Under the pieces are notes generated by a model that worked only from the letters and a program-made list of their open reading frames with translations, did no database searches and was not told where the DNA came from. Of a stretch of DNA of 33,534 nt, positions 1-33,534 are shown piece after piece (within the stretch, counting starts at the first letter, position 1; each line of letters starts with the position of its first letter). The stretch is from Nitrospirota bacterium. GTDB lineage: Bacteria > Nitrospirota > Thermodesulfovibrionia > Thermodesulfovibrionales > JdFR-85. The position numbers were made by a program, and so were the translations under genes. The stretch covers positions 1 through 33,534 of the forward strand of contig WFTX01000073.1 of NCBI GenBank assembly GCA_015485235.1. Reading direction: 5' to 3'.

Positions 1-1287
1 ATATTCGGAAATTCTGCATTAATGTATCATTTAACAAATGTCCTCCTGCATTCTCTGAATTCCATTATGGTTTTTTTGCTAACGAGTTTTATTTTTCGCA
101 GGTTTTTCAATGACTCTCGAACGGTATACCCTTTGATGGCTTCTTTTTTGTTTGCAATACATCCTGTTCATGCTGAAGCTGTTCTTTGGATATCTGCTGT
201 TGGAGAACTGTGTATGACTTTTCTGGTGCTCCTTTCTTTTTATTTATACATTAAAACCGAAAGTGGGGGATTCATAAAAAGCATTCTCTCTGCCCTTTGT
301 TTCCTGGCAGCACTTCTGTTTAAACTGACAGCACTTACGCTTCTTCCCCTTCTCATGATCTATGATATATTACTAAGATATGCTTCATTAAAGTCATGGT
401 TAAAACATCTCAGGCAACTATCCACCTCTTATCTTCTATTTATGGTTGTGTTGATATCATTTGTTGTCTTGCGTTACTATGCGATAGGAGGTTTTGTTCC
501 TGTCCTAACAAAATCGTCATATGATATCTTCTCTGTTTTATTGAATGCCGCTGTACTTTTAAGCCAGTATTTCTTGATGCTTGTTTACCCACATAGTCTG
601 AATATAATTCATGTGTTTCATCCTGTAAGGGGCCTGTTAGATTTCAATGCAGTATTCGGCTTAGCCGCTATTTTTTTATTCGGTATATTGTTGTTTTTTT
701 CAAGAAAAAACAGACCGCTATTTTTTTTCCTTCTGTGGATATTTTTCCCTCTTTTGCCTGTGCTTTATTATCCGGCATTTGTGAATGACTATGTGTTTGC
801 AGAAAGATATCTATATTTACCTTCGGTCGGATTTTTTGTTGTAGTAGCCATTGTTTTTAACGTATTTTCACACAGATTGCATCGGTTATATGCGTTTGCT
901 GGATATGGTATTTTACTTGTCTTCTCCATATATTCTTTATATACCACGATCACAAGAGTTCCTGTATGGCGCAATGATTTTACATTATGGACGGATACCC
1001 TGAAGAAATCTCCTGATAGTTTTACTGCTCATAATAACATTGGTATTATTTATCTGGAAAGGGGGGAATTTATAGAGGCTGAAAAGCACTTTAAAGAAGC
1101 CATTGCCCTCTTCCCAAACTTTGCCGAAGCATATGTGAATCTGGGTAATGTGTTTTACAAACAGGGGATGTTTGATAGAGCACAGAATGCCTATGAAACC
1201 GCATTGTTGATTGTGCCAGGCTACAAGGATGCAATTTATAACCTTTCATTGGTAAGGATGTTGTATGAGAAGCAACAAAGCAATTGA
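1..1287 (+). CDS. 5'-truncated polytopic membrane protein, GT-C / TMTC-like (PMT-type, DUF1736-like) glycosyltransferase with C-terminal TPR repeats
   Basis: Frame 1 is open from base 1 (IFGNSAL precedes the first Met at 22), so the gene runs off the window. It has about 10 hydrophobic helices and the HPVHAEAVLWISA motif typical of TMTC/PMT-like enzymes. Three TPR units follow (NNIGIIYLERGEFIEAEKHFKEAIALFPNFAEAYVNLGNVFYKQGMFDRAQNAYETALLIVPGY). Stop codon at 1285-1287. Confidence 0.8.
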   Translation: MFGNSALMYHLTNVLLHSLNSIMVFLLTSFIFRRFFNDSRTVYPLMASFLFAIHPVHAEAVLWISAVGELCMTFLVLLSFYLYIKTESGGFIKSILSALCFLAALLFKLTALTLLPLLMIYDILLRYASLKSWLKHLRQLSTSYLLFMVVLISFVVLRYYAIGGFVPVLTKSSYDIFSVLLNAAVLLSQYFLMLVYPHSLNIIHVFHPVRGLLDFNAVFGLAAIFLFGILLFFSRKNRPLFFFLLWIFFPLLPVLYYPAFVNDYVFAERYLYLPSVGFFVVVAIVFNVFSHRLHRLYAFAGYGILLVFSIYSLYTTITRVPVWRNDFTLWTDTLKKSPDSFTAHNNIGIIYLERGEFIEAEKHFKEAIALFPNFAEAYVNLGNVFYKQGMFDRAQNAYETALLIVPGYKDAIYNLSLVRMLYEKQQSN

Positions 1288-1373
1288 CTTAAGTGAATAC
1301 ACCTGCAATGGTATGCACTAATTGAATGATGAGAGAGCGTATTCCATTGCTGCAAAATTGCTCAGGATTTTTT

Positions 1374-1382
1374 TGCTATAAT
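1374..1382 (+). promoter_or_regulatory. possible extended -10 sigma-70 promoter (TGcTATAAT) for the FGE-like gene
   Basis: tgctataat at 1374-1382, about 90 nt upstream of the ATG at 1470. No convincing -35 box. Motif match only. Confidence 0.3.
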
Positions 1383-1469
1383 GATATTAGTTTGAATTTG
1401 TTCGGGAGGCTGTCAAGTGAACACGGAAGCGTCTAAACCGAAATCTATATCAATTAAGGGTATGCTTAC

Positions 1470-2405
1470 ATGCGATTAATTCAGAGTCTCCATCTACTAT
1501 TACTTTATTCTACAAGCTATTTATTTTCAGCAACTCGTATGGTTTTTTTCTTAGCCATAATCTTGCTCTTCACGTGTCCATCATACTCTGCTATTACAAA
1601 GATCTCCGGCAAGGATGGCATAGAGATGGTTCTTGTCCCTGAAGGCCCGTTTTACATGGGTAGCGAGGGAGAGAACTTCCCGGAAGATGAAAAACCAAGG
1701 CATGAGGTCTATATCAAGGCATTTTATATGGATAGATATGAGGTGACAAACAGGTCCTTCTCCGAGTTCCTTAACAGAGTGATCGCAGGTGGAGAGGGCG
1801 AAAAAAAGAGAAGAGAATGGGTGGTGATCAGAAACGACCTGGATACCACTGAAAGAGCAAACTGGTTCCCCACCGAGATAGAGTTTCGAGAGGGTAAGTA
1901 CCTTCCAATTCGAGGATATGAAGATTCCCCGGTAATAACCGTTTCGTGGTATGCTGCTGAAGCGTATTGCAAATGGGCAGGGGAGAGGTTGCCGACAGAG
2001 GCTGAATGGGAGAAGGCCGCAAGGGGAGGGCTCAGGTATCGTGATTTTCCATGGGGTAACCAGGTCCCGACCCTTGAAAGCGGGGTGGTCTTCGGGAGAG
2101 TCTGGAATGACAATACCATGCCGGCGCCGGTAAACAGGGTGGGGAATTACCCTCCCAACGGGTACGGTATATACGATATGGCAGGGAATGTTCAGGAGTG
2201 GTGCGCTGACTGGTATATGCCGGATTACTATAAAAGTTCACCCTACCGGAACCCGACCGGCCCTGTTAAGGGGATCCTTAAAGTCATGCGTGGAGGCTCC
2301 TGGCTTTCAGTCCCCGGGGGGCTGAGGGTCGGCGCCAGGTATGCCGTAAAGCCCTCAGCCCTGTTTAATACTAACGGGTTCAGATGTGTGAAAGAAGCAG
2401 AATGA
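1470..2405 (+). CDS. formylglycine-generating enzyme (SUMF1/FGE-sulfatase, DUF323) family protein, secreted
   Basis: Family signatures are seen: RYEVTNRSFSEFL, VSWYAAEAYCKWAGERLPTEAEWEKAARGG, GNVQEWCADWY, MRGGSW and GFRCV. N-terminal hydrophobic signal present. AAGGG lies about 12 nt before the ATG at 1470. An alternative start is at 1539. Confidence 0.85.
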   Translation: MRLIQSLHLLLLYSTSYLFSATRMVFFLAIILLFTCPSYSAITKISGKDGIEMVLVPEGPFYMGSEGENFPEDEKPRHEVYIKAFYMDRYEVTNRSFSEFLNRVIAGGEGEKKRREWVVIRNDLDTTERANWFPTEIEFREGKYLPIRGYEDSPVITVSWYAAEAYCKWAGERLPTEAEWEKAARGGLRYRDFPWGNQVPTLESGVVFGRVWNDNTMPAPVNRVGNYPPNGYGIYDMAGNVQEWCADWYMPDYYKSSPYRNPTGPVKGILKVMRGGSWLSVPGGLRVGARYAVKPSALFNTNGFRCVKEAE

Positions 2406-3413
2406 TTAACGGATATTGACTATGCGCTCCGGTATGGGGCGTTGCCTGTTGACTTTGTTCTTTGCAAGATAATGCGTGAGCCTTTCAGAGTCAAGCCTTC
2501 CATCACTTTTCACGAGAGAAAGAGCGGTAGAAAAAGATATATCCGATGGGGACAGCGATACGAGATCTGCAATCATATAAGACGGAGCAAAGTCGATCTT
2601 CTTCCTGAGCTTTCTGTAGAAGGCACTTACGCATCTGCCGTAGTATGAGCCTCCAACCAGAATGCTCTCAGGCATTACAGCTTGTAGAAAACTTACAAGC
2701 CTTTTCATATCACTCTTTCTGAGCTTCCCGCTGTTCATGCTCCTTGAATACACATAAAGTACAGAGCCGGACTCGTTTGTCACCTCGTTGAGAAATCTTG
2801 TATATTCATCTCGGGGGAACCTGAATGCATAACGGTCAGAATCCTGGTAATGAGCGGGGAGGACAAGAATTATGAGTTTCTGCTGGGTGGACTTGACTTC
2901 AATGAAGTCCCGCATCACCTTTTCCTGTGCCTGCATGAGTGAGATCTTCGGGAAAACCACGCTTTCAGAGATGAAGCGTTCCAAGTAATTCAGTCTCCAG
3001 TCCTCTCCGCCGCCAGGTTTTCCTTCATATTCAAAAAAGGTGAAAAAGGCAGGATGGACGATTATGTACAACCGGCCCCTGTCGAGATAATCACGGTACC
3101 GTTTATACTCTTTTTCACTGATGTCTCCAAGGGCCCGTATCTTCAGTTTCCTGTATGCTTCCTCTATCCATTGAGGGGAGTCCTCAGTCTCCCTGTTCCT
3201 GCGGTTCACTTCATAAAGGGTGTAGTCCATCACCTCTGTAGTCAGACCGTCCTGTGCAGGAAAGGGGTTTTCAACCTGCTTAACGGGAAGGGAAGAGCAG
3301 GAGAGCATAATGCTTCCCCACAGTATCACGGACAGAACTCTTACAATGGCGGCCAGGATCATTATGGTTATTTTATACTGAAAGTATGCCGGAATGGAAT
3401 TAGAACTGTACAT
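2406..3413 (-). CDS. hypothetical lipoprotein / membrane-anchored protein of unknown function; start uncertain
   Basis: The ORF is open up to 3638, but 3405-3640 is a copy of the intergenic repeat family, so the first ~75-92 codons are probably not coding. Internal Mets at 3413 and 3362 precede a signal peptide with a lipobox (ILAAIVRVLSVILWGSIMLSC|SS). No family recognised. Its stop abuts the stop of the convergent FGE-like gene (2405/2406). Confidence 0.65.
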   Translation of the reverse strand: MYSSNSIPAYFQYKITIMILAAIVRVLSVILWGSIMLSCSSLPVKQVENPFPAQDGLTTEVMDYTLYEVNRRNRETEDSPQWIEEAYRKLKIRALGDISEKEYKRYRDYLDRGRLYIIVHPAFFTFFEYEGKPGGGEDWRLNYLERFISESVVFPKISLMQAQEKVMRDFIEVKSTQQKLIILVLPAHYQDSDRYAFRFPRDEYTRFLNEVTNESGSVLYVYSRSMNSGKLRKSDMKRLVSFLQAVMPESILVGGSYYGRCVSAFYRKLRKKIDFAPSYMIADLVSLSPSDISFSTALSLVKSDGRLDSERLTHYLAKNKVNRQRPIPERIVNIR

Positions 3414-3640
3414 ATCGAAGATACCCTGCGGTCTTGCCGCAGGGTTCTTCTTTTTTTCTCTTTTTTCAAACCCCTTCGAATCTGTGAATATCTGTGTTCC
3501 ATTCTTTAGGGTAACAGACAGGTTAAGGCTGAGTCTCGGAGAACGCTGTGTTGGTCCGTGTCCGTCAGTTTTCTGATGTTTTATTGTCACTGTGTTACTG
3601 TGTCTTGACCCCAAAACCACGGAATCCTTTATAATCATTA
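3405..3640 (-). repeat. intergenic modular repeat, copy A (CCCTGCGG hairpin module + GGTTAAGG module + CAGTG module)
   Basis: The reverse complement of 3430-3450 is identical (21/21) to 10846-10866. gacaggttaaggctgag at 3517-3533 matches gacaggttaagg at 13841 and 13907. The CAGTG/CTGTG-rich stretch at 3560-3610 resembles 13916-13960 and 17545-17590. A perfect 9-bp hairpin pairs accctgcgg with ccgcagggt at 3423-3445. Confidence 0.75.
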
Positions 3641-3734
3641 TGGAATGGCTATGCTGTTACAGTTGAAAACCATGAGTTTTTAACACCCAAACTGAGCGAT
3701 TCTTTCAGGAATGGCATATAATGGCATATAAGGA

Positions 3735-3902
3735 GGCAGAGGGGTAAGGGGTCCGAACGGGTTTGATCATCACGCCTCACCCGGATGGTGAGGCGTGATG
3801 ATCGCCTCGGAGACGGGGCCCCCGAAAAGTCGAAGACTTTTTGGGGTATATGGGGCATGGAGGCCCTTCGAGAATGAGGTGAAGGCCCCATATCCCTCTG
3901 CC
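3735..3902. other. 168-nt compound multi-hairpin element (closing helix plus three internal hairpins) in the divergent intergenic region; candidate structured RNA or palindromic element of unknown class
   Basis: The closing helix pairs ggcagaggg (3735-3743) with ccctctgcc (3894-3902). Hairpin 1 is a perfect 17-bp stem at 3765-3781/3787-3803 with loop cggat. Hairpin 2 is a 12-bp stem at 3820-3831/3835-3846 with one G-U and loop gaa. Hairpin 3 pairs atatggggc (3848-3856) with gccccatat (3885-3893). All pairings were checked by hand. Confidence 0.5.
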
Positions 3903-3964
3903 CGTGCGGTAAAATCGCTCAATTCAGGTAACAATCTGTTTTTTATAACCCCTCGCAGGGAGGT

Positions 3965-5155
3965 ATGATGAGACATTCAGTTTTTGGTGTATTGTTGAGC
4001 TGCTTGGTCTTTGTATGGACAGCCTCTATGGTTGTCACTCCCGTGGATGCCCAGGAGGTGGACTGTCTCCAGTGCCACCCTGACCTGAAGGAGCATAAGG
4101 TTATCCACCCCGCCCTTGAGATGGGCTGCACTGCCTGCCATGTCGGACTTGATGTGAGTGACATTCCCCATAAAGTTACAAACGGTGTAACGAAGGGGCT
4201 GATGGCCGAGCCGCCTGATCTATGCTACAACTGCCATGACCAGGGGATGTTCGAGAAGAAATCGAGGCATCCTGCCCTGGATATGGGGTGTACTACCTGC
4301 CATAACCCCCACTCCTCGGATAATGAAAAAATGCTCATGAATTCTCCTCCAGACCTCTGTTACAACTGTCACGATCAGGGGATGTTCACCAAGAAGTATG
4401 TCCACCCCGCCCTTGAGATGGGCTGCACGACTTGTCATAACCCTCACAGCTCCGATGCAGAGGGGCGGATGCTTGTTTCAGATCCTCCGGACCTCTGCTT
4501 CAACTGTCATGACCAGTCGAAGTTTTCAGGTGAGGGGACAATCCATCCACCTGTGGCTGCCGGTATGTGCACTTCCTGCCACAGCCCACACTCTGAGGAC
4601 CGGGAAAAACTCCTGCTGAGTGAACCCCCGGGGCTCTGTTTCAACTGTCACGCCAAGACAAAATTTGAAGGTGCAGTGGTCCATACACCTGTTCAGATAG
4701 GGATGTGCACGACCTGCCACAATCCCCACAAATCAAAGAACGGGAAACTGCTTCAGTCTCCTCTTCCGGACCTGTGCTACAACTGTCATGACAAGGCAGA
4801 ATTTACAAAAAAAGAGATACATCCGCCCGTGGCCGCAGGGATGTGTACTGAATGTCATCAGCCCCATGCTGGTAGTGAAATAAAACTTTTAAAGAACAGG
4901 CCCATAAGGGTCTGCCTCAAATGTCACAGAGGTTTGTTGAGAAAGCCCCATGCAATCATGGCCTTTTCCCGTACAGGTGGACATCCTGTTGGAGATGTCA
5001 GAAAGAAGAAAAAACCCGTTGTTGATCCGAAGCGGCCTGGAAGGGAATTCTACTGCGGCAGTTGCCACAATCCCCATAGCTCCGACTGGGGAAGGCTCTT
5101 CCGTTACAGGGCAGATTCGACCATGGCTCTTTGTCCATACTGTCATAATTACTGA
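3965..5155 (+). CDS. multihaem c-type cytochrome, 15 CXXCH motifs (doubled-CXXCH / cytochrome c7-c3-like repeat units), Sec signal peptide
   Basis: I counted 15 CXXCH motifs by hand. A ~40-aa unit recurs: PPDLC(Y/F)NCHD-x(10-14)-HP-x(5-6)-G(M)CTxCH(N/S)PH. The N-terminal signal is MMRHSVFGVLLSCLVFVWTASMVVTPVDA|Q. GGGAGG lies just upstream, so the ATG at 3968 is an equally good start. Confidence 0.93.
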   Translation: MMRHSVFGVLLSCLVFVWTASMVVTPVDAQEVDCLQCHPDLKEHKVIHPALEMGCTACHVGLDVSDIPHKVTNGVTKGLMAEPPDLCYNCHDQGMFEKKSRHPALDMGCTTCHNPHSSDNEKMLMNSPPDLCYNCHDQGMFTKKYVHPALEMGCTTCHNPHSSDAEGRMLVSDPPDLCFNCHDQSKFSGEGTIHPPVAAGMCTSCHSPHSEDREKLLLSEPPGLCFNCHAKTKFEGAVVHTPVQIGMCTTCHNPHKSKNGKLLQSPLPDLCYNCHDKAEFTKKEIHPPVAAGMCTECHQPHAGSEIKLLKNRPIRVCLKCHRGLLRKPHAIMAFSRTGGHPVGDVRKKKKPVVDPKRPGREFYCGSCHNPHSSDWGRLFRYRADSTMALCPYCHNY

Positions 5156-5213
5156 TGGTGGAATGTTTTTTGCTTTAATCTTTATTAGGGTAATATGTGA
5201 GGAAGGAGAAGAA

Positions 5214-6236
5214 ATGATGAATACGTTTAAAGGAGCCATTATGTCAGCACTTTTGGTGCTTAGTGCAATCTTTCTGTTTGTCTCCTGTGCTACACCACCT
5301 GAACGGATTGAAGAGAGTGAGTATGTCTGGCCCCTTCCGCCCGAGAAACCAAGGGTGAGATACGTGAAGAGCCTCTGGGGTGAGGAGGATGTCAGGAAGT
5401 CGGCTCCATCAGATTTCATAGTCGGCAAGGACCCTTCCACAGACCTCTTCAAACCCTATGGTCTGGCAACTGATTACTCTGGACGCATCTTTGTTACTGA
5501 TACTGTGAGAAGGGTGGTGTTTGTTTTTGATGAATTGATGGGGGATCTGAAGTTCCTGGGACTTCATGATCTGCCGCTTGGTGTTCCTGCTGATGTGGTT
5601 GTTGATCAGAAGGAGAGGGTCTTTGTGTCTGACGCAGGGAGGGACAGAATAGTTGTATTTGATCTGGATGACCGGATCCTCAATCAATTTGGACAAGGTG
5701 TGCTTGATAATCCTGCCGGAATGGCGATTGACGAGGGTCGCCAGAGACTCTATGTTGTATCAACTCATACCCACTCAGTTGAAGTGTTTTCCCTTGAGGG
5801 GAAACATCTTTTCAGATTTGGCGGGCATGGTGCAGGTCCCGGGCAGTTCAACTATCCCATGGACATAGCTGTAGGCCCGACAGGTGATCTCTATGTGGTG
5901 GACAGTGCCAACTTCAGGGTGCAGATTTTCACAAGTGAAGGTGATTATGTCAGGGAGTTTGGTACTCTTGGAACAGGGCCCGGACAGTTCTCAAGACCTA
6001 AAGGGATTGCTGTTGATCAGGCAGGAAGGATATTTGTCACCGACGCCTCGTTCAACAACTTCCAGATATTCAACGATATGGGGCAGCTCCTTCTCTTTGT
6101 CGGGACGGGCGGGGTTACAGGCCCGGGCGAGTTCTCACTTCCAGCGGACATCGAGGTGGACGGCCAGGGGAGAATATACGTAGCAGATCAGCTCAACAGA
6201 AGGGTTCAGGTCTTTGAAATGATCAGGGATAAATAA
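5214..6236 (+). CDS. NHL-repeat (six-bladed beta-propeller) lipoprotein, paralog 1
   Basis: The listed ORF starts at 4950 and overlaps the cytochrome gene. AAGGAG lies 6 nt before the ATG at 5214, which gives a lipoprotein signal (MMNTFKGAIMSALLVLSAIFLFVSC|A). NHL repeats recur, for example GPGQFNYPMDIAVGPTGDLYVVDSANFRVQIF, GPGQFSRPKGIAVDQAGRIFVTD and GPGEFSLPADIEVDGQGRIYVAD. The VWPLPPEKPRV motif follows the lipobox. Confidence 0.9.
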   Translation: MMNTFKGAIMSALLVLSAIFLFVSCATPPERIEESEYVWPLPPEKPRVRYVKSLWGEEDVRKSAPSDFIVGKDPSTDLFKPYGLATDYSGRIFVTDTVRRVVFVFDELMGDLKFLGLHDLPLGVPADVVVDQKERVFVSDAGRDRIVVFDLDDRILNQFGQGVLDNPAGMAIDEGRQRLYVVSTHTHSVEVFSLEGKHLFRFGGHGAGPGQFNYPMDIAVGPTGDLYVVDSANFRVQIFTSEGDYVREFGTLGTGPGQFSRPKGIAVDQAGRIFVTDASFNNFQIFNDMGQLLLFVGTGGVTGPGEFSLPADIEVDGQGRIYVADQLNRRVQVFEMIRDK

Positions 6237-6270
6237 AATCCTAAATTCTAAACACTAAGCCCTAAACAAA
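6236..6270 (-). repeat. left inverted arm (GATTTAGG-type module, reverse orientation) flanking four-helix-bundle gene 1
   Basis: aaatcctaaattctaaacactaagccctaaacaaa can pair with 6664-6698 at 28 Watson-Crick pairs plus 1 G-U over 35 positions (hand alignment). Confidence 0.7.
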
Positions 6271-6275
6271 TACAA

Positions 6276-6629
6276 ATGAGCAGAAATTCAAAACAGTATG
6301 ATCTGGAGGAGAGAACATTCATCTTTGCAAAAGAAGTAATCGACCTGGTAGATGATGTATCAAAAAGCCTGGTTAACCTGGAGATTGGTAAGCAACTTGT
6401 CCGTGCTGCTGGTTCTGTAGGTGCAAATCATATTGAAGCGAATGAATCTTTGAGCAAGAAGGATTTTATAATGCGGATAAAGATATGCAGGAAGGAATCC
6501 AAGGAGTCAAGATACTGGTTGAATTTGCTTAAATATAGGGATGGAATGGATGGCCGGAGGGATGCCCTTATTCAGGAAGCTACAGAACTGATGAAGATAT
6601 TTGGCGCCATCCTGGAGAAAAGCAAATAA
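6276..6629 (+). CDS. four-helix-bundle protein (TIGR02436 / Pfam 23S_rRNA_IVP family; Avd-like)
   Basis: 117 aa. Family-typical layout: FEERxFxFAxxV-like N-terminus (YDLEERTFIFAKEVIDLV), QLVRAAGSVGANHIEANES, FIMRIKICRKESKESRYWLNLL. Confidence 0.88.
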   Translation: MSRNSKQYDLEERTFIFAKEVIDLVDDVSKSLVNLEIGKQLVRAAGSVGANHIEANESLSKKDFIMRIKICRKESKESRYWLNLLKYRDGMDGRRDALIQEATELMKIFGAILEKSK

Positions 6630-6639
6630 TCTGCACAAA

Positions 6640-6698
6640 TTGTTTTGAGATTTGAATTTTGGAATTGTTTAGGATTTAGTAATTAGAAATTAGAATTT
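6640..6698 (+). repeat. GATTTAGG-type module (M4) copy; right inverted arm of four-helix-bundle cassette 1
   Basis: ttgttttgagatttgaattttggaattgtttaggatttagtaattagaaattagaattt is colinear with 13967-14027, 16613-16671 and 17588-17627. It ends about 8 nt before the AGGAGG of the next gene. Confidence 0.75.
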
Positions 6699-6719
6699 AA
6701 ACAACAGGAGGTTGATAAA

Positions 6720-7799
6720 GTGAATAGAATAATGATACTGCTTATGTCCTTTCCCGTTGTCTTTGCCCTGCTCCTTACAGGTTGTGTCTCCCAGCAGAAA
6801 GAGGTAAAGAAAAAAACGGAACCTTTGAAGGAGATTGTCTGGCCTCCCCCCCCTGAAAAACCAAGGGTGAAATGGGTGGCCCAGTACAGGGGAAGCGACG
6901 ATGTCGAGCAGGGACCGGATGTGTTGAAGTTTCTTGGAGAGCAGAGGATTGTACGACTCAGACGGCCTCAGGGAATAGTAGCTGACAGGGATGGAAATAT
7001 ATATGTCTCGGATATTGCAACTCCTCCAAGAGTGTTTGTTTTTGATTTCAAGAACAATAAATTCAGGGTGTTTGGCAGAAAGGGTATAATGAAGTTAAAG
7101 ATTCCACTGGGACTTGCAATTGACAATGACAGGAGGCTTCTTTTTGTTGCTGACAACGGCCACAAGGCCGTAATTGCCCTGGATATAGATTCTGATTCCA
7201 TTAAGTTCGTTATAGACAGTCAAAGGGGTGGTTTTAAAAATCCCAACTCGGTGGCAGTCGATCCTCAAAGAAAGCGCATATATGTCTCTGACTCGAAACT
7301 CCATGTTGTCAAAGCGTTTAGCTATGATGGCAATCTTCTTTTTACTATCGGAAAGGGAAAGCGGACAACAGATGATGATGGTTTTAACGTTCCAGCCTCC
7401 GTTTCTGTTGACAGAGAAGGAAATGTGTACGTCGCCGATATGTTCAACAGATATATAAAAATCTTTGACTCCAATGGCCAATTTGTCAAAAAAATAGGTT
7501 ATGGTGTTGGTACGGGACTCGGGAACTTTTCCAAACTCGTTGGAGTTGCAGTTGACTCGGAAGGACATATATATGGACTGGATACTGACTTCTGTAATTT
7601 CCAGATCTTTGATCAGGATAATAACTTTCTTCTTTTCGTAGGAGAGCCCGGGACCAGGGTCGGCAAGTTTCTGCTGCCAAAGCGGATTTACATAGATGAG
7701 AACGACATGATTTATGTAAGTGATACCTTTAATCACAGGATTCAGGTTCTTCAGTATCTCAGAGACGAAAGCAGTAAAAATAGGTCAGGACAGCAATGA
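6720..7799 (+). CDS. NHL-repeat lipoprotein, paralog 2
   Basis: GTG start with AGGAGG 8 nt upstream. The signal and lipobox read MNRIMILLMSFPVVFALLLTGC|V. The VWPPPPEKPRV motif is present. NHL repeats include PQGIVADRDGNIYVSD, PNSVAVDPQRKRIYVSD, PASVSVDREGNVYVADMFNRYIKIF and LVGVAVDSEGHIYGLD. Confidence 0.9.
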   Translation: MNRIMILLMSFPVVFALLLTGCVSQQKEVKKKTEPLKEIVWPPPPEKPRVKWVAQYRGSDDVEQGPDVLKFLGEQRIVRLRRPQGIVADRDGNIYVSDIATPPRVFVFDFKNNKFRVFGRKGIMKLKIPLGLAIDNDRRLLFVADNGHKAVIALDIDSDSIKFVIDSQRGGFKNPNSVAVDPQRKRIYVSDSKLHVVKAFSYDGNLLFTIGKGKRTTDDDGFNVPASVSVDREGNVYVADMFNRYIKIFDSNGQFVKKIGYGVGTGLGNFSKLVGVAVDSEGHIYGLDTDFCNFQIFDQDNNFLLFVGEPGTRVGKFLLPKRIYIDENDMIYVSDTFNHRIQVLQYLRDESSKNRSGQQ

Positions 7800-7886
7800 A
7801 AGCATGAACCGTATAAGAAGCAGATTACGAAGTGTTCAGTGTAACCCGTGTTTTTTCCCTGTAACTGTTTCCATAGTTCAATCTAC

Positions 7887-7902
7887 TGTGTGAAAACACA
7901 CA
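7887..7902. promoter_or_regulatory. palindrome TGTGTG-AAAA-CACACA, possible activator site upstream of the sigma-54 promoter at 8054
   Basis: Perfect 6+4+6 palindrome about 150 bp upstream of the -24 element. Position fits an enhancer-binding-protein UAS, but this is a motif-only call. Confidence 0.3.
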
Positions 7903-8053
7903 TTCGGAGTTATTTCCCACATAAAATGAAGGACTTCCAAAAAAGGCCTAAGGTCATATGAACCATTTTGTGGGTTAAATAAGGTTTGTCGGTTATGTTA
8001 CTTATTGAAAAATAAACATATTTCACTAATGCTTCAAATATCTCTTCCGCTTC

Positions 8054-8069
8054 TGGCACGTGAGTTGCA
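8054..8069 (+). promoter_or_regulatory. sigma-54 (-24/-12) promoter for tetrahaem cytochrome A
   Basis: TGGCAC-gtgag-TTGCA matches the TGGCAC-N5-TTGCW consensus exactly. It lies about 100 nt upstream of the ATG at 8170. Confidence 0.75.
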
Positions 8070-8169
8070 TATATTAATGCAATAGAAACAAGGACATGAT
8101 TCAGGAGGTGTGATTATGAGAAAGATAATGTTTGATTCTTATAAATCCCTAATGAAAGGAGGTGAACAA

Positions 8170-8826
8170 ATGAAAAGGATTCTCGTACTCGCAGCTATAC
8201 TCACCCTTGTGATGGCTGGTGCAGCCTTTGCGGGTGTCTCCGGTACGCTCCATGACCTGAGCGGTGGCACAGGCCAGATCTGTGTTGCCTGTCATACCCC
8301 TCACGGTGCCCAGTCAAGCTCCAATGGTCCGCTCTGGAACAGGAACTACGACAACTCCGCCACTACCTACACCACTTACACAAATACCGGAACCTTTGAT
8401 ATGGGTCCTGTGGTCGGTCTTGGCCCTCAGTCACTGGCGTGCCTCAGCTGTCACGACGGTACTGCATCCCAGCTTGTGAACTATCCCGGGCCTGGTGCAG
8501 CCAACTCCAACTACGATCTGACTTCAACAAGTTTCAACAATCAGAACAACAACTCACTCATCAACACTGACCTTACCGATGACCATCCCGTTGGTTTTGT
8601 TTACAACCCCGGTGCGGATGCACAGGTCAACAACTTCCCGACTGCGGTTAATGGTGTGATTGCCAATGTCTTTCCGCTCTATGGTGCTTCCAACAATACC
8701 TTTGAGTGCGCAACTTGCCATGATGTGCATAATATAGCACATCCTGCACGGGATCCCGTGTACTTCCTCAGGACGAGCAATAACCAGTCCGCACTTTGTG
8801 GTGCTTGCCACACAGCTAAACTCTAA
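8170..8826 (+). CDS. small secreted tetrahaem c-type cytochrome, paralog A
   Basis: AAAGGAGGTG lies 7 nt before the ATG at 8170, so the listed start at 8110 is an unsupported extension. The signal is MKRILVLAAILTLVMAGAAFA|G. Four CXXCH motifs: CVACH, CLSCH, CATCH, CGACH. Blocks shared with 16693 and 18981: HDLS, CxxCHTPHGA, PLWN, CLSCHDG, NxPGPG, DHPV, CxTCHDxH. Confidence 0.92.
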   Translation: MKRILVLAAILTLVMAGAAFAGVSGTLHDLSGGTGQICVACHTPHGAQSSSNGPLWNRNYDNSATTYTTYTNTGTFDMGPVVGLGPQSLACLSCHDGTASQLVNYPGPGAANSNYDLTSTSFNNQNNNSLINTDLTDDHPVGFVYNPGADAQVNNFPTAVNGVIANVFPLYGASNNTFECATCHDVHNIAHPARDPVYFLRTSNNQSALCGACHTAKL

Positions 8827-8862
8827 TATATTAAGTGAATCGGGAGAAAGGCAAGATTTTTT

Positions 8863-8897
8863 AAAAGGAGCGGGTTTGAAACCCGCTCCTTTTATTT
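8863..8897 (+). terminator. Rho-independent terminator after tetrahaem cytochrome A
   Basis: A 13-bp stem pairs aaaaggagcgggt (8863-8875) with acccgctcctttt (8881-8893) around a 5-nt loop. It is followed by a T-rich tail (ttttatttg). Confidence 0.85.
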
Positions 8898-9018
8898 GCT
8901 TCAATAAGTAATGTTGTCTGCATACAGACACCAAGAAAGCCCTTTTGTTGTTACTTTGCTGTTAGACGTCAATTAGGTGCTAAACTAAACGGGGAATAAA
9001 TAAGGAAGTTCTGACTTG

Positions 9019-10809
9019 ATGGGCACAGGTATAAATGAAAAATTCAGTCCTCTATTGGGGAAACTCCTTGTCTTTGTTTTTTTTATTGTCTTTGCCATTT
9101 CAATAGTTCGCCCTATCATCGATCCTGATCTCTTCTGGCACCTTGCCACTGGCAAGTGGATCGTCGAGCATAAAACCTTGCCTGCAGAAGATCCCTTTTC
9201 CTTTACCACCCAACGATATGCCTATGAAGAGTTCGACAGGACCAGGTTCATCCTAAGGCAATACTGGCTGGGTCAGATAATAATATATCTTTGTAACCAA
9301 ATGGCAGGATACTGGGGCAATATAGGATTCAGGGTAATTCTTTTCCTGGGCATACTCTTTCTGCTTAATCGATGGTTGAAGGAAGATAATATTGACCCTT
9401 TAGCGCGGGTTTTGTTTCTTGTGCCTTCAGGAATGATACTCAGTCTTTTTGTCGGTGACCGTCCCAACCAGATGACTTATCTGTTCTCCGTGATCATGTT
9501 CTATCTGCTAAAAAAATATCGACAAGGCGAAAATAGAGCGGGTTACCTGATGATCCCGGTGATGATCCTCTGGTCAAACATACATGGCGGGTTCATATTG
9601 GGTGATGTCTTGCTTGTAATTAGCCTCTCCCTGGCTTGTATAAGTTATCTTGTAAGAACAAAAGAGGGGAAATCAAACGCTGATATCGCCAAAAAGGGAG
9701 CACTCAGGGATGTCGTCGTTTTTAGCTCTTCAATTCTTGCCTCCTTTGTTAACCCAAATCATATCAAGGTGGTTTTTACCCTTCTGGAATCCCGGTCCTT
9801 TTATAAGTTCAGCGTCTTCGAAAACCTTACGCCTTTTCAGTATATGCAATATGGACAGAATATGTACGTTTATATCTTGGTGCTTTACCTTGTTATATTG
9901 TCTCCTGCGATTCTGTTAGCTTACAGACGAGATAAAAAAGGGGGTATTTTCTTTGGTTTAACGGCGTTATTTCTTACGGGACTTTCCACTATGGGAGTCA
10001 GATACATGCCTTTTACAGCACTTCTTCTTACACCCCTTGTTGCAAGAGAATATGGACCATATATCAACAGAGGCAAAGGTGTTGTATTTAAGGCCGTAAT
10101 TGCCTTAATAATCCTCTCTGTTTTTATATACAATGCCAGATCTCCTCTCCTGAAAGCCGGGAGATCTTTGCCACCATTAAGTTCAAACTTTCCGACTAAT
10201 ATAGTCCGGTTTGTAAAGAGTGAGGGCATCAAAGGCAATGTTTTCAATACATATTCCATTGGTGGATACCTCATATGGACACTTTATCCAGATGTGAGAG
10301 TATTCATAGATGGAAGAGGACTGGTGCAAAGGGTATTTTACGCATATAAGAGAATTGTGAAAGGAGATCAGAGCATTATTGAGGGTGTGCCTGTCTGGAA
10401 GGCCCTACTCGAGAGTTATAAGATAAAATACGCGCTCATAGAGCCGACTGATATTATTGGTGGAATGAGGGATATAGTTATACGGCTTGTTGAGGATCCT
10501 GAGTGGAGGCTTAATTACATTGATGAAGTATCCAATGTGATGTTATTCTCCAAAGATCCTGCGTTGCAGGAAATCCCTGGCATCCTTGCTTATGCCGATA
10601 TTTTGAAGATTTCTCTCCTGAATGTAAGAAACATGCCCGACAACCCGCAGGGGTATGTTACTCTTGCAAAGATTTATACTCTACTTGGAAAAAGAGGAAG
10701 AGCTATTGCTACCCTTGAGGGAGCGATAAGAAACCATCCTGCATGGGGGGAGGGCTTCATAGGTCAACTGCTTGATTATATAAAGAAAAACGAGATCGTA
10801 AGGTGGTGA
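9019..10809 (+). CDS. large polytopic membrane protein, GT-C-like (ArnT/PMT-style) putative glycosyltransferase with soluble C-terminal domain and TPR-like tail
   Basis: About 12-14 hydrophobic helices. An acidic first-loop motif (IIDPDLFWHLATGKW) resembles the DxD/ExD loop of GT-C enzymes. The C-terminal ~200 aa are soluble and end in a TPR-like helix pair (YVTLAKIYTLLGKRGRAIATLEGAIRNHP). The ATG at 9019 directly follows the TTG at 9016. Family assignment is tentative. Confidence 0.7.
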   Translation: MGTGINEKFSPLLGKLLVFVFFIVFAISIVRPIIDPDLFWHLATGKWIVEHKTLPAEDPFSFTTQRYAYEEFDRTRFILRQYWLGQIIIYLCNQMAGYWGNIGFRVILFLGILFLLNRWLKEDNIDPLARVLFLVPSGMILSLFVGDRPNQMTYLFSVIMFYLLKKYRQGENRAGYLMIPVMILWSNIHGGFILGDVLLVISLSLACISYLVRTKEGKSNADIAKKGALRDVVVFSSSILASFVNPNHIKVVFTLLESRSFYKFSVFENLTPFQYMQYGQNMYVYILVLYLVILSPAILLAYRRDKKGGIFFGLTALFLTGLSTMGVRYMPFTALLLTPLVAREYGPYINRGKGVVFKAVIALIILSVFIYNARSPLLKAGRSLPPLSSNFPTNIVRFVKSEGIKGNVFNTYSIGGYLIWTLYPDVRVFIDGRGLVQRVFYAYKRIVKGDQSIIEGVPVWKALLESYKIKYALIEPTDIIGGMRDIVIRLVEDPEWRLNYIDEVSNVMLFSKDPALQEIPGILAYADILKISLLNVRNMPDNPQGYVTLAKIYTLLGKRGRAIATLEGAIRNHPAWGEGFIGQLLDYIKKNEIVRW

Positions 10810-10845
10810 TGTATCAAATCCTGAACAAATCCACTATCTTAAAAT

Positions 10846-11040
10846 GAAGAACCCTGCGGCAAGACCACGTGGATCGATATGATTAAAAATGCGCTCGCTG
10901 TGCATATTCAAGACGGTATTGGCCACAGATGACACAGAAAAAAACGATTTTCACTGATCTCCTCAACCTCGACCTCAGCCTGTCTTATTGCTTTTCCCTG
11001 CCCGCTACCCGCTGTTTTTTAAACCTCAGCCTTGACCTGT
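10846..11040 (-). repeat. intergenic modular repeat, copy C (all modules in reverse orientation)
   Basis: gaagaaccctgcggcaagacc (10846-10866) is the reverse complement of 3430-3450. ccacagatgacacagaaaaaaacgattttcactgatc is the reverse of the CAGTG module. ctcctcaacctcgacctcagcc (10959-10980) and aaacctcagccttgacctgt (11021-11040) are reversed GGTTGAGG modules. ccctgcccgctacccgc (10996-11012) is the reversed GCGGGTAGCG module. Confidence 0.75.
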
Positions 11041-11047
11041 GTTGCTA

Positions 11048-11063
11048 TGGTCTGAAAATTGCA
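11048..11063 (+). promoter_or_regulatory. sigma-54-like promoter upstream of the DUF1670-like/OMP operon
   Basis: TGGTCT-gaaaa-TTGCA has correct GG-N10-GC spacing and a perfect -12 TTGCA, but a weaker -24 element. It lies about 140 nt upstream of the ATG at 11205. Confidence 0.5.
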
Positions 11064-11204
11064 TATTAATTACTGGTATTATTTTTTTGTTTCAGGAAGT
11101 ATGGGTTCATATGAGCTTCCAAGGATTGTGGGCATAGTACTTTCGTTCTGGAAGTGGGTTAAAACCCATATTTCTGTGTCATATCACGCAAGGGAGGTGC
11201 TTTC

Positions 11205-11465
11205 ATGATGAAAGGACTTCTGCATTATCGAACCAGGGAGGGCAAAAATACTTACAGGACAATAGACCTCACTTTCTGTTCCGGTGAGGATGATTCTGTG
11301 TTCAGTGAGGAGGGAGTGGTGGAACTCAGAAAGAGGCGGCTCAGAAGAATCCTTGAGGAGGCGGCAATGCAGGACGTTCACCTCAGTTACCGGGACCTTG
11401 AACTGATACTCTCCACATCCCGGTCTACGTTGAAGAGGGATATGAGGATGCTCAGAATGGGGTAG
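11205..11465 (+). CDS. DUF1670-like helix-turn-helix protein, repeat unit 1 (ends at in-frame TAG)
   Basis: GGAGG lies 7 nt upstream of the start. The core LRKRRLRRILEEAAMQDVHLSYRDLELILSTSRSTLKRDMRML is paralogous to the next ORF. The family name comes from memory of DUF1670-type sequences and is not verified. Confidence 0.7.
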   Translation: MMKGLLHYRTREGKNTYRTIDLTFCSGEDDSVFSEEGVVELRKRRLRRILEEAAMQDVHLSYRDLELILSTSRSTLKRDMRMLRMG

Positions 11466-11468
11466 AGA

Positions 11469-11834
11469 ATGAATTTCGGAACGATTGAATATATATGCGA
11501 AGTGTCCGATAAGAATGAGAAGGGCTACAGGGTTTTGAACCTTACCCTTGTGGATGAGGAAGACGGTGATATCTTTAGGGAAAACGGACTCATGGAACTC
11601 AGACGCAGGCGGATATTGAGACTTGTGAGGGAGGCAGCCGAACAGGGTTGTACCCTTTCTTACGGTGACTTGGCAAAAATACTTCTCACCTCTGTTGCAA
11701 CCCTTAAAAGGGATATTGTGGTTCTGGAGAAGAGAGGGGAGTACATTCCGCTTCGGGGGAGGAGAAAATATCCCTTGGACGAGGGAGAGAAGAAAAAGGT
11801 TATATCTGATATGATAAAGGACAGGGTGGGATGA
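11469..11834 (+). CDS. DUF1670-like helix-turn-helix protein, repeat unit 2
   Basis: Same frame as the previous ORF, separated only by TAG-AGA. The core LRRRRILRLVREAAEQGCTLSYGDLAKILLTSVATLKRDIVVLEKRGEYIPLRG is present. The stop overlaps the next start (ATGA at 11831-11834). Confidence 0.7.
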   Translation: MNFGTIEYICEVSDKNEKGYRVLNLTLVDEEDGDIFRENGLMELRRRRILRLVREAAEQGCTLSYGDLAKILLTSVATLKRDIVVLEKRGEYIPLRGRRKYPLDEGEKKKVISDMIKDRVG

Positions 11835-13822
11835 AGGGGCTTTCTCGCATTGCTGATACATTCAGAATGAACCCATCTGGCTGGTTTTGTCAGCCAGTGG
11901 TTTTTTTTATTGCTTTATTGTTTCTTTTCTTTGAGCCAGCTCTGAGCAACATTGTTTCCGAGAAGGGAAATTTCTCTCAGGCTGGCATGGCTGAAGCACG
12001 TTCAATGGGCGGCGAGTCCGAAATCAGGTGGCTGTTATACAAGAAATATCTGATCTATGGAGATATCGGACTGGAATATGAGAAACAAACGAGGGAGACT
12101 ACTCAGGATGATGTAACAACAAAGTATGACGCTGACAGTTTTGTTCAGAGATACAGGGTGAATTTTAAAAGTTACATTTATCATCCCAAACTGGTTACTT
12201 ATACCCTGGGAGTAGACTTGAACCTGACTTCAGGAGAACTTAACAGGATAGATCTCAAACGGTATTTTATGAATCTTAAGTTTCTCAGAACCAAGCCATT
12301 CAATTTTGAAATCAGGGCTGAATATCGAGATGGTGAGGACTATACCGGTTTCAGCCAAGGGGTTACGATGGTTTATATCAGGAAGAGAAAGAAAATAGGA
12401 TTCAGAAACATGCGGGAATATACTCTATGGCTCAACCAGCAGAGACTTAACAGAAGAAACCAGAACCAGAACCAGAATCAAAATCAGAATCAGAACAGAA
12501 ATAATGCCAATCTTAATCAGGAAAATCTGAACCAGGAAAAAGAAAATCAGAATACAAACAGAAATGCTAACCAGAATATTATGAACAGGACCATTCCCAA
12601 ACCAAAGAGAAGTCTTATCGACAGGGTGCTTCCTGTAATATTTATATTTGATTTTGACCGCATTCAGAGCTCAACTGATGATGGTGATACAACTGATTAT
12701 CTTGGGACACTACGCATGAAGGGAGATTTCAAAACTGAAAAAACCCGCACCAACTATTTTCTGAATTTTTCCTATTATGACCTTACCAGTGACTTTAGTG
12801 AAGATTCCACTAAATTTACTTTCTCCGCAAAATCACTGACTACAATCAATAAAATAGATAGAATGGAGTGGGAAGCCCGCTATAGCCTCAGGGAAAAAAG
12901 TTCATCTGAAAATTCATATAGTATTGATGGCACCTACTCGGGTTATTTCAAGGATAAGATCTGGAATTATCAGTTGAATCTAAGATATTATCAAAGAGAA
13001 GGAGATACAAGCTATTCATTAATCGGTTATGCCGGAAGAAAAGATGAATACAAGAACTTCCATCTTTTGTACCGTCTGGGTGCCAAGTACCAAAGGGATG
13101 ACCTTATCAATAAGGATAATATAGGGGTTTTTGGTACCATAACGGCTAACCGGAGACTTTCTGCTCGTCAGTCGCTTCTGCTTTCCTCAAGACTGGATGT
13201 TGGAACCGAAACAAACATACTGAATGCAAGGGCGGAAACGAGGTATATACTTTCCAGTAAACTTCTTTTATTTGGAAGCTATGACTTTTTTACCGGTACT
13301 GGAAATTATACTTATGAACTTGGTGGTGCTGCTGATGACCGAACACGGCACCAGATCAGAATTGGTCTGAATGGAAACTACAGGTCTGTATTTTTCCATT
13401 CGATTTTGTCCTACTTGTATCAAGATAGTAGTAACTCCATACTTTGGGATAACGCAGCGAGATGGGTCTTTTTCAACAGGGTCAGGTTCACACTCGGTCT
13501 CAGGGCAGAATGGCATGACACCACGAATGCTGGTGATAATACGGAAGGCTTGAATAATACAGATAAGGAAACTACCATCTCCGTATATAATCTTATCATG
13601 TTTTCTCCATGGTACAGATCGGCTGTCAGAATATACAGTCGCTATGAAAAAACCATTAATGGTAAAGAGTCAACGCATTACAATGTAAAACCTGAGTTTA
13701 TTTGGAGGATTCGGAGATTGTATCTGAGTATGAGATACGAATATATTTATGACAAAGTCCTTTCTAACGAGATCACAGAGCAGAAATTCTATGTGCGTCT
13801 CACAAGGCCCTTCTGGTTTTAG
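11831..13822 (+). CDS. predicted outer-membrane beta-barrel protein (663 aa) with N/Q-rich low-complexity insert
   Basis: An N-terminal hydrophobic signal (VVFFIALLFLFFEPALS) is present. Long runs of alternating aromatic/polar strands occur (YRVNFKSYIYH, YFLNFSYYDL, YQLNLRYYQ, RYEYIYD). The C-terminus ends in an aromatic residue (RLTRPFWF), as in BAM substrates. The start is translationally coupled to the upstream ORF. Confidence 0.8.
   Translation: MKGLSRIADTFRMNPSGWFCQPVVFFIALLFLFFEPALSNIVSEKGNFSQAGMAEARSMGGESEIRWLLYKKYLIYGDIGLEYEKQTRETTQDDVTTKYDADSFVQRYRVNFKSYIYHPKLVTYTLGVDLNLTSGELNRIDLKRYFMNLKFLRTKPFNFEIRAEYRDGEDYTGFSQGVTMVYIRKRKKIGFRNMREYTLWLNQQRLNRRNQNQNQNQNQNQNRNNANLNQENLNQEKENQNTNRNANQNIMNRTIPKPKRSLIDRVLPVIFIFDFDRIQSSTDDGDTTDYLGTLRMKGDFKTEKTRTNYFLNFSYYDLTSDFSEDSTKFTFSAKSLTTINKIDRMEWEARYSLREKSSSENSYSIDGTYSGYFKDKIWNYQLNLRYYQREGDTSYSLIGYAGRKDEYKNFHLLYRLGAKYQRDDLINKDNIGVFGTITANRRLSARQSLLLSSRLDVGTETNILNARAETRYILSSKLLLFGSYDFFTGTGNYTYELGGAADDRTRHQIRIGLNGNYRSVFFHSILSYLYQDSSNSILWDNAARWVFFNRVRFTLGLRAEWHDTTNAGDNTEGLNNTDKETTISVYNLIMFSPWYRSAVRIYSRYEKTINGKESTHYNVKPEFIWRIRRLYLSMRYEYIYDKVLSNEITEQKFYVRLTRPFWF
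12458..12496 (+). repeat. in-frame hexanucleotide microsatellite (AACCAG/AATCAG)n encoding (NQ)n inside the OMP gene
   Basis: The sequence reads aaccag aaccag aaccag aatcaa aatcag aatcag aac. The wider N/Q/E-rich tract runs to about 12576 (NQNQNQNQNQNQNRNNANLNQENLNQEKENQNTNRNANQN). Confidence 0.85.
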
Positions 13823-13840
13823 AAGAAAGCGGGTATAAAT

Positions 13841-14027
13841 GACAGGTTAAGGTTGAGGCCGAGGTTGAGAAAGAAAGCGTGTAGCGTATAGCGGATAGGA
13901 AAGGATGACAGGTTAAGGAGATCAGTGTGAATCTGTTTTTTCAGTGTTCATCAGTGTCCTATAAAGTTTTGGATTTAGGTAATTTGAATTTGTTTCAGGA
14001 TTTAGAGATTAGGATTTAGGATTTGTT
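13841..14027 (+). repeat. intergenic modular repeat, copy D (M1 GGTTGAGG - M3 GCGTGTAGCG - M1 - M2 CAGTG - M4 GATTTAGG)
   Basis: The module sequences are gacaggttaaggttgaggccgaggttgag, gcgtgtagcgtatagcggatagg, gacaggttaaggag, atcagtgtgaatctgttttttcagtgttcatcagtgtcc and ttttggatttaggtaatttgaatttgtttcaggatttagagattaggatttaggattt. Module order is the same as in copies E and F. Confidence 0.8.
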
Positions 14028-14044
14028 TTATGAAAGGAGTCTTG

Positions 14045-15007
14045 ATGAAAAACAGTATATCTGTCTTAGTTGTTTTGTTGATGATTCTCGTATCTCCCCT
14101 CAGCAGCCTTGCTGGAGTGAAAGTTGTTGCCAGGGTTAACGGTGAACCCATAACCGAGCGGGATCTGATGATTGCGGTTCAGAAGAAGATTCCCATGATA
14201 AGTTTTCACAGAAACGTCTCTAAGGAAAAGCTGATGGCTATAAAAAAGGATGTTCTCCAGGATCTGATAAACGATGAACTGATTTACCAGGATGCGAAGG
14301 GAAAGGTGGCCGTTTCGGAGGAGGAACTTGAAAAGGAGATGGAGAAGGTAAGAAAGAGGTTCAAATCTGAGAAGGACTATAAACAGGCGATCGTGAAGTC
14401 AGGCACGACTGAATCGGCCTTGAAGGAGAGATACAGACGGGAACTTATGATCAGGAAAATGAAGGAGAAGGAAATTTACAGAAAGGCAGAGGTGACCGAG
14501 GCTGAGGCAAGAAGGTACTATGAACAGAACAAGGGTCGATTCCTTGCGCCTGAAAAACTGAAACTCTGGGAGATTTTCCTTGAGGTTCCGCCTAACGCTA
14601 CCAGGGAAGAGAGGGAGGCGAAGAGGAAAAAGGCGGAGGAGATACTCCAGAGAATCAGGAAGGGTGAGGACTTTGGCCGGCTTGCGTGGGATTATTCTGA
14701 AGACCGCTATAAATACAAGTCCGGGGAATTAGGGTATATCCACCGTGGAAGGCTCAATCCTGAAGTGGAAAGGGCACTCAAGAATGTTAAAGCGGGTGAG
14801 ATAACAGATGTTATTGAAACAATCTACGGTTATTACATCTTCAAGGTGGGTGAGATTGTTCCGCCGAAGCAGCTCTCCTTTGATGAGGCCAAGAAAAAAC
14901 TTATCCGCCAGTTGCGGGAGTCACGGGCAAAAAAATTAAGAGAAGAGTACTTAAAGAGACTGAGGAAGAAGGCGAAGATAGAGATATTCATGGAAAAAAC
15001 AGGTTGA
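14045..15007 (+). CDS. SurA-like periplasmic chaperone / parvulin-type (PpiC) peptidyl-prolyl cis-trans isomerase
   Basis: AAGGAG lies 6 nt before the ATG at 14045; the listed ORF begins at 14030. The signal is MKNSISVLVVLLMILVSPLSSLA|G. A SurA_N-like helical region is followed by a rotamase core (LWEIFLEV...GEDFGRLAWDYSED...GELGYIHRGRLNPEVERAL...GEITDVIETIYGYYIFKV). Confidence 0.88.
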   Translation: MKNSISVLVVLLMILVSPLSSLAGVKVVARVNGEPITERDLMIAVQKKIPMISFHRNVSKEKLMAIKKDVLQDLINDELIYQDAKGKVAVSEEELEKEMEKVRKRFKSEKDYKQAIVKSGTTESALKERYRRELMIRKMKEKEIYRKAEVTEAEARRYYEQNKGRFLAPEKLKLWEIFLEVPPNATREEREAKRKKAEEILQRIRKGEDFGRLAWDYSEDRYKYKSGELGYIHRGRLNPEVERALKNVKAGEITDVIETIYGYYIFKVGEIVPPKQLSFDEAKKKLIRQLRESRAKKLREEYLKRLRKKAKIEIFMEKTG

Positions 15008-15028
15008 GGTTAAGGTTGAGGTCGAGAA
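15001..15028 (+). repeat. GGTTGAGG-type module (M1); left inverted arm of four-helix-bundle cassette 2
   Basis: aggttgaggttaaggttgaggtcgagaag overlaps the PPIase stop codon. 15002-15022 is the perfect reverse complement of 15469-15489 (21/21). Confidence 0.85.
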
Positions 15029-15029
15029 G

Positions 15030-15395
15030 TTGTACAGGGATTTCAGAGAAATGCCAGTCTGGCAAACAGCGATGCAGGTAGCAACAGAAATTTATGAATT
15101 GACAGAAGAATTACCCCGTAAGGAGGATTTTTGCTATACAACACAGATAAGGAAGGCTGCCCTGAGTATCCCGGCCAATATTGCAGAGGCATTTGGTCGT
15201 GAGCATAGTAAAGATAAAATTAACTTTTATTATTTTGCCAGGGGTTCGATAATGGAAACCATCAGTCACCTGGAGTACGGAAAGAGAGTTAATTATTTAA
15301 GTGAAGAAAGTGTCAGATCAATAAGTAATTTGCTTGAAACACTGGCTGCAGACCTGAACAAGTTGATAAAATCTCTAAGAAGTAATAAAGGGTGA
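15030..15395 (+). CDS. four-helix-bundle protein (TIGR02436 / 23S_rRNA_IVP family; Avd-like), TTG start
   Basis: The N-terminus YRDFREMPVWQTAMQVATEIYELT matches the family's YxDLxVWQKA-type start, which supports the TTG at 15030. Further matches: IRKAALSIPANIAEAFGR, FYYFARGSIMETISHLEY. Confidence 0.85.
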   Translation: MYRDFREMPVWQTAMQVATEIYELTEELPRKEDFCYTTQIRKAALSIPANIAEAFGREHSKDKINFYYFARGSIMETISHLEYGKRVNYLSEESVRSISNLLETLAADLNKLIKSLRSNKG

Positions 15396-15399
15396 TAGC

Positions 15400-16518
15400 A
15401 TGAGAAATTGTATTCATCATATACCAGTGAAACTTTCAACTTCTGCCGTTACCTTTTTCCTCTCCTTAACCTCAACCTTAACCTCAACCTTGGCCTTAAC
15501 CTTGGCCTCAACCTTGGCCTTAACCTTCGGTTTATTCTCCTGCTCTCCCCCGGTCCACCACGCCCAGATTGATGATTCTTACAGGGGAAAGCTCGTCTGG
15601 CCGCCACCACCTGAGAAGCCCCGGATAGAGTATCTCTGGTCCTTTTACAAGTTTCTGCCGGAAGGCAGAAACCTTGCCGACTATGTGGCAGGTGAACAGG
15701 GCGGCCTTGATGATCCGGCAACACTGCCCTATCTGATGAGACCGTTCTCGCTTTTTGTCAGAGAAGGCAGGATATATATTGTCGATCAGGGCCCTCCCCG
15801 GATTACAGTGCTAAATATGAAGACAAGGGAGGTGTCTCACTTCGGGGTTTCCGGTGAAGGCAAACTTGTTTTTCCAGTGGGCATAGTGGTTGGTGCCGAT
15901 GGGACCGTATATGTGAGCGATGCTGAGACAGGCAGGGTGAACAGGTATGACCGGCAGGGGAAGTTTATCGGATATCTCCCGGAAAAGATGGCATTCAGGA
16001 GACCGACAGGCCTCGGGATTGATTCTGAAGGCAATATCTATGTTGCCGATACATCAGCACACAGGATAAGGATATATTCACCGGACGGGAAACTTATCAG
16101 AAAGTTTGGTAAAAGGGGCAGCAAGGACGGGGAACTGAACTTTCCCACTCACCTCTGGGTCAAGGGTGAAAAGATATATGTCACAGATGCGATGAATTTC
16201 CGTATCCAGATATTCAACAAAGAAGGGCAGTTCCTGGGGAAGTTCGGACAACCCGGTGATACCTATGCCGATCTTGAAAGGCCCAAGGGTGTTGCAGTTG
16301 ACTCCTTTGGCCATATCTATGTGGTTGATACCCTTCAGGCAAGGGTGAAGATCTTTGACGAAAAGGGGAGGATCCTGCTCTTCTTCGGGGAAGAGGGCCG
16401 TTCCCCCGGAAAGTTCATAATGCCTGCTGGCATATTTATAGATGACAGTAATACAATATATGTTGCAGATACTTACAATATGAGGGTCCAGGCATTCAGG
16501 CTGCTGGACGGGAAGTAA
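15400..16518 (+). CDS. NHL-repeat lipoprotein, paralog 3; signal-peptide h-region encoded by a reversed M1 simple repeat
   Basis: The lipobox is TFGLFSC|S and the VWPPPPEKPRI motif follows. NHL repeats include PVGIVVGADGTVYVSDAETGRVNRY, PTGLGIDSEGNIYVADTSAHRIRIY, PKGVAVDSFGHIYVVDTLQARVKIF and PAGIFIDDSNTIYVADTYNMRVQAF. Residues LSLTSTLTSTLALTLASTLALT are translated from 15461-15538. Confidence 0.88.
   Translation: MRNCIHHIPVKLSTSAVTFFLSLTSTLTSTLALTLASTLALTFGLFSCSPPVHHAQIDDSYRGKLVWPPPPEKPRIEYLWSFYKFLPEGRNLADYVAGEQGGLDDPATLPYLMRPFSLFVREGRIYIVDQGPPRITVLNMKTREVSHFGVSGEGKLVFPVGIVVGADGTVYVSDAETGRVNRYDRQGKFIGYLPEKMAFRRPTGLGIDSEGNIYVADTSAHRIRIYSPDGKLIRKFGKRGSKDGELNFPTHLWVKGEKIYVTDAMNFRIQIFNKEGQFLGKFGQPGDTYADLERPKGVAVDSFGHIYVVDTLQARVKIFDEKGRILLFFGEEGRSPGKFIMPAGIFIDDSNTIYVADTYNMRVQAFRLLDGK
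15461..15538 (-). repeat. reversed GGTTGAGG-type module (M1); right inverted arm of four-helix-bundle cassette 2, lying inside the NHL paralog 3 ORF
   Basis: The sequence ctccttaacctcaaccttaacctcaaccttggccttaaccttggcctcaaccttggccttaaccttcgg has 6-nt periodicity. It is complementary to M1 copies at 15001, 13841, 16521 and 17496. Confidence 0.85.
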
Positions 16519-16520
16519 TT

Positions 16521-16671
16521 TTAAGGTTGAGGTTGAGGTCAAGAGCGTGTAGCATGAAGCGGGTAGCGTATGGCGTGCGGGAAGATGGACAGATTTAAGT
16601 CCGTGTCCAGGGAGTTTGGAATTTTGGTATTTGAAAATTGTTTAGAATTTAGAGAGTAGGATTTAGAAATT
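16521..16671 (+). repeat. intergenic modular repeat, copy E (M1 - M3 - M2-like - M4)
   Basis: The module sequences are ttaaggttgaggttgaggtcaagag, gcgtgtagcatgaagcgggtagcgtatggcgtgcggg, gacagatttaagtccgtgtccaggg and gtttggaattttggtatttgaaaattgtttagaatttagagagtaggatttagaaatt. Confidence 0.8.
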
Positions 16672-16692
16672 CCCATAGTGAGGTGTAAGTTA

Positions 16693-17481
16693 ATGAAGAA
16701 GGTGGTTAGCGCTGTTGTTACAGTGATTTTCATACTCTCGGTTGCGGTCGTGGTATGGGCCGGTATTGCAAATACAAAGCATAACCTCTCAGTAACCGGG
16801 CCGGGAACTATAAAGGCAGTAAGTGAGACGAGGATCTGTGTCTTCTGTCATACACCCCACGGTGCAAGCCCTGCAAGGCCCCTCTGGAACCATACATTGA
16901 GTTCCCAGACGTATACACTGCCTACTTCTTCAGACCCACAGTGGTCCAATCTCCTCACTACGGTCCAGCAGCCTGACGGGGACACAAGGCTCTGTCTGAG
17001 CTGTCACGACGGTACAGTGGCTATAGGTTCGGTAGTGAACCTTCCCGGTCCGGCAGGTGGCGCCGGTACAATATCCATGCAGGGTACAGCCGGTGGTCTC
17101 ATGCCACCAGCTGCTTATGGTTTTATAGGAACCGATCTCTCCGGCACACACCCCGTTTCCATTGCGATGAATGATGCCTTGATCAATGACAAGAATGCCT
17201 GCACACAGACCGGAGCTTACACGCTACAGTACCCTCCTGGAGGAGGGGCCGTCAGGCTGAGGCCAACGAGCAACACCTATAACGGTCAGCCCGGACAGTT
17301 GATAACTACTCCAACTGGTTTTACATACAATGGAGGGGTTCAGTGTACTTCGTGTCATGATCCCCATATTGAAACAACGGATTTCCTTGTCCTTGGTACA
17401 GGAAGTCCTGATCCCACAAAGGGGCATCCAGGCAACTGGTCTGCCCTGTGTGATACGTGTCACCCGGGTACATGTCCGTGA
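16693..17481 (+). CDS. small secreted tetrahaem c-type cytochrome, paralog B
   Basis: GTGAGGTG lies about 8 nt before the ATG at 16693. The signal is MKKVVSAVVTVIFILSVAVVVWA|G. Four CXXCH motifs: CVFCH, CLSCH, CTSCH, CDTCH. It shares the blocks KHNLS, CVFCHTPHGA, PLWN, CLSCHDG, NLPGPAGG, HPVS and CTSCHDPH with paralogs A and C. Confidence 0.92.
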   Translation: MKKVVSAVVTVIFILSVAVVVWAGIANTKHNLSVTGPGTIKAVSETRICVFCHTPHGASPARPLWNHTLSSQTYTLPTSSDPQWSNLLTTVQQPDGDTRLCLSCHDGTVAIGSVVNLPGPAGGAGTISMQGTAGGLMPPAAYGFIGTDLSGTHPVSIAMNDALINDKNACTQTGAYTLQYPPGGGAVRLRPTSNTYNGQPGQLITTPTGFTYNGGVQCTSCHDPHIETTDFLVLGTGSPDPTKGHPGNWSALCDTCHPGTCP

Positions 17482-17495
17482 GGGGGGAGAAGATA

Positions 17496-17627
17496 GGGTG
17501 AGGTCAAGGTCGAGGTTGAGGTTGAGGTCGAGGTTGAGGTTGAGGAGAATCTGTGATGGTCGGTTTGTTTCAGTGTCATCTGTGTGCTATTTGGTTTAGG
17601 ATTTAGATATTCGGATTTAGGATTTCT
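17496..17627 (+). repeat. intergenic modular repeat, copy F (long M1 - M2 - M4)
   Basis: M1 is gggtgaggtcaaggtcgaggttgaggttgaggtcgaggttgaggttgaggag, with nine GG dinucleotides at 6-nt spacing. It is followed by gaatctgtgatggtcggtttgtttcagtgtcatctgtgtgc and tatttggtttaggatttagatattcggatttaggatttc. Confidence 0.8.
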
Positions 17628-17647
17628 AAAAGATCGGGGTATTTGAT

Positions 17648-18637
17648 ATGAAAAAAGCAATCAAAACAGTACTGCTGACAATAGCTGCTTTCATTATGGC
17701 TTCTTCAGGGATCAGGGCTGAGACTCCTACCCATCTCAATGGTTTCAAGGTAAAGTTTACCTGTGCAGCATGCCATAGCGGTCATGGTAAAAGAGGAACC
17801 CCGATGCTGCGGGAAGATGTCCCGGACCTTTGCTACGAATGTCACGGTCCTTCGGGTTACGCCTACTTTAATACTTCCAATGAGGTTTATTATGAATTCC
17901 TGAAGAGATACCGGCATCCTGTTGAAGAGACTGGAAGGTACCACAGACAGACTGAGATACTTCCGGAAAGGGAAAGGCTGGTTGAGAGACATGTGAGCTG
18001 CCTTGACTGTCATAATCCGCATGTTTCAACACCATCCGAGCCTAATGCCGGAGTCCCCGGTGAATCTCTGAACCGGATAAGGCAAAAGCCGGCGGAGAAT
18101 ATAAACGATATATGTTTCAAGTGCCATTCCGACAACTTGAATAGACCACCATCAAGCCTTGATGTCAAAGAAGAATTTGATACTTTAAATCCCTCATACC
18201 ATCCGGTACTGGGGGTTTCGAGAGGAAGGAGCGTAAGCGTTCTGCCTGAGCTGAAGGGAAAAACCATAGGATGTACAGACTGCCATACCCCCCATGGCTC
18301 GGATTATGAGGATATGCTTAGATACAATTATAACCGCTCAGATGGACCGGAAACAGCTTTTTCCTATGCACTGTGCTACCAATGTCACAAGAGAGATAAT
18401 ATACTTGGAGATCGGGGATTCAGCCAGCACAGGAGGCATATAGTTTTTGAAAACGCATCTTGCAGGGCCTGTCACATTGCCCATGGCAGCAGTGAAAATG
18501 CGAGGCTCATAGGCTTTGACCCTGCCATAGTTACTCCCAACTCACAGGGCATGCTTCTTTATGAAAGAATCGGAGGTGAAAGTCGTTGTTTCCTTCGCTG
18601 TCACGACACGGACCACAGGGGTGATAAGATCCAATAG
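17648..18637 (+). CDS. octahaem c-type cytochrome (7 CXXCH + 1 CX3CH), periplasmic-type
   Basis: The signal is MKKAIKTVLLTIAAFIMASSGIRA|E. Haem motifs are CAACH, CYECH, CLDCH, CFKCH, CTDCH, CYQCH, CRACH and the atypical CFLRCH at 18587-18604. Spacing between motifs is of the doubled-CXXCH type. Confidence 0.92.
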   Translation: MKKAIKTVLLTIAAFIMASSGIRAETPTHLNGFKVKFTCAACHSGHGKRGTPMLREDVPDLCYECHGPSGYAYFNTSNEVYYEFLKRYRHPVEETGRYHRQTEILPERERLVERHVSCLDCHNPHVSTPSEPNAGVPGESLNRIRQKPAENINDICFKCHSDNLNRPPSSLDVKEEFDTLNPSYHPVLGVSRGRSVSVLPELKGKTIGCTDCHTPHGSDYEDMLRYNYNRSDGPETAFSYALCYQCHKRDNILGDRGFSQHRRHIVFENASCRACHIAHGSSENARLIGFDPAIVTPNSQGMLLYERIGGESRCFLRCHDTDHRGDKIQ

Positions 18638-18798
18638 GGGGATAAAATATACGGGATTTCACCCATGGCTGAGTATTATCACACACTCACAGGAGAGAAT
18701 ATCTCAGGCTCCATATACCGTGAGACTTGCAATGTTTCCGGCACCGGAACTCGCCGGATGAATGAAATTTAATCTTTTTCAGGAAAAATATTTCTATA

Positions 18799-18830
18799 TC
18801 AGTTAGTTAGTCAAGAGATTAACTAACTGA
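18799..18830. promoter_or_regulatory. 32-bp near-perfect palindrome, candidate enhancer-binding-protein UAS for the sigma-54 promoter at 18891
   Basis: tcagttagtta-gtcaagagat-taactaactga has perfect 11-nt arms. Its centre lies about 75 bp upstream of the -24 element. Confidence 0.45.
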
Positions 18831-18890
18831 GCAAAGGTGGCACTCTTTGAGTATGCTAATTTTTTATGTTTTTACCAGATGTTAAGTGCC

Positions 18891-18906
18891 TGGCATAAAG
18901 TTTGCT
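18891..18906 (+). promoter_or_regulatory. sigma-54 (-24/-12) promoter for the tetrahaem C / giant cytochrome operon
   Basis: TGGCAT-aaagt-TTGCT fits TGGCAY-N5-TTGCW. It lies about 75 nt upstream of the ATG at 18981. A tandem tttgtatatg x2 (18927-18946) sits in the predicted leader. Confidence 0.7.
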
Positions 18907-18980
18907 TTCTAATCTTACAGGCATACTTTTGTATATGTTTGTATATGACTGTTTCATGATAATTTAAGGAGGATATCGAG

Positions 18981-19691
18981 ATGAGAAGGAAGAAGATGTT
19001 AGAGAGGGCCCTGATCCTGACAGTGACTGTCTTCCTGGCTGTTTTGTTTCCATTACAGTCCTACGGTGGAGTGGCCGGCAGCAAGCATGATTTTTCAATT
19101 ACCGGCTCAAGTAACTTCAGCGGCACCTTCACCGGCGACGATGATGAGGTCTGCGTTTACTGTCATACCCCTCACGGTGCCCTCGGCTCACAGACCCCAC
19201 TATGGAACAAGGCGCTGACATTCAACAATGGCTTTACCATGTACAGCAGTTCTACCATGGATGCCACTGTACCGGGTCAGCCTTCCACGATATCCCTCCT
19301 TTGTCTCAGCTGCCATGATGGTATAGGTGCAATAAATGCAGTGCTTAATGCGCCTGGCCCCGGTGGTTCAATTACCGCCACTGGTGCTGACCAGATCGGA
19401 GACCTCGGTCCAATAGGAGACAGAATTAATATAGGCGGAGGGGATCCCGCAGCTCCCGGTCCGGTTGACCTGAGCAATGACCATCCTGTCTCAATACAAT
19501 GGGCACAGAGGGGGCCGGGTTTTTATGCCACACCCCAGGATCCAAGGCTTGTTCTTTATAACGGCCAGACTGTGGAGTGCACTACCTGCCATGATCCGCA
19601 TAACGGGACACCCTTTAACGCTGGAGAAGATGCATTCCTGAGGATGTCAAACCAGGGGAGCGCCATGTGTCTCTCCTGTCACATAAAATAA
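18981..19691 (+). CDS. small secreted tetrahaem c-type cytochrome, paralog C
   Basis: AAGGAGG lies 8 nt upstream of the start. The signal ends LFPLQSYG|GVAGSKHDFS. Four CXXCH motifs: CVYCH, CLSCH, CTTCH, CLSCH. It carries the same conserved blocks as paralogs A and B. Confidence 0.92.
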   Translation: MRRKKMLERALILTVTVFLAVLFPLQSYGGVAGSKHDFSITGSSNFSGTFTGDDDEVCVYCHTPHGALGSQTPLWNKALTFNNGFTMYSSSTMDATVPGQPSTISLLCLSCHDGIGAINAVLNAPGPGGSITATGADQIGDLGPIGDRINIGGGDPAAPGPVDLSNDHPVSIQWAQRGPGFYATPQDPRLVLYNGQTVECTTCHDPHNGTPFNAGEDAFLRMSNQGSAMCLSCHIK

Positions 19692-19752
19692 GTGAGTGAA
19701 ATCACGCAAATTGGGTAATTATACACAACAGGATTATTTAAGGAGGAAGAAG

Positions 19753-22422
19753 ATGGGCAAGAGCAAGAAAAGGCTGATGCAATTTCTGGTTGTACTGGCC
19801 GTTTTTTTAATGGCCGGGCTGGCCATTGCGGCTGATACTTATATTGGATCTGTTGATGTGCAGATGCCTTCAGACCTGGCAATTACCTCAGATGGCGGTT
19901 TTATCGTGGGTTCCAGCAAGATAGGGGGGGTGCTGGAGTTTGGTCCGTCTGGTGACCTTGAAGGAAGTAAAAATCTTGGTTTCAACCCTTCTGCTCTTGC
20001 CATAAGCCCATCGGGCAAAATATATGTAGGTATTGGGAAGTTTTCTGACCGGACTCCTGCGGACGGTAATACTCTTCTTGGTGAGGTCAGGGTATATGAC
20101 AGCGGTTACAACTATCTGTTCAGTCTGGGCTCAGGTGCAGGGGAGTTCGTCAATCCCGTCGATATAGCGATTGATCAGACGGGCCTTGCCTATGTTGTCG
20201 ATACTGCCTATGATGGTGTAAGGGTCTATAACACTGATGGAAGTTTTGCCTATTCTCTGTGGACAGACGGCTCCCTGAATATGCCTCTTGCAATCGGGAT
20301 AGACGATGCTACAGGAGAGATATATGTTGCAGACAGGCCCTTTGTGGCAGACAGCCATGGGGGGCTGGTCCCATCTGCCCGTGTACAGGCCTTTTCTGCT
20401 GATGGACAGTTCCTCCGGCTGATAACGATGAATGCCGACATGAGTGTTATTACGGAGGATGAGATAGCTCACCCTACAGATGTGGTTCCTTATCAGGGAA
20501 AGATGTATGTTACCGATACCCTTCAGAATGTAGTTCAGGTATACGATGCTTCTACTGGAAACTGGCTCTATGCCCTCTATGATGACCCGGCTATCTCAAT
20601 GAGGGTTCCTGTTTCAGCTGCAGTATCAGGAGATGGAATCCTGTATGTCTCTGCAGCTGTCTCTGACAGGGTTTACGAATTCGGTCTTGGTTCGTATGTG
20701 GCCTTTTCCGTGACGCCTTCGGCACTCTCATTCAGTGTTCCTGCAGGTCAGACCCTGCCGTCGCAGGATGTCACGGTAAGCAATGACGGAACCGGACAGC
20801 TCAGCTGGACCGCTTCAGCAGATCAGACATGGATAGTTCTTGGTTCTTCGTCCGGTCTCGTTGATGCCGGAGCAACGGCTACCCTGTCTGTAGGTATAGA
20901 CACCGCAGGACTTGCTCCCGGTGATTACACCGGTACTGTAACGGTTTCTTCGGCAGGTGGAACCAGCCATGCTGTCTCAGTCACCCTTACGGTAACACCG
21001 CCGCCCATTCTCTCCGTTACCCCATCACAGTTGAATTTTACCGCTGAAGAGGGTGGTTCCAGCCCGGCCTCCCAGGGGCTTGTAGTGAGCCTGACGAATG
21101 CCGGTCCGAACTCCTTCTGGAGTGCTTCCTCGGATGCCGCCTGGCTCAGTTTCAATCCTGTTCAGGCAGGTGCTGGTTCAACGGATGTATTTGTGAATGT
21201 CGATATCTCAGGCCTTGCTGCAGGTACATACACCGGCCATATCAGTTTTGAGTCGGCCGGGGCAGATGGTTCACCTGCCGTTGTGACTGTCGTGCTTGAT
21301 ATCGTCAACACCACTGTAGTAACGGTGACCACCAACCTTGCCGATGCAACATTCACCATAACCGGACCTGCCGACTACTCCGGTTCGGGTACCTCATGGA
21401 CTGTAACAGGTGCACCGGCAGGTGAGTATACTATCACCTATGGTGATGTGGCCGGATACAGGACTCCCGCCCCGGAGACGCAGGTGCTCGGTGCTGGCGG
21501 AACAGTTGCCTTTAATGGCCAGTACACGAGAGTAAGGGAGAGTATTGTAAATACGAGGGAAGGTGGAAAAAAGGCCCCGACGAGGGTTAAAATAACAGAC
21601 TCCGCGGGGAATGTCCAGGCTGACTTTATAGCCTTTCCCTCTTACCGTGGTGGAGTTGATACAGTCGTTGCGGACCTCAATGGGGATGGAGTAAACGAGA
21701 TAGTGGCTTCCCTGATTGGATATCCTGTTATTGGTGTATTTGACGGATCAGGCAACAGTCTGGTTGAGAACAAGACCTTCAAGGACGGTGGGGTATCCAT
21801 AACAGTTGCTGATCTGGACGCCGACGGTGATGCTGAAGTGATAGTGGCCAACAGGAAGACTTCCATAGTCAAGGTGCTTAACTTCCTTGGCATAACAAAG
21901 AAACAACTGGGGCTCAGGTTCGTAGCCTTTCCCGGGGTAATAGCCCCCAAGACGCTGATTGCCGCAGGCGATGTGGATGCCGACGGTCAGGTCGAGATAG
22001 TAACTGTGACCGGTCCGAAGAAAGAAAGAAAGCCACTGATGAGGATATGGGGCGTGGATACAGCGGGTCCCGACTGGATCGCCGTTCTTGAATCCGAGGC
22101 GGTGCTCCCATTCGGAAGGGTCTTCGGGATAGATGTGGATGATGTTGACGGCGATGGTGTTTCCGATATCATCGTGGCAAGTGGTGCCAGGGTTGCAGGG
22201 CTAAACATTGATGGTACTCTGGCCGATATATATGTGAGAGGTTCGGGATTCCGTGATGTAAGTGCAGGTGACCCCGATGGTGACGGGAACACGGAACTGG
22301 TTGTCGGCGCAAGGGGTGGCAATGTCATGATATTCGATATGACAGGCAATCCTGAGGGTGGTTACAGGGCGTTTAAAGTGAAATCAGGCGTCAGGGTCTC
22401 GACCGGCGCATTAGGATATTAA
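19753..22422 (+). CDS. secreted multidomain protein: N-terminal NHL-like beta-propeller, central Ig-like/BACON-like and PEGA-like beta domains, C-terminal FG-GAP/VCBS (integrin-alpha-like) repeats
   Basis: AAGGAGG precedes the ATG at 19753; the listed start at 19696 lacks support. The signal is MGKSKKRLMQFLVVLAVFLMAGLAIA|A. NHL-like blades include GEFVNPVDIAIDQTGLAYVVDTAYDGVRVY and MPLAIGIDDATGEIYVAD. Ig-like units include SVTPSALSFSVPAGQTLPSQDVTVSNDGTGQLSWTASAD and LSVTPSQLNFTAEEGGSSPASQGLVVSLTN. FG-GAP calcium-loop motifs: ADLNGDGVNEIV, ADLDADGDAEVIV, GDVDADGQVEIV, DDVDGDGVSDIIV, GDPDGDGNTELVV. Confidence 0.88.
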   Translation: MGKSKKRLMQFLVVLAVFLMAGLAIAADTYIGSVDVQMPSDLAITSDGGFIVGSSKIGGVLEFGPSGDLEGSKNLGFNPSALAISPSGKIYVGIGKFSDRTPADGNTLLGEVRVYDSGYNYLFSLGSGAGEFVNPVDIAIDQTGLAYVVDTAYDGVRVYNTDGSFAYSLWTDGSLNMPLAIGIDDATGEIYVADRPFVADSHGGLVPSARVQAFSADGQFLRLITMNADMSVITEDEIAHPTDVVPYQGKMYVTDTLQNVVQVYDASTGNWLYALYDDPAISMRVPVSAAVSGDGILYVSAAVSDRVYEFGLGSYVAFSVTPSALSFSVPAGQTLPSQDVTVSNDGTGQLSWTASADQTWIVLGSSSGLVDAGATATLSVGIDTAGLAPGDYTGTVTVSSAGGTSHAVSVTLTVTPPPILSVTPSQLNFTAEEGGSSPASQGLVVSLTNAGPNSFWSASSDAAWLSFNPVQAGAGSTDVFVNVDISGLAAGTYTGHISFESAGADGSPAVVTVVLDIVNTTVVTVTTNLADATFTITGPADYSGSGTSWTVTGAPAGEYTITYGDVAGYRTPAPETQVLGAGGTVAFNGQYTRVRESIVNTREGGKKAPTRVKITDSAGNVQADFIAFPSYRGGVDTVVADLNGDGVNEIVASLIGYPVIGVFDGSGNSLVENKTFKDGGVSITVADLDADGDAEVIVANRKTSIVKVLNFLGITKKQLGLRFVAFPGVIAPKTLIAAGDVDADGQVEIVTVTGPKKERKPLMRIWGVDTAGPDWIAVLESEAVLPFGRVFGIDVDDVDGDGVSDIIVASGARVAGLNIDGTLADIYVRGSGFRDVSAGDPDGDGNTELVVGARGGNVMIFDMTGNPEGGYRAFKVKSGVRVSTGALGY

Positions 22423-22437
22423 AAGGGGGTGTTAATT

Positions 22438-25400
22438 ATGGCATCGAGTTCAGGAATGAAAAAGAGAAAGCAGATGATCCTTTTCGCAATCGGTATAATA
22501 CTCTGTTTTATACCTGGCCTTGCACTGGGGGCTGTAAACCCGCCTCATACTGCCGGCGCTAACTGTGACTCCTGTCATTTTACTTATTCCAGTACTCCGG
22601 CCTGGTGGACAAATCCGCCTGCAGACCTTGACGACACACCCAAGAACCGTCTCTGTCTGAACTGTCATGATGATGTAACTGCCCCCAAAAAGAAAACACA
22701 CTCCTCCCTTGCAACCGGGTCCACCAAATATGGTGACTGGACTAATGAGTGTGTTACATGCCATGACCCCCATATGCAGAGACAGATATATAATAATGAA
22801 TTTCCTCCCGCCCTGACAGGAACGATCACAGCAGTTGATGGTGCCACCAATACATTCACACTGAGTATAACTCTCCCTGACAGGACGGGGGATTCGGATC
22901 CTACCAATGATTATGCCGGGTGGACAATAGTTCCAAATACAAAGTACAAGATAGTAAACTACAAGATAGCCTCCAATACGGCAAACACGGTAACAGTAAC
23001 TACAGCCATTAATACCGCACGTGTCTCCGTTGGTTCCACCTTCGGAATTCTGTATGGCAAATATATCAAGGAACTTGTTTATACCCCTAACAGCGGTCCC
23101 AAATATGTGAAGTTTTACGAGACAGAGAACGGTCCTCACTCATATATTAATAATGATGGTCTTGCTGGCGGTCAGGACAGCACCCCCGACGGAATATGTC
23201 AGGTCTGCCATACCCAGACTTCAAGGGCAAGGAACGATGGTACAGGATTCGGCGACGGTCATCCTACGGATACGTCGGCGAACTGCCAGGCCTGTCACGA
23301 CCATGCAACAGCTGGCTTTGCAGGCATAGGCGGTTGTACAAACTGTCACGGCTATCCGCCTGTAGACGATACGACGCTTGTATTTAAAGACAAAAATGGT
23401 ATAAGTGTTACCTCAAGTTCGACAGGAGGTAACCCCGGCGCAGGTGCTCACAGTGCTCATATCTCAGCGGGGCTTGACTGTGTAAACTGTCATACCGGCG
23501 GTATGCTTGGAGGGGCATCCCAGGGTAACAATAATATTGATATAGGTTTTTTCCTTGGTTCGAACCTCGGTGGTACATATGACGGCCAGCCGAACCCGCC
23601 TAAATCAGTCTTTCCCCTTAATGCAGGCGGGACCACGACAATCACAACAGGCGGCTCATACGGGTGCTCCAGCGTTTACTGTCACAGCAATGTTCAGGGG
23701 CAGACGGACGGAACCGGAGGCCCTACGGTTTACGGAAACCCAGTCTGGAACAACGCTGCCTCAGTACAGTGCGGTTCCTGTCACAATGCGGACGGTGTTC
23801 AGGGTGACGCATCGCTGATGAGCAGCGGCTCTCATACCACGCATGTGGGGGCACCGCTGAGCAAACAGTGCAACGAATGCCATAATGGTGCCGGATCGGG
23901 GACGACGGTTCATGTGAACAACAATATCAACCTGGCCTTTCAGGCTGACCCGTTCAGTGCTTCGGGTTCTTACAGCCAGTCACCGAATACCCCGGGCAAC
24001 GGTTACGGTTCCTGTTCCAGCGTTTACTGTCACAGTACGGTTCAGGCTGATGGTGGCTCCAATGCCCCGACCTATGCGAATCCCACATGGGGAGGCACGG
24101 TCGCGTGTGGCGACTGCCACAACGCAGACGGTGTGCAGGGTAATGCTACCATCATGAGCACCGGCAGTCATACAAAGCACGCTTCAACATACGGTTTTGC
24201 CTGTTCAACCTGCCATAATGGCGCGGGTTCCGGCACTGCGAAGCATGCCGATAAGAACATAGATATCATTATTGATACGTTATACGGGGCCTCGGCCTCA
24301 TATTCCCAGATGCCTTCCAATGCGCCGGGCAACGGTTATGGTGCATGTTCAACCGTTTATTGCCACAGTAACGGAAAGGTGAACGATACAGGTTCAGCAG
24401 TCGGTCAGTATGCCTCCCCCAACTGGGGAACCGACAACGGTACGCTTACCTGCACGTCATGTCACGGAACAGGCGGTACAAGCCAGGTGGGTGAGCCTGA
24501 CTATGCCAATGCAGGCGCCGGGGCAGTGGATGCCAACAGCCACTCTCCGCACATAAGTTCCCTCGGGGCAAGCACTATATCATGTAACAAGTGCCACAGC
24601 CAGACGGTTGATGTCGCCGGTGCGATTGATATAGCAGGCGGCAAGCACGTCAACCTGACCAAGGATGTGGTCTTCTCTGATGGCGGTACCTACACTGCTT
24701 CAACCAAGACCTGTTCAACCACGTACTGTCATGGAACCGGTACCCCCCAGTGGGGAGGAACGGTTGCCTGCGGTGACTGTCATGCGGTAAACAATACACT
24801 TGCCTCCAAACATCCAACACACTATTCAACAGCAACGAACGCCACTGTAACAGACAGGACAACGGCTGCCAACAACTCAACCACAACCAGCTATGTATTC
24901 TCCTGTGCGGTCTGTCACAATGGTGCGAGCCATGCCGGAGGTGCAGTAGGCGGAGGCCAGACGGCAGAAATAACTTTTGACGGCACGGTTGCTGGTGGTG
25001 GAACATATACGGCAGGTGGCACGACAACCACCGATCCAAACGGGTTTGATTATACCAACGGTTCCTGCTCAACCACTTACTGTCACAGCAATGGTAACGG
25101 GGGTGCTCCTAATGTTACGCCCTCATGGGATTCTGCAGTCACTCTTGACTGTAAGAGCTGCCACAACTACACGGCAGCCTCGGGTACGCCGATGGCATCC
25201 GGCAGCCATACGGCTCACATAAACGACGGTACTGTAATGACAAACAAGTCTTGCGAGGACTGTCATAATGCCACGACCACGGATGGAACTACCATAGCCG
25301 ACAAGACAAAACATGTTAACCATACAAAAGACGTAGTGCTTTCCTCAACCTGGGGTGGTTCATACACTTCTGGTGCCTGTTCTACCTCATACTGTCACAG

Positions 25401-27570
25401 TAATGCTACTTCTTTAACCTCACCATACGGTGCACCTAATACAGATCTTGTCTGGGGTACAGGCACTGCTGACTGCTCAAGCTGCCATACAGGACCACCA
25501 ACAGGACCTGACTACACCAATGGAAGCCCAAAGGCAAACAGTCATTCCACCCATACTGTAACAAACAGCTTCAACTGCATAGAGTGTCACAACTCGACCG
25601 TTGACAACGCAAATAACATCGCAACACCTGCCAATCACCTGAACCAGACATACGATGTAAGCGGAGCAGAGATTGGCTCATACACATCTAATACAAAGAC
25701 CTGTAATACCGTTTACTGTCATGGCTCCACCCTCACGGCAGGGGCCGATACTTCTCCGACGTGGGGCACCACGGTTACCTGCGGCGACTGCCACGGTGCA
25801 TCAGCTACAACACCGCCGACGGCTGGTTCCCATGAGCGCCATGCCGGGAGCGGAACCTTCGGAACCGGGCAGCAGGGGCTTGGACTGGCCTGTACCGAGT
25901 GTCATGGCACAACTGCAGGTGGTACAGGGCACGTGAACAAAGATGTTTCCTGGGATCTCTCAGCGATAGATACTGCTGCAACATATCAGGGCCTGAACAG
26001 CGGCTCTACCGGTGCAAAGGCCCCGAGCGGAACCTATGGAAGCTGTAACAATGTTTACTGTCACAGTGACGTTCAGGCAGACGGTGGTAATGCTGGACCT
26101 CAGAACTATGCAACCCCCACATGGGGTGGCTCGGTCACCTGTGACTCCTGCCACGGCACGGCAGGTAACGGCGATGGTCAGCCTGCAACGGGAAGCCATA
26201 CTGCCCATGTGGCAAACAACTCCTTTGCATGCAGCACCTGCCATAATGGTGCAGGCGATGAAACAACACTTCATGCAAACCAGACCATAAACATATCCAT
26301 AGATACAGCTTACGATGCAGGCGCAGCAGCTTACTCTCAGGGCAGCCATACACCTGGAAGTGGCGGCTATGGTTCATGTTCCAGTATCACCTGTCATGGA
26401 AGCGGCACCCCGACCTGGGGTGGTACGGTAACCTGCCAGGACTGCCACCTTGGCACAGGTGATGTGGATGACTACACCTTCAGTAATTTCGGCAGCGGTA
26501 TGACTATGGCCCAGATTGACTCTACGGAGTGGACTTCCACAGGCCATGGCAGAACGACGGGAACATACAATGTCTCAGGAAACGCAGCCGCAGGGCTCTC
26601 CTGCGAGTACTGCCATGATGATACAGTAGCACATGGTACAAGCACCAACCCGTTCCGCCTTGCAAACTACAATGCCGGCGGTAACGGCTGGAACGATACC
26701 TGTTTTGCCTGTCACCAGACCGGCTCGACCGGGTATGATCCTGATGGTGCAGGCCCGCTTGCTCTGAAAAATTCCACACTCAAGATAGACAAGTATCATT
26801 ACGGTACAAAGCACGGCGCAACCAATGACGGCGGCTCCCTCTGCTTTGACTGTCATGATCCGCACGGTGACAGCAACATCTACATGATCCACGACAATGT
26901 GACCAAGGACAAGGCAGACACATACGGTACTCCTTCAACAACAGGAGCACCGGTCTTTACTGCAAACACCACGGGTACAGACTATGCCAAGTCATCTGCA
27001 CCGTTTAACGGTGTCTGTAATGTCTGCCATACAACGACAAACCACTACACCTCCTCAAGCGGTGACGGCCATAACAGCGGCACGAAGTGTACCACCTGTC
27101 ATACTCACAGCGGTGATACCACCGTTGACGGTAACGCCTTCTCACCGCAGGGTGGTGCCTGTAATGCCTGTCACGGCTACCCGCCGACCATTGGTGATGG
27201 CAAGGCCTACATGGATGGTGTCGGTGAGTCCAAGGGTGCCCATACCCAGCATGTGAACCACCTCCTGAACCTCACGGGTTACACCCTTGATCCGCAGAAC
27301 GACTCTTTCGGTGATGCCAAGTGGCAGGCGATATGTGGTACATGCCATTACGGTGCAACCCATGAAACGAATCTTGCAGGTCAGACTGACAACTCTTCTG
27401 CAAGACATATACAGGTTGATCCTCAGTACCAGTTCGATCCTGTGAATCTACCGACCTATAACGGAGTGCCTGGAACCAGCTCAACTGTGAACCTGAAGTC
27501 CTGCTCGAGTGTGAGATGTCACTTCAAAGACTCACCGGGCTGGCAGGATCCGGCAACGGCGGGACAATAA
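22438..27570 (+). CDS. giant secreted multihaem c-type cytochrome (~1710 aa; about 31 CXXCH + 10 CX4CH) built from CxxxxCH...CXXCH modules (TIGR01904-like)
   Basis: AAGGGGGTG precedes the ATG at 22438; GTG 22429 and ATG 22456 are alternative starts. The signal ends ...GIILCFIPGLALG|A. Modules recur: GYG(S/A)C(S/N)(S/T)(V/T)YCH...WGGTV(A/T)CGDCH...GSHTxH...CSTCHNGAG. CxxCHGYPP motifs lie at both ends. Composition is strongly G/T/S/N-rich. Motif counts are by hand. Confidence 0.93.
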   Translation: MASSSGMKKRKQMILFAIGIILCFIPGLALGAVNPPHTAGANCDSCHFTYSSTPAWWTNPPADLDDTPKNRLCLNCHDDVTAPKKKTHSSLATGSTKYGDWTNECVTCHDPHMQRQIYNNEFPPALTGTITAVDGATNTFTLSITLPDRTGDSDPTNDYAGWTIVPNTKYKIVNYKIASNTANTVTVTTAINTARVSVGSTFGILYGKYIKELVYTPNSGPKYVKFYETENGPHSYINNDGLAGGQDSTPDGICQVCHTQTSRARNDGTGFGDGHPTDTSANCQACHDHATAGFAGIGGCTNCHGYPPVDDTTLVFKDKNGISVTSSSTGGNPGAGAHSAHISAGLDCVNCHTGGMLGGASQGNNNIDIGFFLGSNLGGTYDGQPNPPKSVFPLNAGGTTTITTGGSYGCSSVYCHSNVQGQTDGTGGPTVYGNPVWNNAASVQCGSCHNADGVQGDASLMSSGSHTTHVGAPLSKQCNECHNGAGSGTTVHVNNNINLAFQADPFSASGSYSQSPNTPGNGYGSCSSVYCHSTVQADGGSNAPTYANPTWGGTVACGDCHNADGVQGNATIMSTGSHTKHASTYGFACSTCHNGAGSGTAKHADKNIDIIIDTLYGASASYSQMPSNAPGNGYGACSTVYCHSNGKVNDTGSAVGQYASPNWGTDNGTLTCTSCHGTGGTSQVGEPDYANAGAGAVDANSHSPHISSLGASTISCNKCHSQTVDVAGAIDIAGGKHVNLTKDVVFSDGGTYTASTKTCSTTYCHGTGTPQWGGTVACGDCHAVNNTLASKHPTHYSTATNATVTDRTTAANNSTTTSYVFSCAVCHNGASHAGGAVGGGQTAEITFDGTVAGGGTYTAGGTTTTDPNGFDYTNGSCSTTYCHSNGNGGAPNVTPSWDSAVTLDCKSCHNYTAASGTPMASGSHTAHINDGTVMTNKSCEDCHNATTTDGTTIADKTKHVNHTKDVVLSSTWGGSYTSGACSTSYCHSNATSLTSPYGAPNTDLVWGTGTADCSSCHTGPPTGPDYTNGSPKANSHSTHTVTNSFNCIECHNSTVDNANNIATPANHLNQTYDVSGAEIGSYTSNTKTCNTVYCHGSTLTAGADTSPTWGTTVTCGDCHGASATTPPTAGSHERHAGSGTFGTGQQGLGLACTECHGTTAGGTGHVNKDVSWDLSAIDTAATYQGLNSGSTGAKAPSGTYGSCNNVYCHSDVQADGGNAGPQNYATPTWGGSVTCDSCHGTAGNGDGQPATGSHTAHVANNSFACSTCHNGAGDETTLHANQTINISIDTAYDAGAAAYSQGSHTPGSGGYGSCSSITCHGSGTPTWGGTVTCQDCHLGTGDVDDYTFSNFGSGMTMAQIDSTEWTSTGHGRTTGTYNVSGNAAAGLSCEYCHDDTVAHGTSTNPFRLANYNAGGNGWNDTCFACHQTGSTGYDPDGAGPLALKNSTLKIDKYHYGTKHGATNDGGSLCFDCHDPHGDSNIYMIHDNVTKDKADTYGTPSTTGAPVFTANTTGTDYAKSSAPFNGVCNVCHTTTNHYTSSSGDGHNSGTKCTTCHTHSGDTTVDGNAFSPQGGACNACHGYPPTIGDGKAYMDGVGESKGAHTQHVNHLLNLTGYTLDPQNDSFGDAKWQAICGTCHYGATHETNLAGQTDNSSARHIQVDPQYQFDPVNLPTYNGVPGTSSTVNLKSCSSVRCHFKDSPGWQDPATAGQ
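23665..26400 (+). repeat. nine tandem ~110-120-aa CX4CH...CXXCH...CXXCH modules inside the giant cytochrome gene
   Basis: The CX4CH cysteines fall at codons 413, 529, 640 and 762, continuing to 1317. Modules 1 and 2 share long DNA identities, for example tccagcgtttactgtcacag at 23668 and 24016. Confidence 0.8.
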
Positions 27571-27584
27571 GGGGGGGGTGACTG

Positions 27585-30500
27585 ATGAGAGCTAAAATGG
27601 AGATGAACAGGACAGACGGAACGATGAGGACGGAGATCATGGACATAAACCAGAGGATGCAGGGCACTCTCCCTGCATCCTCCAACGAAATCAACGAAAT
27701 CAACCAAATGAACGAAATCAACGAGATCAACGAGATGAACCAAATAAACCAAATCAACGAAAGTGAGGTGAGGACGGTCATGGGAGGAATCTTCGGTAGG
27801 AGGAATCATAAAACTAAGAACGTCGAACTCAGAACGTGGAACGTTGAACGTTTTTCCTTTGTTATTCTCCTGGCTGTCCTGGCCATGGTGATGATGTTTG
27901 GAGGAGCAATACCGCCTGCATCTGCGTATAATGCCGGTGATGTGATCTATGTAAATGCCACAGTGAGCAACTATTGTCCAAATGGTTCGCAATTTGACCT
28001 GATAGTGACCTTGACAGACTTCTATGGAAATCCTGTCACCGGACTTTCCAGTGATAACAAAAACTATGGATTAATTCTAAAGAATATTAAAGATAGTGCC
28101 AAGGCGAATGTAAGTTACACAGGTTTTATTGTTAATACGCAGAATACAAACGCCTGGACTGAGATTGGTAATGGCCAGTATAAGCAGACAGGGACTATCA
28201 CAAGCGGTACAGATCCTGTATATTTTGATCTTGAATACCGAGACCCTAATAATACTAACTACAAGATGAAAGCAGCAGTTATGATAAATCGTCAGGGGGC
28301 GTGTTCAGGTACAAATCCCGGCATTCTCGACTCTGCGCCTGATTATACCTATTACCCCATCCCGACTGGTACAGTGGTTATTAAAGCCCGACTGAAAAAC
28401 CAGGACGGTACAGCCCATGCAGGTGCAAACTGCCCAACGGGTTATGATGATGCAAACAAATGGGGCGGTGGTACTGCTGATACCTTATATATTAACAACC
28501 TGAAAGATGTGAATAATAACAATGCTACCTCATGGTCAGTTACAGGCTGTACAGATAATGGGGATGGTACATATGATATCACATTAAATTACGATGTTAC
28601 CGGGACAAATGATCCGGAAATATGGTTGCCCGAACTGAGGTACGATTGGGATAGTGCTGCTAATATAAAAATGACCACAGTGGCCGCCTTCGAGGTTAAC
28701 TCAACTCAGGCACCTACCAATCCAACGGGTACACCTCCGGCAAATCCAGGATGCCCTGAATGTACAGCGCCTGCTGATACCACACCTCCCACCGAAGGCA
28801 CACTGTCCATCAGTCCCGATGATGGCACATACACAGGCCCTGATTTTACCATCACAGAAGACTTTACAGACAATGAGTCAGCCGTTACCTCCTGTGAATA
28901 CACCATTGATGGTGGAACAAACTGGGCTGCCGGAACGGTAAGCGGCACGGGGCCCTATACCTGTACAGCCAATGTGACAGGTGCAACAGGGACCGTGACA
29001 GTACAGATGAGAGCAACCTCTGCTGGAGGTACAAGTACTCCAACAAATACAATAACAAGAACTGTGGACAGCACTCCTCCGACAGACGGCACTCTTACGG
29101 CCGTTCCTGGCAATACACAGATAAGCCTGTCTTGGACTGCTGCTTCTGATACCGAGAGCGGGCTTGATGCAACTAATCCTTATAAACTTGTAAGGGCAAT
29201 TGGAGCAACTCCCCCGGCTGACTGTACTGGTGCAGCCCTGTACCAGGGCACTGCACTGACTTTCACAGATACAGGGCTGACTAATGGGCAGCAGTACTCT
29301 TACAGGGTCTGTGCATACGATGCCATGGGTAATGTGTCAGCGGGCGCCACTGCTTCAGCAACGCCTCAGGCATGCCAGGCTACTGCACCGACAGACCTTG
29401 CGGCAACCAATGTCACTTCAAGCAAGGTTGACCTTACATGGACTTACGATGGAACCAACAACGATTACTACAGTGTATATCGTGATGGAGTTCAGATAGC
29501 AACGAATATAACAACGGGCAGTTACTCAGATACGACTGTCTCCCCTAATACTACTTACAACTACACTGTCCGTGGTTACAACAACGCAGGTACATGTGAG
29601 AGTGGCGACTCGAACGTGGTGAACGTCACCACGCCAGCAGGCCCCACATATACTGTCACTTCCTGCTCCGACTGTCATGACTATCCGCCGACAGATGCGA
29701 CGGGAGGGAGGAATACCCCCGTTGGAGCGGTTATAGGTTCCCATGACATTCATGTAAACCAGAACGGGCTGGCCTGTACAACGTGCCATATCGACAATGG
29801 GACGAACCTTGCTCACAGGAATAACCAGATAGACATCAATGCAAGTATCCAGGGTGGCAGTTATTCCACCACTGATCCGGACTTTCCATCCCAGGATATT
29901 GAGGACGGTACAGGACTCGGCAGTTGTGTCACCACGAACTGTCATGGCTCTTCATCCCCTGTCTGGGGGAATAATACTGCGACACCGACCTGCTACAAGT
30001 GCCACGGTACCCAGGCAAACGGCAATAACGCCCCGCCTGTCGACACGAACGGCGATACAGCAGCAACAGACCCTCAGGTCGGCGCTCACCAGGCACACCT
30101 CCAGGCTACGGACAACTATTCAAGCCCGATAGCCTGTAACGAGTGCCATACGGTACCAACCAATGTGTTTGATACTGGACATATTGACTCTGCCCTACCT
30201 GCTGAACTCACCTTCGGAACCCTTGCAACCACGAATGGTGCGACTCCGTCCTATACTGGCGGGACATGCTCAAACACCTACTGTCATGATGAAGCCAACT
30301 TCAAGAATGCCTGGGGTACTGGTACGCCTCCGACATGGAACGACACGACTTATATACAGGGTACATCGGCCGACTGTTCCCAGTGCCACGGCTACCCGCC
30401 CGGCGGCGGCCATCCTGCTAATGCTACCAACTGTACATCCTGTCACAGTCATGTGAATTCTACAAATGATGGATTCACTGATCCCACCCTGCATGTAAAT

Positions 30501-31835
30501 GGCCTTGTAGAGGGTGGTGGAGACTGCCTCGGATGCCATCTTGACTCGCAACAGGGGACTTCAAGGCGTGCTGTGAGAGGAGATTTCCTGAAGACCTCAC
30601 ACCATGTTGCCACCGGTGCCCCGACAGATGTTCTGACCTGTGAGGCATGTCACGGGGATCTTCTTACTGATCAGGGACATCCCGGGACTGCTACAACAGA
30701 CCCGATTACTCAGGTAGAGGATGCTGATACGGCCGGTACCTATTACAGTATTGATCCTTCTACTGCAGATGCCAATCTTGCCACTTTCTGTCTGAGCTGC
30801 CACGATGCAGACGGTGCTGCCAGGCTCGGGGCCAATGCAACCCAGCCCTTTGCTGACTCAGGTGATACCACTACGCCTCCGAACATCAACCTTGCCTGGA
30901 CAAATACAGTAAATCACAGTGCAAATGCTACCTGTAACGACTGCCACGGTGACAACAACGCTGCAGGCACATCCCTTGATCCGACTTATAATCTCCATGG
31001 GAGCTCAAATGCGAAGCTCCTGAGAGAGGCCACTGAATACGACACCTGTGTAACCAGCGGTTGTCACGGCTCAGGCGGTTCGGCTACTACTGACATGACC
31101 GTTGAACTTTCGGGAATATATGGTAAACATCCTATCGGTTCTGCAGTGACCCCGAAATCCGGGTTCCTTTCGCAGGACACTGCCGGTGACCTCTTTGTAA
31201 ACGGCTGGATGTACAATTCCGTAGCCCAGTGTTCCGACTGTCACGGTATGAACCAGGCTGGATCAAATAACGTGGGACCGAGAGGACCTCATGGTTCTGC
31301 CTATACTTACATGCTCAGAGGCGTGGATACATCGATCAATACTGTAACCTCCGGAAGGACCTATGGAACTGTCCAGAACAGCTCGATGACTGGAACATAT
31401 ACCCGGGAAAACTTCTGTGTAAACTGCCATGCCTCCGACATTTACGGTGATGGTAATGACGGTATCCCTTCGCAGGCTAATACAGTACAGCAATCAATTA
31501 ACGCCAATAAGAACTTCATTCACTACAGCACGTTCCGGACTGGCCGTTGTGGTACTCCTGCAGGCGGAGCGGCAGGAGCAGGTAATAAAAGTAATGTCGG
31601 CTGCAGGAACTGTCATGCTGGACTTGGCACAGATAAGAACTACGGAGCACACAGCTCCAACACGAACGGGCTTGAATTTACCGGCAATGTCGGCGGAAAG
31701 TGGTATGGCTGGGGAACCGGCTTCATGAACGGTGATTCCTGGTCAAGTGCACCAAATGCAGCCTCAAGCGGTAAATGCTATGCAAATGTAGGTACTACCA
31801 CATGGAATACCTGTAACAAGGGTATACACAATTAA
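27585..31835 (+). CDS. giant secreted chimeric protein: Ig-like / fibronectin-III-like N-terminal half plus C-terminal multihaem cytochrome (13 CXXCH + 3 CX4CH)
   Basis: The ORF is open from the ATG at 27585, but codons 1-65 cover a hairpin and a 9-nt simple repeat. The ATG at 27780 has GAGGTGAGG upstream and gives the signal ...FSFVILLAVLAMVMMFGGAIPPASA|Y, so it is the more likely start. Two FN3-like units lie at about 29070-29640 (ISLSWTAASDTESGL...YSYRVCAYDAMGN; VDLTWTYDG...YNYTVRGYNNAG). The haem region runs from 29664 and includes CSDCHDYPP, CSNTYCH and CSQCHGYPP. Confidence 0.9.
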   Translation: MRAKMEMNRTDGTMRTEIMDINQRMQGTLPASSNEINEINQMNEINEINEMNQINQINESEVRTVMGGIFGRRNHKTKNVELRTWNVERFSFVILLAVLAMVMMFGGAIPPASAYNAGDVIYVNATVSNYCPNGSQFDLIVTLTDFYGNPVTGLSSDNKNYGLILKNIKDSAKANVSYTGFIVNTQNTNAWTEIGNGQYKQTGTITSGTDPVYFDLEYRDPNNTNYKMKAAVMINRQGACSGTNPGILDSAPDYTYYPIPTGTVVIKARLKNQDGTAHAGANCPTGYDDANKWGGGTADTLYINNLKDVNNNNATSWSVTGCTDNGDGTYDITLNYDVTGTNDPEIWLPELRYDWDSAANIKMTTVAAFEVNSTQAPTNPTGTPPANPGCPECTAPADTTPPTEGTLSISPDDGTYTGPDFTITEDFTDNESAVTSCEYTIDGGTNWAAGTVSGTGPYTCTANVTGATGTVTVQMRATSAGGTSTPTNTITRTVDSTPPTDGTLTAVPGNTQISLSWTAASDTESGLDATNPYKLVRAIGATPPADCTGAALYQGTALTFTDTGLTNGQQYSYRVCAYDAMGNVSAGATASATPQACQATAPTDLAATNVTSSKVDLTWTYDGTNNDYYSVYRDGVQIATNITTGSYSDTTVSPNTTYNYTVRGYNNAGTCESGDSNVVNVTTPAGPTYTVTSCSDCHDYPPTDATGGRNTPVGAVIGSHDIHVNQNGLACTTCHIDNGTNLAHRNNQIDINASIQGGSYSTTDPDFPSQDIEDGTGLGSCVTTNCHGSSSPVWGNNTATPTCYKCHGTQANGNNAPPVDTNGDTAATDPQVGAHQAHLQATDNYSSPIACNECHTVPTNVFDTGHIDSALPAELTFGTLATTNGATPSYTGGTCSNTYCHDEANFKNAWGTGTPPTWNDTTYIQGTSADCSQCHGYPPGGGHPANATNCTSCHSHVNSTNDGFTDPTLHVNGLVEGGGDCLGCHLDSQQGTSRRAVRGDFLKTSHHVATGAPTDVLTCEACHGDLLTDQGHPGTATTDPITQVEDADTAGTYYSIDPSTADANLATFCLSCHDADGAARLGANATQPFADSGDTTTPPNINLAWTNTVNHSANATCNDCHGDNNAAGTSLDPTYNLHGSSNAKLLREATEYDTCVTSGCHGSGGSATTDMTVELSGIYGKHPIGSAVTPKSGFLSQDTAGDLFVNGWMYNSVAQCSDCHGMNQAGSNNVGPRGPHGSAYTYMLRGVDTSINTVTSGRTYGTVQNSSMTGTYTRENFCVNCHASDIYGDGNDGIPSQANTVQQSINANKNFIHYSTFRTGRCGTPAGGAAGAGNKSNVGCRNCHAGLGTDKNYGAHSSNTNGLEFTGNVGGKWYGWGTGFMNGDSWSSAPNAASSGKCYANVGTTTWNTCNKGIHN
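27653..27682 (+). other. perfect 12-bp hairpin (gaggatgcaggg / ccctgcatcctc, 6-nt loop) between the two giant cytochrome genes
   Basis: Hand-checked complementarity between 27653-27664 and 27671-27682. No T-tract follows, so it is not a classical terminator. It shares the CCCTGC core with the hairpin module at 3423-3445. Confidence 0.7.
27684..27760 (+). repeat. 9-nt periodic simple repeat (AACGAAATC)n, about 8.5 units
   Basis: The units read aacgaaatc aacgaaatc aaccaaatg aacgaaatc aacgagatc aacgagatg aaccaaata aaccaaatc aacga. If coding, this translates as NEINEINQMNEINEINEMNQINQINE. Confidence 0.85.
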
Positions 31836-31853
31836 TACACGTTCTGAATAAGC

Positions 31854-31890
31854 AAAAAAGGGCGGGTCTGGAACCCGCCCTTTTTCTTTT
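31854..31890 (+). terminator. Rho-independent terminator closing the cytochrome operon
   Basis: An 8-bp GC stem pairs gggcgggt (31860-31867) with acccgccc (31873-31880). It is extended by a flanking A-tract and T-tract (aaaaaa ... tttttcttttt). Confidence 0.88.
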
Positions 31891-31900
31891 TCCCTAATAT

Positions 31901-31997
31901 TTGCACTTGTATGATAAAAGAAAGGGACTGAAGGAAGCAGAATTGCACTTGTTCTGAGTGAAGACCGTTGCGAAGATTTGCCCCTTCGCAAGTGCAA
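31901..31997. promoter_or_regulatory. three copies of the 9-mer TTGCACTTG (two direct, one inverted) plus an 8-bp hairpin upstream of the last gene; candidate operator sites
   Basis: TTGCACTTG occurs at 31901-31909 and 31943-31951, and CAAGTGCAA at 31989-31997. The hairpin pairs ttgcgaag (31968-31975) with cttcgcaa (31984-31991). TATAAT at 32028-32033 lies only 5 nt before the ATG at 32039. Confidence 0.35.
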
Positions 31998-32038
31998 GTA
32001 CTGCAAACTGGTATGTGACGAAAAAGTTATAATAGTTC

Positions 32039-33481
32039 ATGCGACGCTTCATAAACATCCTTCTTATCATTTTCTTACTGATTCTACTACCCTCCTGCAG
32101 CAGGGATGAGAAAAGCAGATATCCCGTACCTGGCCTTGATCCCCTGAAAGAGGTCGGCATCATGGAAGACCATTCAGAGGCGCTTGTCAGATGGATGAAG
32201 AAGGGCATAAGAAAGGCCATCCTCATAAATGTGGATACCCATGACGACATTCGCTGGATACCGGTCAGGAAGGTCAAGAGGCTTGCTGAGCTCTACCGGA
32301 AGCAGGACTGGCAAGCCCTTGAGAGGGCGAATTCAACTGCTGATGAGGGGCTCTATAATGTGGGTAATTTCATTTACGCGGCGGCGAAACTCGGTATAAT
32401 CAGAGAGCTCTACTGGGTGATCCCTTATGCGAAGTTTTCTACACCAGATCCACTTGGTGGCGTGAAGAAACTCCTCGAGACTTACAGTTTTCCGGAAGAG
32501 TCAATCAGGTCCTTTGCCTTGATTGATGGCTGCGCCAGAGGGAGTTTCTATAATATCCCCGTCAGTATCTGCGGGATCGAGCGACTTCCCGAGATCAGGG
32601 AGCCTGTCATACTCAGCTTTGATATTGATTTCTACCCGCCCATGCCTGTTGACTACCGTGTTGACAGGGCGACATCGATCAGGATACTTTTCCAGGCACT
32701 TTTCAGACAAAACTATAAGCTAATGGACACGGTTGTGGCATACTCCGTGCGCGGAGGCTATCTGAGACCTTATCAAAGATGGATGGGCGATGCCACCATC
32801 GAGATACTGAAAAAACCCACTCTCATCAACTCTATGCCCGAGACATGGAGCATACTGAGTGCGGCTGATTACTACCTGAAACAAGAAAAATACACCGAAC
32901 TTGCAGGCTTTCTCGAAGGTGTAAGAAAGAAATACCCCTCTTCACTCCCTATTGATTCCTATCTGGCTTTTGGTTATCTTGGGCAAGGCAGATACACAGA
33001 TGCTCTGAGCATCGGGAAAAGCCTCTGTGACCGGGATATAAACTACTGCTATATCCTGACTGATATGGGAGTTAATCTTTCAAAGGATTCAAAGCCGGAC
33101 AAAGCAGCTCCTTTTTTCCGTTATGCCTATGAGAAGAATCCGGAGATTGATTACGGGCAGATATATTTTGCTAATGCCCTCAGAAAGGCGGGGAGGTTTG
33201 AAGAGGCTATCAGATATTATCAGTCTTACAGAAAGATGAACGGTGCTTATCCGGTGGACATGATTATCGGCGAGACCTACCTGATGATGGGTGATGAAAA
33301 GAAAGCCGGGGAGTTTTTTGATTCAGGGAGAGAGGCCTTGAAAAAGAAGAGGTATGTTGATGTAAAGAACGAGGTGGTTTCCAGTGCCTTGAGATCGGCT
33401 GTCAGGTTCTATGAAAAGACTGGCCAGAGGGAATTTGCTGAAGAAATAAGGAATGACAGGCGGATTTCTGACCTGCTGTGA
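32039..33481 (+). CDS. hypothetical lipoprotein with C-terminal TPR repeats
   Basis: The signal and lipobox read MRRFINILLIIFLLILLPSC|S. The N-terminal domain carries a VDTHDDIRW motif of unknown family. The C-terminal half has TPR-like helical pairs (YLAFGYLGQGRYTDALSIGKSL, FANALRKAGRFEEAIRYYQSY, GETYLMMGDEKKAGEFFDSG). No Shine-Dalgarno sequence is present. Confidence 0.8.
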   Translation: MRRFINILLIIFLLILLPSCSRDEKSRYPVPGLDPLKEVGIMEDHSEALVRWMKKGIRKAILINVDTHDDIRWIPVRKVKRLAELYRKQDWQALERANSTADEGLYNVGNFIYAAAKLGIIRELYWVIPYAKFSTPDPLGGVKKLLETYSFPEESIRSFALIDGCARGSFYNIPVSICGIERLPEIREPVILSFDIDFYPPMPVDYRVDRATSIRILFQALFRQNYKLMDTVVAYSVRGGYLRPYQRWMGDATIEILKKPTLINSMPETWSILSAADYYLKQEKYTELAGFLEGVRKKYPSSLPIDSYLAFGYLGQGRYTDALSIGKSLCDRDINYCYILTDMGVNLSKDSKPDKAAPFFRYAYEKNPEIDYGQIYFANALRKAGRFEEAIRYYQSYRKMNGAYPVDMIIGETYLMMGDEKKAGEFFDSGREALKKKRYVDVKNEVVSSALRSAVRFYEKTGQREFAEEIRNDRRISDLL

Positions 33482-33512
33482 CTTTGATTTCCCCTTGTTG
33501 ATTGATATATAA

Positions 33513-33534
33513 CTGTCTCTTATACACATCTCCG
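33513..33534. other. Illumina Nextera transposase adapter (mosaic end) at the contig terminus; not biological sequence
   Basis: CTGTCTCTTATACACATCTCCG is the first 22 nt of the Nextera read-through adapter CTGTCTCTTATACACATCTCCGAGCCCACGAGAC. Confidence 0.95.

Follow-up and report, generated by a model that had tools for sequence, protein, structure and literature searches.

A 28-kb cytochrome gene run from Nitrospirota as a probable pair of extracellular electron-transfer modules, one of the Uet/OmcE type

Described clusters and haem content of the region

The omcE nanowire cluster of Desulfuromonadia (the G. sulfurreducens GSU0618 region and D. soudanensis WTL) was reportedly described by Wang et al. 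in 2022, and Shen et al. are said to have described in 2025 the osc (omcS-companion) operon of G. sulfurreducens, which includes further periplasmic cytochromes. Petersen et al. (2025, bioRxiv 10.1101/2025.10.22.684050) describe the omcE cluster as OmcE with a large β-barrel, a pair of β-propeller lipoproteins and a pair of multihaem cytochromes; GT39 and TPR genes often accompany these. For the osc operon, as cited in PMC13194489, a folding role is proposed for the PPIase OscH, secretion for the OscEFG channel and an effect on filament morphology for the propeller protein OscD. The uetABCDEFGHIJ cluster of Tenderiales and Gallionella combines a tetrahaem cytochrome, a PPIase, a barrel predicted with 28 strands (UetC, modelled lumen of about 5 nm), NHL proteins and a linear multihaem cytochrome (bioRxiv 10.1101/2022.05.06.490989; PMC10734462).

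The window analysed here is a 33,534-nucleotide stretch of a Nitrospirota contig (WFTX01000073.1), and all features given below lie on its plus strand. Haem motifs (CXXCH, CX3CH and CX4CH) were counted in every ORF of the window. A total of 92 were found in seven co-oriented ORFs: 15 at 3965-5155, 4 at 8110-8826, 4 at 16678-17481, 8 (7+1) at 17648-18637, 4 at 18981-19691, 41 (31+10) at 22429-27570 and 16 (13+3) at 27585-31835. These per-ORF numbers were identical to those of the initial annotation, which had put the total at about 90. The window's other 15 ORFs (about 6,000 aa) contained no haem motif and serve as an internal control; the haem enrichment is far beyond chance. Between the haem ORFs lie NHL propeller lipoproteins, a SurA-like PPIase and a large barrel. 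Several gene starts assigned earlier were moved: NHL lipoprotein 1 most likely begins at 5214 and not at 4950, and the revised likely starts are 8170 for OmcE1, 19753 for the 908-aa ORF, 22456 for the 41-haem ORF and 27780 for the 16-haem ORF.

The 28-kb run probably consists of two adjacent, co-oriented extracellular-electron-transfer modules, A (3965-18637) and B (18981-31885), in a Thermodesulfovibrionales-like Nitrospirota host. Module A is, with good likelihood, a member of the Uet/OmcE-type family that joins a porin-cytochrome system to a tetrahaem filament.

Components of module A

The three tetrahaem ORFs are OmcE homologues (PDB 7tfs and 9yuq, E 1e-14 to 1e-27), a relationship missed when they were first noted as 4-haem proteins. 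OmcE1 (8170..8826, with an RBS before the start), of OmcE/UetA type, matched 9yuq at E 2e-27 and 7tfs at E 6e-21. OmcE2 (16693..17481), a divergent form with two extra Cys, and OmcE3 (18981..19691) matched 7tfs at E 2e-19 and E 3e-21, respectively; an orthologue of OmcE2 with 84% identity was present in locus L084. When the tetrahaem proteins were aligned, four CXXCH motifs and four further His were invariant, the set named as haem ligands in the OmcE preprint (bioRxiv 10.1101/2025.10.22.684050), and OmcE2 keeps all eight haem-ligand His. Just 3' of OmcE1 lies a strong terminator-like hairpin with a 15-bp stem (8862..8894), and because it has this terminator of its own, OmcE1 is likely to be the major filament subunit.

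The ORF at 11831..13822 matched no family in Pfam or NCBIfam. Its AF2 model, based on a 20-sequence alignment, was a true 28-strand outer-membrane β-barrel (pLDDT 83) that resembles UetC; residues 194-266 form an N/Q-rich helical insert, and the C-terminus reads ...RPFWF. The ORF had previously been called barrel-like from its sequence. Against the barrels of other OmcE-anchored loci, hhalign returned probabilities of 96.5% (uet-ordered proteobacterial barrels) and 98.8%. Against the Geobacteraceae omcE-cluster barrel the match was weak (27% probability, E 7e-4), and kinship with that barrel is weakly indicated by an iterated profile (E 1.4e-8), position and fold class. Downstream, a SurA-like parvulin PPIase of UetB/OscH type with a signal peptide was confirmed at 14030..15007 by matches to SurA_N_3 and Rotamase.

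The 15-haem protein (3965..5155) carries 15 CXXCH in 396 aa behind a Sec signal peptide and is a candidate MtrA/DmsE-like periplasmic or transmembrane "wire". It matched Paired_CXXCH_1 at 257 bits and MtrA (PDB 6r2q chain A) at E 2e-21, while its score against TIGR03508 (DmsE family) was 161.8 bits, under the cut-off of 192.2. The 8-haem cytochrome (17648..18637) contains 7 CXXCH and 1 CX3CH by motif count, and a tetrahaem gene paired with a c7/c8 gene was also found in four other loci.

Three paralogous NHL β-propeller lipoproteins, as the initial annotation had proposed, share 32–35% pairwise identity and each bear a lipobox Cys: NHL lipoprotein 1 (5214..6236; UetH/I- and OscD-like, NHL 102 bits, RBS, lipobox LFVSC), NHL lipoprotein 2 (6720..7799; NHL 87 bits, lipobox LLTGC) and NHL lipoprotein 3 (15400..16518; NHL 111 bits, lipobox GLFSC). 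A hexamer repeat encodes the signal-peptide h-region of the third. The NHL components had earlier been taken as lacking an assigned role; for the propeller and the PPIase of the osc operon, roles have already been proposed (as cited in PMC13194489).

Several smaller genes accompany these. A four-helix-bundle "23S rRNA IVS" protein (6276..6629; PF05635 and TIGR02436) is probably a passenger; a second one is encoded at 15030..15395 (PF05635, 117 bits), and the gene at the matching position in L084 shows only 29% identity to it. The ORF at 9016..10809 encodes a polytopic membrane protein with about 8 predicted TM segments and a soluble C-terminal part, which gave no match in Pfam, NCBIfam or PDB; its designation as GT-C-like is tentative. 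Homologues of this protein adjoin OmcE-like genes in six loci and there bear C-terminal TPR; an Asp after TM1 is invariant among the homologues, one of which showed a weak PMT_2 match (E 0.02). The DUF1670-like component noted earlier was present as two tandem small HTH proteins instead of one, protein a at 11205..11465 and protein b at 11469..11834 (PF07900, E 2e-14). The stop of b overlaps the barrel start (ATGA). The gene pair also occurs in L084, and the b gene adjoins the barrel in three other loci.

The barrel prediction and the conservation of the gene neighbourhood had been named beforehand as points on which the first reading could fail. The barrel model favours that reading, and the neighbourhood was found to be strongly conserved across related loci. 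Among 80 species genomes that span more than 15 phyla, each taken around an OmcE-like gene, a barrel lay within 3 kb of that gene in 61 (median gap 1.1 kb), an NHL propeller was present in 69, both together in 56, and a PPIase in 36. A Thermodesulfovibrionales MAG showed a matching order (c11-NHL-NHL-E-barrel-PPIase-NHL-E-c7-E-NHL/BACON), and in a metagenome contig with 67–91% identity the order was retained throughout, with the two DUF1670 genes and the giant cytochromes in place.

When compared with uet, the region shares the tetrahaem cytochrome (UetA), PPIase (UetB), 28-strand barrel (UetC), NHL proteins (UetH/I) and linear multihaem cytochrome (UetJ). In contrast to uet, it has no trihaem c7 (UetD/E/G), cupredoxin (UetF) or adjoining ccsAB, carries a 15-haem protein in place of an undecahaem one and has a different gene order; uet, moreover, has been given a putative role in electron uptake by aerobic chemolithoautotrophs ('Ca. 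Tenderia electrophaga', Tenderiales, some Gallionella). Like the omcE cluster, it pairs a tetrahaem cytochrome homologous to OmcE, its haem ligands conserved, with two multihaem cytochromes, a large β-barrel and β-propeller lipoproteins; genes for a glycosyltransferase-like membrane protein and for TPR proteins lie close by. It differs in having three OmcE paralogues in one operon, against one in Desulfuromonadia, as well as three NHL lipoproteins, a PPIase, DUF1670 genes and an appended giant-cytochrome cassette, all in a Nitrospirota-like phylum. The osc operon, by description, likewise flanks a filament cytochrome gene with a PPIase, channel-like proteins and a β-propeller, but its filament is built from the hexahaem OmcS, which none of the window's cytochromes matched.

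MtrCAB of Shewanella (PDB 6r2q) also places a linear multihaem cytochrome through a very large porin next to a surface cytochrome, and the barrel, the 15-haem protein and the PF22113 domain of the 16-haem protein resemble its parts. However, the barrel has 28 strands instead of 26 and no MtrB sequence-family match, and an OmcA/MtrC-family decahaem lipoprotein is absent here. PCC3 of Gallionellaceae (PMC5566968; PMC10734462) includes very haem-rich periplasmic and extracellular cytochromes (10–35 haems) that could span long distances and resemble, by description, the 41- and 16-haem proteins, whereas PCC3 has neither a tetrahaem cytochrome nor an NHL protein nor a PPIase.

Module B, a separable giant-cytochrome cassette

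Module B comprises the last four genes of the cluster and the closing hairpin. OmcE3 is followed by a secreted protein of about 900 aa (19753..22422), in which the NHL, Ig-like and FG-GAP parts reported earlier were recovered as an NHL propeller, BACON_2 and an FG-GAP propeller (in the ORF at 19696-22422). It has about 21 full-length homologues among 5.8 billion proteins. The 41-haem cytochrome (22456..27570) contains ten CX4CH...CXXCH modules and matched TIGR01904 at 244 bits, in agreement with the family first suggested. The 16-haem cytochrome (27780..31835) begins with about 500 aa of Ig/fn3-like domains and carries all its haem motifs beyond residue 694, in a region with an MtrC/MtrF-like domain (PF22113, 55 bits). 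A strong terminator-like hairpin with a 13-bp stem (31855..31885) closes the cluster.

In L084 to L089, the NHL-BACON-FG-GAP gene is followed by an orthologue of the 41-haem protein (32–41 haems). Module B stands alone in L085, L086, L087 and L089, where OmcE3 is the best match to the tetrahaem protein preceding the NHL-BACON-FG-GAP gene. No barrel was found within 10 kb of these stand-alone loci, and the cassette recurs without the barrel in other Nitrospirota-like MAGs. The "supercluster" of the initial annotation is accordingly divided into two separable modules.

Proposed electron route and alternative readings

In the proposed pathway, the 15-haem MtrA-like cytochrome would thread the 28-strand barrel, move electrons across the outer membrane and pass them to OmcE-type tetrahaem subunits at the surface, which may polymerise head-to-tail via a histidine donated in trans. 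The SurA-like PPIase may fold and escort the coil-rich cytochromes, the barrel or both, and the three NHL lipoproteins could be assembly or stabilising scaffolds on the outer membrane's inner face. Glycosylation of the filament subunit may fall to the polytopic membrane protein, and control of the operon to the two DUF1670 HTH proteins. Module B, which combines OmcE3, the secreted NHL-BACON-FG-GAP protein as a putative scaffold, a candidate 41-haem single-chain "wire" and the 16-haem cytochrome with its adhesin-like Ig/fn3 domains, is probably the distal, surface-contacting end.

The barrel could tentatively be regarded instead as a secretion and assembly platform that exports OmcE-type subunits and mounts the filament, comparable to a chaperone-usher pilus or to what has been suggested for OscEFG and OmcS. 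In that case the PPIase would be the periplasmic chaperone, and the 15- and 8-haem proteins purely periplasmic carriers charging the filament base. The Foldseek top match of the barrel was MtrB (6r2q_B, E 1e-8), at a TM of only 0.42, but TonB-dependent receptors, FimD ushers and LptD scored nearly as high, so conduit and usher are not separable by fold. The chaperone gene lies directly 3' of the barrel, a lumen like that of UetC would admit a folded 4-haem subunit, and published proposals give the barrel a part in secretion or anchoring and OscH a part in folding. On the other side, MtrB heads the fold matches, the operon also codes for a linear cytochrome resembling MtrA, and Pfam detected no usher-type plug, N- or C-terminal domain in the barrel. 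The usher and conduit models are not mutually exclusive.

It is rather unlikely that the tetrahaem proteins are monomeric, MtrC-like surface caps without a filament, and that the system oxidises an outside donor, such as a cathode, a syntrophic partner or Fe(II) minerals, instead of reducing an acceptor. Such an uptake route is proposed for the Tenderiales and Gallionella module, multihaem conduits are reversible in principle (PMC10734462), and chemolithotrophic Beta- and Gammaproteobacteria supply many of the 80 loci. Yet the solved tetrahaem homologues (7tfs, 9yuq) are both filaments, and the trans-ligand His set is conserved here. Thermodesulfovibrionales-like organisms generally live without oxygen, and whether electrons are exported or taken up is not readable from sequence.

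A single self-contained 28-kb system of unrecognised composition, unlike all known layouts, is very improbable and, by the literature match, largely refuted: gene for gene, the core has its equivalent in the uet, omcE and osc clusters already published, it is widespread among the 80 genomes, and the region splits into two modules that occur separately, even if the cluster is strictly neither Mtr nor Pcc, no NCBIfam or Pfam model names it or its barrel, and no description of module B or of the triple OmcE paralogy was found in the literature searched. What stands of the original interpretation is its general reading as an extracellular electron-transfer system. Module A is probably a lineage-specific version of a described electron-export machine, with tetrahaem "nanowire" subunits, barrel, chaperone and propeller lipoproteins, and module B is a little-described cassette joined to it.

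Haem motifs and the OmcE-type cytochromes

ORFs on the + strand were co-oriented across positions 3965–31835 of the window. Counting of CXXCH, CX3CH and CX4CH motifs revealed seven multihaem ORFs on this strand, with 15 motifs in 3965–5155, four each in 8110–8826, 16678–17481 and 18981–19691, eight (7+1) in 17648–18637, 41 (31+10) in 22429–27570 and 16 (13+3) in 27585–31835. These numbers were identical to the hand counts of the initial annotation (15, 4, 4, 8, 4, about 41 and 16). None of the three motif types occurred in the other 15 ORFs of the window examined, so the enrichment is not an effect of chance or composition. Inspection of start codons placed the starts of the first NHL-propeller lipoprotein (NHL1) at 5214, of the first tetrahaem cytochrome (OmcE1) at 8170, of a 908-aa ORF at 19753, of the 41-haem protein at 22456 and of the 16-haem protein at 27780. 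Sec-type signal peptides were observed for the cytochromes, the barrel and the peptidyl-prolyl isomerase (PPIase).

The three tetrahaem ORFs, which had been listed without any OmcE identity, all matched the filament of Geobacter sulfurreducens OmcE (PDB 7tfs), with E values of 6e-21, 2e-19 and 3e-21 for OmcE1 (8110–8826), OmcE2 (16678–17481) and OmcE3 (18981–19691), respectively. For OmcE1, a match at E 2e-27 was also obtained to 9yuq, an entry of 16 chains of 'putative multiheme cytochrome c', which we take to be the OmcE bundle described for Desulfuromonas soudanensis (bioRxiv 10.1101/2025.10.22.684050). Mutual identity among the three paralogues was 30–33%. When they were aligned with 11 homologues from several phyla (n = 14), the four CXXCH motifs and H28, H45, H139 and H187 (numbered from the mature start) were invariant. 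This is exactly the set of four CxxCH motifs and four other haem-coordinating histidines named as the core that OmcE homologues conserve (bioRxiv 10.1101/2025.10.22.684050). Judged by sequence, all three ORFs are OmcE homologues.

The number of histidines per paralogue (9 His) was considered as a marker of a 'stopper' subunit and dropped as not diagnostic, because G. sulfurreducens OmcE itself has an extra His. Five-haem OmcE-like ORFs were noted in comparison loci L015, L027, L034, L038, L042, L051, L058, L060, L063, L064, L066, L071, L076 and L079. They match the proposed 'possible new OmcE nanowire family', in which an extra haem is exposed to solvent (bioRxiv 10.1101/2025.10.22.684050).

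Strong terminator-like hairpins were located directly 3' of OmcE1 (8862–8894, 15-bp stem) and directly 3' of the 16-haem gene (31855–31885). The former would be expected after a highly expressed major-subunit gene. Elements responding to c-di-GMP and cGAMP occur upstream of Geobacter cytochrome genes; an Rfam scan for such elements returned no riboswitches.

The large barrel and other components of module A

The barrel ORF (11831–13822) matched no Pfam or NCBIfam model, and a k-mer-seeded search returned no relatives among 5.8 billion proteins. HMMER run exhaustively over 1.84 billion representatives yielded 27 relatives only. The single-sequence AlphaFold model had a pLDDT of 36, while AlphaFold2 modelling from a 20-sequence alignment gave a pLDDT of 83 and 28 β-strands, turning what had been described as a barrel-like protein into a modelled large barrel. 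Six strands were followed by an N/Q-rich helical insert (residues 194–266, low confidence) and then by 22 strands, and the C-terminal end read ...RPFWF. The low-complexity part of the insert (window 12458–12540, barrel residues ~205–260, between strands 6 and 7) was encoded by 6-, 12- and 15-nt repeats; on the model, the insert could be located in the periplasm or resemble a plug.

The best Foldseek match of the barrel model was MtrB (6r2q_B, E 1e-8, TM 0.42), followed by TonB-dependent receptors, FimD ushers and LptD. The model and these matches to large-barrel folds identify the protein as a very large barrel of the outer membrane. Since MtrB, TonB-dependent receptors, FimD and LptD were all matched, the fold alone cannot separate a cytochrome conduit from a secretion usher.

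Profile comparison by hhalign gave 96.5% probability (E 9e-10) against 26 proteobacterial barrels from loci with the uet gene order, and 98.8% (E 5e-17) against 17 barrels of the Bacteroidota/Gemmatimonadota type. Against two Geobacteraceae-type barrels (L024 and L044), the 20-sequence alignment reached 27% (E 7e-4), and the likeness to the Geobacter barrel is consequently positional and at the level of fold, sequence homology being not securely established. An iterated barrel profile matched the L024 Geobacteraceae barrel at E 1.4e-8.

In the PDB search, the 15- and 8-haem proteins matched 6r2q_A and 6qvm_A. The value for the 15-haem protein against 6r2q chain A, which we take to be MtrA (the chain is mislabelled in the PDB table), was E 2e-21. 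The same protein scored 161.8 bits against the DmsE/MtrA family TIGR03508, under the cut-off of 192.2.

NHL1 (5214–6236), NHL2 (6720–7799) and NHL3 (15400–16518) shared 32–35% mutual identity and each carried a lipobox cysteine, and SurA_N and Rotamase domains were detected in the PPIase (14030–15007), so both the three paralogous propeller lipoproteins and the SurA-like isomerase of the initial annotation were borne out. A DUF1670 fragment was also found by the Pfam/NCBIfam search. Two DUF1670-like ORFs stood in tandem (11205–11465 and 11469–11834), the second overlapping the start codon of the barrel; such genes preceded the barrel also in L021, L084 and L040. The proteins may be regulators, because an HTH is present.

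The GT-C-like protein (9016–10809; 597 aa, ~8 TM segments and a soluble C-terminal part) had no match in Pfam (E ≤ 10), NCBIfam or the PDB, and for this reason it is termed a putative glycosyltransferase here. A relationship of its TM region to the upstream TM and TPR ORF (22–1287) was sought and not found. Homologues adjoining OmcE-like genes were observed in Nitrospirota, Desulfobulbaceae, Desulfuromonadales and one gammaproteobacterium; they carried C-terminal TPRs, with one sub-threshold PMT_2 match (E 0.02). An Asp directly after TM1 was invariant in the family. In GT-C enzymes, the catalytic acid sits directly after TM1. Because putative glycan densities are described for G. sulfurreducens OmcE and GT39 genes go with omcE clusters (bioRxiv 10.1101/2025.10.22.684050), it is plausible by analogy that this protein glycosylates the OmcE-type subunit.

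Two genes of the 23S-rRNA-IVS four-helix-bundle type (TIGR02436) lay inside the operon (6276–6629 and 15030–15395). An IVS gene at the matching position in L084, a JGI metagenome contig (4975–5280), showed 29% identity, compared with 72–88% for its neighbours, and this difference in sequence points to turnover of a small gene that is mobile or selfish, not to a conserved part of the system.

Six places in the window carried arrays of the AGGTYR hexamer, 3–10 units long, compared with none expected from shuffles: 13844–13867, 15001–15024, 16524–16541 and 17495–17542 on the + strand, and 10964–10981 and 15467–15526 on the − strand. Four of the six lay within ~25 nt of stop codons, those that end the genes for the barrel, the PPIase, NHL3 and OmcE2, and one inversely oriented array codes for the repetitive h-region in the signal peptide of NHL3. 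The arms 15461–15514 and 17495–17548 were 81% complementary over 54 nt. Every unit is Shine-Dalgarno-like, and the arrays could be an mRNA-pairing, ribosome-standby or REP-like element.

Upstream of the cluster (22–3638), three − strand ORFs (22–1287, 1470–2405 and 2406–3638) encoded a protein with an FGE-sulfatase domain, an unknown protein of 410 aa with a single TM segment and a polytopic membrane protein with TPRs. Upstream in L001, a Thermodesulfovibrionales MAG (1–6670), the FGE-sulfatase gene was again present, together with the 410-aa unknown in two copies, and the functional unit may therefore begin before 3965. The polytopic membrane gene upstream in L001 was a homologue of the GT-C-like protein, not of ORF 22–1287. 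Directly beyond the terminator of the cluster, a TPR lipoprotein was encoded (32039–33481, lipobox LLPSC); TPR genes accompany both uet (nrfG; 10.1101/2022.05.06.490989) and omcE clusters (10.1101/2025.10.22.684050).

Gene neighbourhood and relation to described systems

At E ≤ 1e-5, the OmcE1 family comprised 3,491 members, and among those with names the closest were from Nitrospirae and Thermodesulfovibrionales MAGs. Conservation of the gene neighbourhood was evident in two loci of the same order. L001 shared FGE-sulfatase, c11, NHL, NHL, tetrahaem, a 693-aa barrel and Rotamase, continuing with NHL, tetrahaem, c7, tetrahaem and NHL/BACON/FG-GAP. L084 retained the entire cluster order at 67–92% protein identity for most genes, including both DUF1670 genes, the IVS gene between PPIase and NHL3, a 41-haem protein and the beginning of the 16-haem one. 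In the gammaproteobacterium Inmirania thermothiophila, a tetrahaem gene was accompanied by genes for a PPIase, a barrel of 600 aa, c7 cytochromes, propellers and a multihaem protein of 837 aa.

A scan with the tetrahaem alignment, one genome per GTDB species, provided 80 loci (L004–L083). They spanned KSB1, Nitrospirota, Bacteroidota, Gamma- and Betaproteobacteria, Desulfobacterota, Gemmatimonadota, Verrucomicrobiota, Chlorobiota, Calditrichota, Acidobacteriota, Campylobacterota, Nitrospinota and others, more than 15 phyla in all. When the barrel profile was iterated on the ORFs of these OmcE-anchored loci, one barrel per locus, never two, was detected in 61 of the 80, at a median of 1.1 kb and a maximum of 3 kb from the tetrahaem gene. 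An NHL propeller was present in 69/80 loci, a PPIase in 36/80, and a barrel together with NHL in 56/80.

The initial annotation regarded the composition of the locus as unrecognised. This did not hold, as the parts list matches published uet (10.1101/2022.05.06.490989) and omcE (10.1101/2025.10.22.684050) clusters. The genes uetABCDEFGHIJ were named in a preprint on Tenderiales, with UetA a tetrahaem cytochrome, UetB a PPIase, UetC a 28-strand barrel, UetD/E/G trihaem c7 cytochromes, UetF a cupredoxin, UetH/I NHL repeat proteins and UetJ an undecahaem cytochrome (10.1101/2022.05.06.490989); the set also occurs in six Gallionella (PMC10734462). The tetrahaem, PPIase, 28-strand barrel and NHL proteins were all found in the window. 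In contrast, it held no 3-haem ORF corresponding to UetD/E/G and no cupredoxin match corresponding to UetF. The proteobacterial loci followed the uet order (E, PPI, BARREL, c3, c3/c4, c3, c3, NHL, NHL and a ~11-haem cytochrome), their runs of c3 genes being unlike the window. Instead of an undecahaem such as UetJ, the window carries the 15-haem linear cytochrome; the syntenic gene in L001 has 11 haems.

For omcE clusters, homologues are reported in five phyla including Nitrospirota, and GT2/4/39 glycosyltransferases and TPR proteins are often next to them (bioRxiv 10.1101/2025.10.22.684050). The window shares with these clusters the OmcE-type tetrahaem with conserved ligands, an adjoining large barrel gene, β-propeller lipoproteins (three NHL proteins here) and two multihaem cytochromes (15- and 8-haem here). 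The uet and omcE preprints use separate names and do not mention each other (10.1101/2022.05.06.490989; 10.1101/2025.10.22.684050). On the basis of the 83-locus comparison (the 80 genome loci and L001–L003), the uet system of electron uptake in Tenderiales and Gallionella and the omcE system of Desulfuromonadia are suggested to be one conserved module present in more than 15 phyla.

The locus differed from MtrCAB in several respects. The 15-haem protein remained below the TIGR03508 cut-off and has 15 haems compared with 10, although it is still clearly related (6r2q_A); the barrel has 28 strands compared with 26 in MtrB, at TM 0.42 and without a sequence-family match. Every window ORF scored below the threshold of the OmcA/MtrC family TIGR03507.

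Taken together, the extracellular electron-transfer reading was supported, and the locus is classed with good confidence as a Uet/OmcE-type system. The analysis itself demonstrates the homologies, the fold of the barrel, the synteny and the modular layout. We infer the following topology, polymerisation and direction of electron flow, each step at a confidence lower than that of the classification. Periplasmic electrons would enter a 15-haem, MtrA-like chain threading the 28-strand barrel and, at the surface, would be transferred to a polymer of OmcE-type tetrahaems. Help with folding, insertion and stabilisation of the complex would come from the SurA-like PPIase and the NHL lipoproteins, and the giant single-chain cytochromes of module B, one with adhesin-like domains, would serve as distal contacts.

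Two main rivals concern the barrel and the polymer. In the first, the barrel would be an usher exporting subunits, as in the model for the osc operon around omcS, in which proposed roles are folding for OscH, secretion for OscE/F/G and morphology for OscD (Shen et al. 2025, as cited in PMC13194489). This is compatible with the FimD-like fold matches; the likeness to osc, compared by description, lies in domain classes only (PPIase, β-propeller, barrel), and the window differs in having no 6-haem ORF and no OmcS among the PDB matches of its cytochromes. In the second, the locus would be a non-filament, Uet-type conduit for electron uptake; for the uet cytochromes themselves, polymerisation has been raised as a possibility (10.1101/2022.05.06.490989).

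Module B and the significance of the locus

The region had been interpreted as one self-contained supercluster, and it proved to consist of two modules. Module B (18981–31885) begins with OmcE3, followed by the 908-aa ORF, in which NHL, BACON_2 and FG-GAP domains were found (Pfam/NCBIfam) where an NHL/Ig/FG-GAP protein had been proposed. This architecture is rare, with ~21 full-length homologues among 5.8 billion proteins. On the MAG contigs L085, L086, L087 and L089, a tetrahaem gene lay 5' of the NHL-BACON-FG-GAP gene and a TIGR01904-type cytochrome with 32–38 haems lay 3' of it, followed in L086 by a second cytochrome with 12 haems. Within 10 kb, these four contigs had neither a barrel nor a PPIase nor an NHL lipoprotein, and the surroundings were housekeeping-like (AlaDH, LysM, HAMP-PAS kinase, rhodanese). 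The MAGs with stand-alone module B were GCA_021814615.1, GCA_040961345.1, GCA_040960625.1 and GCA_964364055.1. In L088, the cassette lacked the tetrahaem gene and had ResB/CcsB cytochrome-maturation genes at its end.

The tetrahaem of module B was always closest to OmcE3 (36–40% identity, E 1e-36 to 1e-52) and less similar to OmcE1 or OmcE2. Because the cassette occurs in other MAGs with an OmcE3-like tetrahaem and without barrel, PPIase and NHL lipoprotein, module B is a separable cassette, located here directly 3' of the Uet/OmcE-type module A (3965–18637).

In the 41-haem protein, a signal peptide preceded ~10 repeats of the CX4CH…CXXCH…CXXCH module at 42 aa per haem, and the TIGR01904 score of 244 bits agreed with the module type originally recognised; no PDB relative was found by sequence. 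The 16-haem protein consisted of ~500 aa of haem-free Ig/fn3-like domains followed by all 16 haems. Its haem region matched MtrC/MtrF domain II/IV (55 bits), and the protein was matched in the PDB only via its fn3 domains. Between the 41-haem gene and the probable start of the 16-haem gene (27780), a gap of 210 nt contained a 9-nt tandem repeat (CAACGAAAT, 8.9 copies, 27683–27762), of which the spurious 'NEINEINQMNEINE' N-terminus of the long 16-haem ORF call is a product.

Two linked ideas were considered, and jointly they are rather unlikely to be correct. Module B may be a distinct and so far undescribed Nitrospirota device for extracellular electron transfer, composed of an OmcE3-type tetrahaem, the NHL-BACON-FG-GAP protein, a 32–41-haem cytochrome and, where present, a further large multihaem cytochrome (12–18 haems), and able to exist on its own, with no barrel dedicated to it. 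OmcE1–3, in turn, may be specialised subunits of a heteropolymer built, by analogy, like a chaperone-usher pilus, with a major subunit and an adaptor, tip or terminator subunit coupling the filament to the giant cytochromes. Known omcE operons encode no tip or stopper candidate (bioRxiv 10.1101/2025.10.22.684050), and such candidates would be supplied by this cluster if the heteropolymer idea were true.

Electromicrobiology has yet to explain how cytochrome nanowires are secreted, anchored, initiated and terminated. In this locus of a Nitrospirota-like lineage, the OmcE/Uet machinery is expanded and unusually complete. It includes three paralogous subunits, a chaperone of its own, three propeller lipoproteins and a putative glycosyltransferase, and it is physically coupled to giant cytochromes of 41 and 16 haems. 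The locus thereby supplies candidate minor, adaptor or terminator subunits and candidate distal contact proteins, and the triple OmcE paralogy in a single operon and the undescribed, separable module B remain of interest. If the uet and omcE systems are indeed one module, the same device would be used by metal reducers, iron oxidisers and cathode-oxidisers from more than 15 phyla.

Follow-up and report, generated by a model that had tools for sequence, protein, structure and literature searches.

An OmcE-family cytochrome gene bracketed by a sigma-54-type promoter and a terminator in a nanowire-type cluster of a probable Nitrospirota bacterium

The DNA analyzed here (the window, 33.5 kb in full) contains a small gene for a secreted tetrahaem cytochrome that stands alone between a promoter-like element and a terminator-like hairpin, and the question it raises is whether its product polymerizes into an extracellular filament or serves as a carrier. 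We call this gene and its product A; two paralogs, B and C, lie in the same locus. A first-pass annotation had argued from layout and analogy that A is a filament-type cytochrome, and we found that A is homologous in both sequence and fold to the two OmcE filaments whose structures have been solved, which supports that reading. In our view, positions 8054–8901 probably form an expression unit complete in itself, whose product would be the major subunit of an extracellular cytochrome nanowire of the OmcE type. Polymerization of A would be extrapolated from its homologues, to one of which (7TFS) it is only 32% identical over the structural alignment. The features on which the argument draws are collected in Table 1.

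Table 1. Features of the cytochrome locus, in order along the window
Feature	Position	Strand	Basis
Multihaem cytochrome, 396 aa	3965–5155	+	Paired_CXXCH_1, E 4.5e-78; partial DmsE family match
NHL-repeat beta-propeller lipoprotein	5214–6236	+	Lipobox Cys
Small four-helix-bundle gene, inserted between two NHL genes	6276–6629	+	Position between NHL genes
NHL-repeat beta-propeller lipoprotein	6720–7799	+	Lipobox Cys
Sigma-54 (RpoN) -24/-12 element TGGCACGTGAGTTGCA	8054–8069	+	Exact TGGCAC-N5-TTGCA
Shine-Dalgarno AAAGGAGGTG	8155–8164	+	5 nt 5' of ATG at 8170
OmcE-family tetrahaem c-type cytochrome A, 218 aa	8170–8826	+	phmmer, AF2, Foldseek
Sec signal peptide of A, 21 aa, cleavage between AFA and GVSG	8170–8232	+	Read from sequence
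His28 (mature residue 7), distal haem ligand, N-terminal arm	8251–8253	+	Invariant, 120 homologues
Haem motif 1, C38-V-A-C-H42, then distal His45 (CVACHTPH)	8281–8304	+	C38, C41, H42, P44, H45 invariant
Haem motif 2, C91-L-S-C-H95	8440–8454	+	Invariant columns
His139 in DDHP motif, distal ligand	8584–8586	+	H139, P140 invariant
Haem motif 3, C180-A-T-C-H184, then distal His187 (CATCHDVH)	8707–8730	+	Invariant columns
Haem motif 4, C210-G-A-C-H214	8797–8811	+	H214 invariant; C210, C213 in at least 90%
Intrinsic terminator: 15-bp stem, 3-nt loop, then T-rich tail	8862–8901 (hairpin 8862–8894)	+	Terminator scanner
Polytopic membrane protein, 597 aa, TPR-like C-terminal end	9016–10809	+	Conserved cluster partner
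Predicted outer-membrane beta-barrel, 663 aa, 28 strands, C-terminus ...RPFWF	11831–13822	+	AF2
SurA-like PPIase chaperone	14030–15007	+	Pfam; synteny
Four-helix-bundle gene	15030–15395	+	Synteny
Third NHL propeller lipoprotein, with lipobox	15400–16518	+	Pfam; synteny
OmcE-family paralog B	16678–17481	+	7tfs match, E 1.9e-19
Multihaem cytochrome, 329 aa, adjoins B	17648–18637	+	
Sigma-54-type promoter TGGCATAAAGTTTGCT	18891–18906	+	Consensus scan
OmcE-family paralog C	18981–19691	+	OmcE-family match
BACON/FG-GAP/NHL protein	19696–22422	+	Pfam
Giant cytochrome, 1713 aa	22429–27570	+	Second sigma-54-type unit
Giant cytochrome, 1416 aa	27585–31835	+	Second sigma-54-type unit
Terminator closing second sigma-54-type unit (18891–31885)	31855	+	Scanner

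The reading frame, export signal and four haem motifs of A bear out the earlier description of a secreted 218-residue tetrahaem protein, and its signal peptide aligns with that of OmcE from Desulfuromonas soudanensis, whose mature chain accounts for 198 of 218 residues in structure 9YUQ. When A was searched against the PDB with phmmer, it matched 9yuq_N (E 1.6e-27, residues 1–215) and 7tfs_A (E 1.3e-20, residues 5–215), and every Cys and His ligand of A was aligned with both solved OmcE proteins. The AF2 model, built without haems, has a pLDDT of 82.4 and a pTM of 0.76 and is mostly coil, with a few short helices and little strand; its sole PDB match in Foldseek was 7tfs (E 6e-8, TM 0.63/0.68). 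The expected resemblance to known filament subunits thus held in sequence and fold for OmcE but not for OmcS (6EF8) or the archaeal filaments PcECN (8E5F) and AvECN (8E5G), which were absent from the PDB sequence and Foldseek matches at E<=10. A closed, c3-like fold had been named beforehand as the outcome that would speak against a filament. The Pfam Cytochrom_CIII profile scored 18.1 bits, below its cut-off of 22.9, and covered residues 176–216 only, and Foldseek returned no c3 protein; identity as a globular class III cytochrome c3 was rejected, and the filament reading was not refuted. Pfam and NCBIfam otherwise gave only short C-terminal paired-CXXCH or c7 matches, and a globular c7-type identity was rejected as well.

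A contains nine His residues, and the five that had been counted outside the CXXCH motifs are H28, H45, H139, H187 and H191. The first four are invariant in 120 homologues and align with the KHDLS, CHTPH, NDHP and CHxVH motifs of 7TFS and 9YUQ (the DDHP of A facing NDHP), and they can supply the bis-His ligands proposed for four haems. His28, which corresponds to the His of the KHDLS motif in the two solved filaments, is the candidate inter-subunit ligand; in OmcS and OmcE, His residues have been documented to ligate haems of neighboring subunits. The H191 column is not conserved, and H191 probably has no ligand role, to judge from the alignment.

The ninth His bears on a second reading of the locus, in which A is a minor filament component (a "stopper" or tip) and the bulk of the filament is made from C or from the product of some other OmcE-family gene outside this locus. 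The D. soudanensis preprint (bioRxiv 10.1101/2025.10.22.684050) proposes that an ideal stopper is marked by nine His and four haems, and expects its gene in the cluster of the major subunit; A has that number of His. The cluster orthologues of A in six Nitrospirota loci (L001, L002, L004, L005, L007 and L009), however, have eight His each and lack H191. We return to this reading below, with the evidence from the paralogs.

We found 3535 homologues of A, the best of them 70–50% identical, and the named ones among these best homologues come from Nitrospirota or Thermodesulfovibrionales metagenome-assembled genomes. As many of the 3535 are encoded by stand-alone genes without cluster partners, membership of the OmcE family is by itself no proof of filament formation, and the gene neighborhood matters. 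According to published criteria, nanowire-competent OmcE homologues have a large outer-membrane barrel, a beta-propeller lipoprotein and multihaem cytochromes nearby. All of these surround A: the 28-strand barrel, three NHL propeller lipoproteins, and the 396-aa and 329-aa cytochromes. The two NHL proteins upstream of A have Pfam scores of E 1.5e-30 and 2.9e-25, and they and the small gene between them are syntenic in the six Nitrospirota loci, which share the gene order of the window; the 396-aa cytochrome and the barrel also hold their positions in related loci. An equivalent order is found in a canonical Geobacter omcE cluster (L078), situated after resB. An FGE-family gene is also present in the locus.

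The barrel was modeled with a pLDDT of 80.9 as 28 long antiparallel strands, and Foldseek matched it only to large outer-membrane barrels (FecA, MtrB, FimD and LptD), at low TM. Its family is very small: an exhaustive HMMER search of 1.84 billion proteins recovered 14 representatives. The protein carries an N/Q-rich insert. The polytopic membrane protein encoded between A and the barrel had no match in Pfam, NCBIfam or the PDB; homologues occur elsewhere in the same cluster in L001, L004, L005, L007 and L009 and once in Oryzomonas (L080), and in the window the gene has been relocated to its present place. For a further membrane protein (22–1287), TPR repeats were the only match. We found no match confirming a GT39-type glycosyltransferase identity for either of these membrane proteins.

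The same family and neighborhood also accommodate a non-polymerizing role, in which A is an OmcE-family carrier, monomeric or complex-bound, located in the periplasm or at the cell surface, that feeds the porin-cytochrome machinery and the giant cytochromes. Filament formation has been demonstrated for only two members of a family of thousands, many Nitrospirota paralogs have no barrel or propeller genes beside them, and the three paralogs of this one locus cannot all serve as the major filament subunit. A, on the other hand, keeps every ligand of the filament formers, including the His of the N-terminal arm, and occupies the OmcE position of a nanowire-type cluster. Its arrangement of promoter, Shine-Dalgarno sequence and terminator is conserved across phyla, which fits a product needed in stoichiometric abundance. 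We regard the carrier role as rather unlikely, and we prefer the reading of A as a filament subunit.

The first-pass annotation had extended the polymerizing role to B and C. Both are indeed OmcE-family proteins, but in three loci (L021, L077 and L080) the counterparts of B and of the 329-aa cytochrome are fused into one 10-haem reading frame of 558–598 residues. Because B-type proteins are fused to the neighboring multihaem cytochrome in other lineages, B is probably a component of a conduit rather than a filament subunit, and the suggestion for B is weakened to that extent. C is predicted to head a second sigma-54 operon with the giant cytochromes.

A neighbor-joining tree paired the OmcE proteins of G. 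sulfurreducens and D. soudanensis in 94 of 100 bootstraps, and joined A, B and C to the solved OmcE proteins in 29, 40 and 30 of 100, respectively. The phylogeny does not separate A from C as the OmcE orthologue, and C likewise has a sigma-54-type promoter, two points on the side of the stopper reading. Gene position favors A over B and C as the orthologue: it is A, and not C, that has the propellers next to it and the barrel downstream, the arrangement seen for OmcE in the Geobacter cluster. A also has the strongest translation signals and a terminator of its own, which would be unexpected for a minor subunit. Taken with the absence of the ninth His from the orthologues, these features make the stopper reading improbable, and we retain A as the candidate major subunit.

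We then have to ask whether the signals that bracket A are real. The consensus sigma-54 promoter noted earlier was recovered as an exact match, and TGGCACGTGAGTTGCA is the sole match to TGGCAC-N5-TTGCW on either strand of the window. It lies 100 nt upstream of the ATG in a 370-nt gap; the predicted transcription start, near 8080, would leave a leader of about 90 nt. Consensus scans alone are no evidence of function, and the promoter and terminator motifs could have arisen by chance, with A co-transcribed with its neighbors from an unrecognized promoter. The looser pattern TGGYAY-N5-YTGCW matched twice in the window against 0.33 expected, and with one mismatch allowed at least three matches were obtained in 16 of 100 shuffles. 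Neither rpoN nor an activator gene is present in the 33.5-kb window.

Conservation argues against a chance origin, as does the occurrence of an exact 11-base consensus at a single, suitable place. The -24/-12 element is present in seven of seven Nitrospirota cluster sequences (the window and the six loci); at the matching position upstream of the six orthologues GG-N10-GC is kept with TTGC, and the flanking intergenic DNA has diverged. In five aligned upstream regions GG-N10-GC is invariant, and the sigma-54 element and the Shine-Dalgarno sequence are the only conserved blocks in diverged surroundings. Among 82 OmcE-family sequences, 30 have a strong site (a score of at least 17.5 of 19.5, no more than 300 nt upstream), compared with about 0.02 expected per sequence, an enrichment of about 18-fold. 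With the terminator evidence given below, we consider the chance explanation very improbable. An NtrC-type sigma-54 activator gene adjoins the Desulfuromusa cluster (L021). A search for activator-binding sites gave no convincing motif in common; it turned up only a local palindrome (7889–7904) and recurring ATTTCAC half-sites. The main text of the G. sulfurreducens RpoN regulon paper does not include omcE.

The strong ribosome-binding site that had been described is AAAGGAGGTG, a perfect Shine-Dalgarno sequence and the strongest among the genes of the cluster; AAGGAGGTGAA forms the second conserved island of the upstream alignment. The public gene call for A begins at an in-frame upstream ATG (8116) and gives a protein of 236 aa. 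Homologue starts correspond to 8170, and only the Shine-Dalgarno sequence before 8170 is conserved. The effective number of codons is lower for A (44.7) than for any other gene of the cluster, but this measure is unreliable for short genes, and the NNC preference of A is not distinctive; codon bias is a weak proxy for expression here, confounded by the shortness of the gene. The translation and transcription signals would fit high expression of A.

Downstream of A, the clean terminator of the earlier description is present as a strong hairpin, but its stem has 15 pairs according to the scanner rather than 13. It has a folding energy of -26.8 kcal/mol (z = -5.9 relative to shuffles) and is followed on its 3' side by the tail TTTTATTTGCTT, which is T-rich with an interrupted T-tract. 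Strong hairpins also lie 3–36 nt past the stop codons of orthologues in nine other loci (the six Nitrospirota loci, L021, L031 and L078), where their position is conserved and their sequence unrelated. An Rfam scan of 7700–9100 gave nothing at the gathering score, and its weak matches all came from the terminator hairpin. The only other strong plus-strand intergenic terminator of the cluster lies past the last giant cytochrome, and in all the remaining gaps both a promoter-like and a terminator-like element are lacking. The claim that A is the only monocistronic unit is supported to the extent that promoters and terminators can be predicted.

These results suggest how the system might work. 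RpoN-dependent transcription of A would be activated by an enhancer-binding protein whose gene lies outside the window, and the terminator would keep the output of the abundant subunit separate from that of the low-copy machinery encoded downstream. Exported, haem-loaded subunits may pass or dock at the barrel and then polymerize head to tail, with one distal His, probably His28 of the N-terminal arm, providing the second His ligand to a haem of the neighboring subunit. The resulting continuous, insulated haem chain could carry electrons over long distances to or from minerals or partner cells. A broader scheme, which we offer with considerable doubt, is that three ancient OmcE-family lineages have divided roles in a multipart, RpoN-controlled nanowire system: A would be the abundant filament subunit; B and the 329-aa cytochrome would form a haem conduit through the new 28-strand barrel, anchoring and charging the filament; and C, co-transcribed with the BACON/FG-GAP surface protein and the two giant cytochromes, would build a second filament or serve as an adaptor that links the wire to a terminal oxidoreductase of very large size.

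OmcE homologues have been reported from Nitrospirota before, and A leaves the known picture of how cytochrome filaments work unchanged. What it adds is a well-supported case of an OmcE-type nanowire locus beyond the Desulfuromonadia, in which the cluster criteria for nanowire competence (barrel, propellers and cytochromes) hold for Nitrospirota, a phylum of mostly uncultured bacteria found widely in metagenomes from groundwater and the subsurface. Sigma-54 promoters and terminators bracket OmcE-family genes from Nitrospirota to Geobacteraceae, and the element, the Shine-Dalgarno sequence and the terminator also surround orthologues in other Nitrospirota loci, Geobacter and Desulfuromusa. We found no mention of this bracketing in the literature searched; it would help to predict when nanowires are produced and would provide compact natural expression cassettes for engineering. 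The fusion of B-type proteins to a cytochrome yields a hypothesis for telling conduit parts from filament subunits within the OmcE family. If the division of roles among A, B and C is real, it would represent a heteromeric architecture not described for Geobacter, in a phylum where electrons may flow to minerals or be taken up in lithotrophy.

Among known systems, OmcE of D. soudanensis WTL (DSOUD_2954; PDB 9YUQ; bioRxiv 10.1101/2025.10.22.684050) resembles A in its 218-aa precursor, its Sec-dependent export, directed by an N-terminal signal of about 20 aa, its four CXXCH motifs and four distal His in identical order, and its genetic association with multihaem cytochromes, beta-propeller lipoproteins and a large outer-membrane barrel. 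The 9YUQ structure shows a bundle of nanowires in which His residues of one chain ligate haems of another. In A, the loops that separate the haem motifs are unrelated, and the loops that form the bundling interface in D. soudanensis are conserved in no homologue (bioRxiv 10.1101/2025.10.22.684050). The hosts differ, probably Nitrospirota here and Desulfuromonadia there, and the locus of A, unlike that of D. soudanensis, has two more OmcE-family paralogs, the SurA-like chaperone, the FGE-family gene and two giant cytochromes. D. soudanensis OmcE is a solved filament, and A is a candidate one.

OmcE of G. sulfurreducens (GSU0618; 7TFS), the only PDB structural neighbor of A, is likewise mostly coil; for OmcE a rise of 34 Å is on record. 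The Geobacter-type cluster runs in the order cytochromes, NHL, OmcE, NHL, barrel and TPR membrane protein, and its omcE, like A, has a sigma-54 site upstream and a terminator after the gene. Geobacter OmcE is heavily glycosylated and many glycosyltransferase genes follow its cluster; the locus of A, in contrast, has only two unclassified membrane/TPR proteins. Even in Geobacter, the role of cytochrome filaments as physiological conduits is debated (PMC11077965).

OmcS, PcECN and AvECN would be expected, through the homology of A to OmcE, to share with it the mechanism of an insulated linear haem chain, but A shows no detected similarity to them in sequence or fold and does not belong to their families. 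Porin-cytochrome conduits (MtrAB and the Geobacter Ext/Omb-Oma-Omc systems) resemble the locus in pairing a large barrel with multihaem cytochromes. MtrB is the best length-normalized Foldseek match to the locus barrel, but at a TM of only 0.37, and the locus barrel has 28 strands; this likeness concerns the surrounding genes, probably B and the 329-aa cytochrome, and not A. For the cassette itself, the parallel is pilA of Geobacter, the sigma-54-driven, terminator-bounded gene for the major subunit of a surface filament, which is controlled by PilR and RpoN. Like pilA, A is predicted to be monocistronic, starting from a -24/-12 promoter and ending at an intrinsic terminator, which would part an abundant subunit from its assembly genes, but the product is a cytochrome and not a pilin.

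The expression unit of A, an OmcE-family tetrahaem cytochrome gene, contains a sigma-54 promoter, a ribosome-binding site and a 218-aa ORF for a secreted four-haem protein, all as the first-pass annotation had read them. The -24/-12 element is the only place where the window matches TGGCAC-N5-TTGCW exactly, and the looser pattern TGGYAY-N5-YTGCW occurs twice (0.33 matches expected), the second time at 18891, upstream of the OmcE-family paralog C. The terminator that had been proposed is present as a strong hairpin (-26.8 kcal/mol, z = -5.9 relative to shuffled sequences), with a stem of 15 bp rather than 13 bp. Only one other strong plus-strand intergenic terminator was found within the cluster, at 31855, after the last giant cytochrome gene. 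The effective number of codons is lowest in the window for A (44.7), which is weak evidence on expression.

The public gene call places the start of A at an upstream in-frame ATG (8116; 236 aa). This ATG, which is 54 nt upstream of the start that we prefer, has its own Shine-Dalgarno sequence, and its use would add 18 aa ahead of the signal peptide; a similar extension is found in one close homologue and not in others. Because homologues of A start with MKR or MKK at the position equivalent to 8170, and because only the Shine-Dalgarno sequence before 8170 is conserved, we kept 8170 as the start. About 165 nt ahead of the sigma-54 element lies a perfect palindrome, and half-sites upstream of the promoter recur in several orthologous loci; these could be a binding site for an activator.

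Positions of features in the window and in related OmcE-family loci
Feature	Locus	Position	Remarks
Palindrome TGTGTGAAAACACACA	window	7889-7904	
Half-sites ATTTCAC/GTGAAAT	window	8022-8029	
Sigma-54 -24/-12 element of A	window	8054-8069	exact consensus
Upstream Shine-Dalgarno and ATG AGGAGGTGTGATTATG	window	8103-8118	in frame with A
Shine-Dalgarno AAAGGAGGTG	window	8155-8164	5 nt ahead of ATG at 8170
ORF of A	window	8170-8826	218 aa
His191 of A	window	8740-8742	
Terminator hairpin after A	window	8862-8894	
Membrane proteins with TPR ends	window	22-1287, 9016-10809	polytopic
FGE gene	window	1470-2405	FGE-sulfatase domain
Four-helix-bundle genes	window	6276-6629, 15030-15395	"23S rRNA intervening sequence protein", TIGR02436
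663-aa protein	window	11831-13822	
B and cyt329 genes	window	16678-18637	separate genes
Giant secreted cytochromes	window	22429-27570, 27585-31835	1713 and 1416 aa; TIGR01904
Sigma-54-like site	window	5159-5174	before NHL1
Sigma-54-like site	window	11048-11063	before DUF1670/barrel
Sigma-54-like site	window	18891-18906	before paralog C
Sigma-54-like sites before barrel and PPIase genes	L001	10775-10790	
	L002	10870-10885, 13346-13360	
B-cyt329 fusion ORFs	L077	7580-9343	after or next to barrel and NHL gene in all three
	L080	7530-9326	
	L021	16297-17973	
Five-CXXCH OmcE-like proteins	L021	8643-9269	
	L046	742-2098	

When the regions upstream of the A-type gene in five loci are aligned, conservation is confined to the Shine-Dalgarno sequence and the -24/-12 element (GG-N10-GC, with TTGC). 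The -24/-12 elements of A-type genes are TGGCACGTGAGTTGCA in the window, AGGTATGCATATTGCA in L001, TGGTATGCAATTTGCT in L002, TGGTATGATATTTGCA in L004, TGGTATGATACTTGCA in L005, TGGTATGAAAATTGCT in L007 and TGGCATGAAAATTGCT in L009, and these seven lie 64-100 nt upstream of the start codon. In the window and 81 OmcE-family loci, we scanned the 300 nt upstream for sites with a score of 17.5 or more out of 19.5. Such strong sites precede 30 of the 82 OmcE-family sequences (including those of Geomonas, Oryzomonas, a Geobacter MAG and Desulfuromusa), compared with a background of ~0.02 per equal stretch of the same DNA. A strong hairpin terminator follows the A-type stop codon by 3-36 nt in nine other loci, where the hairpin sequences are unrelated. 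The conserved elements, the enrichment of sites and the recurrence of terminators indicate that the stand-alone, sigma-54-driven, terminator-bounded layout recognized at A is real, and that what is conserved is its function and not its sequence. An NtrC-type sigma-54 activator gene precedes the Desulfuromusa cluster. Further sigma-54-like sites lie in intergenic gaps of the cluster and in related loci; RpoN may control the entire supercluster as a regulon.

The A protein has a signal peptide cleaved at AFA|GVSG, four CXXCH motifs and, as had been noted, five further His residues. A PDB sequence search gave two full-length matches, both to solved OmcE nanowires: 9yuq_N (E 1.6e-27), from the nanowire bundle of Desulfuromonas soudanensis WTL (bioRxiv 10.1101/2025.10.22.684050), and 7tfs_A (E 1.3e-20), from Geobacter sulfurreducens. 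The 9YUQ entry contains 16 chains of 198 residues and 64 bis-His haems, with His-haem ligation between chains. An AlphaFold2 model of A built with 120 homologues (pLDDT 82.4, pTM 0.76) consists largely of coil plus some short helices, and OmcE is likewise reported to be mostly coil. The single Foldseek match of this model in the PDB was 7TFS (E 6e-8, TM 0.63/0.68, 32% identity); cytochrome c3, OmcS and the archaeal filament subunits were not among the matches. A closed, c3-like fold lacking likeness to filament subunits would have spoken against the proposal that A is a filament-type cytochrome, but the modelled fold matched only OmcE and did not refute it. We also rejected a c3 identity on the Pfam c3 score, which is under the cut-off. 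The CXXCH residues, together with H28, H45, H139 and H187, show no or almost no variation among the 120 aligned sequences, and these four His residues align with the four distal ligands marked as conserved across OmcE homologues (bioRxiv 10.1101/2025.10.22.684050). On the sequence matches, the modelled fold and the ligand set, we assign A to the OmcE family. Its closest homologues are 70-50% identical in alignments, and those named are annotated as Nitrospirota or Thermodesulfovibrionales MAGs, which is the sole indication of where the window comes from.

The fifth extra His, H191, lies four residues past H187 and is shared only with the closest relative of A. The combination of nine His and four haems has been speculated to mark a filament "stopper" (bioRxiv 10.1101/2025.10.22.684050); because H191 is not conserved in the alignment, we treat it as incidental.

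Taken together, the data show that A is a tetrahaem cytochrome of the OmcE family that is secreted, and that its gene, which lies in a cluster of the omcE type, has conserved signals for sigma-54, ribosome binding (Shine-Dalgarno) and termination. As in its solved homologues, A subunits would polymerize head-to-tail, a distal His of one subunit serving as ligand to a haem in the next, and the resulting haem chain would be insulated, with stacked and T-shaped arrangements in alternation. H45 and H187 each lie three residues past a motif His, and the DHP-region His is described as coordinating an "internal" haem (bioRxiv 10.1101/2025.10.22.684050), which suggests His28, in the N-terminal arm (mature residue 7), as the candidate inter-subunit ligand. 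The barrel, propellers and SurA-like chaperone encoded nearby would have a role in export or anchoring, in line with the proposal made for OmcE and OmcS (bioRxiv 10.1101/2025.10.22.684050).

Paralogs B and C had also been put forward as polymerizing cytochromes. Both belong to the OmcE family (E 1.9e-19 and 2.6e-21, respectively, against 7TFS) and retain all four distal His residues. In neighbor-joining trees, the two solved OmcEs pair in 94 of 100 bootstrap replicates, and A, B and C are closest to them in 29, 40 and 30, which singles out none of the three; they are old lineages of one family. B-type genes adjoin genes for a multihaem cytochrome of the cyt329 type (329 aa in the window) in many phyla, and in Geomonas, Oryzomonas and Desulfuromusa the two are fused in a single 10-haem ORF of 558-598 aa. 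This fusion, beside a barrel and an NHL gene, suggests that B and cyt329 act as one conduit unit, and we read B as a probable conduit component rather than a filament subunit. C has its own sigma-54-type promoter and appears to be co-transcribed with the 908-aa BACON/FG-GAP/NHL protein and both giant cytochromes.

The cluster runs from a gene of the formylglycine-generating-enzyme (FGE) family through a 396-aa multihaem cytochrome, two NHL propeller lipoproteins, A, a 597-aa membrane protein, a small DUF1670/HTH gene, a 663-aa protein without a family match, a SurA-like PPIase, a third NHL lipoprotein, B, cyt329, C and the BACON/FG-GAP/NHL protein to two giant cytochromes rich in CxxxxCH/CxxCH repeats. 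The 663-aa protein has 14 detectable relatives among 1.84 billion representatives. A model built from these (pLDDT 80.9) has 28 long antiparallel strands and matches only large outer-membrane barrels (e.g., FecA, MtrB, FimD and LptD), all with low TM, which indicates a predicted large barrel of no known family. Its residues ~205-255 form an Asn/Gln-rich low-complexity insert (NQNQNQ...), modelled as a low-confidence helix. The two small four-helix-bundle genes are missing from the syntenic loci listed here. The two polytopic membrane proteins are conserved partners of OmcE clusters, including those of Geobacter (L078) and Oryzomonas (L080). No Pfam, NCBIfam or PDB family matches the membrane domains of these proteins, and the glycosyltransferase identity expected for them is unconfirmed.

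Nitrospirota OmcE homologues in such a context have already been reported, within a distribution over five phyla (bioRxiv 10.1101/2025.10.22.684050), and the assignment of A, although correct and well supported, will not surprise a specialist. The points that appear new are the B-cyt329 fusion and the cross-phylum sigma-54/terminator cassette at OmcE-family genes. Neither the main text of the study on the RpoN regulon of Geobacter nor the other literature examined describes this cassette. Five-CXXCH OmcE-like proteins of similar length (L021, L046, L050, L054, L055, L068-L071 and L073) match a possible "leaky" five-haem family mentioned in the same preprint (bioRxiv 10.1101/2025.10.22.684050).

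The order FGE, cytochrome, NHL, NHL, A, barrel, SurA, NHL, B, cytochrome, C, BACON is full or nearly so in L001, L002, L004 and L007 and partial in L005 and L009, all six being Nitrospirota-type metagenome loci; the FGE gene is the first of the cluster in L001, L002, L005 and L007 as well as in the window. The published minimal omcE cluster comprises OmcE, a barrel and two each of multihaem cytochromes and propeller lipoproteins, and an OmcE homologue counts as "nanowire-competent" only where a large outer-membrane beta-barrel and a beta-propeller lipoprotein are encoded alongside it (bioRxiv 10.1101/2025.10.22.684050). A canonical Geobacter cluster (L078), downstream of resB, is ordered cytochrome, cytochrome, NHL, OmcE, NHL, a barrel-like ORF (779 aa, ending in Phe) and a TPR membrane protein homologous to the product of the first ORF of the window.

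Follow-up and report, generated by a model that had tools for sequence, protein, structure and literature searches.

Inverted tandem-repeat arms around PF05635 genes in a Nitrospirota cytochrome gene cluster: probable IVS-like cassettes and their remnants

Many of the spacers between the genes of a Nitrospirota cytochrome/NHL/PPIase cluster are filled with short repeat modules (M1 to M5). We analysed the whole contig stretch of 33,534 nt that contains them (hereafter the window) together with related loci from other genomes. We found that two small genes in the repeat field encode four-helix-bundle proteins of the PF05635/TIGR02436 family, and that each lies between inverted copies of one module. 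The probable explanation is that M1, M3 and M4 are the inverted-repeat stem arms, and the leftovers, of selfish cassettes that carry a PF05635/TIGR02436 gene and resemble the intervening sequences (IVSs) of 23S rRNA. This assessment is a joint one and covers the cassette architecture, the remnants and processing by RNase III. The architecture, its generality, the insertion status of the modules and the predicted stems come from the comparisons reported here; from these we infer the rest, including the mechanism of mobility and any effect of the cassettes on expression.

Repeat modules and cassettes of the window

M1 is a hexamer array, (AGGTYR)n, with a period of 6, and M3 is a heptamer array, (AGCGKRT)n, with a period of 7 (TRF). 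M4 consists of an outer half built of AGGATTT heptamers (period 7; TRF) and an inner part of ~35 nt, and M2 contains TCWGTGT repeats. M5, listed by a preceding sequence-only reading as a simple recurring repeat, proved to be one half, on the 3′ side, of a terminator-like hairpin that spans 3423–3445. Repeat finding and TRF recovered the same module families, and a recognisable copy is present at each position where that reading had placed one. The modules are genuine features that chance falls far short of explaining: a degenerate M4 pattern has 5 matches in the window versus 0.00 expected, and the M1 pattern (GGTYRAGG)x has 21 overlapping matches in 6 arrays versus 0.01 expected. An assembly artefact is ruled out by two independent assemblies of the module-bearing sequence (99.7–99.8% identity) and by four JGI contigs of a sister species with modules at the same junctions. 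No module matched Rfam, either at gathering thresholds over the whole window or at permissive thresholds over 13800–17700. In 1.1 Mb of unrelated loci the M1, M3 and strict M2 patterns were not found, and a loose M2 pattern gave 9 scattered matches.

The module order and the extent of the field differ in part from what had been described. The order M1-M3-M2-M4 holds in sense orientation at 13841–14027 and 16521–16671 but not at 17496–17627, where M3 is missing, and the copies at 10846–11040 and 3405–3640 have other orders. Spacing is irregular, as stated, but the modules do have a repeat unit, being degenerate tandem arrays with a period. The modules were said to fill nearly every spacer; of the ~12 spacers that exceed 20 nt in the region from 3.4 to 19 kb, they occupy 8. 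The cluster had also been treated as one operon. However, the strong terminator at 8827–9015 and the sigma54-type promoters, all in module-free spacers (Table 1), mean that it is not a single operon. We agree that this is no CRISPR array, as the units are 6–7 nt long, tandem and irregularly spaced with genes between them, and there is no constant 24–48 nt repeat regularly spaced by unique spacers.

An M1 array absent from the first description (15001–15029) completes the second of two intact cassettes, one with M4 arms (6236–6698) and one with M1 arms (15001–15527). The left arm of cassette 1 ends at the start codon of its PF05635 gene (gene 1) and pairs with 6632–6700 (–29.4 kcal/mol, z –5.6); 21 nt separate the end of the right arm from the GTG of the NHL gene that follows. 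In cassette 2, the left arm overlaps the TGA with which the PPIase gene stops and runs up to the TTG start codon of gene 2. The right arm lies inside the predicted signal-peptide region of an NHL lipoprotein gene (15400–16518), forms a duplex with 14998–15032 (–46.8 kcal/mol, z –7.2) and shows a 12-nt slippage indel between the assemblies. Both genes pass the TIGR02436 cut-off and neither passes the Avd cut-off (gene 1: TIGR02436 70.7 bits, cut-off 24, and PDB 2RLD 3.7e–11; gene 2: TIGR02436 118 bits and PDB 2GSC 6.8e–17). There is no rRNA in the window, and its module copies sit between protein genes. A domain scan that covered unknown proteins of the window revealed no transposase or integrase in or beside the cassettes, and no obvious target-site duplication was seen by eye at their ends. 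PADLOC returned no match, and a defence system was discarded on that result. An integron gene cassette was likewise rejected, since the repeats lie on both sides of the ORF instead of forming one 3′ attC and the scanned window proteins include no integrase.

Table 1. Coordinates of cassettes, arrays and module-free spacers in the window
Feature	Coordinates	Strand	Evidence or content
Cassette 1 left arm, M4 reverse complement	6236–6282	–	nhmmer M4 profile match, minus strand
PF05635/TIGR02436 four-helix-bundle gene 1, 117 aa, cassette 1 cargo	6276–6629	+	Pfam 2.2e–14
Cassette 1 right arm, M4	6636–6698	+	Pattern and nhmmer M4 profile
Cassette 2 left arm, M1 hexamer array	15001–15029	+	Repeat families, M1 pattern
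PF05635/TIGR02436 four-helix-bundle gene 2, 121 aa, cassette 2 cargo	15030–15395	+	Pfam 5.5e–34
Cassette 2 right arm, M1 reverse complement, ~11 hexamers	15461–15527	–	Repeat finding, TRF
Spacer A, solo sense arrays	13841–14027	+	M4 by nhmmer profile
Spacer A, parts			M1 13844–13869; M3 13876–13899; short M1 13910–13921; M2 13922–13959
Spacer A, full M4 right arm	13960–14024
Spacer B, solo sense arrays	16521–16671	+	M1 16521–16544; M3 16545–16582; weak M2
Spacer B, full M4 right arm	16601–16671
Spacer C, solo sense arrays	17495–17625	+	9-unit M1 17495–17548; M2 17549–17588; no M3
Spacer C, truncated M4	17594–17625
Spacer D, reversed composite	10841–11040	–	Minus-strand order M1-M3-M1-M2, then M5 half-hairpin
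Region E, divergent intergenic	3423–3610	+	Terminator-like hairpin with M5 3423–3445; short M1 3518–3531; also M2-like CTGTG/CAGTG repeats
Module-free spacer	7800–8109		sigma54-type promoter
Module-free spacer	18638–18980		sigma54-type promoter
Module-free spacer	8827–9015		Strong terminator

Solo copies of the modules are sense-oriented and end 20–33 nt before start codons. No significant local fold was found for the solo sense arrays of spacers A, B and C (z 0.0 and –1.7 for spacer A), and these arrays are most likely one-armed remnants of cassettes. Duplication of genes together with their upstream regions does not account for them, as the genes downstream of spacers A, B and C and of 6640–6698 belong to three unrelated families. 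Spacer A also forms an inverted composite with 10915–11045. Its inverted partner is spacer D, which lies across a 2.8-kb insertion of two DUF1670 genes and a 663-aa gene; the duplex of the two spacers extends over 98 bp (–112.7 kcal/mol, z –10.2).

The modules are insertions, because a syntenic Nitrospirae operon (L343) has no module and near-zero spacers, most of its junctions measuring –4 to +20 nt; this empty-site relative is too diverged for base-level comparison. The whole block that includes spacer D is absent from it. In the sister species (L339–L342), a PF05635 gene with M3-type arms is found at the same SurA–NHL junction and is only 28% identical. Comparison with the sister species shows that the window has lost one M4 block flanked by two M2 direct repeats; the sigma54 promoter downstream of this block is kept in both. 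In spacers A and C, both species retain the M2–M4 junction at a conserved position. The M1 array of spacer C has 9 units in the window versus ~1.5 in the sister species.

PF05635 genes and M4 elements in other genomes

Inverted arrays of 6–7-nt units flank all 8 PF05635 genes that we sampled first, with a different unit at each locus. Relatives were then collected with a four-sequence PF05635 alignment, a seven-sequence one being too diverse. Complementary flanks (z of at least 4) are present at 57 of the 71 metagenomic gene 1 relatives with usable flanks versus 3 of 91 control ORFs from the same loci. A score of at least 30 was reached by none of the 91 controls and by 57 of 84 PF05635 genes with usable flanks when all were pooled. 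The flanking arms of gene 1 relatives are of M4 type, and in most of 77 metagenomic relatives the M4 right arm is found after the stop codon. Gene 2 relatives have M1-type hexamer arms at all four distinct loci fetched (L203 from Thermodesulfovibrio yellowstonii, L204, L207 and L208), with AAGATT or AAGGCA in place of some GG units. Each PF05635 subfamily thus has its own arm type, M4 for gene 1, M1 for gene 2 and M3 for the third, which is that of the sister species. PF05635 genes point in the same direction as the upstream neighbour in 46 of 53 cases and as the downstream neighbour in 46 of 52, and the median gap from the gene to the next start is 90 nt. Related cassettes also occur in fatty-acid, polysaccharide and rRNA operons. 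No M2-type arms were seen around the 84 PF05635 genes; M2 is not among the cassette arms sampled and so stays outside the cassette explanation, which counts against it.

One could ascribe the arrays to neutral slippage of low-complexity DNA, with no relation to one another or to neighbouring genes. The 12-nt copy-number difference between assemblies and the variable unit numbers in the sister species (as for M1 of spacer C) agree with this. However, the inverted pairs bracket one gene family far more often than control ORFs, each PF05635 subfamily is associated with its own type of arm, and the non-repetitive inner 35 nt of M4 are conserved across phyla. Neutral slippage is already contradicted by arm pairing and by subfamily-specific arms, and we consider it very improbable.

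A different picture emerges when the search starts from M4 instead of from the protein. A PF05635 gene lies within 8 kb of an M4 match at only 6 of 120 reference-genome loci (128-sequence HMM); the majority of M4 copies in genomes are therefore plain arrays or hairpins without an ORF. It is only from the protein side that the link between M4 and PF05635 becomes visible. The ORF-less M4 hairpins occur in many phyla, and the element also turns up in Patescibacteria and in contigs assigned by binning to ANME-1 archaea. Its ~65-nt arm is near-identical across many phyla, and the M4 element is normally accompanied by its TCC-rich complement. ORF-less hairpins are abundant in our sample, where 24 of 25 are intergenic and often occupy the entire spacer. 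Among viral contigs, a strict M4 pattern was found on 9; the M1 pattern had more than 119 matches there with no PF05635 gene nearby and is too unspecific in such sequences. M4 hairpins are also located in the loops of helix 25 and helix 45 of one Paceibacterota 23S rRNA (L036). IVSs that carry S23p ORFs and are excised by RNase III are located at these helices (PMC4990558), as are, according to passages of PMC11270868, short non-intron insertions in CPR bacteria.

RNAalifold analysis of 25 ORF-less M4 hairpins returned only 16 conserved pairs, 2 of them with compensatory change. Due to the small number of compensatory pairs and to the many arms that are only 75–80% complementary, M4 arms resemble sequence-conserved termini more than they do a covarying RNA helix. 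This is what one would expect if the arms were DNA-level terminal inverted repeats of a MITE-like element, with ORF-bearing copies "autonomous-like" and ORF-less copies "non-autonomous", moved by a recombinase or by the PF05635 pentamer, and with RNA pairing incidental. Terminal inverted repeats typical of MITEs and TIR transposons are indeed present. The near-identity of the arm across phyla, the insertion polymorphism and cassette replacement at one junction, the abundance of intergenic ORF-less hairpins and the M4-type sequences on viral contigs also speak for such an element. However, no catalytic motif is known in the small helical bundle of PF05635, and the strong co-orientation with host transcription and the presence at rRNA helix tips fit selection at the RNA level. 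That the scanned proteins included no transposase or integrase, and that no target-site duplication was seen by eye, counts against a MITE-like element, as it does against the cassette explanation. Though unlikely, a MITE-like origin is compatible with the cassette explanation and does not exclude it.

Pairing in the transcript and regulatory alternatives

In predicted RNA folds, the long-range stem that dominates both the MFE and the centroid structure is, for each of the two PF05635 genes, the one formed by its flanking arms (z –2.5 and –3.9), and arm–arm duplexes lie 5–10 sd below dinucleotide shuffles (z –5.6 to –10.2). An earlier suggestion that sense and antisense copies pair into long dsRNA is supported by these stems and duplex scores and with the hairpins of the same arm type at IVS sites. 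By analogy with 23S rRNA IVSs, such stems may be cleaved by RNase III.

Overall, we suggest that the cassettes would insert in sense orientation at junctions of co-directional operons and be transcribed from the host promoter. The two arms would pair in the transcript to form a 30–40-bp imperfect stem around the ORF, and RNase III would cut this stem as it does in 23S rRNA IVSs, thereby segmenting the polycistronic mRNA at the cassette. In this lineage, a once compact cytochrome/NHL/PPIase operon was probably invaded at almost every junction. The cassettes would subsequently decay via slippage and recombination between direct repeats, leaving sense solo arrays that fill the spacers to ~20 nt before the next start codon. 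Solo arrays could also pair with distant antisense copies, e.g. 15461–15527 with 17495–17548. Some observations do not sit easily with this scheme. Stems of old copies are broken every 4–5 bp, which makes them poor RNase III substrates; the strong sense bias of solo arrays is not predicted by simple decay alone; and RNase III acting on the stem of cassette 2 would cut within what is predicted to be coding sequence of the NHL gene that follows.

Regulatory roles for the modules had been put forward from sequence inspection. GG recurs in M1 at 6-nt intervals, with as many as 9 tracts, and M1 was therefore proposed to form two-tetrad RNA G-quadruplexes. We find this scarcely credible: none of the M1 arrays forms a quadruplex in a G4-aware MFE fold, AAGATT and AAGGCA units break the G-tracts in homologous arms, and M1 at intact cassettes is always accompanied by a C-rich inverted partner. 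Binding of a CsrA/RsmA-type repressor to GGA motifs of M4 is not borne out either. The M4 units are interchangeable (AGAATTT, AGTGCTT, AGATATT), GGA being freely replaced by GAA, TGC or ATA, and no significant local hairpin was found. M4 also ends 20–33 nt before start codons without SD overlap, and its usual TCC-rich complement and its presence in ANME-1-binned contigs and Patescibacteria speak against such binding as well. Control of cytochrome stoichiometry is not supported, given that cassettes are also found in fatty-acid, polysaccharide and rRNA operons and that a syntenic cytochrome operon works without modules; the modules are not cytochrome-specific regulators.

A more general possibility is that solo sense arrays are cis-regulatory protein-binding sites in 5′ leaders, recognised by CsrA, cold-shock or S1-type proteins, by the PF05635 pentamer or by 30S subunits. 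M4 ends ~20 nt before the start codon, M1 contains repeated Shine-Dalgarno-like GAGGT/AAGGT units, and the arrays, which lack any secondary structure of their own, would be accessible. Solo M4 copies are in sense orientation and upstream of a start codon in 3 of 3 cases in the window, and likewise in the sister species, and the conserved M2–M4 junctions of spacers A and C point the same way. Forward heptamer arrays upstream of starts in Beggiatoaceae, Cyanobacteria and Bacteroidetes are interpreted in this manner in passages of PMC4679880. However, the position of the arrays follows from cassette geometry (right arm of ~65 nt, median gap of 90 nt), their units are interchangeable with no conservation of GGA, the same operon lacks arrays in L343, and one M4 block was lost in the window, the downstream sigma54 promoter being kept in both species. 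We therefore regard a cis-regulatory function as improbable and favour one-armed cassette remnants.

We also entertain, as a long shot, an extension of the cassette explanation in which PF05635/TIGR02436 proteins would bind their own 6–7-nt arms in a sequence-specific manner, with about five units per pentamer. The result would be a self-propagating cassette at operon junctions and rRNA helix tips across bacterial phyla, and possibly archaea, that seeds unexplained heptamer arrays. Few uncharacterised families of small proteins are as abundant in environmental bacteria as PF05635/TIGR02436, whose members are ancestors or cousins of the DGR protein Avd.

If the cassette explanation is correct, an orphan family whose members bear the label "four helix bundle protein" in thousands of annotations would acquire a nucleic-acid partner, and the idea of an intervening sequence would reach beyond rRNA to ordinary operons. 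Some, at least, of the puzzling hexamer and heptamer arrays found immediately before bacterial genes would also gain an origin that can be tested; spacers of this kind are not to be read as operon-specific regulatory RNA. Gene callers extend ORFs into the arms, as with the NHL lipoprotein signal peptide here, which is predicted from an M1 array. The arrays are prone to slippage and are sites of recombination and cassette turnover within conserved operons. The predictions on RNase III and protein binding are directly testable in a cultured carrier, Thermodesulfovibrio yellowstonii (cassette region, BSDX01000001 1846239–1866610), where the PF05635 gene has an epimerase gene on one side and a polysaccharide-synthesis gene on the other.

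Comparison with known systems

BIMEs/REP and MITEs such as Correia elements are likewise mosaic intergenic repeats that occupy operon spacers and form mRNA hairpins affecting processing, and Correia elements are cut by RNase III. In contrast to them, the elements described here have tandem simple-repeat arms and a conserved protein-coding cargo, with no RAYT or transposase partner. The cargo protein is homologous to bAvd, the DGR accessory protein, which is a pentameric four-helix bundle. Gene 2 matches the DGR Avd model at 2.7e–06, below its cut-off, with a weak PF22296 match, and no other DGR parts (reverse transcriptase, template repeat or variable repeat) were found in the window or at related loci.

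Heptamer repeats have been described as TAACTGA arrays (MacGregor 2015, PMC4679880), as cyanobacterial STRR and in Geobacter metallireducens (PMC2700814). As presented in passages of these sources, they are tandem 7-nt, intergenic and forward arrays tens of nt from a start codon, with a patchy spread across phyla that suggests transfer. M3 and the outer part of M4 have the same properties, M1 having a period of 6, and plain cyanobacterial (GAATTTA)n arrays matched our M4 pattern. However, the unit sequences differ, and the passages of PMC4679880 and PMC2700814 describe direct arrays only, with no inverted partner or PF05635 cargo.

The non-intron insertions in CPR 23S rRNA covered by passages of PMC11270868 are short (<200 bp), ORF-less and located at classical IVS sites, of which the Paceibacterota rRNA (L036) is one case; some CPR rRNA insertions contain 23S_rRNA_IVP ORFs. 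Unlike our analysis, these passages link the CPR insertions neither to a sequence family nor to intergenic elements.

The 23S rRNA IVSs with an S23p/IVP ORF, known from Leptospira, Coxiella burnetii, Brucella and Xanthomonas (PMC4990558), differ from the cassettes in several respects. The cassettes described here are found in protein-coding operons at gene junctions, their arms consist of 6–7-nt tandem units specific to the ORF subfamily, and one-armed remnants accumulate. RNase III excision is known for the rRNA IVSs, whereas here it is predicted by analogy. None of the copies in the window lies at the tip of 23S rRNA helix 9, 25 or 45. On the other hand, complementary termini that enclose a sense-oriented PF05635-family (S23p) ORF in a long stem are common to both systems, being predicted for the two cassettes and found in the same 57 of 71 relatives. 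In both, the ORF has no strong SD or promoter of its own and is transcribed within the host RNA, the distribution is sporadic and resembles horizontal transfer, and short ORF-less versions exist (PMC4990558). Moreover, the M4 arm type itself is present in helix 25 and helix 45 of the Paceibacterota 23S rRNA.

Repeat modules in the spacers of the cytochrome cluster

The window holds co-directional genes for multihaem cytochromes and NHL-repeat lipoproteins and one PPIase gene. Several of the spacers are built from repeat modules: M1, a hexamer array (AGGTYR)n; M2, a block of TCWGTGT repeats; M3, a heptamer array (AGCGKRT)n; and M4, AGGATTT heptamers with an inner part of about 35 nt. The module blocks reported in a sequence-only reading were found again at the coordinates listed there, and TRF and a repeat finder describe them as period-6 and period-7 arrays that also occur as inverted pairs. 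Their recurrence is far above chance level (M4 pattern, 5 matches in the window versus 0.00 expected; M1 pattern, 21 overlapping matches versus 0.01 expected). The modules are common to two independent assemblies (99.7–99.8% identity), one of which differs by two hexamers (12-nt indel) in the M1 array at 15497. Hence, they are not assembly artefacts. The fixed module order M1-M3-M2-M4 proposed earlier stands only in part: it fails for spacer C, which has no M3, and neither 10846-11040 (reversed) nor 3405-3640 follows it. M5, regarded as a further simple module, is actually half of a terminator-like hairpin. The cluster had also been read as a single operon; sigma54-type promoters and a strong terminator lie in module-free spacers, so it comprises more than one.

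Features of the window and their positions
Feature	Position	Composition and context
Spacer A	13841-14027	207-nt gap from a 663-aa gene without family match to a SurA-like PPIase gene; in order: (AGGTTR)4; (AGCGKRT)3; short AGGTTAAGG; block with three TCAGTGT repeats; 65-nt AT-rich block with AGGATTT heptamers at its end, 5-20 nt 5' of the start codon
Spacer B	16521-16671	
Spacer C	17496-17627	
Cassette 1, left arm	6236-6282	M4, reverse complement
Cassette 1, gene 1	6276-6629	PF05635
Cassette 1, right arm	6636-6698	M4, inverted relative to left arm
Cassette 2, left arm	15001-15029	M1; array overlooked in the sequence-only reading
Cassette 2, gene 2	15030-15395	PF05635
Cassette 2, right arm	15461-15527	M1, reverse complement; inverted relative to left arm
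2.8-kb block	11205-13822	two DUF1670/HTH genes and a 663-aa protein without family match
Inverted composite	10915-11045 and 13838-13965	98 bp, M1-M3-M1-M2
(AACCAG)n array	12458-12540	in the 663-aa gene, which has low G+C
Sigma54-type promoter	8044-8062	TGGCACGTGAGTTGCAT; module-free spacer 7800-8109; upstream of one of two paralogous 236-238-aa cytochrome genes; identical over about 20 nt in sister species L339
Sigma54-type promoter	18884-18900	TGGCATAAAGTTTGCT; module-free spacer 18638-18980; upstream of the paralogous cytochrome gene
Strong terminator	within 8827-9015	
9-nt tandem repeat	27683-27762	CAACGAAAT, about 9 copies; near the 5' end of the gene for a 1416-aa multihaem protein; encodes an (N-E-I/M)n run
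410-aa ORF	2406-3638, minus strand	first ~90 codons cross repeat region E and look spurious; lipoprotein-like start (MILAAIV...LSCSS) near 3362

PF05635 genes and their inverted arms

Two small PF05635 genes inside the cluster had escaped notice (gene 1 and gene 2; relatives with solved structures are 2RLD and 2GSC, respectively). Each lies between inverted module arms, and we refer to gene plus arms as a cassette. Bracketing of PF05635 genes by inverted arms is general. In the window and the first fetched loci, inverted arrays of 6-7-nt units flank 8/8 such genes, with a locus-specific unit (TTTGACT, TAATGAC, CAGATAC, TTTGAAT, ATTACGG, GTATCAA, AGGTTG or AGGATTT). A metagenome scan for relatives of gene 1 gave 80 loci (56–70% identity), and the 150 nt 5' of the start were compared with the 150 nt 3' of the stop. 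These flanks are complementary (z ≥ 4) in 57 of the 71 relatives with usable flanks. The inverted-repeat score reaches at least 30 in 57 of 84 pooled PF05635 genes with usable flanks, versus none of 91 other ORFs of the same loci, among which z ≥ 4 was seen in three.

Relatives of gene 1 have M4 arms: the left arm (...AAATCCTAAATCCGAAATTCTAAACAAATTCAA) extends to the ATG and the right arm (GTTTTGATATTTGAATTT...GTTTAGGATTTAG...AGGATTT) begins directly 3' of the stop. For gene 2, relatives (64–67% identity) come from four separate loci: a Thermodesulfovibrio yellowstonii polysaccharide operon, a fab operon, a cytochrome gene pair and a groundwater contig; all four carry M1-type hexamer arms (AAGGTTAAGGTTGAGG before the ATG, CTCAACCTTAACCTTAGCC past the stop). 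In a sister species (loci L339-L342, PPIase 88% identical), the same PPIase-NHL junction is occupied by another PF05635 gene, whose protein is only 28% identical to that of gene 2 and whose arms are M3-type (left AGCGTATAGCGTGGAGCGGATAGCG; right CCTACCCGCTACCCGCT..., several copies). Each of M1, M3 and M4 thus forms the arms of a single PF05635 subfamily, and arm type travels with ORF type. Because unrelated cassettes sit at this one junction (L339 8554-9200, M3 arms, versus window 15001-15530, M1 arms), the site is an insertion or replacement hot spot. M2 was not found as an arm around the 84 PF05635 genes; it is retained at the M2-M4 junction in both the window and the sister species. PF05635 genes are co-oriented with 87–88% of neighbour genes. 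Their stop codon lies a median of 90 nt from the next start, the length of one arm plus a ribosome-binding region. This geometry accounts for the 10-25 nt noted earlier between the end of M4 and the following start codon.

The right arm of cassette 2 falls inside the predicted signal-peptide coding region of the next lipoprotein gene (window 15400-15540), as do the equivalent arms in loci L208 (687-780) and L339 (8945-9180). It is translated in frame as the N-terminal/hydrophobic part of the signal peptide (LTSTLTSTLALTLASTLALTFGLFSC in the window), the indel between assemblies is in frame, and the lipobox Cys is common to all orthologues. Either the arm has become part of the coding sequence or the start codons were called wrongly. 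Cutting of this arm would truncate the downstream lipoprotein mRNA.

Insertion and turnover between species

A syntenic Nitrospirae MAG (PPIase 46% identical) has the gene order of the window (FGE-sulfatase, cytochrome, NHL, NHL, cytochrome, 605-aa protein, PPIase, NHL, cytochrome, cytochrome). Its junctions mostly measure –4 to +20 nt, and the syntenic operon has zero matches to M1, M2, M3 and M4. The window modules are insertions: relative to this MAG, the window gained both PF05635 cassettes, the repeat-filled spacers A, B and C, and the 2.8-kb block. The composite bracketing this block pairs at –112.7 kcal/mol (z –10.2), and the block may be a separate mobile unit.

Turnover is also visible against sister species L339. 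Spacer C has nine M1 units in the window versus two M3 and about 1.5 M1 units in L339, where the first M1 array of spacer A is gone. After the NHL gene L339 has an M3-M2-M4-M2 block, of which the window keeps a degenerate M3 and one M2; a deletion running from one M2 direct repeat to the other fits this loss of the M4-containing part. In both species, an identical sigma54 promoter follows downstream of the block. Solo arrays, that is, one-armed module runs lacking a PF05635 ORF, are abundant as M1 in the genome with an M1-armed cassette and as M3 in the genome with an M3-armed one. All are in sense orientation, which could reflect directional insertion or RNA-level selection. Spacer B of L339 holds an extra insert of ~190 nt (10230-10420) with GC-rich inverted segments (..gcttcgctaccgctcagcatgac..), similar to sequences adjoining M4 arms in loci L029 and L118; it may be another repeat family.

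RNA folding, M4 in other phyla and the cassette model

The arm-arm stem is present in the predicted MFE and centroid RNA folds of both cassettes (z = –2.5 and –3.9; 0/100 shuffles equal). The arm duplex of cassette 1 (37 bp, –29.4 kcal/mol) lies 5.6 sd below dinucleotide shuffles and that of cassette 2 (30 bp, –46.8 kcal/mol) 7.2 sd below. Solo spacers have no significant secondary structure of their own (z from +0.7 to –1.7), and the only pairing partners open to them would be antisense copies at a distance, as in 15455-15530 versus 17490-17552 (56 bp, –92.5 kcal/mol). Covariation is weak in 25 ORF-less hairpins (16 conserved pairs, 2 with compensatory changes) and many arms are complementary at only about 75–80%. 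We therefore do not regard the helix as proven by covariation; what is recognised in the arms may be their sequence. Three of the roles suggested earlier gained no support. A G4-aware fold predicts no G-quadruplex, and GG tracts are lost in homologous arms. CsrA binding is disfavoured: GGA varies among copies, M4 and the SD do not overlap, and lineages as distant as Patescibacteria and ANME-1 bins carry the element. Control of cytochrome stoichiometry is countered by the same cassettes in unrelated operons and by a syntenic operon that lacks them.

An M4 pattern scan of reference genomes gave at least 120 loci in many phyla. The matches listed form two classes: plain (GAATTTA)n arrays, mainly in cyanobacteria, and a complex ~65-nt element, near-identical over many groups (Planctomycetota, Patescibacteria, Omnitrophota, Verrucomicrobiota, Bacteroidales, Gammaproteobacteria, Desulfobacteria, Aminicenantia, an Actinomycetes MAG and contigs binned as ANME-1). 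Among the matches listed, 25 have a reverse-complement arm followed directly by a sense arm, giving a 120-175-nt ORF-less hairpin; 24 of the 25 are intergenic, and many span the whole gap between two genes. On a Paceibacterota contig, two M4 hairpins lie within the 23S rRNA gene, in the helix-25 region and the helix 45 loop. Helices 25 and 45 are the classical sites of intervening sequences (IVSs), which RNase III excises and which have complementary termini and sometimes an S23p (PF05635) ORF (PMC4990558). A catalogue for CPR bacteria places short non-intron insertions at the same sites (PMC11270868).

Further M4 occurrences were noted. The Paceibacterota hairpins occupy both IVS sites in 5205-8000 of L036 (Ca. 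Paceibacterota DATLZO010000019), and the helix-25 insert has an outer stem (TATCGCTATCGCTC / GAGCGGTAGCGAGG) similar to M3. M4-type arms also occur in archaeal bins (ANME-1 / Methanophagales; contigs L044 and L078), in L044 with inverted heptamer arrays (GTTCACG / CGTGAAC) on either side. Provided that these contigs are binned correctly, the element would have spread across domains. Nine IMG/VR viral contigs (L211-L219) match a strict 32-nt M4 pattern, and 0/9 have a PF05635 ORF. Such contigs could act as vectors of cross-phylum spread or be misclassified cellular DNA.

Overall, the feature is real, and IVS-like PF05635 cassettes with their remnants explain it in kind. In the best-supported model, an IVS-like cassette would insert at an operon junction and be transcribed through read-through; its RNA would fold so that the arms close a stem around the ORF. 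The analogy with rRNA IVSs suggests that RNase III would cut this stem. Through slippage and repeat-mediated deletion the cassette would decay to ORF-less hairpins and one-armed arrays. The data show how the cassettes are built, that this build is general and that they are insertions; cutting by RNase III, the route of cassette movement and any effect on cytochrome expression are inferred. In the open literature searched, PF05635 is tied to rRNA IVSs and DGR Avd, not to intergenic cassettes with subfamily-specific simple-repeat arms. Extracts of two reports describe heptamer arrays 5' of start codons and there make no connection to PF05635 cassettes (PMC4679880, PMC2700814). The novelty lies in a variant that sits in protein-coding operons and whose arms are built from repeats and specific to the subfamily. 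The rRNA IVSs (PMC4990558) and the window cassettes share complementary termini and a PF05635 ORF, the latter being present in IVSs sometimes.

Follow-up and report, generated by a model that had tools for sequence, protein, structure and literature searches.

The segment at positions 15001-15527 is probably an ORF-bearing foldback cassette of the intervening sequence (IVS) type located outside rRNA, in which a gene and its own inverted hexamer arrays are inherited together. It lies on the forward strand of a 33,534-nt contig of a Nitrospirota bacterium (WFTX01000073.1; "the window" denotes this whole stretch, which was the DNA analysed). The features referred to below are as follows.

6236..6698, + strand: cassette 1, a PF05635 gene (6276-6629) between inverted arms
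13844..13867, + strand: solitary (AGGYYR) array, 22 nt past the stop of an outer-membrane-like ORF
14030..15007, + strand: upstream gene, SurA-like PPIase (Pfam)
15001..15029, + strand: left (5') arm, (AGGTTR) hexamer array with the perfect 22-nt core 15001-15022
15030..15395, + strand: cassette gene, 121-aa four-helix-bundle protein (PF05635 23S_rRNA_IVP, TIGR02436)
15400..16518, + strand: downstream gene, NHL-repeat beta-propeller lipoprotein (Pfam), start codon in the stem loop
15464..15527, + strand: right (3') arm, 10.7-unit (YAACCT) array with the perfect core 15469-15490
16524..16541, + strand: solitary (AGGTTG) array, 6 nt past the NHL stop
17495..17545, + strand: solitary 8.5-unit (AGGTTG) array, 14 nt past the cytochrome stop, the longest complement of the right arm

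The cassette gene and its inverted arms

[quoted passage not shown] The protein matched the Pfam PF05635 (E 5.5e-34) and TIGR02436 (E 2e-34) models as well as PDB entry 2gsc (XCC0516; E 7e-17). Every family-invariant residue was present in the alignment, and the TTG start aligned to the ATG of an orthologue in G028, a complete genome from another family of the same order. The family is homologous to Avd of diversity-generating retroelements (DGRs) (PMC10053308), with which the cassette protein shares a homologous four-helix-bundle fold. Unlike Avd loci, the window contained neither a reverse transcriptase, whose domains were sought in its large ORFs, nor a template/variable repeat pair. The Avd model NF033474 matched at E 2.7e-6 and 27.6 bits, under its cut-off of 80 bits, and an identity as DGR Avd was rejected on these grounds. 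We detected no recombinase in or next to the cassette, no transposase within it, and no near-identical copies. The PF05635 paralogues in the genome were 23-39% identical to the cassette protein or could not be aligned with it. Membership in an insertion sequence or MITE family was rejected from the missing transposase, the diverged paralogues, and the lack of a target duplication relative to empty sites. The element may have a MITE-like phase, since ORF-less hairpins with common termini occur in G028. An RNase III gene was present in the genome, at C272.

TRF shows a 6-nt period in both arms, the left being (AGGTTG)4.3 (15001-15026) and the right an array of 10.7 units (15464-15527). The perfect 21-nt inverted repeat reported in the original prediction extends by one base per side to an exact core of 22 nt (15001-15022/15469-15490). 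The longer imperfect pairing that it had foreseen was confirmed between 15001-15029 and 15462-15490 (29 nt, 90% complementarity). Allowing G-U pairs gave at least five registers for the left arm on the right array, with 22-26 consecutive pairs. The energy of the duplex between the arms was -46.8 kcal/mol, and the MFE fold of 14990-15540 gave a loop closed by the two arms (z = -2.9). The ORF is thus enclosed by inverted repeats predicted to be able to form a long stem. Among sense-strand arm mismatches, G-U exceeded A-C (109 vs 72, p 0.007; 23 vs 10 by cassette), a modest bias drawn from cassettes that are not independent because they are phylogenetically related.

As originally predicted, the arms enclose the TTG-initiated ORF (15030-15395) followed by the NHL gene's first 23 codons (its ATG is at 15400), with the PPIase stop TGA (15005-15007) inside the left arm and the right arm within the NHL signal-peptide codons. 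The right arm occupies codons 22-43 in frame. The further proposal that the stem masks the ribosome-binding site and start of the NHL gene did not hold, as both (about 15387-15402) belong to the loop and precede the right arm by 60 nt. The stem instead covers the PPIase stop, NHL codons 22-43, and the cassette gene's own Shine-Dalgarno-like GAGGT (15018-15022), which is situated in the left arm 7 nt before the TTG. Read in frame, the right arm (LTSTLTSTLALTLASTLALT) constitutes the hydrophobic core of the lipoprotein signal peptide. Between the PPIase, cassette, and NHL genes, no promoter or terminator signals were found above shuffles.

Recurrence of the arms and comparison of filled and empty sites

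In a flank test, each of the 2175 crude genes of the genome received the score of the strongest local inverted repeat formed between its two 175-nt flanks. The scores had a median of 8 and a 99th percentile of 13.5, and the cassette gene, with a score of 22, ranked second among the 2175. The genome has five complete PF05635 genes, and these took the five highest scores, an outcome with a chance probability of about 1/C(2175,5) = 2.5e-15; no two of them share the same 6-8 nt tandem unit. Just under them came true IS elements and a REP-associated transposase. Among relatives, 15 of 27 loci scored at or above the genome's 99th percentile, and this level was also reached by 20 of 33 loci in other phyla versus 6 of 109 control ORFs.

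A second stem-ORF-stem case in the window had been predicted, and the layout does recur around the four-helix-bundle gene 6276-6629, being specific to the PF05635 family. The arms of this cassette 1 (6236-6276 and 6658-6698) are heptamer-type, with units like AAATCCT, and it is likewise positioned directly upstream of an NHL lipoprotein gene (6720-7799). The two cassettes do not constitute a designed pair; their proteins lack mutual BLASTP similarity and fall into separate clades that differ in arm unit.

We examined the arm unit against the protein phylogeny in a non-random homologue sample drawn with a single protein as query, which makes the sample lean towards the close clade. Of the 20 members of one clade (support 95), 17 had AGGTTR arms, as opposed to none of the 44 members outside it; this clade spans several phyla at 50-65% protein identity. 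On the tree, the arm unit required 4 changes compared with 15.2 in shuffles, none of 500 shuffles being as low. The earlier view that selection acts on the architecture and not on the sequence of the arms is contradicted by this distribution. Because the arm unit tracks the protein clade, the arm sequence is inherited or constrained together with the protein, and gene and arms appear to behave as one heritable unit. The clade was found in 2 of 41 relatives and in 1 of 61 genomes of a Bacteroidota family.

G028 contains the same order of outer-membrane ORF, cassette gene, NHL gene, and cytochrome gene. Its cassette gene is 57% identical to that of the window and has the same hexamer arms, the NHL start again lies within the loop, and the right arm is again read as signal peptide; the G028 gene itself is a pseudogene with an internal TAG. 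Two other genomes have an empty PPIase-NHL junction and an NHL protein whose lipoprotein signal peptide is short. In one of them, G024, the stop codon of the PPIase gene and the start codon of the NHL gene overlap (MMRALAILIIVFIASC); in the other, G026, MKRFCVLLLLIASAC comes after a spacer of 90 nt. At the filled site, the last five PPIase codons and the stop run into the left arm and differ from the empty-site orthologues (L037, L041). The NHL lipoprotein has 47 residues ahead of the lipobox Cys48, versus about 13-15 in cassette-free orthologues. The right arm was probably co-opted in frame as the signal-peptide core after insertion. No target-site duplication was recognisable when the filled locus was compared with the empty sites, which come from genomes more distant than the same genus. 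A same-genus empty site was not found, as G001 and G002 are without the whole NHL/cytochrome cluster (E 1e-30). In an 86-96% relative recovered from three other runs, the PPIase is followed by different sequence (a stop and an (AGCGTAT)-type array) without a cassette. The sequence runs holding the window sequence are DNA metagenome runs only.

Helix 45, dispersed arrays, and known systems

Both 23S genes of G028 carry a 72-nt, ORF-less AGGTTR/YAACCT hairpin (-40 kcal/mol, z -7.4) at a helix tip (LSU model positions 1207-1226), corresponding to the tip of 23S helix 45, the classical IVS site. The window's cassette is located between the PPIase and NHL genes, not inside a 23S rRNA gene (helix 25 or 45). 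The 23S gene was not found in the MAG, where it was not assembled, and no known RNA family (Rfam) reached the gathering score in the window or in other PF05635 contigs. ORF-less hairpins of the same arms also occur between genes in G028, where the dispersed copies have the common termini ..ACAGGTT ... AACCTGT.., and at C311 of G000. With the exception of C311:1226-1303, close inverted repeats in G000 were ordinary terminator-like hairpins only, and "empty" array hairpins were on this basis rejected as a common pre-existing target in G000.

The genome contains 96 (AGGYYR)n arrays, mostly solitary, of which 6 are in the window and 87 lie outside genes. Between co-directional genes, 36 were sense and 10 antisense, mostly 6-83 nt past a stop; antisense arrays within genes numbered 6 of 96, some of them in spurious ORFs. 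Since arrays of its unit are common and usually found on the sense strand just past stops, the left arm alone looks ordinary. The array at 13844..13867 belongs to the same family as the arms and is an alternative partner for the right arm. The right array can pair with three other window arrays, best with 17495-17545 (-90 kcal/mol), a better partner in the same transcript that speaks against the stem. Matches to the arm-unit pattern numbered 274 in G000, 67 in G028, 119 in G046, and 102 in G052, compared with 0-2 for a reversed-pattern control, and such arrays were almost lacking in 57 of 61 family mates of G046 and in 35 of 41 relatives of G000. A strict dependence of the hexamer arrays on the clade gene was not supported, as some array-rich genomes have no gene of the cassette's clade (G001 99, G023 35, G039 30, G064 62).

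Among known elements, the cassette most resembles the ORF-bearing 23S IVSs of Leptospira and Coxiella burnetii, whose S23p proteins are of the same PF05635 four-helix-bundle family (PMC4990558). In Coxiella, RNase III cuts out the helix-45 IVS, whose S23p ORF follows a run of tandem heptamers (PMC4990558). In the cassette as in these IVSs, the ORF occupies the loop of a long stem that inverted terminal repeats can form, with the ribosome-binding site either inside that stem or next to it, and the distribution is sporadic and horizontally transferred. As in Coxiella, where GACAGAT heptamers vary in copy number, short tandem repeats in the 5' arm stand immediately ahead of the start codon, and the cassette's own hexamer arms occupy 23S helix 45 in a same-order genome. 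The cassette differs in its location in an mRNA operon between protein-coding genes, in a unit that is a hexamer and not a heptamer, and in the translation of one arm as a neighbour's signal peptide.

ORF-less 23S IVSs of Salmonella and other bacteria are said to lie in helices 25 and 45 (reportedly in work by Burgin in 1990 and by Mattatall and Sanderson in 1996, cited in PMC4990558). The 72-nt G028 insert and the intergenic ORF-less hairpins resemble such RNase III-removed hairpins at the helix-45 tip, whereas the Salmonella-type elements are gene-free and are not known to have arms of the tandem hexamer type. Dispersed 6-9 nt tandem repeats include the cyanobacterial STRR and the GGGAATC-type heptamers of Xanthomonas and Nostoc (PMC4692102). 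Similar features mark the solitary (AGGYYR)n arrays, which are intergenic, favour co-directional gene pairs, are found no more than tens of bases from a stop codon, and show sense-strand bias (36 vs 10). The left arm also fits this STRR-like pattern, and the right arm does not. The (AGGYYR) unit is not G-quadruplex-prone in the same way, and the papers on these repeats make no link to PF05635 genes or inverted pairs.

Proposed mechanism, alternatives, and significance

RNase III excision has been shown for rRNA IVSs; for the cassette, stem formation and cutting are predicted. An RNase III-type stem is the natural reading of the arms, because the founding family members lie within RNase III-excised 23S IVSs (PMC4990558) and because the same hexamer arms form the helix-45 insert in the 23S rRNA of a relative. 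In a PPIase-cassette-NHL co-transcript, the arms would pair into a 22-29 bp duplex that tolerates several registers and could serve as an RNase III substrate. The paired arms would hide the ribosome-binding site of the cassette gene, and their pairing would compete with ribosomes ending at the PPIase stop or passing NHL codons 22-43. A cut would detach the upstream message and deprive the NHL message of its 5' end, and the element would act as a post-transcriptional brake or insulator, not a neutral passenger, with its right arm taken over by the NHL gene after insertion. Cutting at the right arm would part NHL codons 1-22 from the rest, and the arrangement is nonetheless kept in two families of the order. 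As severing the NHL message would be costly, this conservation suggests that cutting is rare, regulated, or absent here.

A coincidence, in which two members of an abundant dispersed array family came to lie on opposite strands beside a short gene, is highly improbable. It has in its favour the 96 such arrays of the genome, six of them in the window. Against it, antisense arrays inside genes are rare (6 of 96), the gene ranks second of 2175 in the genome-wide flank test, where the five PF05635 genes come out on top, and the same arms surround the G028 orthologue and clade members in other phyla; a chance juxtaposition is rejected on the flank test and this conservation. The arms might instead act mainly at the DNA level, as the terminal repeats of a foldback mobile element whose RNA stem is a by-product. 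A factor of the host, or one encoded by the cassette, would then recognise the arrays once they extrude into a cruciform or hairpin, and the ORF-less hairpins would be non-autonomous derivatives of the element. The patchy clade distribution (2 of 41 relatives, 1 of 61 genomes of the Bacteroidota family), the spread of one clade across several phyla, the existence of both filled and empty sites, and insertion at sites as unrelated as rRNA helix 45 and gene junctions are consistent with this explanation, as are the common termini of the dispersed G028 hairpins and the true IS elements and REP-associated transposase picked by the flank test just under the PF05635 genes. However, no recombinase is present in or beside the cassette, a target-site duplication is not recognisable against the empty sites, and the paralogues (23-39% identical or not alignable) are so diverged as to argue against a recent transposition burst. 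A purely DNA role also does not predict the fixed polarity of the arms to the gene or the sense-strand G-U bias. We consider this explanation rather unlikely; it is compatible with the RNA-level reading.

Another explanation treats the arms as binding sites, in which a pentameric protein recognises its own arm unit and dispersed arrays, as RNA or DNA, and symmetry is secondary. The homologue Avd is a nucleic-acid-binding pentamer, arm unit and clade co-vary across phyla at a divergence that would scramble neutral DNA, and clade genomes often have tens of extra same-unit arrays (G000, G028, G046, and G052) where most relatives of G000 and family mates of G046 have almost none. Nevertheless, co-inheritance by itself explains the co-variation, the arrays persist in G028 beside a pseudogene and are abundant in G001, G023, G039, and G064 without a clade gene, and binding data in the family are limited to DGR members, so we judge this explanation unlikely. 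The IVS-type cassette inherited with its arms is the reading we prefer. Beyond it, we put forward only tentatively, and with more doubt than belief, that PF05635 proteins and short tandem arrays form one system in which each clade reads its own unit, the armed gene is the autonomous copy, and ORF-less hairpins and solitary arrays spread from it to helix 45, gene junctions, and gene 3' ends.

Neither a function nor a mode of spread has been established for rRNA intervening sequences or for the conserved ORF in them, both known since the early 1990s. Here the IVS module, a gene with periodic inverted arms, appears to be resident in an mRNA operon, and the clade-tied arm unit, the helix-45 arms in a related genome, the comparable filled and empty sites, and the co-opted signal-peptide arm provide handles on it. 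The locus makes it testable whether it forms an RNase III site outside rRNA, whether the protein reads its own repeat, and whether the arrays are cassette-derived. Annotators should note that such elements may have left relics in the form of some long signal peptides encoded by repeats and some arrays that follow stop codons. If the one-system reading is true, much unexplained bacterial 6-9 nt tandem-repeat DNA would be the footprint of such elements, and the "intervening sequence protein", 30 years after its description, would turn out to be their sequence-specific nucleic-acid partner.

Arms, predicted stem and genes of the cassette

The predicted perfect inverted repeat around the four-helix-bundle gene was recovered as described, with a core pairing 15001–15022 with 15469–15490. 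A repeat search returned arms of 29 nt with 90% complementarity (15001–15029 and 15462–15490). The features of the window are as follows, in forward-strand positions.

6236–6276: left arm of a second cassette ("cassette 1"), heptamer-type, inverted
6276–6629: PF05635 gene of cassette 1 (E 2e-14)
6658–6698: right arm of cassette 1, heptamer-type, inverted
14030–15007: SurA-like PPIase gene, upstream of the cassette gene
15001–15026: left arm, (AGGTTG)4.3 hexamer array
15030–15395: cassette gene; PF05635 "23S rRNA intervening-sequence protein" (E 5.5e-34), TIGR02436 "four helix bundle protein" (E 2e-34)
15400–16518: NHL-repeat beta-propeller lipoprotein gene, downstream of the cassette gene
15464–15527: right arm, 10.7-unit hexamer array
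Remainder: multihaem cytochrome/NHL cluster

The periodicity of the arms, with G-U pairs allowed, lets the left arm be placed against the right array in five or more registers, each with 22–26 consecutive pairs. The computed energy of the left/right duplex was −46.8 kcal/mol. In the MFE fold of 14990–15540 (z = −2.9), the arms close a loop of ~440 nt; inside it lie the 121-aa ORF, which starts with TTG, and NHL codons 1–23 (ATG at 15400). The predicted stem would span the Shine-Dalgarno-like GAGGT of the cassette gene (15018–15022), the PPIase stop codon (TGA, 15005–15007, within the left arm) and NHL codons 22–43. The ribosome-binding site and start of the NHL gene, which the original prediction had masked by the stem, instead fall in the loop. 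The best complement of the right arm in the window is an 8.5-unit array after the cytochrome gene (17495–17545; −90.4 versus −46.8 kcal/mol with the left arm), and competing long-range pairings are therefore possible inside one transcript.

The cassette protein retains every family-invariant residue in the alignment, and its closest solved structure is the pentameric XCC0516 (2gsc). Identity with Avd, a protein of diversity-generating retroelements, was rejected, as the match lay far under the Avd model cut-off. Neither a reverse transcriptase nor a transposase was found within the window. Cassette 1, named earlier as the other case of the layout, proved to be one: its PF05635 gene lies between inverted arms and, like the cassette at 15001–15527, immediately 5' of an NHL lipoprotein gene. 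BLASTP found no similarity between the two proteins, indicating two independent cassettes at the same kind of site.

Hexamer and 15-mer arrays (AACCAG...; 12458–12540) inside a 663-aa outer-membrane-like ORF encode a low-complexity stretch, NQNQNQNQ / NLNQENLNQE. A 9-nt array, CAACGAAAT (8.9 copies, 27683–27762), lies near the 5' end of a 1416-aa multihaem cytochrome ORF; its unit family, AAATCAACG, forms several more arrays elsewhere in the genome.

Association of the arms with the protein family and clade

The window's own genome (G000) is a 2.69-Mb MAG of 344 contigs from a hydrothermal-vent metagenome. TRF identified 1178 short tandem arrays in it, 96 of them (AGGYYR)n, and chance pairing of the arms therefore had to be excluded. 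For each of 2175 crude genes, we took the highest-scoring local inverted repeat formed between 175 nt of upstream and 175 nt of downstream flank (median 8, 99th percentile 13.5). The five highest scores (22.5, 22, 21, 21 and 19) were precisely those of the genome's five complete PF05635 genes, no two of which share an arm unit (6–8 nt). This ranking excluded chance as the source of the pairing. The next ranks held two insertion sequences with genuine terminal repeats, one REP-associated transposase and, in array-rich contigs, a small number of ordinary genes; the test thus detects real mobile-element ends. The stem-ORF-stem layout is specific to the PF05635 family in this genome, but inverted arrays are not strictly limited to it, since ordinary genes (adenylylsulfate-kinase-like, phosphomannomutase-like and glycosyltransferase) lie between inverted arrays of 7–9 nt units, with scores below those of the PF05635 genes, in two very array-rich contigs (C92:1–4400 and C326:1500–2450).

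Two further repeat classes were observed in G000. A MITE-like element of ~210 nt with 30-nt terminal inverted repeats, TCCGGGGGTGTGCTCTGAATTTTTCATTAT, occurs in roughly 25 copies (e.g., C107:1805–1997, C144:9224–9438 and C243:17792–18003), pairs of which flank larger ORFs in two places. REP-like hairpins, AAAATTGCCACTTCGTAAGTGGCAATTTTT, flank a REP-associated tyrosine-transposase-like gene (C190:1268–1909).

The (AGGYYR)n arrays lie mainly outside genes (87/96). Between co-directional genes, 36 were in the sense and 10 in the antisense orientation, mostly 6–83 nt past the stop codon. Solitary sense-strand examples in the window (13844–13867, 16524–16541 and 17495–17545) follow just 3' of the stop codons of successive operon genes. 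These solitary arrays resemble the heptamer repeats of Xanthomonas and Nostoc, dispersed arrays already described near stop codons (PMC4692102).

Homologues with 50–65% identity were found in Bacteroidota, Chlorobiota, Ignavibacteriota, Cloacimonadota, WOR-3 and Nitrospirota MAGs. The 99th-percentile flank score was reached at 20 of 33 loci in other phyla and by 6 of 109 control ORFs of those loci, the PF05635 samples being non-random, so that such high armed fractions apply to these samples. A tree was built from 64 family members; one of its clades (SH-aLRT 95) has AGGTTR hexamer arms in 17 of its 20 rows, and such arms are missing from all 44 remaining rows. This arm state required 4 changes on the tree versus 15.2 in shuffles, none of 500 being as low. 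Other clades carry units of their own, among them CAGAATA/CAGGAGT heptamers, TAGTGAA heptamers and several octamers. Without constraint, DNA would be scrambled at such protein divergence, which argues that the arm unit is inherited or constrained together with the protein. The earlier view that only the architecture matters, and not the arm sequence, is contradicted by this distribution.

Filled and empty junctions and the 23S rRNA insert

Among 40 relatives, the closest homologue of the cassette protein (57% identity) was found in G028, a complete genome from another family of the same order. Its gene order matches the window (outer-membrane-like ORF, cassette gene, NHL gene, cytochrome gene), and its arms belong to the same hexamer family, AGGTTAAGGTCAAG... 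/ ...CTTAACCTTAACC. There too, the NHL start codon lies inside the loop and the right arm is read as signal peptide (LTLTLSLS). The G028 cassette gene (L008 1501–1905; G028:C1:927809–928213) has an internal TAG at codon 89 and thus looks like a pseudogene, with its arms still recognisable.

Cassette, arms and long leader are all absent from the PPIase-NHL junctions of two other genomes. In G024, the PPIase stop and the NHL start overlap (...KIEIY* / MMRALAILIIVFIASC), and in G026 the genes are separated by a 90-nt spacer that precedes MKRFCVLLLLIASAC. Compared with these, everything from "...KIEIF" to the lipobox has been gained in the window, whose NHL protein carries 47 residues ahead of the lipobox cysteine (Cys48); the right arm supplies ~22 of these. 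A strain in three other vent or mat metagenomes (runs X2–X4) is 86–96% identical over the PPIase gene and diverges at 14985; its PPIase ends ...KIDILE*, followed by an (AGCGTAT)-type array and no cassette, and its sequence leaves the cassette and the NHL gene at 15400 uncovered. The window's source run contains a 3-nt deletion variant at 15414.

The two 23S rRNA genes of G028 each exceed the length of the model by ~110 nt, and both carry a 72-nt insert, ACAGGTTAAGATTGAGGTTAAGGTTAAG-loop-CAGCCTCAACCTTAGCCTTAACCTGT, at a helix tip (LSU model positions 1207–1226; L102, G028:C1:2104600–2105100, and the twin gene G028:C1:2236487–2239523), between conserved flanks, ...CCGAAGC... / ...GGUAGGGGAGC.... 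From the conserved flanks, on the pattern of E. coli 23S, we take this site to be helix 45, the site of the Salmonella intervening sequence (IVS). The predicted fold of the insert is a hairpin of 31 pairs (−40 kcal/mol, z −7.4); the insert is ORF-less, with the G-rich arm first in the rRNA sense strand, the polarity seen in the cassettes. The helix-45 insert predicts fragmented 23S rRNA in the G028 organism. G028 also has at least eight ORF-less intergenic hairpins with AGGTTR-type arms (L089–L100), built as (AGGTTR)3-4, a 20–40 nt A/T-rich loop and (YAACCT)3-4, with shared termini (..ACAGGTT ... AACCTGT..) and often an A-run 5' and a T-run 3' of the hairpin. Two of these (L092 and L100) have a 3' arm that doubles as signal-peptide coding sequence for an NHL paralogue. 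G000 has one ORF-less hairpin of the cassette's arm family (C311:1226–1303).

ORF-bearing rRNA IVSs are already known. The Coxiella IVS, at helix 45, holds an S23p ORF in a stem-loop with variable-copy tandem heptamers immediately 5' of the start codon, ingredients that match the window cassette; RNase III cuts it at the first repeat, removing the ribosome-binding site (PMC4990558). PF05635 genes have been noted inside cas loci (PMC3936711, PMC10910872), and a link of non-rRNA PF05635 genes to inverted tandem-array arms was not found in the literature searched. New here are the hexamer-armed clade across several phyla, the presence of its arm family at 23S helix 45 in another genome of the order, the filled versus empty comparison at a conserved junction, and the arm recruited as signal-peptide coding sequence.

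Proposed working of the cassette

The cassette is a family-specific and clade-specific foldback element. The junction that it occupies is otherwise conserved and is found both filled and empty, and the cassette's arm family also forms a classical rRNA IVS. The data are also compatible with arms that act at the DNA level, the cassette being a foldback mobile element: the patchy distribution and the ORF-less derivatives fit, but no recombinase, target duplication or recent copies were found. A further suggestion is that the PF05635 protein recognises the arm unit. Arm unit and protein clade co-vary, and arrays are many where the clade is present (pattern matches: G000 274, G028 67, G046 119 and G052 102; reversed-pattern controls 0–2) and almost absent in 35 of 41 relatives and, among the 61 family mates of G046, in 57. 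However, four genomes (G001, G023, G039 and G064) are array-rich without a gene of the clade, and the gene is therefore not needed for array persistence.

We consider it highly probable that the cassette is one unit of the IVS type; an RNase III step acting in this mRNA context is a distinctly more tentative proposal. PPIase, cassette and NHL genes are probably co-transcribed: they lie 22 and 4 nt apart, and a scan between them for promoters and terminators gave nothing above shuffles. The arms would pair in the RNA, and the duplex would be a substrate for RNase III, whose gene (rnc) is present in G000. Arm mismatches in 46 cassettes, which are related and not independent, comprised 109 sense-strand G-U versus 72 A-C (p 0.007; 23 versus 10 by cassette), weakly supporting selection at the RNA level. 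Pairing would bury the GAGGT of the cassette gene, the PPIase stop and NHL codons 22–43, and ribosomes at the PPIase 3' end or the NHL 5' end would melt the stem. An RNase III cut would decapitate the NHL message. Because this costly-looking arrangement is conserved between two families, cutting is suggested to be partial or conditional, in which case the cassette would serve as a post-transcriptional brake. Alternatively, it may be largely domesticated at this locus.

Follow-up and report, generated by a model that had tools for sequence, protein, structure and literature searches.

The window, a 33,534-nucleotide stretch of DNA, encodes a giant multihaem c-type cytochrome with 41 haem motifs. 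Our reading, to which we assign a probability of roughly 0.6, is that this protein is a Sec-exported CxxxxCH/CxxCH cytochrome carrying 41 haems in a head, an array and a cap, and that it belongs to a trio acting as a surface or extracellular electron conduit. The window adds evidence on two points: haem motifs and conserved candidate axial ligands are paired 1:1 throughout the giant; and the giant, together with a protein of the NHL/FG-GAP kind and another large cytochrome, constitutes a unit that different phyla have kept and that certain species have in partly fused form.

The gene and its product

22424..22432, + strand: AAGGGGGTG, Shine-Dalgarno-like, 6 nt 5' of ATG 22438, read off the sequence
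22438..27570, + strand: giant cytochrome gene, from the ORF call; 1710 aa, 41 haem motifs
22438..22530, + strand: Sec signal peptide, aa 1-31, with a KKRK n-region, a hydrophobic core and cleavage between ALG and A

On the + strand, the reading frame is unbroken to 27570 from either GTG 22429 or ATG 22438 and stays open across 1710 codons. We prefer ATG 22438 as the start because of the Shine-Dalgarno element AAGGGGGTG 6 nt upstream of it, and the database protein (P0001, 1710 aa) accords with this choice. A look-up by exact sequence returned no record for the protein of the window itself. The Kyte-Doolittle maximum falls in the window of aa 13-31, within the signal peptide; beyond aa 40 all windows score 0.98 or less, and the protein has no other hydrophobic segment by this measure. 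Its composition, described earlier as rich in G, T, S and N and poor in hydrophobic residues, stands at 44% for G+T+S+N and 14.7% for ILVFMW. Of the 83 cysteines, only C23, in the signal peptide, lies outside the haem motifs, so that every Cys of the mature protein falls inside one. Lipoprotein anchoring was ruled out, as there is no lipobox and the signal-peptide Cys is not conserved among homologues. The mature apoprotein has a mass of ~171.5 kDa, or ~197 kDa with haems included. We conclude that the gene is real and that its product is a secreted protein with 41 predicted haem-binding sites.

The original prediction put the motifs, by hand count, at about 31 CXXCH and 10 CX4CH, for about 41 haems, and the scan returned exactly 31 + 10 = 41. 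Composition-preserving shuffles of the protein (n = 2000) yielded on average 0.21 CXXCH and 0.19 CX4CH. CX4CH is counted among known haem-binding motifs (PMC11492766), and in two alignments of relatives (A1 and A2) neither motif type varies at its Cys and His positions. A motif scan of the protein found neither CXXCK nor any other unusual proximal ligand. Motifs of the hematite-binding type, [ST]P[ST], show no enrichment in the giant (5 observed versus 4.2 expected).

Head, triheme array and cap

The full-length protein divides into four parts: behind the signal peptide come a head with 7 haems, eight triheme modules of the TIGR01904 type and a conserved C-terminal cap with 10 haems.

22531..23622, + strand: N-terminal head, aa 32-395, with 7 CXXCH and 7 conserved free His
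22774..23196, + strand: Cys-free insert within the head, ~140 aa (aa 113-253), with no haem site
23623..26334, + strand: triheme array, aa 396-1299, eight modules of the form CX4CH..CXXCH..CXXCH, from the module alignment
23623-23970, + strand: module m1
23971-24303, + strand: module m2
24304-24669, + strand: module m3
24670-25023, + strand: module m4
25024-25335, + strand: module m5
25336-25659, + strand: module m6
25660-26001, + strand: module m7
26002-26334, + strand: module m8
26335..27567, + strand: C-terminal cap, aa 1300-1710, with 10 haem motifs, 9 conserved free His and Met1483

The giant is a multihaem c-type cytochrome made of TIGR01904/PF09698 CxxxxCH...CXXCH units, as judged by profile matches. 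The TIGR01904 model (TIGR01904.2), the domain named in the original prediction, matches nine stretches at 244.5 bits, far over its cutoff of 27, and PF09698 matches seven at 97.1 bits (cutoff 21.7). Three stretches of the giant also match PF14522 (cytochrome c7 and related), which, like PF14537, has a match in the head. Within the head, the insert is reflected in a spacing of 149 residues between motif His109 and His258.

Nine tandem triheme modules of 110-120 aa, beginning at codon 413, had been proposed. Their CX4CH..CXXCH..CXXCH form and their start, at the first CX4CH (aa 413 in GTG numbering), both stand; there are eight full modules, however, and they range from 104 to 122 aa. What had been taken for the ninth is a pair of motifs, CX4CH+CXXCH, and forms part of the conserved C-terminal cap, as seen in the module alignment and in A2. 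Each CX4CH of modules 1-8, and the one that opens the cap, is followed by CXXCH 17-33 residues on. The CxxCHGYPP motifs said to lie at both ends of the array do bracket it, as CTNCHGYPP (nt 23335-23361) and CNACHGYPP (nt 27160-27186). Mean column identity in the cap alignment (A2, 20 sequences) is 45%, with many invariant Cys and His, and a profile of the cap retrieves 425 protein clusters at E<=1e-30. The giant has the cap motifs of its subfamily, ...FCWDCHDPHGD..., ...CHGYPP... and a terminal CX4CH-F (here CSSVRCH-F, nt 27502-27522); this head/array/cap subfamily is a grouping made in the present analysis.

Candidate distal ligands match the haem motifs 1:1, with 40 His and one Met for 41 motifs. 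For the head, conservation across 55 aligned homologous heads is 0.98 for H37, which directly follows the signal-peptide cleavage site, 1.0 for H88, H112, H338 and H341, 0.8 for H275 and 0.87 for H289. Modules 1-4 have three free His apiece, conserved at 0.68-1.0 across relatives, and SH..H and H-x-N motifs like theirs recur in modules 5-8 in the within-protein module alignment. For its 10 haem motifs the cap offers 9 conserved free His plus Met1483, which is invariant. All 41 haems are probably six-coordinate; we infer haem occupancy and bis-His ligation. The 1:1 supply of candidate distal ligands argues for electron transfer rather than catalysis, and with haems and conserved ligands so matched, no inter-subunit ligand would be needed.

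The AlphaFold2 model of modules 1-4 (25-row alignment; mean pLDDT 52, pTM 0.40) is too poor to judge haem stacking, and that of the cap (20 rows; mean pLDDT 35) is unusable. A Foldseek search of the PDB with the low-confidence model of modules 1-4 returned 0 matches, and phmmer and profile searches found no homologue of the giant in the PDB. Weak PDB matches to NrfA, reaction-centre cytochromes, c554 and UndA were rejected as evidence of homology, since they are driven by CXXCH pairs.

Genomic neighbourhood and relatives

3965..5155, + strand: 15-haem cytochrome, DmsE/MtrA-family-like; TIGR03508 at 161.8 bits, under the cutoff of 192.2, and PF09699 in 7 stretches
11831..13822, + strand: candidate outer-membrane beta-barrel, 663 aa, ending ...RLTRPFWF; OMP-type aromatic C-terminus, alternating residue patterns
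14030-15007, + strand: SurA-like PPIase
15030-15395, + strand: four-helix-bundle protein
15400-16518, + strand: NHL propeller
16678-17481, + strand: 4-haem cytochrome
17648-18637, + strand: 8-haem cytochrome
18981-19691, + strand: second 4-haem cytochrome
19696..22422, + strand: upstream partner gene, 908 aa, Cys-free and secreted, with NHL, BACON/Ig-like and FG-GAP repeats (Pfam)
27585..31835, + strand: downstream partner, second large cytochrome, with 13 CXXCH + 3 CX4CH and an fn3 domain
31855..31885, + strand: intrinsic-terminator-like hairpin, strong, a 13-bp stem followed by a T run, closing the transcription unit

The giant, the NHL/Ig-like/FG-GAP protein and the second large cytochrome are probably co-transcribed, to judge from their spacing: 15 nt separate the stop codon of the upstream partner from the giant's ATG, and 14 nt the giant from the downstream cytochrome, which begins at 27585, with 27780 as a possible alternative. 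Shine-Dalgarno sites of good quality precede both downstream genes. The trio lies within a larger island of cytochrome, NHL and PPIase genes, of which the order propeller, 4-haem, 8-haem and 4-haem cytochrome recurs in a related locus, L003. Among the neighbours are also PMT/GT-C-like TPR membrane proteins. Rfam and tRNA scans of the window gave no matches; with the Rfam scan empty, there is no sign of a riboswitch of the kind found upstream of some Geobacter cytochromes.

The same trio has been kept in a MAG of Thermodesulfovibrio, in a contig from a JGI metagenome and in a MAG of Geobacteraceae. Orthologues of the upstream partner lie directly 5' of the giant gene in loci L001 (36% identity) and L003 (33%), and an NHL/Ig-like protein of 868 aa takes that position in L005; a second large cytochrome is kept 3' of the giant gene in all three loci. 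The downstream cytochrome of the window matches PF22113 at 55.4 bits, and its C-terminal 450 aa are, in other species, fused to the giants P0018, P0024, P0033 and P0091 (E 1e-28 to 1e-32). The candidate barrel has no Pfam or NCBIfam match and, by BLAST, no counterpart in L001 or L003, the 661-aa ORF of L001 being a cytochrome.

Genome mining turned up giant cytochromes of the TIGR01904/PF09698 family years ago, and the NCBI annotation pipeline names them. To our knowledge, none has had its structure solved or its function demonstrated, and a literature search on TIGR01904 returned no papers. Members are thought to act as electron carriers outside the cell. The window supplies one more member, probably from Nitrospirota and, going by best hits, Thermodesulfovibrionia-like. 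Among 245 relatives, drawn from Nitrospirota, Geobacter and Anaeromyxobacter, the number of haem motifs has a median of 38 and a maximum of 111, and our giant is thus a mid-sized member of an already catalogued "CxxxxCH/CxxCH" family. The giant 'CxxxxCH/CxxCH domain c-type cytochromes' of Geobacter, Geotalea, Anaeromyxobacter and Nitrospirota share its domain family (over cutoff), its head/array/cap layout and its conserved C-terminal cap, and residues per haem are similar (41.7, versus a median of 44 in relatives). Module number, which the original prediction proposed comparing, differs among homologues. P0002 (Thermodesulfovibrio sp. MAG, JALUAR010000090), which has the same flanking genes, has one additional module behind m5 but no m7 or m8. 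P0099 (Geotalea daltonii FRC-32, 'cytochrome c, 53 heme-binding sites') is only 28% identical to the giant and has a long C-terminal extension related to part of the separate downstream gene in the window.

Other systems resemble the giant in concept or composition. The Desulfuromonadia 'nanowire' cytochromes (Soares et al. 2024, BMC Genomics, PMC11492766) likewise have tens of haems per chain and low secondary structure, are predicted to be extracellular and exceed the periplasmic width; published single-polypeptide models span ~350 Angstrom with 27 haems. The likeness lies in the concept, the published models are predictions, and the window appears to come from another phylum, Nitrospirota. 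GSU1996-type c7-repeat dodecahaem cytochromes (TIGR04257, nanowire_3heme) also string triheme units along one polypeptide, whereas the giant's repeat is 104-122 aa long with CX4CH as its first site; the giant matches the generic c7-like PF14522 but, at E<=0.01, not TIGR04257, and no PDB relative was detected by sequence or profile. The OmcS, OmcE and OmcZ filaments have the same proposed role, carrying electrons over long distances outside the cell through stacked haems, but are polymers of 4-8-haem subunits, unlike the single long chain of the giant, and phmmer and two profile searches found no similarity between the giant and such PDB chains. Nor does the giant match the models of the MtrC/OmcA decahaem outer-surface type, TIGR03507 and PF22113 (MtrC/MtrF domain II/IV). 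Porin-cytochrome conduits across the outer membrane (Mtr, Pcc, PCC3 and Uet types) pair a beta-barrel porin with a periplasmic MtrA/DmsE-family cytochrome; for these the window has only candidates, the ORFs 11831-13822 and 3965-5155 listed above. The ingredients of the 16-haem + 26-haem operon of SEEP-SRB1/Ca. Desulfofervidus (PMC5539420) and of the Uet and PCC3 systems (PMC10734462) co-occur in the window too: NHL propellers with six blades, a PPIase of the SurA kind, and cytochromes both very large and small, the small ones being 'doubled CXXCH' tetrahaem proteins. This likeness lies in the co-occurring ingredients, with the porin in the window a candidate only, and the function of the SEEP-SRB1 operon is itself undemonstrated (PMC5539420).

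Proposed role and its alternatives

In the favoured reading, the trio would form a cell-surface or extracellular electron conduit, prolonging an outer-membrane pathway that comprises the MtrA-like and small 'doubled CXXCH' cytochromes, the NHL propellers and the PPIase. The conduit would be directed at insoluble acceptors or donors, or at partner cells, and may also store charge. If linear, the giant's haem chain would span roughly 30-55 nm. It is plausible that the giant serves as a rod-like single-polypeptide wire, the 'covalent nanowire' of the original prediction; the idea is not new, having been published for relatives (PMC11492766). Linear geometry, extracellular location and the physiological acceptor or donor are presumptive here. 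The FG-GAP, BACON/Ig-like and NHL domains of the Cys-free upstream partner are typical of extracellular proteins, and we counted them in favour of a conduit. Counted against it were the lack, in the window, of a recognisable sorting signal past the periplasm or of secretion-system genes, a porin candidate without family match or counterpart in related loci, the unenriched [ST]P[ST] motifs, the lack of any family member with a demonstrated function, and the low-confidence AlphaFold2 models, empty Foldseek result and missing PDB homologue.

Near-identical DNA between modules 1 and 2 had been taken to indicate recent duplication and a special proneness to assembly collapse, and none of this was borne out. 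These two modules are 56% identical in nucleotides and 51% in amino acids, and only 43% of their identical residues share a codon. Exact direct repeats in the gene reach 20 nt at most; when matches are extended, the best show 88% identity over 34 nt and 83% over 52 nt. Tandem Repeats Finder reported two short rows with a 15-nt period (~2 copies each) and no module-length array in the gene, and the description as a 'tandem DNA repeat' was rejected on that ground. Across all modules, pairwise amino acid identity is 26-55% within the protein, compared to 64-88% for orthologous modules in independent assemblies, where their order is kept; hence the duplications are older than these lineages. We regard it as exceedingly improbable that the ORF or module count is an artefact, whether a chimera or a repeat collapse or expansion in a short-read MAG. 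The protein is repetitive and homologues do vary by whole modules, but exact repeats remain below usual assembly k-mers, nucleotide identity among modules is just 42-57% and the frame is unbroken for 1710 codons. Moreover, the head, modules 1-6 and the cap are collinear with P0002 (head 42%, other segments 64-92% identity), and the m7-m8 pair, absent from P0002, has orthologues in P0004 at 63-67%.

Alternatively, the giant might stay in the periplasm, as an electron capacitor or as a wire from inner-membrane quinol oxidases to an outer-membrane conduit. Periplasm-spanning or capacitor roles have been proposed for the 21-27-haem PCC3 and other large cytochromes (PMC10734462, PMC11492766), and the signal peptide, in a window where nothing was recognised to carry the protein further, would agree with them. 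We nevertheless consider this rather unlikely, as 41 haems in line would exceed the periplasmic width (170 Angstrom, versus 350 Angstrom for a 27-haem relative; PMC11492766) and the co-conserved partners carry the extracellular-type domains FG-GAP, BACON/Ig and fn3. It seems more doubtful still that the giant is a catalytic multihaem oxidoreductase (e.g. a metal, sulfur or nitrogen-oxide reductase) whose chain merely feeds an active site. Weak profile matches to NrfA-type nitrite reductases (E ~5e-6) hint at this, as do the 140-aa non-haem insert in the head and Met in place of His as possible distal ligand of one cap haem. The NrfA matches, however, are limited to paired CXXCH segments (25-29 bits), Pfam and NCBIfam reveal no catalytic domain, and the absence of an unusual proximal ligand and the conserved candidate distal ligand at each haem motif argue against a catalytic site.

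Within the conduit reading, we advance tentatively, as less likely than not, a division of labour along the giant. Head and cap would be fixed docking ends, and the triheme array a wire of adjustable length whose modules are gained or lost by lineage (22 to 111 haems). The NHL/FG-GAP partner would hold the giant in place, and the second cytochrome would extend it. If so, the giant would set the distance from the outer membrane at which electrons are delivered or collected, and Nitrospirota would possess a single-polypeptide wire of ~30-55 nm for which polymerisation is unneeded. Homologues in cultured, genetically tractable Geobacter species offer a better test system than an uncultured MAG.

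Sequence, layout and family of the giant cytochrome

The giant cytochrome is encoded by one ORF on the plus strand, which runs from 22429 (GTG) or 22438 (ATG) to 27570. AAGGGGGTG lies upstream of the ATG at 22438, with a spacing of 6 nt, and a start at this codon gives a protein of 1710 aa, the same as database entry P0001. As originally predicted, the protein carries 31 CXXCH and 10 CX4CH motifs; neither CX3CH nor CXXCK is present anywhere in it. Shuffling of its residues (2000 times) gave on average 0.21 CXXCH and 0.19 CX4CH motifs, with maxima of 3 and 4, and hence the observed number is far above chance. Nearly all of the cysteines (82/83) sit in haem motifs, the sole exception being C23 in the signal peptide. 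The skewed composition described earlier was also seen (G+T+S+N 44%, ILVFMW 14.7%), as were the two CxxCHGYPP motifs, one on either side of the repeat array. Because the protein is Thr/Ser/Asn-rich and contains 29 N-x-S/T sequons, glycosylation is conceivable. The mature chain is ∼171.5 kDa, or ∼197 kDa counting 41 haems.

Domain layout of the giant cytochrome (plus strand, residues numbered from the ATG)
aa 1–31: Sec-type signal peptide
aa 32–395: head, with 7 CXXCH motifs and a Cys-free insert of ∼140 aa
aa 396–1299: array of eight modules (m1–m8) of 104–122 aa, each CX4CH..CXXCH..CXXCH
aa 1300–1710: cap, with 10 motifs, starting with a CX4CH+CXXCH pair and having CSSVRCHF at the C-terminus

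Nine triheme modules had been proposed; eight are complete, and the supposed ninth is the CX4CH+CXXCH pair that opens the cap. There is no second hydrophobic segment, the 19-residue Kyte-Doolittle maximum beyond aa 40 being 0.98. Nine stretches match NCBIfam model TIGR01904 (244.5 bits against a cutoff of 27) and seven match Pfam PF09698 (97.1 bits); PF14522 and PF14537 match elsewhere in the protein. These matches uphold the predicted TIGR01904-type assignment, and membership in the CxxxxCH/CxxCH family is a near certainty.

A search of 5.8 billion proteins returned 703 matches at E ≤ 1e-10, many of them 1500–3000 aa long and labelled ‘CxxxxCH/CxxCH domain c-type cytochrome’. Nitrospirae/Nitrospiraceae, Thermodesulfovibrionales, Geobacter, Geotalea, Anaeromyxobacter, Desulfuromonas and Deferrisomatales are all represented, one match being ‘cytochrome c, 53 heme-binding sites’ of Geotalea daltonii. 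The nearest genome match at species level is a Thermodesulfovibrio sp. MAG, which, taken with the names on further strong matches, suggests that the host belongs to Nitrospirota. With a cap-only profile, 425 clusters were found among 1.84 billion representatives at E ≤ 1e-30 and 964 at E ≤ 1e-10, with protein lengths reaching 5341 aa. In the 245 relatives retrieved, the median number of haem motifs is 38 (interquartile range 27–51, maximum 111) and 45% have at least 41, making the giant a mid-sized member. Proteins with 53, 69 and 87 motifs are on record in Desulfuromonadia, the highest count being 113, and single-chain ‘nanowire’ models have been proposed for such many-motif proteins (PMC11492766). 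The giant adds one more member to a known cytochrome family.

Age of the modules and integrity of the assembly

Near-identical DNA had been reported between m1 and m2 and read as a sign of recent duplication. The longest exact direct repeat within the gene is 20 nt, and m1 and m2 are 56% identical in nucleotides and 51% in amino acids, with the same codon at just 43% of identical residues; near-identity is therefore not borne out. The best extended repeats (34 nt at 88%, 52 nt at 83%) both lie around the CX4CH motif, and Tandem Repeats Finder detected no module-length array in the gene. Among all modules, identities are 42–57% (nucleotide) and 26–55% (amino acid). By contrast, m1–m6 have orthologues of 64–85% identity in P0002, the Thermodesulfovibrio sp. 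MAG protein, and m4–m6 have orthologues of 77–88% in the homologue P0003, with order kept in both. Orthologous modules are thus more similar (64–88%) than modules within the giant (26–55%), which argues that the duplications predate the split of these lineages and were not recent. Orthologues differ by gain or loss of entire modules: P0002 has one additional module past m5 and lacks m7 and m8, both of which have orthologues (63–67% identity) in another homologue, P0004.

The repeats had also raised concern that the ORF or its module count is a product of assembly collapse. Since exact repeats in the gene never exceed 20 nt and module order is collinear with independent assemblies, we regard such an artefact as very improbable.

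Gene partners, haem ligands and proposed role

Same-strand genes flank the giant gene at gaps of 15 nt (upstream) and 14 nt (downstream).

Features flanking the giant gene
Upstream partner, plus strand: secreted, Cys-free protein of 908 aa with NHL, BACON/Ig-like and FG-GAP repeats
27585–31835, plus strand: downstream partner (second cytochrome), 1416 aa, 16 haem motifs, fn3 domain
31855–31885: strong terminator-like hairpin, 3′ of the second cytochrome gene

The trio occurs in identical order on a Thermodesulfovibrio MAG contig and a JGI metagenome contig, and order is also kept in a Geobacteraceae MAG (NHL/Ig-like protein of 868 aa, giant of 1900 aa, second cytochrome). In the second cytochrome, the last 450 aa are 32–42% identical to C-terminal extensions of other organisms’ giants (P0018, P0024, P0033 and P0091; E 1e-28 to 1e-32), Geobacter pickeringii among them. 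This Rosetta-stone pattern supports the idea that the adjacent products act together. The ORF of the second cytochrome carries, close to its 5′ end (27683–27762), a 9-nt tandem repeat of ∼9 AACGAAATC-like units, coding for (NEI/NQM)n. If translation began instead at 27780, where GAGGTGAGGA lies just upstream, the product would have a normal signal peptide and the repeat would fall in the leader.

The giant contains 48 non-motif His. Ligand conservation was measured in three regions.

Conserved candidate distal ligands
Head: 7 haem motifs; 7 free His, including His37, conserved at 0.80–1.0 (55 homologues)
Modules 1–4: 3 haem motifs and exactly 3 free His in each (SH..H pair and H-x-N His), 0.68–1.0 (25 sequences)
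Cap: 10 haem motifs; 9 free His at ≥0.85 and invariant Met1483 (20 sequences)

The SH..H and H-x-N motifs recur in modules 5–8 in the within-protein alignment. His37 belongs to an A-x-(N/D)-x-P-H motif (22531–22551, aa 32–38) directly past the predicted signal cleavage site; six residues beyond that site and 98% conserved in 55 homologues, it probably serves the first haem as distal ligand. Judged from sequence, every haem along the protein appears to have a candidate distal ligand of its own, which is His in 40 cases and Met in one. This would fit six-coordinate electron-transfer haems with no obvious open catalytic site, and a role as a catalytic enzyme accordingly seems quite improbable.

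The evidence best supports a multihaem electron carrier that is exported, non-catalytic and low-spin at every haem. The giant and its two conserved partners would operate at or past the outer membrane, making up the distal portion of a pathway for extracellular electron transfer. We put the probability that the giant acts as an extracellular wire at roughly 0.6; a periplasmic wire or capacitor is an unlikely alternative location and function for the same chain.

No chain related to the giant by sequence was found in the PDB, where profile searches yielded nothing better than weak hits on segments with paired CXXCH in NrfA, reaction-centre cytochromes, c554 and UndA. AlphaFold2 models, built from thin alignments (20–25 rows) with no haems modelled, had a mean pLDDT of 52 for modules 1–4 and 35 for the cap, and Foldseek returned zero matches to the former; such low-confidence models and the empty search weigh neither for nor against a stacked-haem rod. 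OmcS and MtrA extend roughly 0.8 nm per haem, at which the giant, if linear, would measure ∼32 nm. Scaling from a relative predicted to span about 350 Å with 27 haems (PMC11492766) would give ∼53 nm, again if linear. The single-chain nanowire idea, published before for relatives, is plausible for the giant.

The surrounding cytochrome island

Upstream of the trio, the same strand encodes a SurA-like PPIase, NHL propellers and ‘doubled CXXCH’ cytochromes (two tetrahaem, one octahaem). The ingredient set resembles those of the SEEP-SRB1 16-haem/26-haem operon (PMC5539420) and the Uet and PCC3 systems (PMC10734462). Also encoded on this strand, a 15-haem DmsE/MtrA-like cytochrome (3965–5155) matches TIGR03508 below cutoff (161.8 bits); its gene holds the window’s longest exact direct repeat (28 nt, at 4104 and 4401) and overlaps by 206 nt a mechanically called NHL-propeller ORF (4950–6236), whose true start is probably further downstream. 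ORF 11831–13822, again on this strand, encodes a 663-aa protein that has an OMP-type C-terminus (…RLTRPFWF) and, at aa 205–250, a low-complexity stretch rich in Asn/Gln. The protein could represent a new porin within the electron conduit; it has no Pfam or NCBIfam match and no counterpart in the Thermodesulfovibrio MAG locus or the JGI contig.

Multi-pass membrane proteins lie near giants both here (22–1287, 9016–10809) and in Geobacter sp. OR-1 (L006, 2166–3992), some combining TPR repeats with a PMT/GT-C-like N-terminal region. A TIGR02436 four-helix-bundle protein (118 bits) is encoded at 15030–15395, between the PPIase and NHL genes, and a formylglycine-generating-enzyme (FGE-sulfatase) family protein (217.7 bits) at 1470–2405, at the island edge.
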